A DNA stretch of 64,000 bases from assembly GCA_973895155.1 (NCBI GenBank), contig OZ316897.1:1576515-1640514 (forward strand), read 5' to 3'. Below, one piece after another: positions 1 through 64,000 of this stretch. The first letter of the stretch is position 1. Every line of letters begins with the position of its first letter. The notes under the pieces are model-generated. The model saw only the letters and a list, made by a program, of their open reading frames with translations. It was not told where the DNA came from and made no database searches. Made by a program: the position numbers and the translations under genes. This DNA comes from Marsupella aquatica (Eukaryota; Plantae; Marchantiophyta).

Positions 1-1034
1 TCCAGCCTTGCAAGTGGTTCAAAATCGCAGCAGAATTTTGCAGTAGCCATAGCCCACCAATTCGCAGCTAGCCCTCTTAATTCCTTCCTTGCAGTTGGTC
101 TGTTTGCTACTACATTCAATCAATTTGCTAGCAGCCTAGCTCTATTCTCCAGCAGCCGGCCATAGCTCACCCTTCTCAACTTTGTAGCTAGTAGAGCAGC
201 AACACTATTGAGCTAGCAGCATACTTACTAATCAGCCAACACTCAACATCTCGTGCTTGAAGCTAGCCCTTCTAATTCTGGTGCAGCAGTAAGTCTGATC
301 AGCTGCTAGCCCTTCAATTTCATAGCCCACCATAGCTCACAGCCAGCCAAATAGCTCTTGATCAGCATCAGCCTATTTCTCCATAGCAAGCAACTCTATT
401 CCAATCAGCAGCATCGAGGCAGCCAGCCAATTCTGATCAGCATCACATGCCTGAACCTATAGCAGCTCAATTCAATTTCGTAGCTGCCTCTTGATCCCAA
501 TTCGAAGCAAGCATCTCATGTATTGACCCTTATGGTTTTCCTGACCTCGTGCTTGAGTCGCCCCGGCCTCGTGCTTAAGTCGTGGTCGCCGCCGACGCGG
601 TTGACACTTAGCAAAATTTTGGATTTTTTTGTTGGGAAAACAGTATTTCCAGGCCATTTTGGACCGCCCCCAAAAATCACACATGAGTCCAAAATGACTT
701 CTAAGTATATATACATATTTTCTGGACATAGGACTATGTCCTGGTTTACTAATATCTAAACAAAACCTTATTGCCGATTTTCTAAAATTAGGTAAAGTGG
801 GTCAATTATTATGTTTTCCAAAAGTCTTCTCACCTTTGAGATGCTCCCAAAAAGTAACCAAAGATACCCAGCTTCTACCTCAAGTTTCCAGGGATATAGT
901 GGACCATATTTAACCCACTTCCAAACTTGGAACTCCTAAATTTACTCATCAGCTATTTTTCCCGGGACCCGCTATTTTGTTAATTTAAGTCACACCAAAC
1001 ACAAGGAAACCCTAGGTTGAGACCCCACTTGACA
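1..1034 (-). mobile_element. Probable LTR fragment running off the left edge
   Basis: Non-coding degenerate CAG/TAG-rich sequence ending ...CCCCACTTGACA (TGTCAAGTGGGG on minus); composition resembles the 2914-5233 element. The other end is not visible. Confidence 0.3.
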
Positions 1035-1402
1035 TCTAACTTTTTAGGGGTGCTCTAGGGACCTCCTAGCATCTATGGGAAAAATCTGAACCAAAACTAA
1101 GACTTCAAGTGTCGGGTTGTTTCTCCGGCTCGGAATAGTCGCCTATTCTAAATAAGGACGGAACGTTGTATGCCCCATCATAAAGACCTTTCTTATCCCT
1201 TGTCACTTGCTTACAACTCAGTAACCTTTCATTCCACTATCTTTCCTATTCTACCTACTTAAGTTCCTAAAACCTAGTTACTCCGATAGCACTTAAAATG
1301 TCTTTCTTACTATTCCTTATTCCAAAAGCAAAAAAATGACAAGTTTCTTACATAAACCTATATCGAGCCATTCCACAGCTTCAGCATCGTTGTCGCTTCC
1401 TT

Positions 1403-1654
1403 CTACTCGGAGTCGTCATCATCCGACCCATCCTCCGAAGGATCGGCCACCTCCTTCCCTTTAAGTTGACGGCGCTCTGCACTTGACGTGTTTGCCGCAG
1501 CGGTCGACGGTTCGGCCGTTGCATCTTCATCATCATGCTTGTAATGTTCGTCTAGGGAAGTTGACCCGTCCTCCTTCTGTTCATCTTGAACTTGGGCTCT
1601 CCCCTTGGTGGGGGGAGCCTGTTTGCCACTCTTTGAACTAGTGTTTTTAGCCAT
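1403..1654 (-). pseudogene. Short acidic low-complexity ORF just downstream of a PBS (retroelement leader or gag N-terminal remnant)
   Basis: ATG at 1654 (MAKNTSSKSGK...SEDGSDDDDSE), about 120 bp after the PBS; no gag or pol motif recognisable. Confidence 0.3.
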
Positions 1655-1773
1655 GTTCCCAGCGACAGAATCTGCCCGCAGTCGACCCGTCGGGTACGTT
1701 GAAGCACTAAGTCCCCACAAAAATCCGTTAAGACACTTAGCACAACCGCGGCCCGGTGTCTATGCCAGCAATT

Positions 1774-1785
1774 GCTCTGATACCA
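1774..1785 (-). promoter_or_regulatory. Primer-binding site complementary to tRNA-iMet
   Basis: Plus strand GCTCTGATACCA = TGGTATCAGAGC on minus, the canonical plant LTR-retrotransposon PBS. Confidence 0.85.
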
Positions 1786-2913
1786 CAAGTGGTGGACCTC
1801 GCCACCCAGCGCCCTCACCAATCCCAGCACTCACGCCTAAGTGCCCCTGGTGCCCAAACGCCTCCACGGAATACCTCGAGCAAGCACCCTAGTGCCTCTT
1901 GCACCACCAGCGGCCCCTCCCATACGAAGCCGCACTTGCTCACCTACACGACCGCTACTCAATGGTCCTCACTGCCTGCGCAAGCCACCAAGCACCTCGG
2001 TAAGTAACCCTTTAGGATCTAGAACTCGCCAAATCTAGCATCCTAACTCAAGCTCAACAGACGTTGGTAAATAGGTCAGCGATAGGTCCTCCCGATGCCA
2101 TAAGCCGGAACCAGAACCCACGCCCACTGTTCATCCAGAACAGCTCCTTCCTTGGGCGCGGCCCGGGTTCCCCCTCGTACCTATCCATCACCAACTGACC
2201 ACCCTGACCCCAGGACATGCTCATGGCCCAATTAGCGTAGCTTGTCCTAAAGCTTGTCCCAAGCTTTCCCCAACACGCCGGGACCATAATGGCCCCGACC
2301 TAGAATCCAACTCCCGGTTCACCTCACCAATGGTCTAGGGACCGAGCACCCTTGGAACTCAACCTCCATACCTACTTGGCCTTGCCTCCCCAACGCAAGC
2401 TCCCTTGGGAGACTGAACGCGGCTTGGCTGCTGTTCGGCAAGATTTGGCAAGCGGGCAAGCTAACACCCGCAAACCCCGAGACCCCAAGGTGCCCTAGAC
2501 CGAGCTGAGCTTAGGAGGGCGTAGCCCTTCTTGAGAGCTTTCCAACGTATCCAAGAAGTCCTCCAACGGACTTCCCATTGGGAAGATATCGCCATTTCCA
2601 TTTGGCGGTTCCCCTTAGTGTCACGACCGCCGCGGCTCACGACTTCGGCTCGCCCTTGGCCCCCAGGGAGACACCACTCCTCTCATATATGCTTCTGGAG
2701 ACCTGCCACCCCTGGACTAGCTTTGGTCCCTAAACATTTGGCCCCCAACCCGGATCCTATCGCGCATAACGGGCGCGCCATCAACTGGCAACGCCCATAA
2801 CTTTCTCGTTAGGCATCCGCAAGCAGTGTGCCTTAGCCCGTTGTGATCGGGCCAACCCATTGCTCATGCCTAGGCCCTTAGGTCTCATCACCGCTCGGGG
2901 CCCCCGACCGGTC

Positions 2914-5233
2914 TGTGACGCCGATGACATGGTCCTTATTCTTTAATCTGATTAACTAGACTGCTATATGCAAGGAGTAGCTATTGATATTGCATAACAA
3001 TTAGCAAGATGGCAAGAATAAGGGCAATCATGGCGTTAAGAGTAGGGAAATAAAAGCTATGTCGCGGGTGGTCGACGACCATATCTCTTTCAATATGTCA
3101 CCAAATCCGGATCTGTAAAGAGCATTGGAAAGATCTGGTCAAGGCGAGTAAAATCGATATAAAACACTCGAGAAACGGAGGTGTATTAAGGAAGATACGG
3201 CCTGATTGGTGTGACGGGTTAACTTGTGGCTGGAATTAGCGGATTCGACTTCAGTTTCGGGTTAACCCAAGCTCGGCCATGACTTAGCTTAGGTAAGCAC
3301 GGCTTCAGCTTAGCTCAGGTCAGCACAGCTTCAACTTAGGCTTAACCCGGATTCGGATTAGATTGATCCCGGGTTAGACTGAACTTGGGTTAGCCTAAAC
3401 TCGGGCTCGGGTTAGCATAGGCAAGCTCGGGTTCAGGCTCAGCTTGCTCGGGTTAGATAGGATAGCTAGGTTAGTCAAACTCGGGTTAGCTATGTAACTC
3501 GGGTTAGCATAGCAGTGAGTACCCCCTCTCGGTTATGGGGGCATAACTTTCTGTGTATTTGCCCAAATCGGCTATAATTGACCTCATTGGGAAGAGGAAC
3601 TCAAGCCGCTTCCAACGCTGCTATCCACGCAGCAAATGGTTGAATAGAGAAATCGGGAGAGGAGGCGCAAGCTCGCAAAAACCATGGAGGAGGGCCAAAT
3701 CCGAAGTACATAGCCAATTCGAGATAGAAATAAAGTTGCGAGTTAGGGTTCAGTAGTTAGAGATAGTGGTGGCTCTGTTAGGGCTGGGATGGGGCTCCAG
3801 CAGCGTAGTATCCACCCATTTGGGCTCAATATGAGAGTAATATAGAGCAGCCCCCCGGTAGAGGCAAGGGGGGGGAACTTCAGTTGTGTGATCTCACATG
3901 GATTGAGCAGCAGGGAGGAGCTCTGTGCAAGGAAGGCTGGGCTTGGAAGCTGTGTGTTGGGGAGAGCTTGGTTGTGCTATTACTCAAGGAGTAATCAACC
4001 ACGCTTCACAACAACAGTTGGCCAGGTTTGCAAGCTGGATTGTGGCTCTTTCTAGTAGGCAACACAACTGGGTTCTTTTCCCCCGATATAGAGCCTTGGT
4101 GATAGGTGACGTGTTGGTGATTGTAAACTGTGGGGAGGATTTCAATGTGCTTTGCGGTAAGCACATTAGGGAGGCTGAGACACTGATTGAGGGGCAGCAG
4201 GGGAAGCATTTACAGTTCAGCCTGGCAAGGCTACGTGATCCATGGGGAGTCCCGGCCTTTGTCTGGTGGAGAGCACTAAGGGATTTATGGCCAGGGCTGA
4301 GCTTGCAGGGCAAGCGTGAGGCCGGGCCTCATTGCAGTCTGGGGTAGATTGCCGTTAGGCCTGCTACCAGCTTTGAAGTCGAGTCAACTGTGCATGCGTA
4401 ACTTGACATTCGGAAATGGAGGTGTGAGATCTGTATGTGCCCCCAAGAATGAAGTGCAGTGAAGGAGGTTGAGTTCAGGATTGAGTTTGCAAGGCAAGTA
4501 CGGGATTGGTTCGAGTCCAATCTGCCGTCGCAATCTGGAGTGAGCCGGGCTCAGGTTCAGGATTGAGCTTGCATGGCAAGCACGTCGCAATTTGGAGGAG
4601 ACAGCCTTCGGCCCTAGTGTTCGGATCAAGTGTTCTCAGTGAACTATTGTGCACATCTTTGAATCTAATTGAGTTTTCCTCTCAGGCCTCATTTCTCTCA
4701 TGGATGTGTGTGTGTGAGGCAATCTGAGTGTATGATGGGACTAGCAGCGGCGCTGAGAGGTGTACAGGGTGCATTGAAGCGGGCTGGGTGAGGACTGTCA
4801 TAGCTCTGATTGCTGAGAGTGGAATGGCAGAGTGGTGGGTCAATGGCTTAGAAGTCCCTAAGTCGGGAATCAGTCAGGAGTCACTAGTTTATGGGTACAT
4901 TCCGGCGGCGGAATAGAAACATACCTATGACAGTAAGCATACGTATAGACCTATGCGCACTGTAGCGCTAGGCCCTGTGTGTACAGGCTCGATATGAAGA
5001 CCCCTTCTCACCAGAACTATCATGAGCACAGGATCTGATTCCCAACCTTGGTTCTTAGGGATTAAGCTTGGGTGATGTGTGACGGAGTCTTGCTATGATA
5101 GTCTGGTGTTAAGGGCATAAACTGGTGTTTACCGGCCTTCACAACATCCCTTCGTGATCCTCAGGTACAAGGAGATGGTTTTGGCACCCATAGTGACGTT
5201 TTTGGTGTTAAGACCCATGTCAATCGCGTGACA
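2914..5233 (+). mobile_element. Solo-LTR-like element (2.3 kb) with no large ORF
   Basis: Termini TGTGACGCCG...GCGTGACA; flanks CGGTC/CGGCC (5-bp TSD, 1 mismatch). First 10 nt identical to the minus-strand start of 9273-13298; TTCCGGCGGCGGAA at 4900-4913; internal CTCGGGTTAG repeats at ~3250-3510. Confidence 0.75.
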
Positions 5234-5481
5234 CGGCCCAACCCGGCTCGGGCCATAACTTGCGCCCCAAGCGTCCGTTGCTTATGGTGTGAACTCCATT
5301 GGCCTTGGGCCCAAGAGGAGTTCACACTCAAGCCCTCAGAACTCAAAGTCCATCCGGAGGTCCGAACGGCCATCCTTGAGCCCGGCCCGTTTCCCCTTGA
5401 CCCGACCAGCTATCCGCTAGTCCAAGTCCTTAGTGTGTATCCCCAGCTTGGCTCCTTGCCTCGCTAGTGCCACGTCTCATT

Positions 5482-6055
5482 GGAGTAAAGTTACATCATC
5501 AGTTATCAGTGTTTTCCATCAGTCGCCACGTCATCTTAGAGAAGCCGCCAAGTTGGGGCGCCGAAAAAAAATGCAAAAAAAAGAAACTTTTGTGCATCTC
5601 AGCTGGGGCAGCTGAGATTGAGTCAATCTCAGCTGACCTCGCCGAGATTGGCGTAAGGCCAAAAAAAATGAAAAAAAAAATTTTAATTTTTTTTCCAAAA
5701 ATTCTAAAAAAAAAAATTCCCCAAATTTTTTTTTCACTATGGGTGTCCGTACCGTACGGACACCGCATCTCGGCGAGACCCGCCGAGATAGTTCGATGTT
5801 CGTACGGTACGGACACCGAATTTTGTCGATTTTTTTTTTAATGAATTTTTTTTTTTTTGAGAATTTTTGAAAAAAATAATAATTTTTTTTCTTCGTTTTT
5901 TTTGTCCTTACGCCGATCTCAGCTGAGATCCTTACACCGATCTCGGCGAGGTCAGCTGAGATGCGCGAAAGTGCGAAGGCCCTATCTCAGCTGCTCAGCT
6001 GAGATTCAAAAATTTCAAGGCGACCAAACTGATAACTGATGATCCTCGCTACCCC
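5482..6055. mobile_element. MITE / non-autonomous Mutator-like element
   Basis: TIR core ATCATCAGTTATCAGT...ACTGATAACTGATGAT; ends GGAGTA...TACCCC; direct repeat GTCTCATT (extendable to CGTCTCATTG) on both flanks; left end nearly identical to 53030. Confidence 0.85.
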
Positions 6056-7140
6056 GTCTCATTGCCCACAAGTCTCCCCATGCTAAGTCCTCCCCGGATG
6101 GCCTATCCGGGCCTAGACCATAAGGGAGCTCGGCGTCGGAGTCAGCAACGCCGGAGCTAAGTGTTAAGGTAGTCGAGTTCCGCGACTAACCTCTAAAGAC
6201 CTAAATTTGTTCCCTGTAAGAGTTAATGAAAAGCGAATTGGTACTAAAAAGAACAAATAAGATGTTGATTTGGCATAGCCTCGCCAAGGAGTTCTCTCTC
6301 CAGAGGATTGATAGTAATCAATGCACAAAAACTAATAATTAAAGAACGACATGGAAAAGAACTAGTAAGAATGTCTTTTCAATTGACTCATGAGAAGAGA
6401 TGATGCAAAATGACGATCCCCAACAGATCAACAGGATTCTGGATTTCTAAGATTCAAAATGCAACAGAGCTCATAACATGGTCGAATTAGAATAGACATC
6501 AAACATTAACTAGAAATTGACATGGAGATCTAGTTATCAAACCAAGAATTCTTTCTTGTCAACAATTGGTGACAGTACCAGAATGCTTGAATTGGTATCT
6601 TCTCACACAAGGATTTCTAGATTGTCAAATTGATAACTTCTCAATCAAATTTAGATGATTACTCATGGGAAAGGAAACATTCCATTTCGACTACTGGAAC
6701 ATCAGGAGTTCAATGCTACCTAGAATCCATATGAGTGATTCAAATCAAAATCCAACTTCAAAGTATGATGGCAAATTTTCTAAGTATTAATTTCTCAACA
6801 GGAGAAGGAGTCTGCAGTTCTACTCACAACAGGTCAAGGCTCAACAGGAGCACCTGAGGAGGAGCTTCTATGCTTCTAACAAAAACTGAGAACTAAGGAA
6901 AAAATGGATCTGTGTTCCTCCTAAGATGCACAAAGGAAGGATCCCAAAAGTCACAAAGTGTCATTTCCGGGTTTCCATGGAAGAAAAAGTAACTGTCAAT
7001 CAAAATCCGGAAATGAGAACAAAGGAAAATCCGGAAATGGATGTAAGGTAAAATCCGGATTTTGATTTCTGGTTCTACTACTAAATCCGGAGTTAGATCC
7101 TAGTTGGATCCGGAAATGCTAACTAACTAACTAAAAACTA

Positions 7141-8825
7141 CTAAGCTACTGGAGAATTATCTTCTACATCTACTCTAACTGACTCAAATGTAGTATCAAC
7201 TGGACTAGCAGGTTTCAGAGAAGGAGGTGTCCCTAAACTTGCAGTAGCCTCCAAGTCCTTCAAATCAAAATGTGAACCACGTGCTGGACTAATAGTTGGA
7301 GGTGACACTGACGGAAAACGGAACTCAACCTTCTCAAATCCGGGTGGGGTGCCTCCTGCTTCATTTTCATCTCGAAGCACCGGAGAAGTTCCAGATTCCG
7401 GAATCCGGATTCTAGAAGAAGTCAACATGGACTTCGCATCCAAAATTACTTTCTCCATCTGATCAAACGCTCCTGCGATCTTCTTGGCAAAGTGGTTATT
7501 GCACTCAATAACCTTGGCAAGGGTGCCTGGGTTGCCTGTCGCTAAATACTTATCTATCAGGTTGGCTTCCAACAAGCCCAAGGCTGGTACATGAATAGCC
7601 TCCTAAACACTGGTAACTGCAGCATTAAGTAATTTCTGGATCTTCAGGTGTTCCTCCAACTTCTTCTGTGCAATATCTAATTGGTCCACCAAAGAGTCAA
7701 TCTTTTGTTTGTCCTTGAAGGCCTGATCCTCCAAGTCCCAGATCCGCTTCTTAGCCTGACTCTTAATCACCATGTCCAGAGTGGGAACGATGACAACCGG
7801 ACTGCAGTTGAGCATCTCAGCAACCGTCCCAACCAGATCCTCAAGTTGCTTCGTCTTTTTGGTCGCACTCTCCACGAAAATCCGGACATGCTCCAACTCT
7901 GTTGATGCCGTCCACTTTGAACTGGGGGTCACACCTGGAAGACTTCCTCTACTTTCCGGTCTCCGGATAGGTTTTGGATCTTCAACTGGATCCGGTTCCG
8001 GACTCTGTACAAATCTCTTCTGCGTCCTGGGAGGTCGCACTTCCACAACCGGTTCTTCTTCTGATTCAGTCCCCTCAGATGGTTGTCGATCCGGATCTCT
8101 GAGTTGAGCCAACATGGCCTGATTCTCATACTCCTCCGCTTCTTCATCTGTAAGAATCCGGCCCATCGCATAAAGATTGGCTAGATAGCAAGAAAGGGAT
8201 GTGGGGATCTTCAAATGAAGATTCTAGACCTGGTTGGCTATAACTTCCTCCAAAACTTGGCCTAGGAAATCTTCTTCTCTCCTATGTAAGAAGCAGCAAT
8301 CGTATTACCAATCCGGATTGTAACTCGTCGAGGCTTGGCAGGGGAAAGAAGTGGGAGCAAAAAGGACAGGATGTCAAAAAACTCATCATTACAGCACTGG
8401 GACACCTTCCAACCATCTTTCGGATCAACTTCTCCATCAAAATAGTTATCCGCAAAGTCATTCTTAGAGGTCAAGAAGCCTTCTCCCTTCAAAGGCACAT
8501 CCAAAAGCGACGAGATAACTGCCGCGGTCCATTTTTCCGGTTTGGCTCTGATCAAATTCGGAAATTCCGAAGCAAGGGTTGTGCAATTTTGGACCTCCTT
8601 CATGAATACTGCACTCTGATATCCCCATGGCAACTCCATCAACTTTGCACAACCCATGGTCTCTAGGTTCTTTTGTAAGCGGTCCTTCCATGCCGAGTCC
8701 GTGGGAATCTCCGGTCGTAGTGGCTTTTCATTCACAATGACTGTCCGCTCCTTGGTTGTCCGCTTTGGTAGCGTCCGGATTCCGGATTTGTCCGGGGCAA
8801 AATCCGGGTCCTTTCTCTTCACCAT
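7141..8825 (-). pseudogene. Element-A ORF: gypsy-accessory (Transposase_32/PMD-like) domain plus coiled coil
   Basis: ORFs 8262-8900, 7603-8214 and 7141-7581 join through three TAG stops and one frameshift near 8255. MG..KLMELPW, GWKVSQC, FLLPLLSPAKP and PTSLSCYLANLY align with the ORFs at 17469-19952 and 46222-52758. Confidence 0.7.
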
Positions 8826-9272
8826 GATTAGGAGATGGAGAGAAAGAATCCAAATTAAAATCCCTTCAAAATCCGGAATTATCAAATCCGGAAATCTCAA
8901 TCAAGTTGCAAACTTCCCCTCTCAATCGAACGATCACCCACTTCCCCCGTATCCACTTCCTTTCAACTAATGCCTCAAAACGGCAGCCTTGTCTGACTCT
9001 AATCTCTCTTGTGATTACTCGCAAAAGATTTCCGCAGTAGTTTGGTGGTGTGAGGAATGCTCGGTCTGGCGTGGTCTTAAGAACTTGATTGCCAACTTCC
9101 GATCTCCGGTCGGACGTCAGACTTATGGTTTTAATATTCATTCTCCCACACCTTCTCTCATGGCTCAACGGTGCCGTTACTTAAGAGTTTCAAAAAGGGT
9201 GTTATCCGGATATTTCTGGATTTCATACTGCAATTTGCTTTTTATGGTCCTTCCCGGTCAAATTATACTCTG

Positions 9273-12200
9273 TGTCACGTCGTAGGCTTCGGCCTTAACT
9301 CAGACTTCAGCTTAGACGGGCACATCCCTCGTAAATCTGAGGGTTCGGGCAGGAAGGGAAGCACGTAATGCACCTTATTCTCGTAAACTAGCGCTAAGTG
9401 CGCATACTGCTAAATACGGACACCTCCTAGGTATGGTTTGTGTTCCGCCGCCGGAACATACCTTAGTCGATAGCAGGATCGACCCCGGCTTAAGGGCTTC
9501 TAAGCCTTCGTGCTGTCCGCCTTCGATCCGGATTCGATGATACAGGTCCTCAACCCGTGCTCGCAACCACTTACCCGCAGGCTGCACCCTGTGCACGTCT
9601 CGGGTAGTGCGTTCGGCCCGGCGCTGCCACCCATATACGAGAAACCCACACACATATGCGCACACATGCATACAATCTCGATTTACACGAAGGAAAAATG
9701 ATGGGAAAGGATTTTACTACAAAGGGAACATATGCGTACACTTAGTTGACACGACAGCCCTGGAATGCACAGGTTCAAGGCCGAGGGTGCACACTACAAC
9801 GGAGCCCGGCTCCGCACTCGCCCGACGAGCTTAGTCCTACCCCCTCCCCTTGGTACTCTGTCATTCCCAGAGGTCGGGACTCCCCGCATGTCCCGCGGAT
9901 GTCCGACTCTGAAACTAAAAAACCCCCCCCGCCTCTACCGAGGGGTGCACTAAATACTAAGAGCCGAGGGACGGGGTGTCCTCTCGCCGAAGATTCGCTG
10001 ACTAAGGTCCTAACTAAGCTGACAGTCAGGCCGGAAAACAACTGTGTCTTATTAGAAGATCCTAATCTACGCAGGCTGGACAGCAGGGCAGCGCTGCTGT
10101 ACCTAAGGCAGGTGCCTGTCCCAAGAGCCTGACTAAGCCAATCCTAATCCTAATCTATTCCTACTCCGCCGCTAATGCCTGGCACGCTTGCCAGAGCCGC
10201 CCGAATGGGAACGGCCATCCCGCTGCCTTCGAAGCCTGTCATTGTCCGCTTTGAGGAGCTGGACCTGGTCCAGCAGAGATTCGTTCTCTCGCCTCGCCGC
10301 GTCCGTCTCCTCTGCTGCCTCCTGACATGCCTCCTCCAGCTGCTAGGCGTCGCTCGTCAGTTTACCCGCCAGCTGGTCCTGCTTCTCGGCCTCGGTTTGG
10401 AGCCGCGCCATCTCGGCCTGTAGCGTGGCTATCTCCGTCGCGTCCCGCTGGGCTCGCTCCTCGGCCTCCTCCAGGTCTTTCTGCCAGGTGACAGCTTGTT
10501 TCTTCAAACTGTCAATCTGGTTCCGGAGTCGTGTAATCTCGGCCTCGTTCCCAGCTTTGGCCTGTTCGGCTAGGGCGATAAGAGCGTACGCCTTTGCTAA
10601 CAACTCATCGGCGGCTGCAACCTTGGGTCGCAGTTGCAGAAGCTCAGCCTCTTGAGCTGCCACTTCGTTCTTTAGGTACACGGACTCCACCCGATACCGC
10701 TCTATCCTCTGAAGGGCCTCCGACTGGGCCCGACCTGCCTTTACGGCGGCAACCAACTCCTGATTGAAGAAACAGGCTACCTTCCGGGCCATGAACTCCC
10801 CGGTATCCCGGGCAATTTGATGAGAGAAATCTCCCAGAAGCCCGTTCAGAAACGTACCCTGTACGAAGAGTTCCGGGTGGTCCAAGTTGTGCCTGTCCGG
10901 ATTTGGGCACGGGCAGACATCAACACGCGTAGGGGCCGGGGCAGTGACGTCCAGCCCTGGGGACATAACGTGGGAAGGGGCTAGAGTGTCCTCCTGCAGC
11001 GATGTCCAGTTCTCCGGAATTGCCACCGGCGGGTCCTTGGGAGACCCGGGTTTGGGTAATACCTCTGCCGTACCAACTTCTGTACTTAGCCCGGCTAGTT
11101 GGGTCGCATCAACGGTTGCGACGACCGACCCCTCCGGCGCCTCCTCGGTTACGATTACAGCTATTTGTGGAGGTAGGGTGGGTGAAGCTGGCGTGTCCAC
11201 TGGACTTCGGGCCTCGGGTTGGGGCCGTCTCTCCAATGCCGGAAAAACCCACCTAGCTGGGACCAGCTTTGTAACGTTGATGCGGGGAAGGGTTCGTCGA
11301 TCAAACCGGGCGTACCACTCAAGAATGATTTCGATGTGGCTAGCGAAATATGCCTTCCCGCCAATGTACAGCGTCTTCCTTCGCCGCTCCATCTCTTCAT
11401 GGAATTTCTTAGCGAAGTACGACGCCCATTTCCTAGGTTGATAGTTCTCGACCTGGATAACCTGGGCGGCGGAGATCTCCCCCCGGGGTTCCATCATGTG
11501 GAGAGCGTACCTCTGGAACTCCAGCCGCTCAGCTATCTCGGGCATGAGGCAAGTCCTCATCACGAACCCGTTGTCTACTGACCCCTCTGAGGGAAAACTT
11601 GAAGATTGGTACTTGGCCCCCTTGCCCCCGGGAGCCCGTGATTCGACTCGATGGTCACCTTCGGGTAACCCGAAGATCATCTTGAGCCGTTCTTCTGTGA
11701 GGGACATATTCCTTCCCCGCAGCCGAGTCTGTTGACGTACGTCGTCATAATTCTTGACGAATTCTGTCATGTCCTCCCCGTAGTACCTGCAAGTGTTCCA
11801 GGGGAGAGAGGTGAGGTGCTCAAATCCCTGAGTCTTCAGGTACACCGCATGCTTGGGATGGAGGATGTTGCTATGAACGTTTTCCCCCATGCGATGCATC
11901 GTCAGCTTGGCTACGGCTACCGTGGCCAACGGTAACCCGGACGCAGTGGCAGATTCCTTCCTCCTCTTTCCCCGTGACTGACTCGGGGAAGGTGATACTT
12001 CCCCATCCTCCCGATCGGGCCTGGGGAGTGCCACTGCGGTTGGTAACGGGCCCGGGGCGGCCACGGTCACTATGTTGTCTGCTGGGGCCGCTCCTGGGGT
12101 CAGAGCAGGGGGTGGGGACGATATAGTGTCGGCCCCCCGAGCGCTTGTTCCTCTGGGCCGCCTGGTCAAGGGTGGGGTAGCCTCGTCGTCATCGCTAAGA

Positions 12201-13298
12201 TCCACAGCATTGATGACGGAGCGTACCTGTGCTGGCTGGGTGATAGGTGGTGGGGTTTGGCTAGGCTGCGGTTGAGGCTGAGGCTGAAGCTGAAGCTGAG
12301 GTTGAGGCTGGGGTTGCATGGGCACGGGTACGGGTACGGGTACGGGTACGGGTGAGTTGGTCATGTTGGTTGATGGCCGAGTTCCCATGAAGCTCTGCAG
12401 GTGCTGGTAGAAGTTCTCCGAAGCGAGTGTGGACGCCCTTGTCGAACGGTTGGTACTGGACTCGCCGTTAATGACAGCCCGAACCTGGGCAAGGATGTGG
12501 TCGAAGTGATGTCGCTGCAGGTCGATTGTACCCGAGATATTGAAGACCTCGTCCGGAAGCCGAAGCAATGCTTCCCAGAACCCGATATATTTGTCTCCGT
12601 TGAAGAAGTACCCAGATACCTCAGCTGGTCGGTAAAGCTTGCTCTGAGACGGGTAGTCAAAGTTAAGGACGTAGTGGTGTTGTCCTGCTAGACGGATGGC
12701 TCTCTCGTATTCGCGTTCGATCTCGTATCGGCGCGGGTTGGCGTGTTTCAATGAATCGGCCAAGTGCCTTCCGGTAGATAGGAACTGCGTCCAGAATCGA
12801 ATGGCCGAGCTGGAGAGGATCGTGTGCGACATTCAGAGGAGATAGTAGTGGCGACCTAGCGAGAACGAGAGAGCTGGGGTCGAAGCTGGCGCGCGGACTG
12901 ATGGACTGGTGCACTACAAAGGGTTGGCTCCCTTTTTATACTTTGAGGGCTTGTCGATCCCCGACGTCTCCTCGACGCCCATAGGTTGAACCGCTCACGC
13001 TTGTGGTGTACCGGCCACTCCGCCGGTCTGAGTCAGCGTGCGTCAGTGGCCACTTCCTTAAGTTCGTTATACGGACCCGAGGGAGGGGCCCCTCCACGCT
13101 CGTAATCCGGGTGTGCGAATAGCGACCCGCCGCCAGCCCGAACCTGAAGTCCCCCTTATTGCCTAATGATGTCCTACCCCTAATGATTACCTAAATACTG
13201 TCGTTATGCTAATAATAGCGGCCTAAGACCCACCTAACGCGCGTGCCGAGCGCAGTTAGACTGAATCACTCATTAACCGCCGTACCGGCGGCGTCACA
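9273..13298 (-). mobile_element. Gene-carrying solo-LTR-like element (4026 bp) nested in element A
   Basis: Termini TGTCACGTCG...CGGCGTCACA; flanks CTCTG/CTTTG; TATA-like TATAAAAAGG on minus at ~12940; conserved hairpin at 9443-9456. Confidence 0.85.
10343..12832 (-). CDS. 829-aa protein: PQ/PV repeats, Transposase_32/PMD-like domain, C-terminal coiled coil
   Basis: Uninterrupted ORF. GFEHLTSLPW..EFVKNYD..LT..LKMIFGLPEG..NGF..RTC..PEIAE..EF.R..LH..PRGEIS aligns with 47779-48582. The coiled-coil frame continues past the TAG to ~10172, so the stop may be premature. Confidence 0.75.
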   Translation of the reverse strand: MSHTILSSSAIRFWTQFLSTGRHLADSLKHANPRRYEIEREYERAIRLAGQHHYVLNFDYPSQSKLYRPAEVSGYFFNGDKYIGFWEALLRLPDEVFNISGTIDLQRHHFDHILAQVRAVINGESSTNRSTRASTLASENFYQHLQSFMGTRPSTNMTNSPVPVPVPVPVPMQPQPQPQLQLQPQPQPQPSQTPPPITQPAQVRSVINAVDLSDDDEATPPLTRRPRGTSARGADTISSPPPALTPGAAPADNIVTVAAPGPLPTAVALPRPDREDGEVSPSPSQSRGKRRKESATASGLPLATVAVAKLTMHRMGENVHSNILHPKHAVYLKTQGFEHLTSLPWNTCRYYGEDMTEFVKNYDDVRQQTRLRGRNMSLTEERLKMIFGLPEGDHRVESRAPGGKGAKYQSSSFPSEGSVDNGFVMRTCLMPEIAERLEFQRYALHMMEPRGEISAAQVIQVENYQPRKWASYFAKKFHEEMERRRKTLYIGGKAYFASHIEIILEWYARFDRRTLPRINVTKLVPARWVFPALERRPQPEARSPVDTPASPTLPPQIAVIVTEEAPEGSVVATVDATQLAGLSTEVGTAEVLPKPGSPKDPPVAIPENWTSLQEDTLAPSHVMSPGLDVTAPAPTRVDVCPCPNPDRHNLDHPELFVQGTFLNGLLGDFSHQIARDTGEFMARKVACFFNQELVAAVKAGRAQSEALQRIERYRVESVYLKNEVAAQEAELLQLRPKVAAADELLAKAYALIALAEQAKAGNEAEITRLRNQIDSLKKQAVTWQKDLEEAEERAQRDATEIATLQAEMARLQTEAEKQDQLAGKLTSDA

Positions 13299-13376
13299 CT
13301 TTGTTAACCACTAAAAGTTGAATTGTTTTAAATTTTTGCACTTTTTAATTTCCTTAGTTATAACCATGGTATCACA

Positions 13377-15816
13377 CCGTTGTATGTACAATGGACCGCG
13401 CCTGATTGTTCACTGCGGTTTTTGCACTAGACCCAAAGTTACGAAGCACCCTACTTGTGGCACATTGCAATCCTGAGCTGCGGAGGCAGTTTTTCCACCT
13501 AACAAGTGTTAACGACGACCCGGTCAAACAATGGTGTCATACTTGGATCACTTGGAATAGTGTAGAGGGAATTGTTGTCGGCATGCATGTTACATTCATG
13601 TCTGCGTGAAGTAGAGCAAACCATGCCCGCGACTAGATTGGAAGAGTGGAATTGTGGTTTGTTTGATGATCTCGTTCAGTTTGTTACAAATGAATTCAAG
13701 AGATATGGTGATTCTGTGAAGAGTAAGTTCTTTCCCACTATGTGGCTTTCAAAGTATCCAGACAAAGAAGGCTACACCCAGAAAAACCAGAAGCGCGCGG
13801 GCTAAAAGGTATCTGTACAGGTTCTACATGCACATGGAGGTAACCAAACCTGGTTACTTCTGGGCATGTCCTACAACTTTCATGAAGTGGATTACAATAA
13901 GCGAGGATGATGCCATAGCTGATTCGTATTCCATGTACCCATCGGAGGGCATATTTCCTCCGAGACCTATGATAGAATGGGAGAGAACTCACTGCCCATG
14001 GTATCTAGCTACAGATAGATGGGATTCGCCTTTTGATCAAAGGGAGAAGGATGCATTCCATAAGCTTTCACAGTCCCAGATTCCAGCAAAACTTGTGTCC
14101 GACATGAAGCAAGGCCTGCTAGACGATGTGGACAAGTCTACCACAGACTTGCAAAGTATTTGTGAAACAACTATTGTTCATGTAGACCGCAGTTGCAAAC
14201 CTCGAGCAAAAGCAAGAGCGGAGTTAGCAGCACCAAGCGAGTCAACTAAATCTGGGAGGAAAAGTGAGTATTTAGTTCCATAATTTGGCCAGCGCCTGGC
14301 GCTGGCTAAAATTGTTTGCAAATTCATATTTCTTTCTTGATTCTGAGACCGTTGTTGAGCCCTAAGTGATTTTCATTTGGTTAGCGCCTGGCGCTAGTTT
14401 GTTTGAATACTAAGGAATTACTTATTCTAACTATGACCTACTGGTAATTTAGGAGGGAGGAAGTCTAATACTGCGGGAACAGGAGATACTAAAGTGGATG
14501 CTACACCTGAAGTTTCTGAAGCAAACACGGGAGCTCAATCGGACCCCATTACTCCTGTCGACAAAGGGAAGGTAATAGTTCCAATCAACGCCACAAGTAC
14601 CAGGAAGAAACAAAAGAGAGCTATCAAAGGTGGACCTTCTTCAAGGGAGAGTGTTGCAGCAACTAGTCTCCAACGTGAAGTTGGAAACTTCAAGAGTACA
14701 ATGTCACGTCATTGTATGGTTGGGACAAGCCTATTTGAATTTTTTGACTCAACTGTCAACAAGGAGGAAAAACCTGAATGGGTTAGTAATGTGGAGAAGT
14801 GGGGGAAGGATCTCGTTAAGTCGGGATATAAAGAGAAGGGTGTTGTGCGGGGCGGAAAAGAAAGATCGTTTGGAGTGGATGCGGGCTTCATTTACCTACC
14901 CACTGGGTTCAAACCAACGATCATAGATAAGAAGGTTCCTAAATGGAACATTCCAGATCACTCCATGGCTAGATCTTTTTCCAAATCCATGGATCCATTT
15001 TTATCATATGATGGGTTCTTTGCAATTCTACACAATGGGGAGTACGATCCCATGTCCCAAGTCATTGCTGCCTATCAAGAGTCGAGAAAATTTAAGTGTA
15101 TATGCATGCATAATGTTGTAATGTCTGTCCCGATGTACACGGCAAAGACATACCGTCAAGTAATTATCTACTTTTTACTATTTCCCATTTTGAGTTATAT
15201 ATTGTGTAACCTGGAGTTGCCAACTGACACTTCGGATTTCTTTCCGCAGATGTTTACCCTCAGGCTGGACATATTTGGTCGAATTAATGGGAAATGTAAA
15301 ATTCCCAAAGACCCTAAATTCCGTCCACTCTCCATCAGTGAGGACCACTCGGTCACCAATTTGATTGGACTCCCTTCTCTAAAATCCGATCCATTCCCAC
15401 AAATGGAGTTTTCTAGAAATGCTCGACTGTCTGTCGGGTTCATGCAATTTGTCATCGAGCTTGTCATCCGACCTTGTGATATTTTTATGGATTGGACCGC
15501 TGGGGCTGGAAGCTCCTTCATTGCAGGAGACTTCTCCGGGTTTGTACTCGGTATAGAACATAGAAAAGAATTTATTGAAACCACTTCAAAGGTTTTCATG
15601 GATTTATTGTCTCCCAAGGAGATTGCGGTTTTACCTCCACCTGTTCCTGCTACCAACAGAAAGAAGCGAGATAAGCTTTGGTCGGTTCTCAATTTTGATT
15701 CTGATGATGAGTCCAGTGAAGGTGGAGAGGAACAAGGTACATGGGACTCGGAGGAGGAAAAGGAAGAGCCTCGTGGATCTCCTGATGAAACCGATAGTGA
15801 TGACTCTTTCGAGTAA
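13377..15816 (+). pseudogene. Intron-containing beta-class N4-cytosine/N6-adenine DNA methyltransferase-like gene, 5'-truncated and frameshifted upstream
   Basis: C-terminal FVIELVIRPCDIFMDWTAGAGSSFIAG..VLGIE.RKEF matches motifs X-I-II (PGDxVLDPFxGSGST..IGIE). VDAGFIYLPTG at 14875 sits where motif IV (DPPY/DLPYG) is expected, followed by FLSYDGFFAI. Introns ~14264-14452 and 15160-15249 (GT..AG, 90 bp). Confidence 0.7.
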
Positions 15817-16011
15817 TGTTCATAAAATTGTAAGCTTCTTTCTCCATTCCCGTCAATTTATAATAGTTCTGTGTTGTTTTGGATACATGCACCTACTGTG
15901 CTGGATTTCATTTCATCAGGTCAGAATGGAATGCGAGGAGACGTTTCAAACTCCCAAGGAGGGTTGTCAGACACAACATAGAAACACCAGAAAAACCTTT
16001 TGTTCTTCCCT

Positions 16012-19000
16012 TGTAGTATCACACTAGGGACATAAATAAACATTTAAGATCCAAAACTCGGTATTCGTTCCCATGGAAGAACATGTAAGGAATGATTTTC
16101 TATGATTTAGCACTTTTGAATGACTTAAGTAACAAAAACACAAAGGTGAGCCTTTTACTATGGTTGCTCAGCAAAGCATAGATTTGAATGTCTGTTTGAC
16201 ATTGTAAATAAAATTAACAAATGGAAGCAATTAACAAAAAACAATGAAAATCTTGAGGTATGGTGAGGGAGTTAGGAAACAACCAAGGTGACTCCTCACA
16301 CATAACTTCATTTGAGATGATTTAAGGTATTGAACTTGTAAGAACATTTCTGGAATGGAATACTTTACTGGGATGGTTGTTAGGGTGCCGTTTACACATC
16401 TCAACCTTTCCTTCCAAGGTACTAAGTTAAGATTAACAACCAATCACTTCAGCATCCAATCGGTACTTTGTGTCACAAATATCAAGCACCATCATCAACA
16501 ACTTAAAGTCACAGGTAATTGGGTGATAACATTCTTTGCACCTCGTGCACAAGCAATGTTATGCCAAAAACATATGCATCAAGAACTCAAGAATGTATAG
16601 CCTTCACCAATTAAGGAATCTATCTCTACACATTCAAAAGATTCATCAATCACAAAGTTTTACTTCTCTGGTCTGAAATCTCAATCATTCAAACACAAGG
16701 AAGGGGGAGAAATTCTCTGTATTAAGTACTCATCAACAACATAGAGTGCTTGCTACAAATGGAGGTAACAAAGTTGCAGACTTCCAACTGAGCGCTCATG
16801 AAATTTCTTCACACTAAAAGTGACAGAAATTCAACTACATATAGGGTAGGAGGAACCAAAGGGAAAAAGATAATGAAAGGACATGCCCTTTCTTATCTCA
16901 AGGATCATGGGTAAAAGTAAAATAATAAAATCGTACTACAAAAGTACCCAAGGTTCACTGGAATGTTCCTGGAATGAAAAGCTAACTAAAAGATATTTCA
17001 GGTGTTAACTATTGTAAAAGTGAATTTGTGGTAAAACTAATGAATAAGGGTTTTATCCAAATTTTAATTTCTAAACTAAAAATCATAAAAAGGTGAGACT
17101 TTGCTGAAGTGGTCTCTGATGTATATTCTTTATGCTGGCAAAATATGAGACTTTTCTGAGGTGCCGAAGTGTCTCAATAAAATAGTTAAAAGTGTTAAAA
17201 ATGTTACAGAAAACGAAAATCGGAAAATTTTCTGAGTGCTGGGCGCATGCGCGCATAAGCTCATTAGCGCTTTCGCGTCTAAGCAGAAAACAACAAAACT
17301 AAAATATTTTTAATTTTCAAACCACAGGTCGGTTTGAGTTGAGATTTTGAGGGTAGGTTCTACTACGCAAGGGCTATCTCCTGGAAAAGTATGAGACTTT
17401 TTTTACTACTTTAAATATTTAACTAAAATTGCGTAGATCTATATAACTTAACTATGGTCGCAGTAGAGCTAATCTTGTTGGAGTAGTGTCGTCGGATCTG
17501 GTTGCTGTGCTCTGGTGTAGGTGTTGGTCTGCATAGCTTCTCGAATAGCATCCATATCTTGAGTGTGATGCCGATAGAAAGGTAGAGACTTCCGCTGTCG
17601 TTCAAGATCAAGTACGGGAAGAAGCCTCCGATGTAGCATGGTATTTACCTTGCTAGCTTGCATGTAAATACCAATGAAGTCGTAAGTGCAGCAAGTAGCA
17701 TGTTAGTTTTGAGGAAACTTGGCCATGAATACCTCGGAGTCTCTGGCAAATGGTAGGAATGAAGTAACTCTAGGTAGGAGTTCACGCCACTTCAGAGTAT
17801 ACTCTGTTAATCGCTGAGAAGTAATGTTATTCCAAATCCTCTGCTTCTCAGGTATTGGAGTAACAAATCGTTGGAGGACAACAGGCTGGACTGGAGAAGC
17901 TTCATGATTCATCTGAAATCTCCACTTGGTTTGTCTTAAGAAGACAATGATGAACTCCAGGACATAAGCAGGTAGATTCCCGAAATAAGCTAGAGCCAGA
18001 TCTCCATTCTCCAATATAAGGTGTCCAACGAGGATCATGACAGCGAGAACAGGGCAAAAATACTCAGCCTCTGTCCAGATCTCATCCATCTCTGCTATCT
18101 CCAAGCGAGTGACATCTAGCAAATGAAGTTTCAAGATATAAAGGCATTCAACTCTCTTTTTATGGTAATATTTCCAAAACTCTAAAATAGGAGGGGATCT
18201 AAGGTCTGAGACTCTAACAAACTCAGCAAACTGTTTAATACTTTCCTGAGGGGTTTTTGGATCGATATGCAGAGTAGGGATAAAATTGACTTGGCATGAC
18301 TTGTCTTGACTGGGTGGAAGAGTGTCAGGGAAAGAAATGGCAAGATATGCATCTGTAGGAGTGATCTCAGGTTCTGGAAAACTAGGGAAAAGTTGGTTTG
18401 GTTGGTTTGAAGGACTATAAGGAGAAGTAGGTGAATGGCTAGAAGGAGAACTAGAATAAGAAATGGGAGAGCCTGATGCTGAGGTATGATAGCGAACTGC
18501 AGAATAAACTTGCTTGGTGTTGCAGCCAAACATCTGAGTGAATCTGTGGACGAGATCTTCACAGTATTCCAAGTGCTGGTCGTGGCTTGAAATACGTGAT
18601 AATCGATACATAACCTCATCTAATACTTCGATCAAATGACCGGGATCACACTCCAACATCTTGCAAATCTCACCTACAAGATTAAAGTAATACTCAGCTG
18701 AATGTCGGGGTGAAGTATTCACAATTTGTTGAAGATCTGTTCTCAGTGGTGGTAATCTCTCATCCATTGGGGATTCCATGATAGTGTCGGGATTCTCGAT
18801 ACCTATCAGAGAAAGGTGATGTGTAGTTCTAGGGGCTTTTGATTGTCCTTCGGTGAATGGATGTTTTGATTGGTTAGGACTCTGGGTGGGTGAATAAATG
18901 GAAGTGGGACTGTATGGAGTAATACAATTATAGGCTGGCGAGGGTTGAGTAACAAAAGCAGTTCTTAATCTATCTACAATAGGGAGGATTTCTTCTGGAT

Positions 19001-20480
19001 CACAAGTCAGCATTCTAGATAAACTGTCTACTATATCCTGATTAAAAATAGCCTTCCCATCATCAATCAATTTCTCTGGATGATTGTGTTCACTGGCAGG
19101 GATAACAGGGAGAGGAGAGTGGTCGGTCGGACTACTATTAGTATGGTAAGGTGTAATCTCAACGTGAGGATTAATATCCTCATCCATAAGTTCCAGAGCA
19201 GGTGGTATAATTTCTTGATGACTGGCTTCTGATGTTTCCTCCATTCTCAGATCATCGAGTCTCGAATCAGCCTCTGAATGTTCCACATCTAATTCCTCCA
19301 ATAGTGCAATCCTTTCAAGCTTTTCCTGTGGGAGTAGACAGTCTCCATACCAGTAAAGCTGATTGAGGTAAGCTGGGAGGTATGTAGGCTTTTCATTCTG
19401 TACTGCATTGATTTGACTGAGGATGGTGTGCCTCAGTAACAATCCCCAATTAACTTCAGCAAGTCCCTTCCATGAAGTAACAAATGTGTTCACCAAAGAT
19501 ACAGGTACCATGTAAGGTCGAGTGGGATGGAAAATCGGCACTAAAAACTCAAGGATAATTTTGAAGATATAATCAATACATTGATTTAGCTTCCATCCAG
19601 CTTTCGTATTTCTCGTCCCAGCGAACATTGGATCAGATAGAGTACTCTTTCTAGATTGTAAACCACAGCCTTCTGATGGACAACTAAAAGCGTCGGCCAA
19701 AAATTCCAAGTCCCATTTTTTGGGATCTGCTCGAATAGTCTCCTAAAAAGCTTCTGGAATCTGAGACTCATCAGCGAACTCGCGCAAGTAGGTAGGACAC
19801 ACAGAAGACCACGGAATGGATAGAAGTTTTCCCAAGTGCATAACTTCTAGAGCATCGGTCAATAACATCAAATCCCTTTCCAGTGCGGGGTACTTCACAG
19901 GTACAGCTTTCAGAACAAGGGAATCGCCACTCATCTCCTCCACGCCCGCCATGGCAAGTTGTAGTCACGGTTCTTGGAATTTGATTCACTATTGCCACAG
20001 AAATCTAAGTCGCAAAACGTTAGGGCGTATTGGCGTGATAGCGCATGAGCGTATAAATGCCACAGCGCTCAAGCGTTTCTGCGTATGGGCGTTAACGTCG
20101 AGGCCTTTGGTAGAAAACAGGGAAGTGAAAATATTCGTCGCGAGCAGGTGGTCTAGTAAGTCACTCTGTCACTCCCTCCTCGTTGTCAACGGTTACTTTC
20201 GGTTTCCGGTAGGGTGGGGTGCGTATAAGCGTCTGGGCGCATCAGCGCATAAACGCCTATGCGTCTCAGCGCGTAAGCGTATAAGCTGCTACTGTGACTC
20301 TGATTTGACATGGCTGTAAAAGGAACTAATTTTAGGAGACTACAGGGATGTACTTGAGGATGGCTTAACTACTCTAATGTTCCTAATTAATATAGATAAC
20401 CCGAGGCGAATCACTACTTATCTCAAAAAGTTGAAAATTTTAAAGTTTTCACAGAAATTCTGAATTACCGCTATATCACA
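16012..20480 (-). mobile_element. Gene-carrying solo-LTR-like element B (4469 bp)
   Basis: Termini TGTAGTAT...ATATCACA; exact TSD TCCCT (16007-16011 and 20481-20485). Confidence 0.85.
17469..19952 (-). pseudogene. Element-B ORF (~820 codons), Transposase_32/PMD-like domain plus Ser/Pro-rich region
   Basis: 19743-19952, 17703-19709 and 17469-17663 share a frame separated by single stops; LLSIPW, GWKLNQC, LEFLVPIFHPTRP, VNWGLLL and PTYLPAYLNQLY motifs. Confidence 0.75.
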
Positions 20481-21163
20481 TCCCTCCTATGCAGAGAGCC
20501 GCAAGAAAAGCCGAGAGTACAAGGACGCTTTGTTGGGAAAACAAAGGTCTTCGGTTATGAAGGGATGTTGAGAGGAAGTTCATTAAACATCCTTATGTTG
20601 ATGACTTCTCCCGTAGCCAGTACATAGATGATGAGACTGTGTCCATAGACAAATCCCAGAGTACAAATTCTAGTTCAGAATCAGAATCTTTAGAATTGTG
20701 AGACGTATTTAGGAAGTTTTGGTGGGATTTTTTACCAGTGCCAGGCGCTAGGATAAACTTGTATTCAGTTCCTCTGTTGTGGGTCCGTATAAATTGATGT
20801 CGCATTATTTGTGTTTTTTACAAGTGCCTGGCGCTCGCCAAATGATGATTCATAGTTGGAATATTTCCTTCTTTTATTGGTGTGTCATTTCTGTTTGGTC
20901 TTTGTCGTGTCCTACCAACGGTCATCATAATGAAACAAACAGTAGGCAGTACATAGTATAATATATGTTTTGGATAGCAACGGCCATTTGGTTTGTGTCC
21001 ATTAGTTTGCCAAAGCAAACCCCCATGGACTGTAAGTGCTAGTGGATACCCCAACCTTTCACGAACAATTTCTTCACGAACGACAGTTTTCGGACCTTTC
21101 GCGGACGAGGGTTTTCGCATTTTGTGAGAGGGGAAGTTGACATTTGTTCTGGCCCTATTCAAC

Positions 21164-21694
21164 ATGGCGAGAAACGATGAGTTGATGGATTGGGAGGCAG
21201 CGTTCCTTCCTTCTCGTGTTCGACCGAAAGAGAGTCATTTAAGCTCTTTCGAGTCACGGATTGAGATTGAAGAGTCTGAAACCTCCACTTTTTGGAACCG
21301 TCACGCTCTACCATATGATGAGGCTATTAGTCCTGGAGAGAACAACATCCCATGGATCATGATTCTCCTCCGCTCCCATTTGCAAGCAGGTTCTCGTCTC
21401 ATCAGGCCATTCCTGTTGATGGTGTACTGCCAATCAACAAGAGAGTTCAAGAAATGTTTGGGCGAGTTGACTTTAAGGGCAGTAAAATTCCGAATGAAGG
21501 TTTCACGAGGGCAGTGCATCCGGGACCTTCTGAGAGATATATTTGATTGCGTGGTCTTGGATTCAAGAAAGATCGGAGGAGAGAAGCGGCAGGACTGGAG
21601 GATGATTGCAACTCTGAAAGCTACACACGATCGTCAGATTTGTTGGGACTACGGTTTTACACAAAGAACGATGTTACATTGTTTGGTTTGGTGA
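21164..21694 (+). CDS. Hypothetical protein, possibly exon 1 of the downstream phosphatase-like gene
   Basis: 176-codon ATG ORF upstream of the FCP1-like exons; no recognisable domain. Confidence 0.35.
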   Translation: MARNDELMDWEAAFLPSRVRPKESHLSSFESRIEIEESETSTFWNRHALPYDEAISPGENNIPWIMILLRSHLQAGSRLIRPFLLMVYCQSTREFKKCLGELTLRAVKFRMKVSRGQCIRDLLRDIFDCVVLDSRKIGGEKRQDWRMIATLKATHDRQICWDYGFTQRTMLHCLVW

Positions 21695-22289
21695 TCACTT
21701 TAGGCTAGCGCCGAGCGTCAATGCTTATGTTCTTTTGGAGGTTTTAGGACGGAGTTCACCTCGGCTTAGTTGTTAGGGTTTTTCCTCGGTTGTTGTCTTA
21801 AGTAAACACATGTTTTTTCAAGCAGCTGTTGGCTAGCGCCGAGCGCTGCTTTTGTTTTATTGGCAATCCTCAACTAGGGTTGACCGTGGCTTCTGTATAT
21901 CAGACTTCTAGGCCTGCAGGTTTTCACTTATAATTGAATTTTTAGGACCTGCGCCGAGCGTGTTTTGTACTTTGCGATTATATATGATAATTTTATTTTC
22001 CCCCTGCGCATTTTGACATATTTTGGCCTCAAATTTTGTTTGTCTCAATTGTGAGTCGGTTTTATGGGTTGTCAACTACATGTTTCTATTTTGTCCAAAT
22101 TCCTTCCTCCCAACTGTGGTCGTCTTACTTTCTATACCAGTAGTTTCAAACGCATATTTCATCCCCATTTTTCAATATCACTGTTCACTGCTAGCCAAAC
22201 ACTATTCATTGGTAACAGTTTCTTTTTGCTGATGATAGTAACTGTTTGCTGGTACTATTATCTGTTTGCTGGTACTATTATCTGTTTGC

Positions 22290-24830
22290 TGTCGTTGTAA
22301 ATTCCCCATCCAAGACCTAATTTAATGCCATTTCTTGTGAAGGTGTTAGAACTATATGACATTGCCATCTGGTTGTGTATGTTGAAACAAAATATTCTAT
22401 CATGTATAAGGCTGATTCTTCGACCCAAAGTGTTGAAACTTATAAAATTTATCTGGGGACAATAATCAACTTGACCTATTGGTAAGAATAATAATAATAT
22501 TCCCCTATTTGTTAAATATCTCTCTGACATTGCTGCCAATATTAAGGATTACAACATGAAGAATGTCATTATTATCGATGACGCAGCTTATAAGACGAGC
22601 TTGAATAGCTTCTACTCATCTTTGTATCCCGATCCATATTTTGGGCTCAATGATGACACATTTCTTAGGAAAAATCTATATCCATATCTACGTGACATAT
22701 CAAATGAGAAGCTGACATTCCATGAGCTCCATATTGGATATGGTATTCCAAATTTTTCTCGAAAGAATCTTGAGAAAGATTATATTGATAAGGCGAATCT
22801 TTGGAGGAGAAATATGACCATTCGTACTGAGGGGAATCCTGACCATTTACGAAGCTTTGACAAATTCATGGAATTGTTATCTGCTAAAAAAGACCGTCCC
22901 AGTGAAGACGTCAATAAGTAAACTTTTGTCATTTATTTATAATTCTTATTTATAATTTTAACTTTGTATGTTGTGAGTGACGTGTCCGGTCACGTGGTTG
23001 TATGCAATTGCAAAATATGAGAATATAACTATTTATTTTGTCTGATAAATTAGTCACGCAACAATGCGCGTGAAAACACACATAAGTAAACGTTTGTTGT
23101 TTATTTATATTGTTATCTTTGTGTGTTGTGAGTGACACATCCGATTGTGTGGTTGTATGGATTGCATAAGATGAGAATTGAACTATTGATTTTGTCTGAT
23201 AAATTAGTCATGCGATAGTGCGCGTGAAGACACCCATAACTAAATGTTTGTCATTTATTTATATTGTTAACTTTGCGTGTTGTGTGTAAGGCTTCCGGTC
23301 GCGTGGTTGTTTGCAATTGCATAATATGAGAATTGAATTATTGATTTATAGGAGACTAAGTGGAGCAGATCACATCAACTTCTAGTTTTAGAAGTGGAAA
23401 ACTTTCTATGCTATATTAAGAAATATACTCTTGAGATCAAGTGGACTATGGCAATTTGTATCGGATCTTTATGTGTTGTTTCAAGGCCACATCTTCATGA
23501 TTTTCTAAAATTCTATTATGATAATTTTGATGTGATGGTCTGGTCTACTCTCGAGGATAAACTGGTTTATAAGATACTTTCATAAATATTGTCGACTACC
23601 GACTTGTCGCAATTGGGATATGTTTTCACCCAGGATCATTGCTAACATCTTGGTTATGTGAAAAATTCTTATAAGACAGTTGTCTTCAAATCTATGGACA
23701 GACTACGTGATATATTTCAAGATTATCGACCAAAGAATATAATCCAGATTGATGTCTGTCCATCCCATACATGCCAGACAGGCGGATTATTGTTTCCAAA
23801 GACGTTTCAAGGATCCTTAGATGATGTCTTTTTTAGGGAAAACCTTATTTCATATTTACAAAAGCTATCAGATTTAGGGCTTTGTCTTGTGTTCACTAAC
23901 AAGTTTGATTATCCCATCTGGTCAATTAGAAATCTACATCGAGATTGGGCTATGAATGAGGAAATATGGGAGCATTTGTACGTGCAAAGACATGCTAATC
24001 AAGTTCTTATCAAGCACTTCAATAGACGTCACTTATCAAAAGTCAGAGTGAGTGTAGACGACATGTTATTTGTCTGTACTTCCATGATGCATTCACGTGA
24101 CTGTATATCCATACGGGCTCATTGATCTTGTTTTATGTTTCTCTATAGGAGATACATTGTAGCAAAGAAAATGGGCTCATAGTTTTAGATGTGGAGCATC
24201 TACTCTGTTATATTGCACTGCATTCTTGACTGATGGCAGTCTCAACTGGAATTCGTATTGGAAATATATATGTTTTTCCAAGGCCTCATCTTCACAAATT
24301 TGTGAGATTCTGTTTTGAGAATTTTGATGTAGGGATTTGGTCCTCTCTTGGGAAGAACCTTTTACATCAGATTTTAGCATCTATTTTTATTGCGATGGAA
24401 ATGGCCTCACTTAAGTATATTTGGGATCAGCCTCATTGCCACTTATGCGGTGGGACGACCTCAAATAAACATATATTTTTGAAGTGTTTTCATAATGTTG
24501 AAATTTATACAAAGGCGCATCTGCAGCAAAATATAATTCTTATCAAATCCAATGTATTTCATGCTTGTTTAGATCCTATTTTTGGATCATTATTTCCGCC
24601 CAAATAGTTTGGGTTAGTCAACGACAATTTCCTGATTAACTTCTGATTCCGTATCTTAGCAAAATCTTTCGATCCGCTTGTCATTGCCAATGGAAGAGAT
24701 TATCCTGATTGGTCAGTTAAATCTCTTTTTATAGATTATGATTATATAATCATACTATATGGGCAGACCCTGTGATTCAAAGACATGGAGATAGATATCT
24801 AGTAGAGCAGTTTAATAGACGCCCAGTTTA
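22290..24830 (+). pseudogene. Three tandem FCP1/SCP (NIF, HAD-family) phosphatase-like domains
   Basis: Each repeat shows RP.L..FL....D(V/I).(V/I)W, (F/Y)(I/V)(W/F).Q, FK/VK, KN(V/I)I.I(D/K), (F/Y)P and DD.F-type segments. N-terminal motifs are LVLEVENFL (repeat 2) and IVLDVEHLL (repeat 3). Several in-frame stops; introns ~22918-23351 and ~24048-24149. Confidence 0.75.
22920..23345. repeat. ~155-bp tandem repeat (about 2.7 copies) forming an intron
   Basis: TGTGAGTGAC-like anchors at 22972, 23127 and 23281. Confidence 0.85.
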
Positions 24831-25621
24831 GGACGCTTCCAAAATAATAGTTGGAAGGAGTTCAGATGAATTGGTATTGTCATGCTTGAAACTATTTGTA
24901 ATCTCCCTAAATACAGGTTATCATATATAAAAGGTCTCAAAGATTTGTTTCTCTATTGTTATTTGCATGAGCATGTCTCTTGGTCCCATCATGTTGGATT
25001 GTGTCAAATCTTTGCAGCTTTGATCTCAAGCATCAGGACCTTATTGATGATCTTAAAGTCCAAAATGCATCAGTTCTTCGGGTCTTATCAGAACAATTTC
25101 ATTTGCAGATAGGTGGTTAGGAAGTGGACTCAGACAGAAATCTTGAAGTCAAACCATCACACGTAGTGAAAAAAATGAAACTTTCCACAATTTTCACAGC
25201 CATTCCAACAACTCCCATAGAAAATGCTTTGATTGTTGAATATCTGCACGGAGATGACTGTGAGCGGGGTCTTACGTTTCAGAGAATTGGACATTTTATC
25301 CTCTTTGTAAGAATATCTTTCTCTGGTTTTCACTTGCCTCAGCCATATCTGTGCAACGGGATGTAGGTGGGTTACATATAAGATGCAATTGGTAATCAGT
25401 ATCGTTGCAATTTAACTCCAATACATGCATATTGTCAGCTATGCATATTGTCGGCTTCTTGCATGCCAACTAGCAAGTCCAAATTTACGGTGCAAAGTGC
25501 AAACCTTTGCAGCATATCAGGTGGCATTTGAGTCTGACGGCCCAAAGTATCTCCCCAAGGTTCTCTGAGCAGGTATCTCGTGGGGAGCTCTTTCAAACTT
25601 AATTATAGAAAGTGAAAAATA

Positions 25622-25720
25622 CACCACGGTAACTTACACTCACCCAAGGAGAGATCAGCACTCCTACAGCTATTCTAGATTGCTGCTCTTTTCTGTAGTC
25701 GTAGTTCTTCTGAGCTCCTG
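25622..25720. repeat. ~100-bp copy of the 3' end of the 38428-39525 gene
   Basis: Near-identical to 38374-38473 in the same orientation. Confidence 0.9.
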
Positions 25721-26339
25721 ACCAGCCTTCCTAAGGGGAGACAGCAAAACAAGAATTTTAATTTACTATAGCGGCAGGAGAAGCACACTCCACATGACTG
25801 GCTAGTGCTCAGGTACTGGCAAGGTACCATTCAATGGTTCCATGATAAAACTACTTTACTATTGGTGAGGGCTGCAATGAGACATCTAATCCTGAGTTCA
25901 TGGGGGGAACCGGTGGTACCTGTAATCTGTCCACATGAACTGCTCAAAGACTTGAGTAAGCGCCGTATTAATCAAAACACATATCAAGATAGGCCTTTGT
26001 TCTTGTTGATTTCCCAGTCTGGATATTAGTGCGATGTTTGGCCCAATCCTTAATAAACTCCTAGTAGGTGCCAGGCTGGGTTTTTTTGGTCTCGACGGCC
26101 TCATTGAGTTACAAAATTTCCACTCAGATGGCCTCGCTCACTCACTTTTTCACTTGATGGCCACACCAAGTTGGAAGATTCCACTTTGAGGCCTTGCTGG
26201 GTGAAAATTTACAGGGAAAAATGCACTTGGCCGATCTTCGTTTTTTTTGCCTTGAAAGCCATCCAACAGAGGATAGATGTCCTACTCCAGAGCATGTGAT
26301 TTTATGTAGGGTAGGCAAGCCACAAGGGGACAACACCCA

Positions 26340-26480
26340 TGGATCCGACAGGACCCAGACCAGGAAGGAAAGAGGGTTCAACCAAGGCCCCAAAGCACGC
26401 GAGTCAGCTAGGGGCCAAGAAGAACCAATATTCTCACCACTACACCCCACCCACACATACACACACATACCCTCCACACG
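26340..26480. repeat. Dispersed repeat, inverted homologue of 32684-32832
   Basis: GGATCCGACA.GACCC..ACCAGGAAGGA...ACACACATACCCTCCACAC matches the reverse complement of the LINE-nested insert. Confidence 0.7.
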
Positions 26481-27419
26481 CCTTGTATGTGCCTGGGTGT
26501 GCGTGGAGGGGGGATTGAATCTGGGACCTCTCGGTTCTTGGCTAATCCCCTGGCCAACTGACCACAGCCAGTTGGTTGATCTGGCCGAGTCACTTTTTCA
26601 ACTGAGCAAGATCAGCCGAGTGAAAATTTTCCAAATGTATTTTCCAGATGTTTTGCCAGACTCACCCTGCCGGCTGACCCTCTTCCTGCCTTGCCCTCGC
26701 TTGCATCCAAGTAGCCCACACCTTGACTCCAATGTTGTACAGTTTTGACTTTCTGCTAGGTTCCTTGCTTGAATTTCAAGATTGTAATCTACTGCCGTGT
26801 GAAGCTGATTTCTAGTGTTCACTAAATTTATGGGCTGAGTTCTGAGGGTATGTAATTACTCCTAATTAAATGTCACCTTTGAAACTAAAGAAAGGATGAT
26901 AAGGGTGTTTAATTACTCCTAACAGCAACCAAACCCAGTAACCTTTGGAGATGCTCAGAGGGAGACTACTACCAACGGCATGATCGTTCTGTGAATGGTT
27001 TGGTCACGTCATAGCAAATTCCCGTCTCAAGAATCACTCTGTCAACTATCGTGTGAGTTTACAGTCGCGGCCAAATCCGTGCGCAATCGAGGAGTTGGTA
27101 TTTTATTTTTTTGCCTTGAAACCGAAAGCTGACCATCTAGAGGATAGACGATTACTCCAGAGCATGCATCAATCGAGGAGTTGGTATTTGGACTCGTTGG
27201 ATGGCGATGATCATGTGAGGAATTGAAAGAGGGAAAACAAAAGTAATGTAGGAAGATTGTATGTAGGACAGACGGAAGATGGAGGTGGGTGGTCGGCCCT
27301 CAGTGCGGAGGGGCCAACTGCTGATTGTCATTGATTTGGTCCCATCACGGCAGATAGGGATGGACTGCAGAGGATGAACGCACGTTGAAGTGTAAACTCC
27401 AACAGTAGTAGGCGGAGAC

Positions 27420-30167
27420 ATGGACGGACCAAGCAGAAGCCCGTCGGAGGCTCAAAGTATGGGCTGCAGTTGAAGATCTCAGCTAAGAAGCCACAGCTAG
27501 CGAAACCGGTTCCGTTTTCGCTTGACGATGGAGAGGAGTACACTGTTGAGGATGATATTGCGCGAACAGTCCTCGAAGAAACAGGCTGCGCATGAGGTCT
27601 CTATACTCTGATTGGTGTGGTGAAATGCCTCTTTTCTCTTAAACTGACGGTTCTGTTTCCAAAGTTCAACAATTCTAACTGTGGAAGTAGGGTGATTTTG
27701 TACTCGTTGTCTCTCTGATGTGGTTATTTTTGGCGGGCGGTAATCTTGCATACCATGTTGGTAAGAGAAGATTTTGATCTTACAGTGTGTGGGCATGTCA
27801 CAAGGCCTGCATCTCTTGGGGTTCCTCTCAGAAAAGCTTCCATAGAAACCCTAATCAACAGCCGAATAAGGTGACTTTGTTGTTGAACGCTTGGACAAAT
27901 CACACTCTTCAATGTATCTTCTTATTGTTTGTTAAAGACCAGACGATATACCATAGTTTTCTCTCCACTGGATGGGCCACGTTCTATAAGTCATTCAATA
28001 TGCAGCAGTCATTTAGAAGGACACTTTAACTCGATCGACATATATTCTATGTAGTTATCTTAAGTTTTAAACGCTAATTCACAATTCAAAAAGTGCACCA
28101 TGTTTGTTGGCAAGAATATTGCTCTGGACCCTATTGAGCTACTTTTCATGTTAGTGAAGTATTTAGAAGCTCTACCAGATGAACTAATGTCCTATCATGT
28201 TGTCGAATATAAAGTCCATAGGACTCCGACATGCTAGTCTATCTGTACTCTTACTACTAAACCCTAATTCATAACTAGCCACATAGTCGATGCTCTGAAG
28301 CGTCCGTCACATGGAGCCCTAGCTGATTAAGCCTAATTCATTCACTATAGGTCTTGCTGATAATCTCATTCCAAGTTGGTGGATCCATATAAGCATTTGT
28401 CATATGCGTAACTCTAAGTCCCCTAGATCGCAACGCATTGAAAACGTACTGATTCATAAGGAATGGATTGGAACAGGTGGATGTACAAATCAAGCAGGCT
28501 CTAGAGCAGGATGCAAGTGCATTTGATTATGATGGAGTTTATGATGAAGGGCCAGCAAGCGCAGCACTGAAAATATTCTGTATTTCGTAATGTGATGGCC
28601 AATGCTACTCGTTTCTGCATAGACAAAATGCTTTGTGGGCATTCCACAGTGTATGTTTCTAACACCAGTATCCAATTGCTACGATTGTTTGTGCAGCTGT
28701 GTCTGGGTAAATTATAATCACTAGCTAGTATTCCTGGTTTGGTGACTGTTCCGTGTGGATTGTACGATCTTCACGAGTTATGATGTTTCTGTCAACTTGA
28801 AGATCTCTTAGTTCTCTGCTCTATATTTCTGATGTGTATTGTCTGTCTGTGTATGGTCCTCTGCTTGCAGCCTAAATACTAAAAAAAGCTTATCGACATA
28901 GCGAAGGTGCGGCGAGGATAAGGATAAATTTGTGACAAGTTTGTACAAGAAAAAACTGATAGAGGTGGGCAACTGGAAGGATGAAGAATGCTTACGAGAT
29001 CTTTGTGAAGAAGCTCATGAGGTACTTTCTCACTGCCCTTTTGCAACAGAACCTGCCTCCTGTTTCCTTTGCTTAGCTGGCGCTTCATCCAACATCTTGC
29101 AAATAAGAGTAAGAAATTGTCTCATAGGCTGCACCTAGAAATGTTTCCCATCATAGCTGGACCAGGTCATGCCGTGGGTGTTGAATATATATATGTACAG
29201 TCTATTAGAGGTTTGTTATTGACCACTGACAAATGTTCCCGATACTTTGTAATCCTTAAATAATCACTTTGGCTTTCGACAATTTTAAGTGGATGCTTTT
29301 GGCTCTAATACGTCTCTAACAATGTCAATTGACCACAAAGAACTTTCTAGACTGAGCAATCAGCACATGATATTGTTATGTTATTCAATTGATAGCATCT
29401 GTAGAGAGGAAAGATTCCATACTTTGTATCATATGTGTACTACCCAGTCGATATCTTTGGTTAGCTTTGGGTGCGCATTGAATTGTTCCGTTGCGTCGTA
29501 GCTTTGGGGTCTCACTAGTCCGGTGGGAAGTAGCTTGTCTGCTAGAAGCTATCTTTCCGTGCAGTACTATTTATCAAAGTGGAACGGGAAAATTCACCTG
29601 CAGGATATTTAGGAACAGATTTTCTGACTCCAACACGAGCGTTGGAACATTGGTTAATGTATCGACCGTGGTGAATTTCTTTTGCAGATTTCTGGAAAGA
29701 AAGATATGAGTGATTTTTATCGTAACTTGCTCAAGAACAACGTAGCCGTCGGAGCTAGAAAGAAAATGGATCTGCGTAGTCATCCAGAAGAGACTCCAGC
29801 AGTTGTGTCACAAGCTTTATCTGAACTTCAACAAGAAAAGGAAACCTCTAATGACTGTGACAAACGAAGTAACACGGCTCAAAGAAGACACAGAGTCCAA
29901 CAAGAGGACTCAGAGACCAGTTCTCCGTTAGCATCCCCTAAAAGCAAGCCAAACATTGATCAGTTGGCTGTAGAACTCCCTGACAAGGTATCCAATAAAC
30001 CCCATACCAACCTTCCAGCGGGAAAAAACCAAAGTTCACCCACAGACCCTCCTAAGGTCGATGGACTTCCACTCAGTGCACCTGCTGGTGATCGGAAATC
30101 TAAGGAGGATGCCGTGGCTGCTGGTAGGGATAGGAATTTGGCTCGGAAGAGACAACGAAATGACTAG
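27420..30167 (+). pseudogene. NSRP1: NSRP1/CCDC55 (DUF2040) nuclear speckle splicing regulator, decayed intron-retaining copy
   Basis: Exons ~27420-27596 (KYGLQLK..EDDIAR), 28477-~28550 (ALEQDASAFDYDGVYDE), 28871-29021 (PKY*..DKFVTSLYKKKL) and 29688-30167 (KKDMSDFYRNLLKNNVAVGA); frameshifts, a stop and internal deletions. Confidence 0.85.
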
Positions 30168-30829
30168 TCTCATTGCGAGTGTACAGGACATCAATACTTC
30201 AATTTCGATGTGAATGCTCAAATTTGTTCTTTCATGCTCAACCGGAGCAGTATGTGCTATGCATATGGGTTTATGATCTCCAAGTTCTGAAATAGTTGGG
30301 CCTTCTTTTCAATCATCAACATTGGGAGAGAATCTGGATTTTACTTCCAACAAAGGACATCGGCTGAGTGCATCAGTTCAGATTGAAGTTCATGTCGCCA
30401 TTTACATCTTGAACTTGAGGTCTGTTTTGTAGGTCCATTTGCTGCAATGTAACTGAACCTATTATGTCCCTGTACATCTGCAGTTCTACCGTGTGACTGT
30501 TTGTTCCTTCCATTTACATAGATTCTGGGTGTTGCTTAACACTTCTGCTAACCTGTCACCCAATTCTGCACGATTCTATTGGTACATAAGTACATTCTAA
30601 AAAGGAATCGCATTCCCCAAACGTGTACATCTACAATGCCATCAGTTAACTTAGATGGATCCACTGTGATCCATTCCGGTATCCAAATTGTGAAACTTTT
30701 TTCAATTTCTTCTCAAAAAGAGTATGAAAAAATGAGCTATACGCTTGGATGATCCCTAAACTTGTGCTCATATAGGATTCCCAAGTTTGCACGGGATTTA
30801 TTCAAACAAACACGGATGGCATGGATTAC

Positions 30830-33420
30830 AATGAAAAGGTGATTTCAGCATTTTGAAATGTCATCAGGTGCAAAGGTTGACCAGGAGATGTCATCTGATG
30901 TAAATGTCATCAGGTGCAAAGGTTGACCATTTCATCAAGTGAGCAGGCGGAGCTCCTGGCTATGGCGGCCAGGTAGGGCCATCGTGTGGGGATGAATCTG
31001 ACTATGGTAGGGCCGTCGTATGGGGAGGAATCAGAGTAGGGAAACATTGTTAACGAAAGAGAAGCAAGATTACATGGCTCACTATGCCAAATTGAAACTA
31101 GAAGGAAAGGCGAATATCGAAGCAGAATGAACACAAAGATTCTGGGGCGAGAGAAAGCAAGTATACTGGCTTTCTCTGACATGGAAACATTTCAGGAGAT
31201 CTGAATCCCGATCTCAATCGCCGGGGGCGAGGCGGACAGGAGCACCACAAAGGAGAACCTTCGAAGAGGAGACCTAGAAGATGGTCAGGAGGTAATGCAG
31301 CGAAGACCGGGCAGACATGGAAACATTTCAGGAGATCTGAATCCCGATCTCAATCGCCGGGGGCGAGGCGGACAGGAGCACCACAAAGGAGAACCTTCGA
31401 AGAGGAGACCTAGAAGATGGTCAGGAGGTAACGCAGCGAAGACCGGGCAGGAATGATGAACACCAGATCGAATCTTGACACAAGCAGGAACAACGCCTGG
31501 CAATAACACAGCTTGCACGATCATACACACAGTTATGGAGCTATTGCCGGAACCGAATGGAGAAGACATCAGGTTTGGTTTCAGGGACCCAGAATGAAAC
31601 CCGGAGGAAGATGATTCGTAAAGCTACCAAACGGAGGTAGAAGAACAGGAGGACCCATACGACCATAACTTAGATAAGGAAGCGGGCATGCATGTATCAG
31701 ACGAAGATCTGCGTGAATAGCTTGCACCCCTTCCAAAGGTCCCAGGCGTTCCTTCTCCAGGTCTAAGAACTGAAAAATTAATTGTTGACAAAAACATCAT
31801 GGCCAGCAGAATTCTGCATCTTCAGAACCGGGGAATCATATTCTACATTGTTGACATTAACCCATTCAGGGATTACTTTGAAACTTGGGCTTTGAAACAT
31901 GTTGTAATTGGTTTTTGAATGCAGATAGAGATGGAGCAAATCAAAGTGTTATCTAGGTACACTTTACTACTCGTTGTCTCAACACCAGCTGAACAGGAAT
32001 CAATTCTGCTTGAGCCTACCTCCATATGGGGCGGAAGATGGTCGTGGCTATGCCCTGGACCCCGGATTTTGACTCGAATGAGGTCCACTAAGGCTCCTGT
32101 CTGGGTTGATCTCCCTTTGCTTAATCCGGCTCTAGAATACTATGCAAACCAAATGCTTGCCAAAATTGGGACGGTCCTGTATGCACAGACTGCCCAAGCG
32201 AGAAGTAAATTCTCTCACATTAGGGGATGCGTTCTTTGCAATCTCAACAAGGATTTAATTAGTGGAGTACATTGACTCGACCATTCCCAACGTGGGCAGC
32301 TATCAAGTTGATGTGATCTACCAAACCATTCCAGATGCTTGTTTTGCCTGCAAACAACCTGGGCACATTGCCAGGGACTGCAACAATAAATCAGGAAAGG
32401 AGAAACCTGACAGCTCCACAAGGAGACAATCACACGAAGAAGCACAAGCAACAAAACACTAAGAAGGGAGAGGTCAACAAGGACGGCTTTACCACTGTAA
32501 AGGGAAAGAGCGCACAAAGAGGGAATCAACGAGAAGGACAATGAACACAGACCTGCCGAAACTCAAAATCAGAATTTTTTTGAGGCTCTGGCAACTCAAG
32601 TCAGGCTAGAAGAAGGAGACTAAGATAGAAGCTGAAAGCACCAGGAACGTGAGGCAGCAAAAATTGGCACTACCAGTACCCCTAGTGTGGAGGGTATATG
32701 TGTGTGTGTGGATGGGATGGGTTTTGTGGGTAATGGATTGGAGTTCTGATTATCTGCTCAGCCCCTGGTAGTCCACTTTGTGGCCCTGATTTAATCCTCT
32801 CTCCTTCCTGGTGCGGGTCCTTGTCGGATCCGTTGGGGCTCTCGGATCCGTTGGGGCTCTCGGATCCGTTGGGGCTCACCCTGGTCTGGGTTCCCTACAG
32901 AAAAACTGTCACATTGGGATGGGGGGAGTCTAATTGTATTTCCTCCCCATTTCCATTCAAAACAAAAAGGACAACTACGAGGTTGTTGTGAGAGCGACTG
33001 AACCAATGGAAATGGAAAATATAAAGAACCCTGGTCTGGGTTCCCTCCAGAAAAATTGTCACATTGGGATGGGGGGAGTCTAATTGTATTTCCTCCCCAT
33101 TTCCATTAAAGACAAATAGGATAACTACGAGGTTGTTGTGAGAGCAACTGAACCAATGGAAATAGAAAATATAAAGAATGCAGGAAAAGCCAACGCATCA
33201 CCAAACAGGGGATGGGAGGCAGGAAGCTCTGGATCCCCCAAGCGACTGGAGATATCAATTAGACAACCTCCAAAATAAACCAAAAAAACCTGAATACTGG
33301 AGCCATATATCCCAAACTTTGCGAGCAACAAAAGGATGGTTGAGGTGATACCTGAAGAGATCCCATACAACCAATTGGGAAACTTTGGGAACATTGACTA
33401 TTCATTTAAAAACAACTTTT
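30830..33420 (+). mobile_element. Degenerate LINE (L1-type) ORF1 remnant
   Basis: DUF4283-like APVWVDLP..KIGTVL..IRGCV followed by the zinc knuckle CFACKQPGHIARDC; many stops and frameshifts; no ORF2 seen. Internal tandem duplications at 31181-31450 (136 bp) and ~32880-33180 (150 bp). Confidence 0.75.
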
Positions 33421-35439
33421 AATCACTTTGCCACTAAAGATGTTCTAATTCACACTACACTGTTTGCCCTGTATTTATAAAAATTATTTGTACATTTGGG
33501 CAAGAAAATTTGGACTTTGAGGGCTGAAAGGTGTACATTTTGAGATCAGTGTACATTTGGGAGAGAGAATTGGGCATTTGGGAACTTATTAAGTAAATAA
33601 TATTTAGGGTTCAAACTATAAATTATTGAATGAATAAAACAAAATGACAAAGTTCAACAAAGGCAATAAGTGCTTAATATCATTCTTTATTAAAATTATA
33701 ATAATAACCTACGACTCCAAGGTTGTGACTAGAGAGACCAAAACCATTGCATAAAGTGTACACAAAGAGCTGGCCAAATTTTCTCAATCATATACAAAAT
33801 AGGAGAGTTTGCACGGTCTTGACCGATAGTCCTGACTTTTGCCCCAGAAAAGAGAGGCATGTGATAGCGAGTAGGCTCAAAACTTGGAATGGGTACAATG
33901 GGTGAAATCAAAGCAAAGAGTTCCTCAACAACTCTCAACATTGTGACAAATTTTTTGGGAAAGGTTGATCTCATATAGACCCACAATCTGTCCACCAAAG
34001 TCCATTGTCCTTGAGTACTGAATTGAGGAGCATGGGGGTGGGCAACTGCTTTAGAGTTGAGAGGGGCAAGGCCCGGGCAAGGATGGGTTCAGGATAATTG
34101 TATGGAGGATTTGGGAGCACTCAACAGGTAACAGGGAAAACAGGCTTACAAAAGGGGGAGGGGAGTCCTTGAAGCCTTTATTAAACCCTAAAACCCTCCT
34201 TTATTAAATATCCAAACTACGTTGAACACTCTTGGCCATCATAAAACCAAGGCAAAGTGTCAATTTTGGACTAACCCTCTAGAGATCATATGGACATGCA
34301 TTGTAATCAAATGACAAGTCAACGTTTGTGGATATACTCTTGGACAAATTTAAGGATCTTAGGGGGAATATTCAACCCTCGATCCATAATATTTTGTTCT
34401 TTCATACCCAACTTAAATCCATACATTGCAGACAAAGCATATTGCCATGCAATAGAGACATTATTAAAAATAGGATCAATCTCTTGAATCAACTTTGGAA
34501 CAGGATGGATACTTTTGCACTCCCAGACCTCCAGCATAATTGCGAGTAAAGTAGAAACTTCCCAATTCTGAACTTGCCTAGCAACCTTCAAAAAAAAGTG
34601 CATCCACATCTCAATCCACATCCTTGTGTGTATGTCCAACCATGAGAAAGACATCTGCACCATTTCAAAGACTGTGATGCCTAGGCAAGAATCACTAGGA
34701 CATTCAAGGGTTAAAACCTTGTTGTATATACTTATCTACATGCATAAGCTATCAGGTAAAAGGGAGAAAACTTAAACATTTAAGGGTACCCACAGAACCC
34801 AAGCCGAGGCCGGAAGTGAGGGTGTAGCAACAGCGGCTTTGGGTACGATTAGGGTTAGGGCACGCTTATGCACCAATCATCGGCAGTAGATTGTCAAGCG
34901 ACCACATCACAATGGACAGAAGGGGGTAAGGACTGGCTTGCCATAATCAGTGGCTCATTCTCCGCTGCCGACAATCATCCTTCAAGGGGTGAACAAGTTG
35001 GCGCTTTATTAGTGAGATGCTTTTGAATAGGGATGCACATGGAGAATTTGGGTATGGGGAGCCCTTCCTGTGTGTGTTAGGGAATCCAAGGGGACAGTAG
35101 GAGGCCTTGAGAGTTCCAATAGAGGGAGGAAAGGTCCAAGGCAGTAGGGTTCACGAAACAAACTGCACATTACCAGGCACAAATTTGCACTCGGGCCTTA
35201 GTTCCTTTATAGTTGTGTGGGACTCTCAAGTTGCACATTCCCAGGTTCCAATTTGTAGTAGGGCCGCAGTTCCTTTATCATTGAGTGGGGCTCCTTGGTT
35301 TTTGGCTCTTAGATCTTCCTGGGGTTTTTTCCCGTGTTTTCTCCCCTTATATTGCGTCTCTCACATTTGGGATCCCGTCTCCAGGTTTGGCATTTGTTTT
35401 CCATTTATTTGGTCTCTAGCATTGGGTTAATATCTCCCC

Positions 35440-36030
35440 ATTTGGCAAGTCTTGTGCTTTGGCAGGTGATATTTACTGTCTTATTCTTTGGCAGGTGATA
35501 TTTTATTGTAATATGTCCTAGCTTGAACATGTCAGAGCTCATACTCATTTTGTTTCAATGATTAATCTTTGGAAGGTGACATTTACTGGTCTTATTCTTT
35601 GGGAGGTGATATTTTATTGTAATATGTCCTGGCTTAAGCATGTCAGAGTGAGACTCATTTTTTTTCAATGACTAATTTCCTTTCTAATCTCATGGGCTGG
35701 AGTTAAACATTCCATATTTTCATTTAGTAATTTGGATTCGCCAGTCACAAGACTTTTCTTAAAATCATTTGGACTAGAATTTTTCTGCCAATCAAAAGGC
35801 TATCCTAAAGTTCATTAGATTAGAATCTTACTGCCAATTAGAAGGCTTTTATTAAATTCATTGCAAGAGGGGAATAGATAGAAGGACCACTTCCTTCGGA
35901 CCAAACTCTTATTTGGCAGACAGTTTTTCTTAAATTTCTAGAATCTTACTGCCAATCCTTCAATCTCACTTCCAATCATAAGGCTTTTCTGGAGTTACTT
36001 TGCTTTGGACTACAATCTTGCTGCCAATCA
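35440..36030. repeat. Cluster of TTGGCAG(GTGA) / (ATCTTA)CTGCCAAT motifs, likely TE subterminal repeats
   Basis: More than 10 copies, mostly switching orientation near 35740. Confidence 0.5.
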
Positions 36031-37312
36031 GAAGGATTTTCTTGATACCTTTGCAATAATTCCTTGCAAAGGGTAGAACATAGATGGTGCAACTGGCCCC
36101 ATCCTCCACGTCCACACGACAAAGAGGACCTCAGGTTGGAATACTAAGACCACAGATTTTGTACATCCACCAGAAATAGTTGTCATTAGCATGGATATCC
36201 CCATTGTCTTCCCAGGTCTATGACTGTCATCAACTTCGTGAGATTGTAGATGTCTCACAGACCTGATTCGGCACTGAATGACGCTCTGAAACTATCCCGT
36301 GACAAACATTCACAGTAAACTTGCCAAACACTGTCCAATTGTCCGTGAAGATGATGAGAAAGACTGTACAATGGACCGAAGCATGACACCTTCCTCAACT
36401 TCTGCATAAGTCGCTTCCACACTCAATCCTCCTTGATGTGCACATGAGGATGAGTCAAGACGTACAGACGTTGAGTAGAGGGTAGGAGCTAAGCCTCAGT
36501 TCAGATCCGTTTGACAAAAATGGCCAAGCGGGGAAGCAATGAGCCGAGAGATACTTGAATCGCAAGGAGGTACCAGCGATTAGATTTGCGCAATGACAGT
36601 GAGTTTTTTAATGGCAACTAGCATTCACTCCCCATCGCTAAAAATGTAGGCTGTATTCACCACACGCATGAAAAGTCCCATGACTGGTTTCGAGCAAATG
36701 CCCCAGGTATTTCCTTTCTTTGGATCATGTAAAACAATTTCTCAAAAAAGAAAGTACCATTGAACTGGAGATGGTGATTATGCTTCTAACTCATGGCCCA
36801 AAGCAATCTGCCAGGTTAAGAGAGGAGGCCTCTCTACATTCCTTCTTTCCTTGTCTATACTAAATAGCACTAAAAACTCCCAAATCAAGTTGAACTTAAA
36901 TGTAACTACCCCCATACCTTAGTTGTGCGGTGAATGTCATTAGTGTGGCAGGTCCCTTGAAGTTCTTGCCAAAGCACTACTCGTACAATCTAAACTAAAG
37001 CCTCTTTACATATTACACTCTTCTACTAAGATGATAAACCTTATCTCTCACAAGAAAAATCTCCTGCGGCTTGTGTCCATGTCCGCCTGCAGTGCATAGC
37101 AAAATTGTTACAAACATATTAAATTTCAAATATATATGTTGTAAACTAAAGATTCCAAATGGCTGACAGAGGACTCTCAAGACGAGGGACTCTTGGAAAA
37201 TAAAAAATTGTAATACGTCCTAAATAACTACGACAAAGATCATTTCCAATATGGGTGCCCTGCTGAAGCACACCGCAGCGATACTAATAGCGAGGAACAA
37301 CAAAAATTAGAA

Positions 37313-37991
37313 TGTGAGCCCCCGCCACCTGGGGGTCGAATCCCGGTGTTTCCGTTGAACATGCTTCAATAAAAGCGCGCTTGGAAAGGGACGACAGATT
37401 GATGTATGCAACAGGGAAGAAGGACAGCACCATATCCTGTGGCACCAGGTACCTTCAGGTGCGGTACACTCGGCAATGTTGCTAAGTAAAACGAAAAAAA
37501 AGTCTTGAAAACTGAAACCTTCGCGAGCTTATCTTCCTTCCATGAAAAGAGGAAACGCTGCTTGGGTACGAGCGCTCACTGATGGTGTAACTACCGTTGG
37601 GTCCCTACCACCAGGGACTTAAATCCAGGTATTCCAAGTTCACATTCAGGCTTAAAACGGGAAAGCAGGTTGATGTGGGCAACAACTACAAAATCAGATC
37701 CTTGGGACATGGTGCTTCAGGTTCTAAACGCTCGACCTACATAAGACTAGTAAGATGTAGCAGACGTTCTTTCCTTCCGCGAGATGCTGATGAGCATGAG
37801 AAGAAATTGACAGGATAACATATGTGAGTCCCTACCACCTGGGGGTCGAATCCCGGTGTTTCCATTCACAGGCTTTAGCAAAAGCGGGGTTGGAAAGGGA
37901 TAACAGCTTGATGTCTGCAACAGGGAAGGAGGAGAGCACCATATCCTTGGCACGTTGTGCTTCAGGTGCGGTACACTCGGCAATGTTGCTA
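37313..37991 (+). repeat. ~170-bp direct repeat pair (37313-37484 and 37823-37991) with a degenerate zinc knuckle
   Basis: Clear nucleotide similarity; the second copy encodes CFRCGTLGNVATQC. Confidence 0.75.
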
Positions 37992-38427
37992 CACAATGTC
38001 CTAATAAAACTGAAAGCTCGTCTTACCTTATGAAACTGAAAAACGATGTACTGATTTCAATTAGTGATAACCGAATACTTACTCCTACATCTACCACGTT
38101 GGCTCGCACAACTAGCAACCCACCAGAGAGCAAACCCATGGAACGAGGACCATGGGTGAGAGAGAAAGTATGACATCAGAAAGAGATGGACCTTGTGAAG
38201 CCATTCGTATTTCCCCATACTTTGTATCAAATGTCCCATGCTGCAAGCGTTGCATCTTTAGGGTAAATCGTGGACCACACTCCTGCCAAGGCGAGACGAG
38301 ATAAAATGTCAGGCACAACCTGCAATCTAAAGCGTACTTACAAGGTCCAAGTCCAACTAAGAAGAACAGTTCCACACCACGGTAACTTACCCTCACCCAA
38401 GGAGAGATCGGTACTCCTACAGCTAAT

Positions 38428-39525
38428 CTAGATTGCTGCTCGTTTCTGTGGTCGTAGTTCTTCTGAGCTCCTGGTGCTGTCCTGATCTCCCGTGCGCTTG
38501 ATAGGTGATGTTGTAGGAGACGAGAGAAAACACTGTCGAATTATGTAATGTAGGAATCTATATATTTGAAGTACTTCCTCCTCATTGTACGACCAAATAT
38601 CGAGCACGTACTGTTTACTGACTCGAAGTTGCCCATTGTTGTTAATGAAAAGGAATTTCCAGAGATGTGCATTCGACAGAATACCCCAAACACTGCAATT
38701 CTGTTTGCCTGCATTTCTCCTCTCCTTGTGGAGACATGCTAGTTCAGCGTAGCATTGCCAGATTGTCGACTTGTGATCCCAGGCATGCTTGGCTTCTACC
38801 GCCACGAGATGAGAATCATCTGGTTGTGAGAATTCCTGAATGCCCCTCCCTCCAGCATTTCCAATGACATAGTCGTTGACACCACTGAGCTTGCAGGCCT
38901 GGCCGTCCACCACACCGGGACTGGACTCCATCTTTACCTCACAGAAAATACGAAGTTTATTCTGGAACTCCTTCTGGCTAATAACGTCCTGCAAGAAGAC
39001 ATCTAGAATTGTGCGCAGGCTGGCCTCACAGTTCATAGACCACACTTTTGATTTCTGAATCAAGAAAGACATGAAGCAATCGGAAAGTTTGATAGTTTTG
39101 TCAAAATCGTTAACGATCCACTCCTCCTCAATAGATCTGACACCTGTGATACAGGCTATTTGATTTGGATTAGCCTCAGTAAATCTTATAACACGTGCTG
39201 GGCGCATGGTTTGGAGTAACACAACCTTTTCCTTCAACATCTGATGCTGGCTTTTATGGAACTGGATCTGCTCTTCGACCCGCAAGTACTGCCTTCGGAG
39301 ATTTAGGACGATCTCATCTTCAATGCGTTCGAACTGAGATTTCTCTTCGTGTGTAGAGGTCTCGAGTATTAGCTGTAACTTCCTCTCGCCGGATGTGTTG
39401 ATTTTTGTTTCGATCTCTTTGATTTGGCCGAAAAGGGGGTCGATGAGTTCGTCAATGCGACTCATTTCTTCATACGCGACCACCATTTTACCTAGCACAT
39501 CCTCAGACTTAGCAGAGCCCTCCAT
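38428..39525 (-). CDS. Intronless coiled-coil + PD-(D/E)xK restriction-endonuclease-fold (Crinkler/CR-REase-like) protein
   Basis: Intact 365-aa ORF; E(CEVK)..LSGVNDYVIG..LVAVEAK..WQCYAEL..VWGILSNAHLWKFL pattern; C-terminal RPQKR may be an NLS. Confidence 0.7.
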   Translation of the reverse strand: MEGSAKSEDVLGKMVVAYEEMSRIDELIDPLFGQIKEIETKINTSGERKLQLILETSTHEEKSQFERIEDEIVLNLRRQYLRVEEQIQFHKSQHQMLKEKVVLLQTMRPARVIRFTEANPNQIACITGVRSIEEEWIVNDFDKTIKLSDCFMSFLIQKSKVWSMNCEASLRTILDVFLQDVISQKEFQNKLRIFCEVKMESSPGVVDGQACKLSGVNDYVIGNAGGRGIQEFSQPDDSHLVAVEAKHAWDHKSTIWQCYAELACLHKERRNAGKQNCSVWGILSNAHLWKFLFINNNGQLRVSKQYVLDIWSYNEEEVLQIYRFLHYIIRQCFLSSPTTSPIKRTGDQDSTRSSEELRPQKRAAI

Positions 39526-40493
39526 TTTACTCGGTTCACGACGCCCAGTCCTTACAGTGTCGAGACTGAGTTAACCAGCAAACAAGACAGCGGGACCGAA
39601 ACCGAAGTCGACCTTCTCAAACAAACAAGTCGCTCCCGAAGCCGCTCCTCGCTTCGGATTGGCACCTTCAAACCGCTGACGGCTGAAGCACGAAAGGGAA
39701 CACTCTTCCTGTATAGCAATGAAAGACGCACCCTAATTAAGTCCGCCCGTTGCCCACAGCTCTCCTTGGCGAGTGGAGAACCAACACGATGTGGCATGTG
39801 GTTACTTTGGAGTCCCGGTAATTGCACATCAAAAGTGTGCACTCTACTGTATTGGCACAGTCCCACATGCTGGGACGCTACGCCCAGTTGTTTGGGAAGT
39901 ATTTCTTGCATCTAACTTCTTTCCGCCCGAATTGCTTGTAAAGATCTTTCTGTTCAGGGCAACCTTGGGCACCCGGCTGACCTGCCCTGCCCATCTGCCC
40001 ATACCTGCCATTATGCTGCCCAGCACCGCGGCTGCCCGTACGTTGCTGCCCAATCTTCCTCTGCCCGAACCTTGCCTGCCCGCGTACCTTTCAAAAAAAA
40101 TTCAGCCCGCCTGCCCACGTTTTGAAGGGCAGGTACTCACATGCTTCGGACATGGATGGAATTCGAGTCAGGCACAGACGGAAAGACCGGGCAGCCCTGT
40201 GATACCTTCGGAACTGACTAGAACGTTGCCGCACACAATTCTCGTACCTCAAAGATAATCATATTTCCGTTGACACTTGTCACGGTATGAAACAAAGACG
40301 GGTAGCAAAAGCACAAGGTAATTGTACCGGCTTGTCAAAGCATGACATCCGCGACCCTTGAACGTCTTTCTCCTCTTGTCTTTGTGCCCACCTCTCAGTC
40401 CTATGTGTTTAGGGTTTAATGTCCCGCAATTTTGTAAGCCCTCATCTCTGAAGAACCACATTCCATACCATTGCGAGGTTGTTGGGGGTCACT

Positions 40494-41585
40494 ATGGAAG
40501 CCGCAGAGCCCGTTTCAATTGCGTCCAATTGTCTTGAAGCAATTGAAGGGACTCATTTTAGAAAGGTCCTGAATGCTAAGCACCTGAATAGACTGGACTG
40601 GGATTGTGTCATTCCCGGGTGCCCTAGCGCGAAAACTTGGGCGAGGAAAGATCGAATCAACGAGCATTGGCGCCGGTGCCACAATGGGGTCGTTCAAATT
40701 ACACAGCTTGGCAAGGGAGGGCGGAAGCCCGTAGACGGCAAGGAAGGGAGGAACGCCTCAAATGAAGAGATGCTTAAACTCATGTGAACCAGGCACGGCT
40801 TCTTTCCCTGGAGGTGGCAGCAAGCCAAGAGCTTGAAGCTTCAACAAGAGAAGAACTACATGGTCAAGCAATTTCTCACCCGCCACTTGGGGTACCTTCA
40901 GCAGGGTCCTCCACCCCGCCCTGGCCCACTTCCTGCATTGTTGCTTGCGTTTGATGTTGTTGACCCTCCATATTTGGATACATGGGATCACCTTAAACAC
41001 CACGTTTATAGGGTGTGGTTACTGGCACATTTGAAATTTGTGTTGTACGATCGTGGAGAAGAAGCTAAATCCTTCCAGGACTATATGGGATCGAGGCTCT
41101 CTACATTGCATGACAGGCGGGCCGCACCGAAGGGGGTGAAGAAAGTCGAGTTGGACTCCAAGCTTCATGCATTACAAAGTGTGGTGTCAGCTTGTCATGA
41201 CCGAGGTGAACAATTGACTGAGCTACTCCGCGAAGCTCGGGCTTACATGGACGAAGCTGGTGCACGGTACTGGTATGATGCCTTCCATTCCGGTCCAGAG
41301 TGCGAGATAGAGGAAGCTGCCACCATGAATTATCTTGACTGGCGATTCAGCTCCTTAGGAAAGGAAAGAAAAATGAGCGTTGCCAAAACTGGAATTGCTC
41401 ATCGTAGGAGGCGTCTTCTTGAATTAGGCATGGACGAGGACGAACGCATAGCAAAAATTCAGGTACCCGCTCAGTCTCCACAACCTCCGTTGTTTGAGAA
41501 TTACACTTTACAACACGACCATTGCCAACGTAATGGACACAGCCTTGTGGTTCTGCACTTATATTGGGTGCTTGCTATAGGGTAG
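40494..41585 (+). pseudogene. C2H2 zinc-finger-like protein with one in-frame TGA
   Basis: CVIPGC-x14-HWRRCH; ORFs 40479-40787 and 40833-41585 are in the same frame. Confidence 0.5.
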
Positions 41586-42802
41586 GTTTACCGATGCCGA
41601 ACAAGATCTCTCCGACGACGATGAGAAATTTAGAGCCCGTGTGAGCAAGTTTGAATTGCACCTGGAAGTCACCAAATTTGTTTTGGACAACCCAAAATTG
41701 AAACCAGCGCCTTTGGGGGTCTGGGCAGCTACATTCCAAGTTGCCAACGGAGATTCCCGGGTTGATAAGCTTGTGGTTAGTGCTAGTGAGAACCGCGGTT
41801 CCATGCAATGGGAGCATAGGGCTCAGGCTTTTTTGAAAAGCTTATTGCAAGCCACCGATGCTGTTCCTTTGCGCCAAAGTAAAACCAAGCGAACCGGGGC
41901 GTTGGTTGGGCACAAATGAAAGAAGGCAACAGATGGGACTAGGCGTTCAACACGAACTAAGCCATAAGGGCGATGAAAAAAACTCCATACATGAATCATC
42001 TGCCTCATAAGCACTTTGGATCCAGACATATGTGAACTTGTGAGTCCATACTTACTACAATCGTAATGTTTCCAAATCTGAATTCTTACATAGCGCAATC
42101 AAAACCAAACCTGGATAATTCTGAGGCTTTGGAGCATTGCATCATTCTTACACGACCATGTGTCCAGATACTTTCAAATAGAACACAGAACCCGCATTCA
42201 TACGAAAAAGCATTCTCCATATTTCAAATCAATTAAATGGCGAATGATAAAGTCATATTCATTCCGTCAAATCCCTCTGTGCGCCCGTAAACAGTGTGCC
42301 TGTATTCGGGTTATGGTTGTCAAATGTTTGCCGTAATCGTGGTATGTGGCATTTATTCCAACAGTTTGCCTTATCGTATTGTTGGCTATTCGTATCATAC
42401 CGCGTTTGTAATCGTGGTATGGGGGATTCATCCATTTTGTGAACTCCATATGTTATGGGACGGCCACGGAGGGTAAAGGTCGATATCGCCGTTTGTATGA
42501 ATGTCTCCATAAAACAGTGCCAACAGCAAACTGGACGGAGTATACAAATGATGCAAAATTATATCACTGCAGACCTCGATATCTCTCACTTTGATCAGCG
42601 TTACATGTACAACCCTGTGCTTTGAGGGGAATCATGATCTACGCTTGCTTCACAGGGGATCGAAATAACGGTAAGCACAGACTTGCAATTTGGTTGTGTT
42701 TTCTGTGTCATGGGCCCTATGTATCGTATTATTGTGATAGGTGCATGAAGCAGCTCTGTGCCGGAGTAGGGAACAGTGACATTTCAGTTTTTGTAATGAG
42801 AT

Positions 42803-42842
42803 GAGAGGAGAGGAGAGGAGAGGAGAGGAGAGCAGAGGAGAG
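42803..42842. repeat. (GAGAG)n microsatellite
   Basis: Directly visible. Confidence 0.9.
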
Positions 42843-43616
42843 CTATCACTAACCTCTATCATTCTCCCCTTAACTGCTCTCTTCTCCTGCATCCGTTACG
42901 AGCACTACAGCAATGAACGAGTCGGCCAAGCTTGTCGACTCAGAGCTGCCATAGGAGAATGATATGGAGCCTGCCTGGGTCATATTTTTTCCGAAACAAA
43001 AACTAGGCTTTCTCTAAAAGCTTCTTCCCTGTGTACTGATTGACACAGGGTCGTCATCTCGCAGATTCCTACAAAACCATTAAATGGCCCTTCTCCCTCC
43101 ACTGCCATAGCCTTCTTGTCAATCTTGGTTTAGGAATATATGGCCTCCATGAATCTTGACCATGTTCCTCATGGATCCCTTTTACTCAAAACCACTTTCT
43201 ACCCGACAAGCGAGACCCAACGCTCTTGTTGAGTACCTCATCAAGACTAATGTCTGGTTCTTGGACATGACGCTGAAGCTTAGGGTTTAGGGCAAACTAA
43301 CCCATCCTTGTCCGATCCCCATAATCTAATTATTCACATTCACGATACATTTGACGTTCAGAATTTTGCGAAGCCGCAATAGCCTCTGCCGTCACATGTA
43401 ATATTAGCGTTTCATACCACGATGCAAATTTTCATGCCATCAAATCAATGACTGCTCACAGTGCATTTCCACATTCCGACGTTTGACCTACGGCAGGGGC
43501 ATGTTATGCATTACGCGTTGGTGATAATTTATCCAATCGTTCTCTCATCATAGTTCATGGCGATTGAACATACCATACCATGGAACATCCACATATCCTA
43601 GTATGAACGTACACTA

Positions 43617-44081
43617 CGCTACTTATCCTTCATTGAGGTCTACTGTAGTGTTCATGGTCGACAACATACATTTGATCTAATCAAACCGCGATAACTTGGA
43701 TACCAAAACTAAGTATCATTGTATGTCTACCACCCATCAGAGTCAAAGTCAGTATCATCATCATTCTGCGAGTCACTGGTTTGGCAAATGCCAAATTTAG
43801 AGAATTGAGTCACCACATTTCAACTGCGATTAAAAAATCAGGGCAACAACCCTGAAAAACAAAACTACACTGTAGTATCACAACACCAGTCGATAAAATC
43901 CGGCATCATGTCCCTCGCTGCGCTACTTATCCTTCATTGAGGTCTACTGTAGTCTTCATGGTTGACAACATACATTCGATCTAATCAAACCACGATAACG
44001 TGGATACTAAAACTAAGTATCATTGTATGTCTACCACCCATCAGAGTCAAAGTCAGTATCATCATCATTCTGCGAGTCACT
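43617..44081. repeat. ~160-bp direct repeat pair (43617-43777 and 43921-44081)
   Basis: Both copies run CGCTACTTATCCTTCATTGAGG...TGCGAGTCACT. Confidence 0.85.
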
Positions 44082-45084
44082 AGGATGGTCGACCTCATGA
44101 TGAGCTCTCGCCTCCTCCTTTGCTCTCTTCAAATAAAATTCCGAGCTCCTTGCGCGCTCCTTGCGAGGTTTCTTTACCGCCCGCTTACTGGGGGCCTTCT
44201 TGACCCGTAGGGCCCGGGCGGGACAAGGCATCGCTCCTTCCTGCTACTCCAAAGGTGGTTGTGGAGTTGCCCGTTCTCCTGAAGGTTGCCCCTTAGTGGC
44301 GACATTAGATTGAGGTGCAGAGGCCTTGTCATGGCCTGCCTTTGCACCGTCCTTGTGGTTTGGAGGAGCCATGGAAGTGGGAAGGAAGCTAAAATGGAGC
44401 AGTGAGCGAGCACAAAATCCCTTGCCTGCAATGTGCTTAGGTTTGAGCACTGTGATAAACATTCACAAAGGTAGGCCACTTCCTATCGACAATTATGTTG
44501 TGCAAAACCTCGTTCCTCTAGGTTTATATGCAATTGGATACAGGGTACAGATCTGCAGACCATCTTTGCATGTTTACGTTCTTGCATCGCGGAGCATTGC
44601 GGAAAGGTGTTAGTGCGCATCTATGTTAGTCAGTGCCAATCGTGTGTCGCTCCCAAACTGCTTAATATGTGAGATTGATAAATGTTGTCATGGTATGATA
44701 GTAGGACGGAGGTGTACGCCTTCACCCCTGCCGGTAATCACACATCAAAATGTGGCTGCATTCATTGATCGATAGAAAAAAAATGTGGGATATCACGGTA
44801 TGCACGAGGTGTCGTACATAGTATATGTCTTCATTTGATGTGCACACGTCCTCACCTGGGCCGGCAATTGTGTCCAATAATCATAACCATACCTTCACGC
44901 TAAATCACGATCACGAGGCACTGGTTCTTAGGGTTCCCTTCACATACCAATCGCCCACATTGGCCGACACCTACCAGAATTGATGCCGAGCACACTTCAA
45001 AAAGTACTAATGTGCGACCTGCACTCATGGATTCACGGGATTCACGTATGTTCTTCATAGTATGACACTACACCTTAAATCAAG

Positions 45085-45241
45085 TTAATCTTCCTCCCCT
45101 CATCTTTCTAGTACAACTCCTTGGGTCCACATACTCCCAAACAAGATTAGCTTATCTTTCTCCCTCATCTTTCCGTTACAACTCCCTGGCTCCACATACT
45201 CCCATAACAGATTAGCTTATCTTTCTCCCCTCATCTTTCTA
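45085..45241. repeat. ~64-bp tandem repeat (about 2.5 copies)
   Basis: CCCTCATCTTTC..TACAACTCC..TCCACATACTCCCA..AGATTAGCTTATCTTTCT repeated. Confidence 0.8.
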
Positions 45242-47334
45242 TTATAACTTGTAATTAGGTGATTATGAAGGGTTGAACTATAGAACTCCTGCTGGTAATC
45301 ACACATCAAAAGGCACATTGTATTCATTGATTCAAATAAAAATAACTAGGGTTATCACGGTATGCAGGGATGTCGTACAACTTACATGGCATATTTGAGA
45401 AACTCTAAAACCCTATAGAGCCCCCTATAAATTGTAAACTTAATAGTTTTGTAAGCTACTCTTAAATGGTAATAAGGTGTTTTCCAATAAGTTTCAAAGA
45501 CGGCGTGGAAGAAACATGTTGAAGGCTTGGACGGTCCGCTGTAAGCATGACCTCCCGCCCCTAACCCTAAACCCTATATCCGCAACCCTAGTTAGCCCCC
45601 TCTCCCCAAAAAGCGACCTCAAGGACGGTAACCAAGTGACATCCCTGACGACCCTGAAGTAAGGCCGTCCAGGACGGCTCTATCCTCAACCCCACCGGCC
45701 GGCGACCTACGATGATGTTTTCCCCTATGGACGTCCATATCCTTCAGGTGACGTCTTGGACGGCCCCGCGTAAAGCCGTTGGGGACGTCCATCTTACAAA
45801 AACTAACACCGAGGGACGGGCTCGATGACTTGGTATTTTCTTTCTTGAAGGATGTCCATGGTGGCCGGTAGGGAAGGCGCCAGCTCCACACTCAATGCGC
45901 ACTCAGTAGGCCACCTTTTGGACTCAATTTTCTTTCTCTATATCCGCAGCTGCTTAGGGATGGTGCACCTGAAAACTGAACAAAGTTTGTTAAGTGGTTA
46001 AGGCATACTGAATCGGTGAAGTTCAGAGATTTCTTGAAGTTCAGGAAGCTATGGATTTCCGAACTTCGCCCGATTAGTATTCTCTCACCTGTTCATCTTC
46101 TCAGTTTCTTTCTTCTCCAGTAGCATCGTGGCTACACCAGGACCTTGTCATTGGCAACCTGAAATCCCAATGTTTAGCCATTCAGGATAATTGCATAGTC
46201 TTCTCTGATTTTCAGATTCTATGGCTGCCCGAGTTCTACCAGTTAGTAAGAGCATCAGGGTGAATCTACCTTCTGACCCTGATGGTTATTTTCAGCTCTT
46301 AGGCAACCTAGTTGAGATGGGATTGAGTCACTTGCTTTTTCTCCCATAAGACATGGTGCATGGATCCCTCATTGCAGATTTTCTTCGGGTACCGAGCCCT
46401 GGTACTTTTAGAAGTTCCACTAGAGGTTCGACCAATGTTTGCACTCCTGCTGTAGTTGCCGAGGTGTATCAGTTGAGTTAGGAGGGAGAGAGATTGTATT
46501 CCGTCGGGGAGGACTTGACTGCTCGCTACTTTTGAGGTGTCAGAGATCAGAGGACTGGTTGGAGGATTGATCAGTGCAGGAACCGGGAGCTAGCTCATTT
46601 GCTCCGATTCCTTGTACCCATTTTTCATCCTACCAAGCCCATTAGGGTTATGGTTTACTTAGCCAGTTCCATCATTGCTTCATGGACCGGCAAGAGGAAG
46701 ATCAACTGGGCCCTAGTTCTTTCAAAGGTCATCGCCAAGCAGGTTGCGGTTGTCACTACTACTAGCCAAACTTATTTGACACCTTACTTGGTGCATGTCT
46801 ACTAGACGAGACATTGTTTGTTACCAGTGGAGCTGAGCAATTGGAGGAGGAGAGTGAGACACTCTGAGCTTCCACAGCCAGAGTGTGTGAGAGAGCTGAC
46901 TCCACCACCTACGACATCACCGACACCCCCAGTGCAGCAGGCGACACCACCAGAGGTACCAGGGACGACTTCTTCCACTTTTGTGACTTCCACCTCTTCC
47001 ACTTCATGGACTGATTTTATTGGTGATGCTGAGAGACTAGCTAGTGTGGCTGGTTTCAACCAGCATTTGGTTGTCAAGGCTACACGACTTTTGACTTGTA
47101 CCCCATCCCAGTTACTTGATTGTATTCGGAGTTTGATTGCGAATCCTCGTTCTACTCCACTTCTCCTTGCCTCACCCTTAGTACCTTCCCCCCAGCCTGA
47201 TATCCCTATGGATGTTGAGTGTGATGCCTAGCCAGGAATCACTTGGCCAGTTAAGTGGGTAAAGCAGGAATGCACCCTGGAAACACCTTAGGATAGAGAC
47301 AAAACAAGGAAAATATAAACAATTAGGGGCGACT

Positions 47335-47706
47335 ATGGAACTCGGGCCGAGGCCGGAGGTAAGAACGCTGGGGGTGAAAACTCGATTAGGGTTAGGGCGC
47401 GCTAAGCGTCGGCGGCTAGGAAGGATCAACGGGAGGAAGGACCGGAAGAGGAGAGGGGTAAGGAGCGCTTGCAGGAGACGGTGGCTCATTTGCGAGCACG
47501 AACTAGGCAGACGACTACGGGAGGCCAACTACTGTCAGCTGCTTAGGCAAGCACTCGGGGAGGGAGTAGATACCAATGATCGACCTAAGGAGGGTATGAG
47601 CAACGTCAATCAAGCGGCACATTTCTGGGGATGCCTGTTCGAACGGGCAACTGAGTACATCAAGACTTACAAGGACGAAGAATCAGAAAGGGCAGCTAGA
47701 GAATGA
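47335..47706 (+). CDS. Small Arg-rich ORF upstream of the element-D large ORF
   Basis: ATG about 20 bp after the TATA-like box; its stop overlaps the next ATG (ATGA, 47703-47706). Confidence 0.35.
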   Translation: MELGPRPEVRTLGVKTRLGLGRAKRRRLGRINGRKDRKRRGVRSACRRRWLICEHELGRRLREANYCQLLRQALGEGVDTNDRPKEGMSNVNQAAHFWGCLFERATEYIKTYKDEESERAARE

Positions 47707-50700
47707 TAGGAGCTCGCTCGATTATGGGAGCTACAGAAAACGGCTTTCTTAGGAGGCGAACTCATCAAGGCCGAGTTCTTGTGGACGCCTACTTCCAATC
47801 AGCTCGACGATCTTCTGTTTTGCGAAGACAGAATCATCGGCATTCGAGAGGCCATCAAGAACTGCAACGACATACACTGGGAATTGAAGGGTAGCACAGA
47901 AAGGTGGACCCAGGCAACAGTGCTAGGAGAAACCTCCACGGCAGCTGAGATGAAGAGGAAGGGAGTCGTCAACGATGAAGCCACCCCGGCAAAAAGAATG
48001 AGGTCGGCGGCACCAAAGAAACCAGTCGAACAGCAGAGCAGGAAGCAGAGCGAAGCCGAAGAGGAGGAAAGCGACCCCATCAACGCCATTCCAACCAGGG
48101 ATGACACCTGGAAGGGCTGGGCGGCAACTCTACCAGTGGAGGTGCAACTACATTTTGCACGGGAGGAGGATGCATGCTTTACGGCCATGCAGACCAAGAG
48201 GTACCAAGGCTTCATGGCCGGATCCGGCTTGGAAGCCTTTGTAAGATTACCGTGGCTAAAGCCGGAGGTGCCGGATTCAGACCTATTAGAATTCGTGGGG
48301 TCATGGGAACCCGAGACCAATTGCACGAGGATATATGGGAAGGATTTCTATCTTACTCCCAAGGTGATTGCCGAAGTGTTTGGCTTGCCGATAGGCAATA
48401 AGACCAAGGTTGATACCAGGAAGACCTTGCCTGACAAAGAGTTCCGGTCGTTCCCCAGACCATCAACGAAGAATGGCTTCTTCCGGACCACCTGTACCAA
48501 CCCGCACATTGGAGAGATGATCGACTTCTTGCGGGTGACCATGCATTGTAACTTGCCGAGGGCAGAGATCGGCAAGGCATAGGTCTATCTGGCAGAGAGA
48601 CCAGACCCAAGCCGGGACTACAATGGGTACCTCCTCAACCAATTGAAGAAGATCTTGAAGGAGGAGCAACAGGTAATCGGCATGGGGAGCGTGTCGCGGC
48701 TTGGCTATCACATGTCGCTGTTGTGCCGGTATGCCAGAGGTCAGACCTTTGCCCCGGTACTTCCCCTACAGGCAAGGGCACCAGTTCCGGAACAGAGACA
48801 GGCAATGGAGAAACCCAAACCGCCCGACAGTCCTACAATCGACCAGGTGTTTAGACCAAGAACGGAGGACTTGTCGATGCAGCAACCAGGCATGCAGAGT
48901 CTGCTGAAACTGCTGGAGAAAGAAAAGAGATCGGCATCGGCAACGACAATGACAATGACAACGGCAGCGGCAACAATGCACGACATTGTTCCAGAGGTAG
49001 GCCTAAACCGGCTAACAAAGGAGAACCCCTTTACTGGAGTCAAGGAGACACGGAGGCCGGAAAACAAGCTGGGAGTCCGGATGTATGTAGGAGCCTCTAG
49101 TCCCGAAGCTGAGGAGAAGCAGGCCGTAACTCCCGGCCACAGCAAGGAGAGTAGGAGATCAACACGGAGACCGGAGGAGGAACCAAGACCGGAGGAGGAA
49201 CCAAGACCGGCGGGAGGTGAAGCCGTGTTCACGCCAAAACCAGGAGACGAGCGGGAGGAGCTGGTAGTCCAAGCCGAGGAGGAGGCGGTGGAGGACTACA
49301 GCAATGATAACTCCGGCTATGGGTCGGATCATCATGTTCCAGGAGTAAGGACCTGTGGTCGCTTCATCCCCACGCTCCCAAGAGTAGTCCGAGGGGACCC
49401 CAACCAGCAGAGCAGCCCCGAGTCTCCCCCGCCAGATGTCGCTCCCCCGAGCTTTGACGGCATAAAATAGACGGTGCAAGAATTTCAGGAGCGAATCAGG
49501 GAGGAAGACGAGGCAGCCCTGGCTAGAGAAAAGGATTTACCAGGAGGGGAATGGCCAGAGAACATCAGGCGGCTAGCCGAAAAAGGAAGCAAACCTCTAG
49601 CCACGATTGAAGAGATCCGCAAGACGGCTTGGGAGCAGAGGCCGCGATGGGGGATGCCGATCACTTCTACCTATTCCACCTACGTTAAGAATAGAGCAAT
49701 GGAGTATGGTGAGATGTGTGGGGAACTTGCGCTCGGCATCTTTGGGGAGGAATTGGAGGTAGGACCCTTTTTCCATAGGGAGCAGTTGGAGAAGCGCCAA
49801 TTGGAAGAAGCGGTGGCCTTGGAAAGAAGCAAGAAGGACGAGGTCATCCGTCGGCTTAGGGAAAGGGAAGCCAAAATCAAGGACCTGAGGGCGGCCAAGA
49901 AAGCCCAAGATGAGCTGCGGATTAAGCGGCATGAGCTAAATATCATGCAGGGCCAGTTGGATACCGCACAATCTGATAACCGGATGATCGAGAATCTACT
50001 GACGAGGACCCAAGGAGAGTTGGCCGATGCGATCAAAGAGAGGGAGAAGTGGAAGCAAGAGCTGAGGAATGCAGAGGAGGCCCACATAACAGCCAACAAC
50101 CGGGCCATGGCGGAGACCCAAAGAAAGGAACGGGCGTTGAAGGGGGAGCTCAAGAAAAGCCGCGGAGCCCTTGAACAGAAGGAGGCCGAGTTAGGGAAAT
50201 CCTATCAAGGGATTATGGCACTGCAGCAGGAGCTTGCGTCCCTAACGGCCAGCTTCAAGGCCGACCTAAGGGAGAAGGACGTGATGCTCGATCAGACTTA
50301 TGCCAAGATGAACCAGATGGAGTCTGTCATCATTGCAGAGCTCGACAAGGAGCTAAGAGCAACCCGGGAGGAGAGGGCTACCTTGAAGAAGGAATTGTAG
50401 GAAGCCCATAGGGAGCAGGAGGAGGCCAAAAACGAGCTGGAGGGGGCACGTAAGGACCTGGATGAGACCCAAGAGGAGTTGGAGGAAATCACGAGGAAGA
50501 TGGAGAACCTACAGCGGCGGGCCGACAACCAAATAGAGCGGCTGAAGAAACAAGCCGCAGTATTTAAATGCTTAGTTGCAGCAGGTTCACCTTCCGTTGG
50601 GGCGAACCAGTTACCAGGGGTGGTAATTGCCGAAGGACAAGCCGCACCACCTGCACCAGTGCCAGAAGTAAGTGGGAAGGGGAAGGGACCAGCTGCCGAG

Positions 50701-51045
50701 CCAGCGACGAAGAAGAAGCGGAAACCTTCAGGGTCAAGGAGTAATACGACTCCACGGGCCGAGGTGACCGAGGAGGTAGACCCGGCAACGACCCCAGACA
50801 AGATCAAGGCAGAGGATCCAACTACCCTAGGGGAAGGGGAGGCCGAAGCAATGAGTGAGGATGAGGCCGAAGCCGGGGGTGATGCCGAGGCCGGTGTCGG
50901 GGCCGAAGCCGAAGGTGGACCCAGTCAGGCCGATGGAGAGTTGACTCAGTCAAGGGCAGGTAATCTGTCAGTAGACGGGCCAACGGCAGTGGCTGAGGAA
51001 GAAGCGATGGGGGCGTCCACTGAGGGACAGACACCGCTGCCATGA
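47703..51045 (+). pseudogene. Element-D ORF (~1100 codons): Transposase_32/PMD-like domain plus long coiled coil
   Basis: 47779-48582, 48643-49470, 49474-50400 and 50479-51045 share one frame separated by three TAG codons; homologous to 10343-12832. Confidence 0.8.
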
Positions 51046-52855
51046 CGGTGGTGCAGGGCCGCTCCTTTCAAGGAGGGCGGACGTGGAGGGAGGAGGCGTG
51101 AGTGGGCAGGGCGGGCTCAGATCTCTAAGTTTAGGATTAGGATCAGGACCAGGAAGCGGCCCTGACACTTAGCTTAGTGGGATTGTGGTTCCACTGGTAA
51201 GAGCAACACTTGTACTCCTGCCTCGCTGTACATAGGTAGATCCAGGCAGGTAGATTACTGTTAGGTAGATTAGGCTTACGCTCCAAAGAATTAGGCAGAT
51301 CCGCTACCAGGATAAGTACCTGGGCTGCGGGGAGCTCAGGGCCTCTTCTTTAGCAAGTTTTTAGTTTGCACCAGCCGGGCTGGGATCAGGTAGTAAGAGA
51401 AGCTCTCGGTTAGTCATACTGTGACCTTGTGTATATTCATGTTTCCTCATGCCTAAGAGCTGAATAGAGTTGGCCTCACGGCTTAGTTCGCAGAGCTTGT
51501 GTATGAGATGTACTGTATGTATGGCAAGTGCATGGTATGACTCAGTCAGAAGGAGTCATTTTACTATTTGTGTGTCGCATTAACTTGTGTGAAGAGTGCC
51601 CACATCAACTAATAGGAGAAGGAAAGTAAGCAAGGGAGTGAGAGTTGGATGTGTCAAGCTGAGAGAGGTCTTAGCGGCTTAACCAAGCCTATTGGGGACC
51701 ATTCCGGCGGCGGAATCCAAATATACCCAACCAGAAGGAGAGGAGGACAAGGGAAGGCCTAGAATAGGTCGGCTTCATATCTCATGACCCGATGAAGGAT
51801 CTGTCCAGTATATGTGTGTAAATTGTTAATAGTAGTAGTAGAAGGAGGTTAGCAACGTCCCATGCCGCTAAGCCGCGAAAACGGCCTCGCCAAGCGTGAA
51901 ACCTGCGGGAATCGGCTTGTGCTGGGGGGTTTCTTGGGTTTAGGGAGCCGTGGGACGCACCACATTGAGGAGCCACAGGTACCCATAGTTGATGCATGTA
52001 TTCCTCCTACATGTACACCCACCCCCGAGCACCTTCCTTCTCCCATCCCCGAGCCTTTACCACCTTCACCTGTACCCTCTCCCCTTTCATCCCCTTCCAC
52101 TCAGGAGGCCACTTTACCACACTCTCATGTTCTATCTCCCTCCCCTACCAGGGAAGGAAATGAACCCATTCCCGAGCCTAATCCGAATACTGAGACATTA
52201 GAGCCCCCCAGTGTACCATTTCTAGCTCCTACACCTTTGATGTCTCAGCATCCTATTGTCTCTTCTACTGCCGATATTGAGCCCCTTTTTGCTCTTCCCG
52301 CCGCGTTTGCTACCATGATCACTACACTGATTGACACACGCATTCCTCTTGCACCACCCTTACCTCCACTGATGTTTGGTTCCCACTCGCTCCCTTTTGT
52401 ACATACATATGACATGGTTCTGAGTTATCCTGGTATTTTATGGCTTCCTATCGACAAGCTGCGCATGCCAGAGATTGAGGGTCCGCAGTTGTGGAGTTGG
52501 GTTTATCATTGTAGAAAGGTCATTGCACCTATCCCTCTTCCAGCCCCGGACATTCCATGGCCTTCAGATTATTATGTTTGGATTGGACCGGATGGACATC
52601 CCATCCGGAAGATCAGTGACCCAGATCTGATGAGACTCCAACAGGATATTTTTTGCCGACAGTATTTGAAGGGCAATAGGGCCAAAGGGAAGTTAGCACT
52701 TGGATTTGTAGCAAGTCTTCCCCTGATTGTAGTTGACCCTCCTCCTATTGTCTTATGACATTTGTACCTCATTTGCTAAACTTATTAGTGTATTGAGCTT
52801 TTACTACTTCACTACTTGCGTAGTTGAACATGCACTACCCCTCATATTTGTATCA

Positions 52856-53029
52856 CTCCATACCGTGATGAAGTTCGTGAATTTTGTAATATCGCTGTCC
52901 ACACGGGGATATTCCTCTTGCTGTTCATGGACCCTGCCATGTTTGGGTGCTCCATACCGTGATGAAGTTTGTGAATTTTGTAATATCGCTGACCGCACGG
53001 GGATATTCCTCTTGCTGTTCATGGACCCT
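52856..53029. repeat. 94-bp tandem repeat interrupted by the MULE insertion
   Basis: CTCCATACCGTGATGAAG at 52856 and 52950. Confidence 0.85.
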
Positions 53030-53830
53030 GGAGTAAAGGTACATCATCAGTTATCAGTGACTAATAACTGATATCAGTCACTGATATCAGTCATTGCTCG
53101 TCGCGCTTAACACTTACCTGCATGTCGGCGACTGTGCTCAGATTGGCCCGGGGATCTCGGCAAACTCGCAAACATCTCTGATTCAGGGTTTACGGTCTTG
53201 AAACGCAAAGCAATAAGCATAAAGGCGGTGTCCGTACAGTTTTAGGCGACCATAGCCAGAATGTCAAAGAGGTCGCCGATATAAGGTCGACATGATGTTT
53301 ACTAGAAAAACATTTTACAACCCATATATTGTAATTTGTCGGTGATGCTCGCCGAGAAGACATCATCGAGATACTACTACTAGGCTGCTGGTGGTGCCAG
53401 CCTTGAAAGAAGTAATCAATGAGAATTGTGATGCAGTGTAGAATCCTTGGGATCAATTGCGACCACCAGAAGATCAAGATGTTTGCCCAATAAGAGAGCT
53501 TATAAGAAAAGGTAGCATGAATTCATTGTCATTCCTTGGCGATGCTCGCCGAGAAGACATCGTCAAGAGACTGCTACTCCTACTTGTCAAGCCGAGGAAA
53601 ATGCTCTCGATGAGGGTTGCCGACTTTATCACGACAGATTCAGTAATGTATAACTAAGCTGCCTAATCTGCACAAAATGTTTCATAAGATCTGGATTACA
53701 CAGCCGATTAGACGGATTTCTACTATCATCGTCCAGTTTAATTTGACACTCCATAAAATCATTACCGACGAACGATTCAGTAACTACCAAAATGTATCAA
53801 AACTTTGAGGCTACAACATTCCGCTATTTC

Positions 53831-54733
53831 CTACAAGTAAATGTGTACACGAAATTCATGTTTTTGTACATTCACTCCAATGAACGCCCCCAATTCAGCT
53901 CTTGTCGAGAGGAGGTCATTCATTTTTACCCATAGATTCAGGATGTTGTCACACATCTCAGATAGCCTAGCCTGCACATCTACATGAAGGCTCATAAGCT
54001 TCTGGAAGTCTGACTTGCTGTCCGCGATCTCTGCATCCAAACTCTTCAGCAACTCTTTAGCAAACACGAAGTCAACATCAGCATATTTCGAACACTCGGC
54101 ACTAGGCGAGTCCTTGTGGCTGGTTGTGTTGTCACGACCGCGGAACTTAGCTGCACCGTCTACGGGCATCTTCAACGTCTCGTTCATTCTGTTTGCATCA
54201 CCAACAGCCTTGCAATTATCTGTAGATCTCAACAGACGAGGAGCTTCACCATCACCGTCTGGCAGTGTGGTAGCCATTGCAATAGGATGCTTCCTGGGGT
54301 GACCTCGTTTCCTCTTCTCTGCCAAGAGCCGAGGAGCTTCATTATCAGGTAACGCGATCGACATTACAATGGGATGCTTCCTCAGCCGACCTCGTTTCCT
54401 CTTCTCTGTCAAGAGCCGAGGAGCTTCATTATCAGGTAACGCGATCGACATTACGATGGGATGCTTCCTCGGCCAACCTCGTTTCCTCTTCTCTATCAAG
54501 AGCCGAGGAGCTTCATTATCAGGTAACGCTATCGACATTATGATGGGATGCTTCCTCGGCCGACCTCGTTTCCTCTTCTGCGGGACGACGTCCAAAACGG
54601 CGGAGACAGTGGGTGTGTGCCTGTCTTGGACACCGATCACAGACTCCACTCTGGCCATGGTGCTCTGCCCTGATGAGAAAGAAGGTGAAAAATTGTAGGG
54701 CGCACCGCGCTGCCACATTGCCTTCACCTCCAT
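53831..54733 (-). CDS. AT-hook repeat protein (4 x 30-aa repeats) with a C-terminal helical/coiled-coil region
   Basis: KRKRGRPRKHP plus three variant copies in a 90-bp repeat; intact 300-aa ORF. Confidence 0.65.
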   Translation of the reverse strand: MEVKAMWQRGAPYNFSPSFSSGQSTMARVESVIGVQDRHTPTVSAVLDVVPQKRKRGRPRKHPIIMSIALPDNEAPRLLIEKRKRGWPRKHPIVMSIALPDNEAPRLLTEKRKRGRLRKHPIVMSIALPDNEAPRLLAEKRKRGHPRKHPIAMATTLPDGDGEAPRLLRSTDNCKAVGDANRMNETLKMPVDGAAKFRGRDNTTSHKDSPSAECSKYADVDFVFAKELLKSLDAEIADSKSDFQKLMSLHVDVQARLSEMCDNILNLWVKMNDLLSTRAELGAFIGVNVQKHEFRVHIYL

Positions 54734-55270
54734 CTATCTAGTCCGTGTTGTGGTGACCTGCAACGTACAAGACAATCATCATCATTGCCACTAAAAATCC
54801 AACAATTATTGGTATCCTATCCCTAGACGGTTGAAGGGACAACAACGTCCGCTCGTAATAACGGGTACATGTCTTTTCACACACACTCCAGGTTTGGCCA
54901 ACAAATGAGTTAATGTTGATTTAACCTGCAACGGTCGACTGTCAGGATTAGTTTTTGGCACTGTATGAGCGTATGATTCCACAGTTGCTACGTAATCCCA
55001 TTTCGGCGAGGATCTCTGAGATCAGAGGCCAGCGACTTCTTTGTTAGTTTGACGACAAAGAGTTTAGGGTGTAAGTAGATCTTGGAGAGGGTCTCCGAGA
55101 TCTGGTGGTTCTCTCACTCGACAACGGTCAAAATTATGATCCTAAGTTCCATTTCGGCGAGGGTCTCTAAGATCCGGTTTCTTACTTTTCCTTGGTAAGT
55201 GCAATTTCGGCGAGGATCGCAGACATCCGGTTGGGAAGTTCCATTCCGACAAAGTTCCATTCCTGCGAAG

Positions 55271-55891
55271 TTCCATTCCGGCGAGGGTCACTACATCCGG
55301 TTTCAGTGCCATTTCGGCGAGGGTCGCTGACATCCGGTTTTAGTGCCATTTCGGCGAGGGTCGTTGACATCTGGTTTCAGTCCCATTCTGGCGAGGGTTG
55401 CTGATATCCGGTTTCAGTGCCATTTCGGCGAGGGTCGCTGACATCCGGTTTCAGTGCCATTTTGGCGAGGGTCGTTGACATCCGGTTTCAGTGCCATTTT
55501 GGCGAGGGTCGTTGACATCCGGTTTTAGTGCCATTCCGGCGAGGGTCGCTGACATCCGGTTTTGAGTGCCATTCCGGCGAGGGTCCCTGACATCCGGTTT
55601 CAGTGCCATTTCGGCGAGGGTCGCTGACATCTGGTTTCAGTCCCATTCCGGCGAGGGTCGCTGACATCCGGTTTCAGTGCCAGTTTGGCGAGGGTCGTTG
55701 ACATCCGGTTTTAGCGCCATTCCGACGAGGGTCGTTGACATCCGGTTTCAGTGCCATTTTGGCGAGGGTCGCTGACATCTGGTTTCAGTCCCATTCTGGC
55801 GAGGGTCGCTGACATCCGGTTTCAGTGCCATTTCGGCGAGGGTCGCTGACATCCGGTTTTAGTGCCATTTCGGTGAGGGTCGCTCAGATCC
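55271..55891. repeat. 37-bp tandem array, about 17 units
   Basis: Consensus TGCCATTTCGGCGAGGGTCGCTGACATCCGGTTTCAG; units start at 55307, 55344, 55381 ... 55863. Confidence 0.95.
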
Positions 55892-56482
55892 GACGAATGG
55901 CGAATGTCTCCAAGGTGAGTAGCGTTCATGAACACTACATCTTGGAGACCCTCGCCGAATTCCAACGGTGCCGTTTGGATGTCGACGAGGCCGCCGGGAG
56001 GGAAAAAAGACCACACCAATAGTACGATAACGTAAGCTTTTTTATTATTGAAAAATGTCGTACAAAATTAGTCCATGATGCTACCCCTGACCTCATTACT
56101 ACATGATGAGTTCAAGTCATGACATGACCTAGTGGCCAGTGGACCCTATCGACAATGCTATCCGCGATGACCTCCTGTGCCTTCACAGTCAAATATCACT
56201 AGAATAAAGCCCGTAGCCACTGTCCGGATTGTTGCTCGGCAATTTTTCTACATTGTCACACCATAAGATTGGGGTTAACCTGTTCTCCACTTAGTCCTGG
56301 ACTCTTCCTAGCACATCTCCATCGAAGAACTTATCATACAGATCCCTCTCATATATCTCCGTCCTCCAGACGTAGTTTGCCACCCAAGACTTGAGTGATG
56401 TAACTGACATCATAGATAGGGCATCAATAGGCAAAATTTGTCGTAAGAGAACACGGAACGTACACGTGGTTGAGTGACGATT

Positions 56483-56899
56483 CTAATGTCGGTTGTCGTC
56501 CATGTTTTCAATGACGTCCTTCACCACTTTTAACGCTGCCCATCCTTTGGAGTGAGTCACGAGGAATCTCCATTTCCTACTAACTCTGGACAATATGCGC
56601 ATGTTGTCGATCGTCTTGAAGGTAGCATCATCATCAGTGCCATATGCATTTGCAGACTCAAATGCATTTCTAAGTAGAGGCCAAACATGTCCCTTTGTCA
56701 GCATATCCGGGAGGCCAGGGATGAGACTCTGCCTTTTTGCTTCTTCTGCTTCCTCCGGAATAGGCTCCCCAACAGTCCCCCATATTGAGAGCCAATCAAA
56801 ATCAGCTTTCAATTTCAGCTCAGTAATTGTCGCCGTAAACTTATCAAGGCGTGTAGCGCACTTTTCATGATAACGCCTCTTCGTGTATGATCCTTCCAT
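56483..56899 (-). CDS. F-box-like protein 1 (stop at 56483 possibly premature)
   Basis: SLIPGLPDMLTKGHVWPLL...LSRVSRKWRFLV...W; the frame stays open for about 65 codons past the stop. Confidence 0.6.
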   Translation of the reverse strand: MEGSYTKRRYHEKCATRLDKFTATITELKLKADFDWLSIWGTVGEPIPEEAEEAKRQSLIPGLPDMLTKGHVWPLLRNAFESANAYGTDDDATFKTIDNMRILSRVSRKWRFLVTHSKGWAALKVVKDVIENMDDNRH

Positions 56900-57472
56900 G
56901 TTGGAGAGCCGCTTGAAGCAAGTTTAGCCGCTTGAAGCACCCGTGAGATGAAGATGACACCCAACAGATTGAACACAATAACCAAGCAACCGAACAAGCG
57001 GATGAAGAATAGAGAAAGTGCCCTCCTCTTTCTAACGACAGCGACATTGACATATTGGTTTCGACGGTCTCCACCTGCGAAGTCTGCGGGTTGATCTTGA
57101 CCCTGTAGGGGCTGCGCGCCGGTCGCGCAACGGGCGTAGAACGTCTGCCTTCGTGGGGAGGCTCTCCCTAAGAAATGAACAGCGATGTCATTTCTGCCCA
57201 GTGCGATGAATGTCAAAGTGTAGAAATTCAACCAAGCGCAGGGATAAGTGAGAAGGACGTTGAAAACCCTAACAAAGAGTGAAGAGGAAGAGGAAGAGTA
57301 AGGAAGAAGGGAGCACGTACCGCACGTACCACACCGCACAAAACTACGTCATGGATACGGGACATCCCAACTATACTTGACAACGTACATCTTGTTCACG
57401 GACCAAACAAGAAAGTACGCAAGGGAAGTACGCAAGGGTCTAGGATTTACGGCCCAGTATAGGGGGTACATG

Positions 57473-57505
57473 TTTAGGGTTTAGGGTTTAGGGTAAACCC
57501 TAAAC
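57473..57505. repeat. Telo-box cluster: (TTTAGGG)3 followed by inverted AAACCCTAAAC
   Basis: Directly visible, upstream of F-box-like gene 1. Confidence 0.8.
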
Positions 57506-57687
57506 GGTCCAAATGTCAAAGACCCTCGCCGAGAATTGATAGTGAAAGATAGGAAGGATCTCATGTCGCCAAGTATTTATTACTCAAAAAAGTCGTACAA
57601 AATTAGTCCATGATCTCTAAATCTGAACCAGGTGTGGCGTACTCCTGCGTATTCTATACACTAAACCGATAATGACATGAAGTGCAC

Positions 57688-58416
57688 CTAAAAGTTGTCA
57701 CGATTGACACTTACACCTTGATCAAGTCTTTCCTGAACCTGCTCAGTGTACCAATTATCAAGACGAGTCCTTTTCCAAGCATCTACTTGTTCTTGCTGAA
57801 CACCATATATCGATAGATAACAGTCCGCTTCCTCCGAATCACATAATAACCAGGAATCGATCCTCTCATTTAAGATATCATCAGCCAACCGAGCCCAAAC
57901 ATCAATCGGTGGGAACGCTCTCATTGACTCACGAAAGAAGTGAGGTGTCAATTCAGGCCATCTTGTGGCACAAAATATCACAGCAGTAGTCATTGCAGCC
58001 CATGCTATGGAGTTTGTTATCAAATATCTCCATTTCTTGTTGATATGCGCAACAGACCGCACCATCAGGCACATATTCCTCACTGGAGCATCCACAAGCA
58101 CAACATCTTCCAACATTGATCGGATCCGGGGCCATATGTGCAACTCCACAAGATCATCAGGCAATCCCGGAATCAAGTTACCGGCTGGAGGGCGACATCG
58201 TAGGGGATAACGAGAGGAGGGGAGATTCCAGATGCGAGCACGGTCTTGTTCTTTACTAGCAAGAAGCGTCTGCAATTCCGATGTAAGCCTTTCTTGTGTC
58301 CTATCAATCACCATCTCACGTCCGCCTGCACTAGGATCCATAGTTTCGAACAAAGCAACAACCCTCATCCCAAGGACCCAAGCGGGTTTAGGGTCGAATC
58401 TGAGCCTCACCAACAT
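57688..58416 (-). CDS. F-box-like protein 2
   Basis: NLIPGLPDDLVELHIWPRI...VAHINKKWRYLI...W; intact 242 aa. Its 3' flank (GTCGTACAAAATTAGTCCATGAT, ~57592) is shared with gene 1 (~56057). Confidence 0.7.
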   Translation of the reverse strand: MLVRLRFDPKPAWVLGMRVVALFETMDPSAGGREMVIDRTQERLTSELQTLLASKEQDRARIWNLPSSRYPLRCRPPAGNLIPGLPDDLVELHIWPRIRSMLEDVVLVDAPVRNMCLMVRSVAHINKKWRYLITNSIAWAAMTTAVIFCATRWPELTPHFFRESMRAFPPIDVWARLADDILNERIDSWLLCDSEEADCYLSIYGVQQEQVDAWKRTRLDNWYTEQVQERLDQGVSVNRDNF

Positions 58417-58595
58417 AAATCCGTAACCCTATACTTATAACGGTCATATTATAAACCCTAACCCCCTAACCCTAGGCCCGCAACCCTGAAGTCCATGTCG
58501 ACGAGGGTCGCCAAGATTAGATGACACGGCGAGGGTCGCCAAGATGATCTCTTGAAGAAGGAGACAATGTTAGCGAGGGTCGCCGACATACAATG

Positions 58596-61500
58596 TCAGA
58601 CGATATTGGCATTTGCTACAAGGCCGCGGACCTCAGTTAGAGTCAAGATAGGTTGGTTTACACATTGATCCGTGTCAATGTCCCTTTTACAGATGTTTGC
58701 AAAGCACCAGTACAAGTGCTTGCACGGGAAGTAGGCTCTTCCCATCCACTCCCTGTACATGAAATCCTTGCAGGAGCAACTTGGGAAGACACAGATCTGG
58801 ACGCAATTACTGAAGTTCACCCCCTGCTAGTGTTGTTCACCATGAGCCTTATGCCGGTAGCATTCCCTGTTTCAATTCTCCTCATTGACATGCACACAAT
58901 GGCCTCGGTCTTAGCATTTTGGATACGTGCTAATGCATCCTTGGGGGGGTCTGACCTCCTTTGCCTTGCCTGGCCATTGCGGCGAGTACCACGATCGTCA
59001 GGCCTTGTAGGATCTGGCCGCTCTGGGTATGTGTTCAAATCCATGATGATGTCGCCAGCACTCACTACCTCATTCATAACATCACCACCAGAAATGACAT
59101 CCACTCCATTGTTGTGCAGGAAAATAACCTCTGCTTCTGTAAGATTAGTACCACGAGAGACCGGAAACTTTGAAGGCAGTGGTGGTAGCACGCCGGTAAT
59201 GAAAGGCAAAGAGGATTTTGTGCAACACTGGTTGTTCGGACAAAACCAATACGGATATGGAACACCTGGTTCATTAAATTTACTCCCCGCCAGCCAACAA
59301 ATACCAACAACACCCAATCCGCTCACTTTCAATCCTGCCTCTCTAATAAATCGAGCACATACTCCCCGTTCCTTGCCTTTGAACGCACCTCTACAACCGG
59401 GACTCTTACCACATGTTGAGATGCGGGCCAGAAATAACGTCCCTGGCACCAAATCAGTTTCCTGAACATGTCTTCTGACGGGCTCCGGACGTGGGGTTGA
59501 CCTTGTTGTCCGTTGGAGAGGTTCCACAACGACAACTTCAGGCTCGCCCGAGCCACTACCGCCATCAGAAGACAGATCCACAACTTCAGGATCTGTGCTT
59601 TTTAAGGATGCATCCCTGTTTGCAACCCCCTTGAACTTCCTCTTCTTTGGTCTCGTTACCAAAACAATGTCAGGCCTGTGTGAATCTTCTACTACCACAT
59701 GAGCGCCAGATACGGCCTTCCCGCGCTTCATAGAAACCGTTTCTACATCTCCGCTAAGTGGGTCCGCCGACGAGAACTTACGCAATTCTGGTTGAGTTAT
59801 AACTGTGTTCAATTTTGAAAAGAAAGATTCCACATTCCCAACAGCAGTAGCGTCTCGAAGTCGGAGTTCAAATAGGCTCGGTCCCCGCCCTTTCCTCCCA
59901 CTGTGTTGGTAGTGCTCCAAAGATGCAACCTGGCTCAATGCTCGAGTTGCATCTAAGTTACAGGACTATACTAACCCAACCTTTCTATTAGAGGACCATT
60001 TCCGCATGACCGCATGCACCGACTCTGCCCCGCTGTGGTTAGGCATCAGCGCAGCCTTTTCTCTGTCCATCTCCTACAATTTCCAAGAAGAATGTCAATA
60101 CAATTGGAAACATATCTCGGCGACCGCCGCCGATATTTGATAGAAAGCGTTACAGACAGAGGTCGTCCAATTGAACATCCCTTCAACTGACCCCATGTCA
60201 GCGAGCTTCGCCGAGATTTGACGGATTTCATGCATATAGAGGAAAAGCGTTAGACACTTACGAGTCTCAAAAAATTTCCCCATTGAGAAAACCGAACAAT
60301 CCACCAAGACATCCACGTTGTGAGCTCCTTCGCTTTTCCGGGTAGCGCGTTGCCCTTGCTCCACCACGTCTTAAGCTTCTCAAAAACTCGAAATGCAAGA
60401 ACTATGTTGCCGGTGTGTCGAAGCGAATCTAGAATTTCCTTATGCTCAAATCTCTTCTGTGGGACAATGTGCTTCTGCACCCTCTCCACTGATTGGGCCC
60501 AGTGAAACGCATCAGACCTCTCTCTATGGGTATTTACCTTTCCATCCCAAAATTCATTGCGGATTGCATTCCACCCAGCAGCAGCATTATCAGTCATAAA
60601 GCCACAAAATTCAACATTGATAAGCCCATGTTCTCCACACACCCTCCTCATGACCTTCCATGCAGTTTGTAATGCCGCACTATCTTCTGAAACCAGCTCA
60701 CAAACAAAGATTGTGCACAGGCCCCGATAGAAATGGTCATACACGTGTGCTGACATGGTGCACCATTTGTTGTCAAGTATACGATGCATCACATCAGACA
60801 TCCCCCATGAATGCTCGAGATCCCCGCCTGGCTGCATTCTTCGAACAAGGTCCACCCCGGAACCAGGACCTTCTGTACTCATTTTAAAAATGTGCGGTCG
60901 CTCGTCTGTTTCCACGTTCTGGGATGGGAACAAAACACTTTGGATAAACGGAAAGGCAGTCACCTTCCGCATCTCCAGTATCATGTTAAGATCAGACGAC
61001 ACATGACTGTACTTCTTGATGCTCCTGATCATAGAGCGAAAAACGGATTCATCACCGAGGATGGACAACATTTCATTAAGGTCTCTTGCCTCCTCAGATG
61101 TCACCATTTTAGCCACTGGGTCTTCAAGGATATCTTTAAGTTTCTGTATTGCCTCGCCCTTGATAACAGATGGCATAGCAGTTGGACTCCTCTTCAGCTC
61201 CACCTCCACAAGATTGCGCACAACTGATCGTTGATCCTTGTTATGCGTGAACATTGCAGGATGGGTGTGATTTCCTATATGCATCGCAACACGAGACTTG
61301 TGACAATAATTCACGTCATCCTTGGTTGGAGTGATATAGTACATCTCACTTGGGCATCGAGCTATACACCTGGGAGGCCTCTTGCAGTACATACAAATTA
61401 CACTCGACGGGGGAACATCGCGTCCAACAGGGAAAGGTAGCTCATTTGTGCCTGCTCGATCTCGGGTCCACTTTGCAGAATTGTGCTCTTGTCGCTGTTG

Positions 61501-61824
61501 AAAATTTTCACAATCCTCATGCAGACATCGCAGAGAACCCAAACACTTGACGCTTTGGATCTTGTACGAGTGACTACTGTTGTTCAGCTTTGGGCCAATG
61601 TTTGCTCCCGTCTCAATTAACCGGCTCCACATGTAACAATCGTTCTTGCGCTCCATCCCAAAGAAGAAACAACCCTTAGAGTATGGACCAGTAAAGGGTG
61701 GCAACTCAAAAATATGGTCTCCATCATAGAATTCTGGCAATCGCAGAACTCTCTCGGGCAATTTCATGCTCAAAATCTTACGAGCAACTTGTACACAACG
61801 AGAGGTCCCTTTTCCGTGCAACAT
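58596..61824 (-). pseudogene. MULE-type DDE transposase with an N-terminal GCM-like Zn domain and a C-terminal SWIM finger
   Basis: GMSD, FMTD..AGWNAI, DAFH and GAESVH catalytic-type motifs; SWIM CSCKDF..PCKHL; intron 60074-60261; TAG at 59966-59968; frameshift at ~58820. Confidence 0.8.
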
Positions 61825-61896
61825 GGCATGAACAACACTGACAAGGAACTCATCCTTCCATACCGAATCACCATCTTGGAGACCCTCGCGGAGGAT

Positions 61897-62610
61897 GGAC
61901 TGTTCAACATCGACTCTCCGAGTCGGAGCATCATCAACTTTTTATCCCTACTCCTACTCGGCGAGGGTCTCTGAGATCTATTCGGGACTCCTGGGGCCCA
62001 CACTCCTGTGCAAGCTCGAGTTTCACAGTAGGAAATTTGTTGACTTTTCAACATTGACTGTTCAACATTGACTCTCCGAGTCGGAGCATCATCGACTTTT
62101 TATCTCTACTCCTACTCGGCGAGGGTCTCTGAGATCTATTCGGGACTCCTGGGGCCCACACTCCTGTGCAAGCGAGAGTTTCTCAGTAGGAGATTTGTTG
62201 TTTTTGCAACATTGACTGTTCAACATCGACTCTCCGAGTCGGAGCATCATCGACTTTTTATCCCTACTCCTACTCGGCGAGGGTCTCTGAGATCTATTCG
62301 GGACACCTGGGGCCCACACTCCTGTGCAAGCGAGAGTTTCTCAGTAGGAGATTTGTTGTTTTTGCAACATTGACTGTTCAACATCGACTCTCCGAGTCGG
62401 AGCATCATCGACTTTTTATCCCTACTCCTACTCGGCGAGGGTCTTTGAGATCTATTCGGGACACCTGGGGCCCACACTCCTGTGCAAGCGAGAGTTTCTT
62501 AGTAGGAGATTTGTTGTTTTTGCAACATTGACTGTTCAACATTGACTCTCCGAGTCGGAGCATCATCAAATTTTGATTTCGTCTCTTACTCGGCGAGGGT
62601 CTCTGAGATG
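61897..62610. repeat. 158-bp tandem array (about 4.5 units) directly upstream of the transposase ATG
   Basis: GACTGTTCAACAT anchors at ~61898, 62056, 62214, 62372 and 62530. Confidence 0.95.
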
Positions 62611-63414
62611 GATTTGGATGTAGGATTCCCAGATTGCCTCCTTGGCGCAGGTCTACTTCAGAGTTTGGTGTCGGTTGTCTGGAGTGCATATCATACTCGA
62701 CGAGCCTCTCTGAGATATATTCGAGCATTGTAAAAGAGAGAAAACGTCGGTCTGTACGGATATTTGCAAAAAAAATTGGATTCATGGTACGGAGAAGCGT
62801 TTATAGTTCCATAATCCCATTTGGGCAAGGGTCTCCGAGATATATTCGAGCATTGTAGAGGAAAAAACGCCCAATTTGGAGTTGCCGAGTCGTTTTGTAC
62901 GGATAATTGTAAGGGTCCGTACATAGTCCCAATTTTGGCGAGGGTCTCCGACATCTTGGGTCCCACGGCGGGGGACTAGTGCCTCTCAATTCCATCTCGG
63001 AGAGGGTCTCCGAGAGACATGATGCCTGATCTGCCTTACCTTTCCTCCCGTGATATGGTCCAAGAGTTTAGAGGCATTGCCATTTCATGCACACTACTCC
63101 TTCTCGAAGAGGGTCTCCGAGAGTACAAGGTGTCTGAAGTTCTTCATCTCCTAGATAAAGTGAAGACATTTGGGGCACGCCTTTCTATGTTGGTGAGGGT
63201 CTCTGACATGGAGCAGGGGTCTTTTGGATTTAGATTGTCAACTTCCTTGTCCACAATCCTCTTTTGTGAGTGTCTCAAAACAGGATGACTACCAGATGTG
63301 GCACACCACGCCATCTCGAAGAGGGTCTCCGAGATCTATCGGTGTTGTCTCATTGCAGCTTTGTATACCCCACCCAAGGGTATATAGGTTTAGGGTTTAA
63401 AGTTCTTTGTCAAT

Positions 63415-63630
63415 CCCGCTATCCATTCTCGGTGAGGGTCTTTGAGATTTGGACTCGTATTGTGGGCCCCCATTCCCTCTTTGGGACGAGGCTCCGAGAT
63501 GTTGACACGTCTCAGTATTGGCCCGCTATCCATTCTCGGCGAGGGTCTTTGAGATTTGGACTCGTATTGTGGGCCCCCATTCCCTCTTTGGGACGAGGCT
63601 CTGAGATGTTGACACCTCTCAGTATGGGCC
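63415..63630. repeat. 107-bp tandem duplication
   Basis: ATCCATTCTCGG at 63421 and 63528. Confidence 0.85.
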
Positions 63631-63639
63631 ACAATTAAT

Positions 63640-64000
63640 TGTTGGCGATGGTCTTTGAGATTTGGACCCTAAATCTCATACCCCCATACTGGGTCGTAAA
63701 CCCTAGAACCTTACGTACTTTCTTGTTTGGCCGCGTACTTTCTTGTTTGGCCCGTTAATTAACAAGATGTACGTTCTCTAGTATAGTTCGGATCTCCCGT
63801 ATCCATGTACTTGTGTGCGGTGCGGTACCGGGGATCTCTCGTATCCATGGAGTACTTCCGTGCGGTGCGGTATGTGCGGTACGAGGGTCCTTCCTTACTC
63901 TTCCTCGTCACCGGTGCGGTACGTGCGGTATGAGGGTCCTTCTTCCTTACTCTTCCTCGTCACTCTTGCTCTTCACGCTTCGTTAGGGCTTTCAACGTCG
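63640..64000 (+). promoter_or_regulatory. Inverted homologue of the upstream region of F-box-like gene 1 (57255-57535)
   Basis: GCGTACTTTCTTGTTTGG, AACAAGATGTACGTT, CCCGTATCCATG and TTCCTTACTCTTCCTC are all reverse complements of segments in 57255-57535, in colinear order. Confidence 0.75.

Follow-up and report, generated by a model that had tools for sequence, protein, structure and literature searches.

Putative solo LTRs holding a gene for a predicted VANC-like protein in the liverwort Marsupella aquatica

The formation of solo LTRs is regarded as the host's means of disarming retrotransposons. Protein-coding genes are known from the U3 of LTRs, as in sag of MMTV and nef of HIV, and are thus duplicated at both ends; these are animal retroviruses, with far shorter LTRs and proteins unrelated to those described here. 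In plants, the non-chromoviral gypsy elements Athila, Ogre, Retand and Tekay have accessory ORFs (Athila ORF-1, PF03078; Transposase_32, PF20167; PMD, PF10536; TRP28), which are described as internal (PMC6317226, PMC11963269, PMC7264820). What the extra ORFs of Athila, Ogre and Tat do is a long-standing question. The Retrosat2, RIRE3 and RIRE8 elements combine LTRs of >3 kb ending in CGTGACA with abundant solo LTRs and an extra ORF. Yet this ORF0 is described as lying upstream of gag-pol rather than in the LTR, and it is grass-specific (PMC3485330). VANCs are DNA-binding anti-silencing proteins of the VANDAL (MuDR) DNA transposons of Arabidopsis (PMC5735166; PDB 9LNK), called dicot-specific and MAIN-derived in a recent atlas paper (PMC13547354). 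Their structural kin, MAIN, MAIL1 and MAIL2 (Plant Mobile Domain), work together with DNA motifs in modules that counteract silencing by Polycomb (bioRxiv 2024.09.27.615353).

Here, we analysed a stretch of 64,000 nucleotides of Marsupella aquatica (the window). It holds five elements with a large ORF (A to E), an ORF-less unit (G), which the preliminary description had overlooked, and a fragment (H):

2914..5233, forward strand: element G, ORF-less, a 2320-bp TG..CA unit; target-site duplication (TSD) CGGTC/CGGCC
6188..13376, reverse strand: visible part of element A, with B nested inside; LTR F displaces its 3' end at 6187; TCCGG content strongly raised
7141..8825, reverse strand: ORF of A, disrupted by stops and a frame break; of its ~560 codons the first ~187 hold the domain
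9273..13298, reverse strand: element B, putative solo LTR, a 4026-bp TG..CA unit nested in A; TSD CTCTG/CTTTG; high copy
10343..12832, reverse strand: ORF of B, intact, 829 aa, with a domain at the N-terminus, the VANC/PMD-like domain at ~residues 327-520 and a coiled coil at the C-terminus
16012..20480, reverse strand: element C, putative solo LTR, a 4469-bp TG..CA unit; perfect TSD TCCCT/TCCCT
17703..19952, reverse strand: ORF of C, 749 codons, one stop; VANC/PMD-like domain N-terminal
34673..34960, forward strand: fragment H, truncated relative of the 5' end of D
45396..53030, forward strand: element E, split by D; a TIR element displaces its right end; 5' part with a CGTCC cluster
46221..52758, forward strand: ORF of E, in pieces (46221-47219 and 51970-52758) flanking D; 4 stops in the first piece
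47220..51964, forward strand: element D, a 4745-bp TG..CA unit within the E ORF; perfect TSD TTGAG/TTGAG; GCCGA/TGCCG-rich
47596..51045, forward strand: ORF of D, ~1149 codons, 5 stops; B-type domain and long coiled coil; start codon uncertain

On balance we lean towards reading these units as solo LTRs that stem from several Athila/Tat-like families of Ty3/gypsy elements. In such families an LTR of 4-5 kb would hold an accessory gene, whose protein is predicted to have the DNA-binding VANC/PMD fold and would bind a family-specific CpG-containing motif against silencing. The A, C and E units very probably arose by LTR-LTR recombination of full elements, and those of B and D probably did.

The ends of the units partly bear out what had been described. 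TG..CA termini with a TSD of 4-6 bp are found in three of the five named elements (B, C, D) and in G; the 5-bp duplications claimed for the first three are all present, that of B with one mismatch. A and E each have a displaced end. The reported absences hold as well: there is no terminal direct repeat in A-E, no gag or pol Pfam match among the 21 ORFs of the window, and no long TIR in the TG..CA units. Rfam gave no match. The end of A had been placed wrongly at 6162, since contigs set an element boundary at 6187 (109 contigs) and another at 1788 (95 contigs), both with diverse flanks (run X2). Between them lies LTR F, a separate element of ~1.5 kb, followed at 1785 by what we take to be a tRNA-Met primer-binding site (PBS). 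Its boundary at 6187 implies that A is interrupted at 6188. A shows no TSD (flanks CTAAG vs CCGTT) and its expected left flank is absent from the window. The right end of E was not found before the TIR element that starts at 53031, and the last 80 nt of E match nothing but a local 94-bp tandem.

One large ORF per element had also been proposed. Such ORFs, of ~560 to ~1149 codons in A-D, do exist, but only that of B is intact and four of the five are broken; B is thus the gene suited to expression. In all five elements the ORF reads from the TG end, as stated, and starts 376-825 nt from it. The TATA-like boxes seen in two elements lie 107 nt (B) and 281 nt (D) before the ATG, and E has one too, at 794 nt; A and C have no canonical box. 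The ORFs have homologs: a full-length one for B (P0162), a top database match of 808 aa for C (P0006), and P0018 and P0160, members of one cluster, for the N- and C-terminal pieces of E. When the domains of B and C were used as queries, word-seeded searching returned nothing, and it was exhaustive profile search that recovered homologs. Scans of viral contigs (A7, P0018, L002 pol) and of prokaryotes were empty.

The proteins have a common domain in two subfamilies, as proposed: A, C and E align mutually at E 1e-13 to 1e-27, and B with D at 3e-17. Mutual alignment across the subfamilies is not significant by BLASTP (E 0.04-0.4), but it is by profile-profile comparison (prob 97.5, E 4.9e-12, 163 columns). 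For both subfamily models the best structural match is VANC21 (the C domain model has a pLDDT of 95.6), and the domain of both is predicted to have a VANC21-like fold. The suggestion of a chromatin or anti-silencing factor thus gains a predicted structural basis. At gathering score none of the 21 window ORFs matches the Pfam models Athila ORF-1, Transposase_32, PMD or DUF1985. Transposase_32 matches 1 of 142 family members weakly (E 0.005), and Atlas gives 0.91-0.93 for A. Foldseek against PDB and viral libraries gave nothing at E<=0.001, and a PDB sequence search only coiled-coil or low-complexity matches, all outside the domain.

The likeness to VANC (PMC5735166) lies in the predicted fold over ~200 residues, the coiled coil, the variable low-complexity parts and, less uniformly, in a short element-specific motif at high density, which is here absent in C. 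Yet the gene sits in putative LTR retrotransposons of a liverwort rather than in a MuDR element of a eudicot; the units have TG..CA ends, 5-bp TSDs and no long TIR, and a relative has a gypsy pol. Moreover, there is no DUF1985 HMM match, the anti-silencing is here a prediction, and the motifs also extend through coding DNA. Unlike MAIN, MAIL1 and MAIL2, these are not host genes and show no Pfam PMD match.

Candidate motifs are TCCGG in A, GCCGA in D and ACCCG in B and G, with CGTCC clustered in the 5' part of E. Enrichment is strong in A, D and the two relatives L001 and L002, moderate in B, E and G, and absent in C; some control sequences are nominally significant in the same test. The motifs with the highest enrichment contain CpG.

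The claim that the accessory gene is built into the LTR is best followed in a relative, L002. Here the order is pol, a PPT-like tract, TG, TATA and an ORF homologous to that of A (E 1e-17). This placement right after pol and the PPT-like tract occurs in one of two related contigs and concerns the A/C/E protein type only, to which L002 is tied by protein homology and layout, since non-coding DNA does not align. For this type the claim gains support, and the competing idea of single-unit elements without an autonomous partner is weakened. That idea keeps more of its probability for the B/D type, in which neither a link to pol nor a clear PPT or PBS came to light. The L002 pol, of which part is present, has only RVT_1, RT_RNaseH, Integrase_H2C2 and rve. 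It thus resembles Athila (OTA clade) in lacking a chromodomain or additional RNase H, as do the window units in their 5-bp TSD. But in Athila the extra ORF is expected between pol and the 3' LTR, whereas in L002 it follows the PPT-like tract and TG. Athila, Ogre, Retand and Tekay otherwise resemble our elements in the related domain (by language-model features), the 5-bp TSD and LTRs of up to ~5 kb, but their ORFs are described as internal; here the ORF comes after the PPT-like tract and is retained in solo units. Phygy and Selgy differ, being described with a 4-bp TSD and no extra ORF. In C, a PPT-like tract with TG stands ~870 nt short of the 3' end; tracts of this kind turn up by chance within several elements. 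A 3' LTR beginning at that tract was rejected, as the sequence there does not match the 5' end of C.

In all 4 runs, loose contig ends mark the end of B at 13298 and lead into diverse flanks (14, 26, 12 and 24 contigs; agreement 0.38-0.43), with no clear PPT in the flank consensus. B thus has many insertion sites and is multi-copy. It is a single high-copy unit over its whole length. Read depth, which is not copy number, is fairly even along it.

Might at least the B and D units be something other than LTRs, namely self-contained non-autonomous elements that have short TG..CA termini and that an integrase or transposase mobilises in trans? The want of a PBS or clear PPT beside B, its fairly even depth (not a copy number) and the ~7-bp imperfect terminal inverted repeats of B and G would fit. 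But L002 ties the A/C/E type to gypsy pol by way of a PPT-like tract, CGTGACA closes B and G just as it closes the LTRs of Retrosat2 and RIRE8 (PMC3485330), and 5-bp TSDs are described as typical of Athila and Ogre in PMC6317226; we find this quite improbable. Distinctly unlikely, too, is that deletion or recombination left the units behind from ordinary Athila-like elements with an internal ORF, their motif excess reflecting composition or methylation decay. The ORFs of Athila ORF1, PMD and Transposase_28 do normally lie between LTRs (PMC6317226), and the tract in C would agree with this. Yet with a TSD on both sides one expects the first bases of the unit to appear again where a 3' LTR begins, and in B, C, D and G they do not; B is one unit throughout; and control DNA is depleted, not enriched, in TCCGG, while the motif differs from element to element.

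A gene inside the LTR could also encode a plain DNA-binding transactivator, or an integration or nuclear-import helper akin to retroviral accessory proteins, countering neither methylation nor Polycomb silencing. A DNA-binding fold and motif enrichment suit any sequence-specific regulator, and regulatory roles have been suggested for extra ORFs, TRP28 of Retand among them (PMC11963269, PMC7264820). Still, it is an anti-silencing factor that matches best in structure, and the motifs highest in enrichment contain CpG; we consider this rather unlikely.

If the units are gene-bearing solo LTRs, the most likely place for the gene would be U3, with a promoter of its own. R-U5 and the promoter of the retrotransposon would fall in the last ~1 kb, the region common to B, D and the ORF-less G; with this arrangement a strong-stop DNA of 3-4 kb would be avoided. 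A likely origin would be that the PPT moved to a position directly behind pol, so that the 3' extra ORF of an Athila-type element came to lie inside the LTR. The domain would bind the motif and the coiled coil oligomerise, with loss of methylation or other repression as the effect, as with VANC. The factor could then come from any intact LTR, whether solo or not, and act in trans, also for ORF-less relatives like G. With an accessory gene of 2-3.4 kb inside, solo LTRs would remain coding and could act family-wide. Element finders with small LTR-length limits might overlook such elements. Our literature search turned up no description of an ORF within plant LTRs, nor of LTR elements with a protein like VANC; most subscription papers, the per-element REXdb table, Repbase Reports and Steinbauerova 2011 lay outside its scope.

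One might speculate, tentatively, that early land plant gypsy elements carry VANC-type anti-silencing in their LTRs, with one protein and one CpG motif per family, solo LTRs still producing the factor and G-like LTRs using it in trans. If so, a function would be assigned to the long-unexplained Athila-ORF1/PMD-A accessory domain, VANC-like anti-silencing would be far older than eudicot MuDR elements, and the question of VANC origin would be reopened. The predicted VANC fold and a named candidate motif per family make this directly testable.

We rejected the reading that G or F served as the LTRs for internal regions of the ORF elements. G has its 3' non-coding sequence in common with B, as well as the ACCCG motif, and its empty site is present in 4 of 4 runs.

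Our analyses somewhat favour giant LTRs carrying in a putative U3 a gene for a predicted VANC/PMD-fold DNA-binding oligomer with anti-silencing function, and left as solo LTRs. The five gene-carrying elements (A to E), an ORF-less unit (G) and a separate LTR (F) are:

Element A, right end 13376, left part interrupted at 6188: no TSD
Element B, 9273-13298: TG..CA ends, 5-bp TSD with one mismatch
Element C, 16012-20480: TG..CA ends, perfect 5-bp TSD
Element D, 47220-51964: TG..CA ends, perfect 5-bp TSD
Element E, starts 45396: right end displaced by a TIR element at 53031
LTR F, 1788-6187, minus strand: about 1.5 kb after removal of G and a MITE; depth very high
Unit G, 2914-5233: B-like ends, TSD with one mismatch, no ORF

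The TG..CA ends with 5-bp TSDs that the preliminary description gave for three elements were confirmed in B, C and D. It had also placed A at 6162-13376, and this proved wrong at the left. Contigs of run X2 aligned to 1500-20700 revealed boundaries with diverse flanks at 1788 (95 contigs) and 6187 (109 contigs; agreement about 0.35), and next to LTR F there is a minus-strand tRNA-Met PBS motif at 1785. Hence, 6162 lies inside a separate LTR that breaks A at 6188, and is ruled out as the end of A, whose expected left flank is absent from the window. Beyond its PBS, LTR F faces no long ORF in positions 1-1775, and might therefore be part of a non-autonomous element; its ends in this copy are AG..CT, not TG..CA. 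A and C are inserted into a medium-copy host element (13377-16011 and after 20481) with a 459-codon ORF at 14437-15816 that has no Pfam match. A Mutator-like TIR family is represented at 5483-6055, with a 10-bp TSD (CGTCTCATTG), and by a second copy that starts at 53031 and has its opposite end outside the window.

Internal direct repeats, gag and pol had been reported missing, and indeed none of A to E has a terminal direct repeat and 0/21 window ORFs match gag or pol in Pfam. In a metagenome scan, 94 stretches gave matches and two of them were confirmed as contigs with a homologous ORF. One, L001, is too short upstream to show what precedes the ORF. The other, L002, encodes RT, RNase H and integrase (best PDB sequence match of its pol: Ty3 Gag-Pol), with coding ending at 2313, followed by a purine tract (2376-2388), a TG (2389), TATATAA (2847) and, in sense, the homologous ORF (3158). 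Its TG-to-ATG distance of 769 nt is inside the 376-825 nt range of the window elements. The first bases of B, C, D and G are not repeated internally, unlike those of a TSD-bounded unit from a two-LTR element. Together, these observations fit solo LTRs holding the gene within the LTR. The proposal of a gene inside the LTR is supported for the A/C/E type by the L002 layout; for the B/D type, no link to pol was found. This layout comes from one informative contig, of an organism other than Marsupella aquatica; its non-coding DNA and that of the window share no alignable stretch, and chance PPT-like tracts occur within some window elements. Beside the L002 layout, single non-LTR units mobilised in trans seem unlikely, even with the B/D type lacking a link to pol. 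That the units are remnants of deletion is likewise improbable, beside first bases that do not recur internally.

The large ORF attributed to each element is found in all five, but intact only in B (829 aa), those of A, C, D and E being broken by stops or a frame break. D is inserted within the reading frame of E, and the N- and C-terminal pieces of the ORF thus split match the database proteins P0018 and P0160, of one shared cluster. The common domain in two subfamilies was borne out: A/C/E and B/D align as profiles with prob 97.5 and E 4.9e-12. Profile searches gave 518 relatives at E<=1e-3; among the 150 matches listed, 145 are nearest A/C/E and 5 nearest B/D. Organism names on four clusters (30 proteins looked up) were all Calypogeia fissa, a leafy liverwort, in keeping with a liverwort as the likely host. 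Homologs align over their full length (e.g. the database protein P0162 with B, E 2e-85), suggesting that the protein is under selection. Pfam matches just 1/142 family members, weakly, to Transposase_32. Atlas scores for A are 0.93 (ATHILA ORF-1) and 0.91 (Transposase_32); for B, DUF1985/PMD leads, with weaker scores than A's.

In the mechanism we favour, the accessory gene would sit in the U3 of a giant LTR and its expression would yield a VANC/PMD-fold oligomer that may bind DNA. Once bound, the protein would shield its own family from silencing, perhaps through demethylation, and solo LTRs with the gene would remain as leftovers of giant-LTR elements. A VANC-like mode predicts that every element is rich in its own short motif, and this was put to test using 5-mer counts expected from dinucleotide composition. 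TCCGG was observed 46 times in A (expected 4.2), 36 in L001 (8.1), 44 in the L002 pol (6.0) and 34 in the L002 LTR part (7.9), whereas it is below expectation in a 24 kb control (15 vs 23.9) and in C (1 vs 3.2). Being common to pol and LTR part, the enrichment argues that both belong to one element. Other words are enriched elsewhere: GCCGA in D (33 vs 9.3), CGTCC in E (11 vs 3.1), and ACCCG in B (26 vs 11.5) and the ORF-less G (10 vs 2.5). In synonymous-codon shuffles of the ORFs, corrected over all 512 5-mers, p 0.003 was obtained for 3/5 window ORFs (A, B, D) and 3/3 relatives; C and E fell short of it, and 1/4 controls reached 0.047. In the B ORF, a GGGTAC tandem gives rise to the top word, and ACCCG ranks next. 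For non-coding DNA, p was 0.005 in A, E, L001 and L002, 0.02-0.04 in B, D and G (top words of B and D without CpG), 0.10 in C, 0.01 in the ORF-less F and about 0.02 in 2/5 controls. The motif signal is thus strong in the A type and D, moderate in B, E and G, and absent in C.

Across L002 1-5193 and L001, TCCGG/CCGGA are enriched through pol and accessory ORF despite synonymous shuffling. Such a codon-level bias spanning a whole element, the pol of a retrotransposon included, is unusual in itself. Motif enrichment in general could reflect either selected sites or a shielding of CpG from decay, and either source would imply some sequence-specific binder, for which the ORF protein is a candidate. 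A regulator devoid of anti-silencing activity, which such a binder might also be, is a less probable reading, though one to be taken seriously.

ORFs residing in LTRs are known from retroviruses. Taken singly, there is also precedent for the domain superfamily, for extra ORFs of gypsy elements, for LTRs of 5 kb and for VANC-type anti-silencing. In the literature, of which our coverage is incomplete, we found no description of a plant LTR with an internal gene or of a VANC-like factor in LTR elements. The part of PMC12844716 (2026) available to us terms epigenetic modulation of their own elements by Tork/Athila ORFs uninvestigated, and the available parts of PMC3485330, PMC6431247, PMC12885004, PMC7466625, PMC12859917 and PMC11728184 leave our reading unaltered. 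As far as the accessible text of three surveys goes (PMC7264820, PMC6317226, PMC11963269), published extra ORFs lie in the internal region, whereas the present one is inside a putative LTR. PMC6317226 gives Phygy and Selgy TSDs of 4 bp without any extra ORF, in contrast to the 5 bp of B, C and D, which Athila shares; in Marchantia, the excerpt of PMC10508981 describes Tat lineages without the extra RNase H. The lineage is therefore OTA-like, without assignment to a named one.

B is present as a true multi-site insertion, since loose ends occur at its 13298 terminus in 4/4 runs (14, 26, 12 and 24 contigs; agreement 0.38-0.43), with a drop of about 40- to 60-fold in summed depth across this point. 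The flank consensus at this end holds no clear PPT, so B is a putative LTR, not a directly demonstrated one. Depth over B and G, which is not copy number, exceeds that over A and C by one to two orders of magnitude. G has an empty site in 4/4 runs, and some 280 nt of its 3' non-coding sequence match B (z 31.7). One contig of run X1 links the G end at 5233 to 10729 inside the B ORF, with a short side of 26 letters; it may represent G inserted into a further copy of B.

Elsewhere in the window, 53831-63961 holds clustered Pfam-negative ORFs of up to 563 aa together with TTTAGGG runs and tandem arrays of 37, 87, 107 and 158 bp that have a CTCGGCGAGGGTC-like core in common; inverted arms lie between about 57290 and 63960. 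The region resembles a large DNA transposon whose subterminal arrays would serve as binding sites. A degenerate reading frame at about 31700-32400 resembles, by eye, a LINE ORF1 with a zinc knuckle. The AT-rich stretch 22300-24700 contains degenerate coding-like duplicates (23453-23551 and 24250-24348) and a 154-bp tandem repeat.
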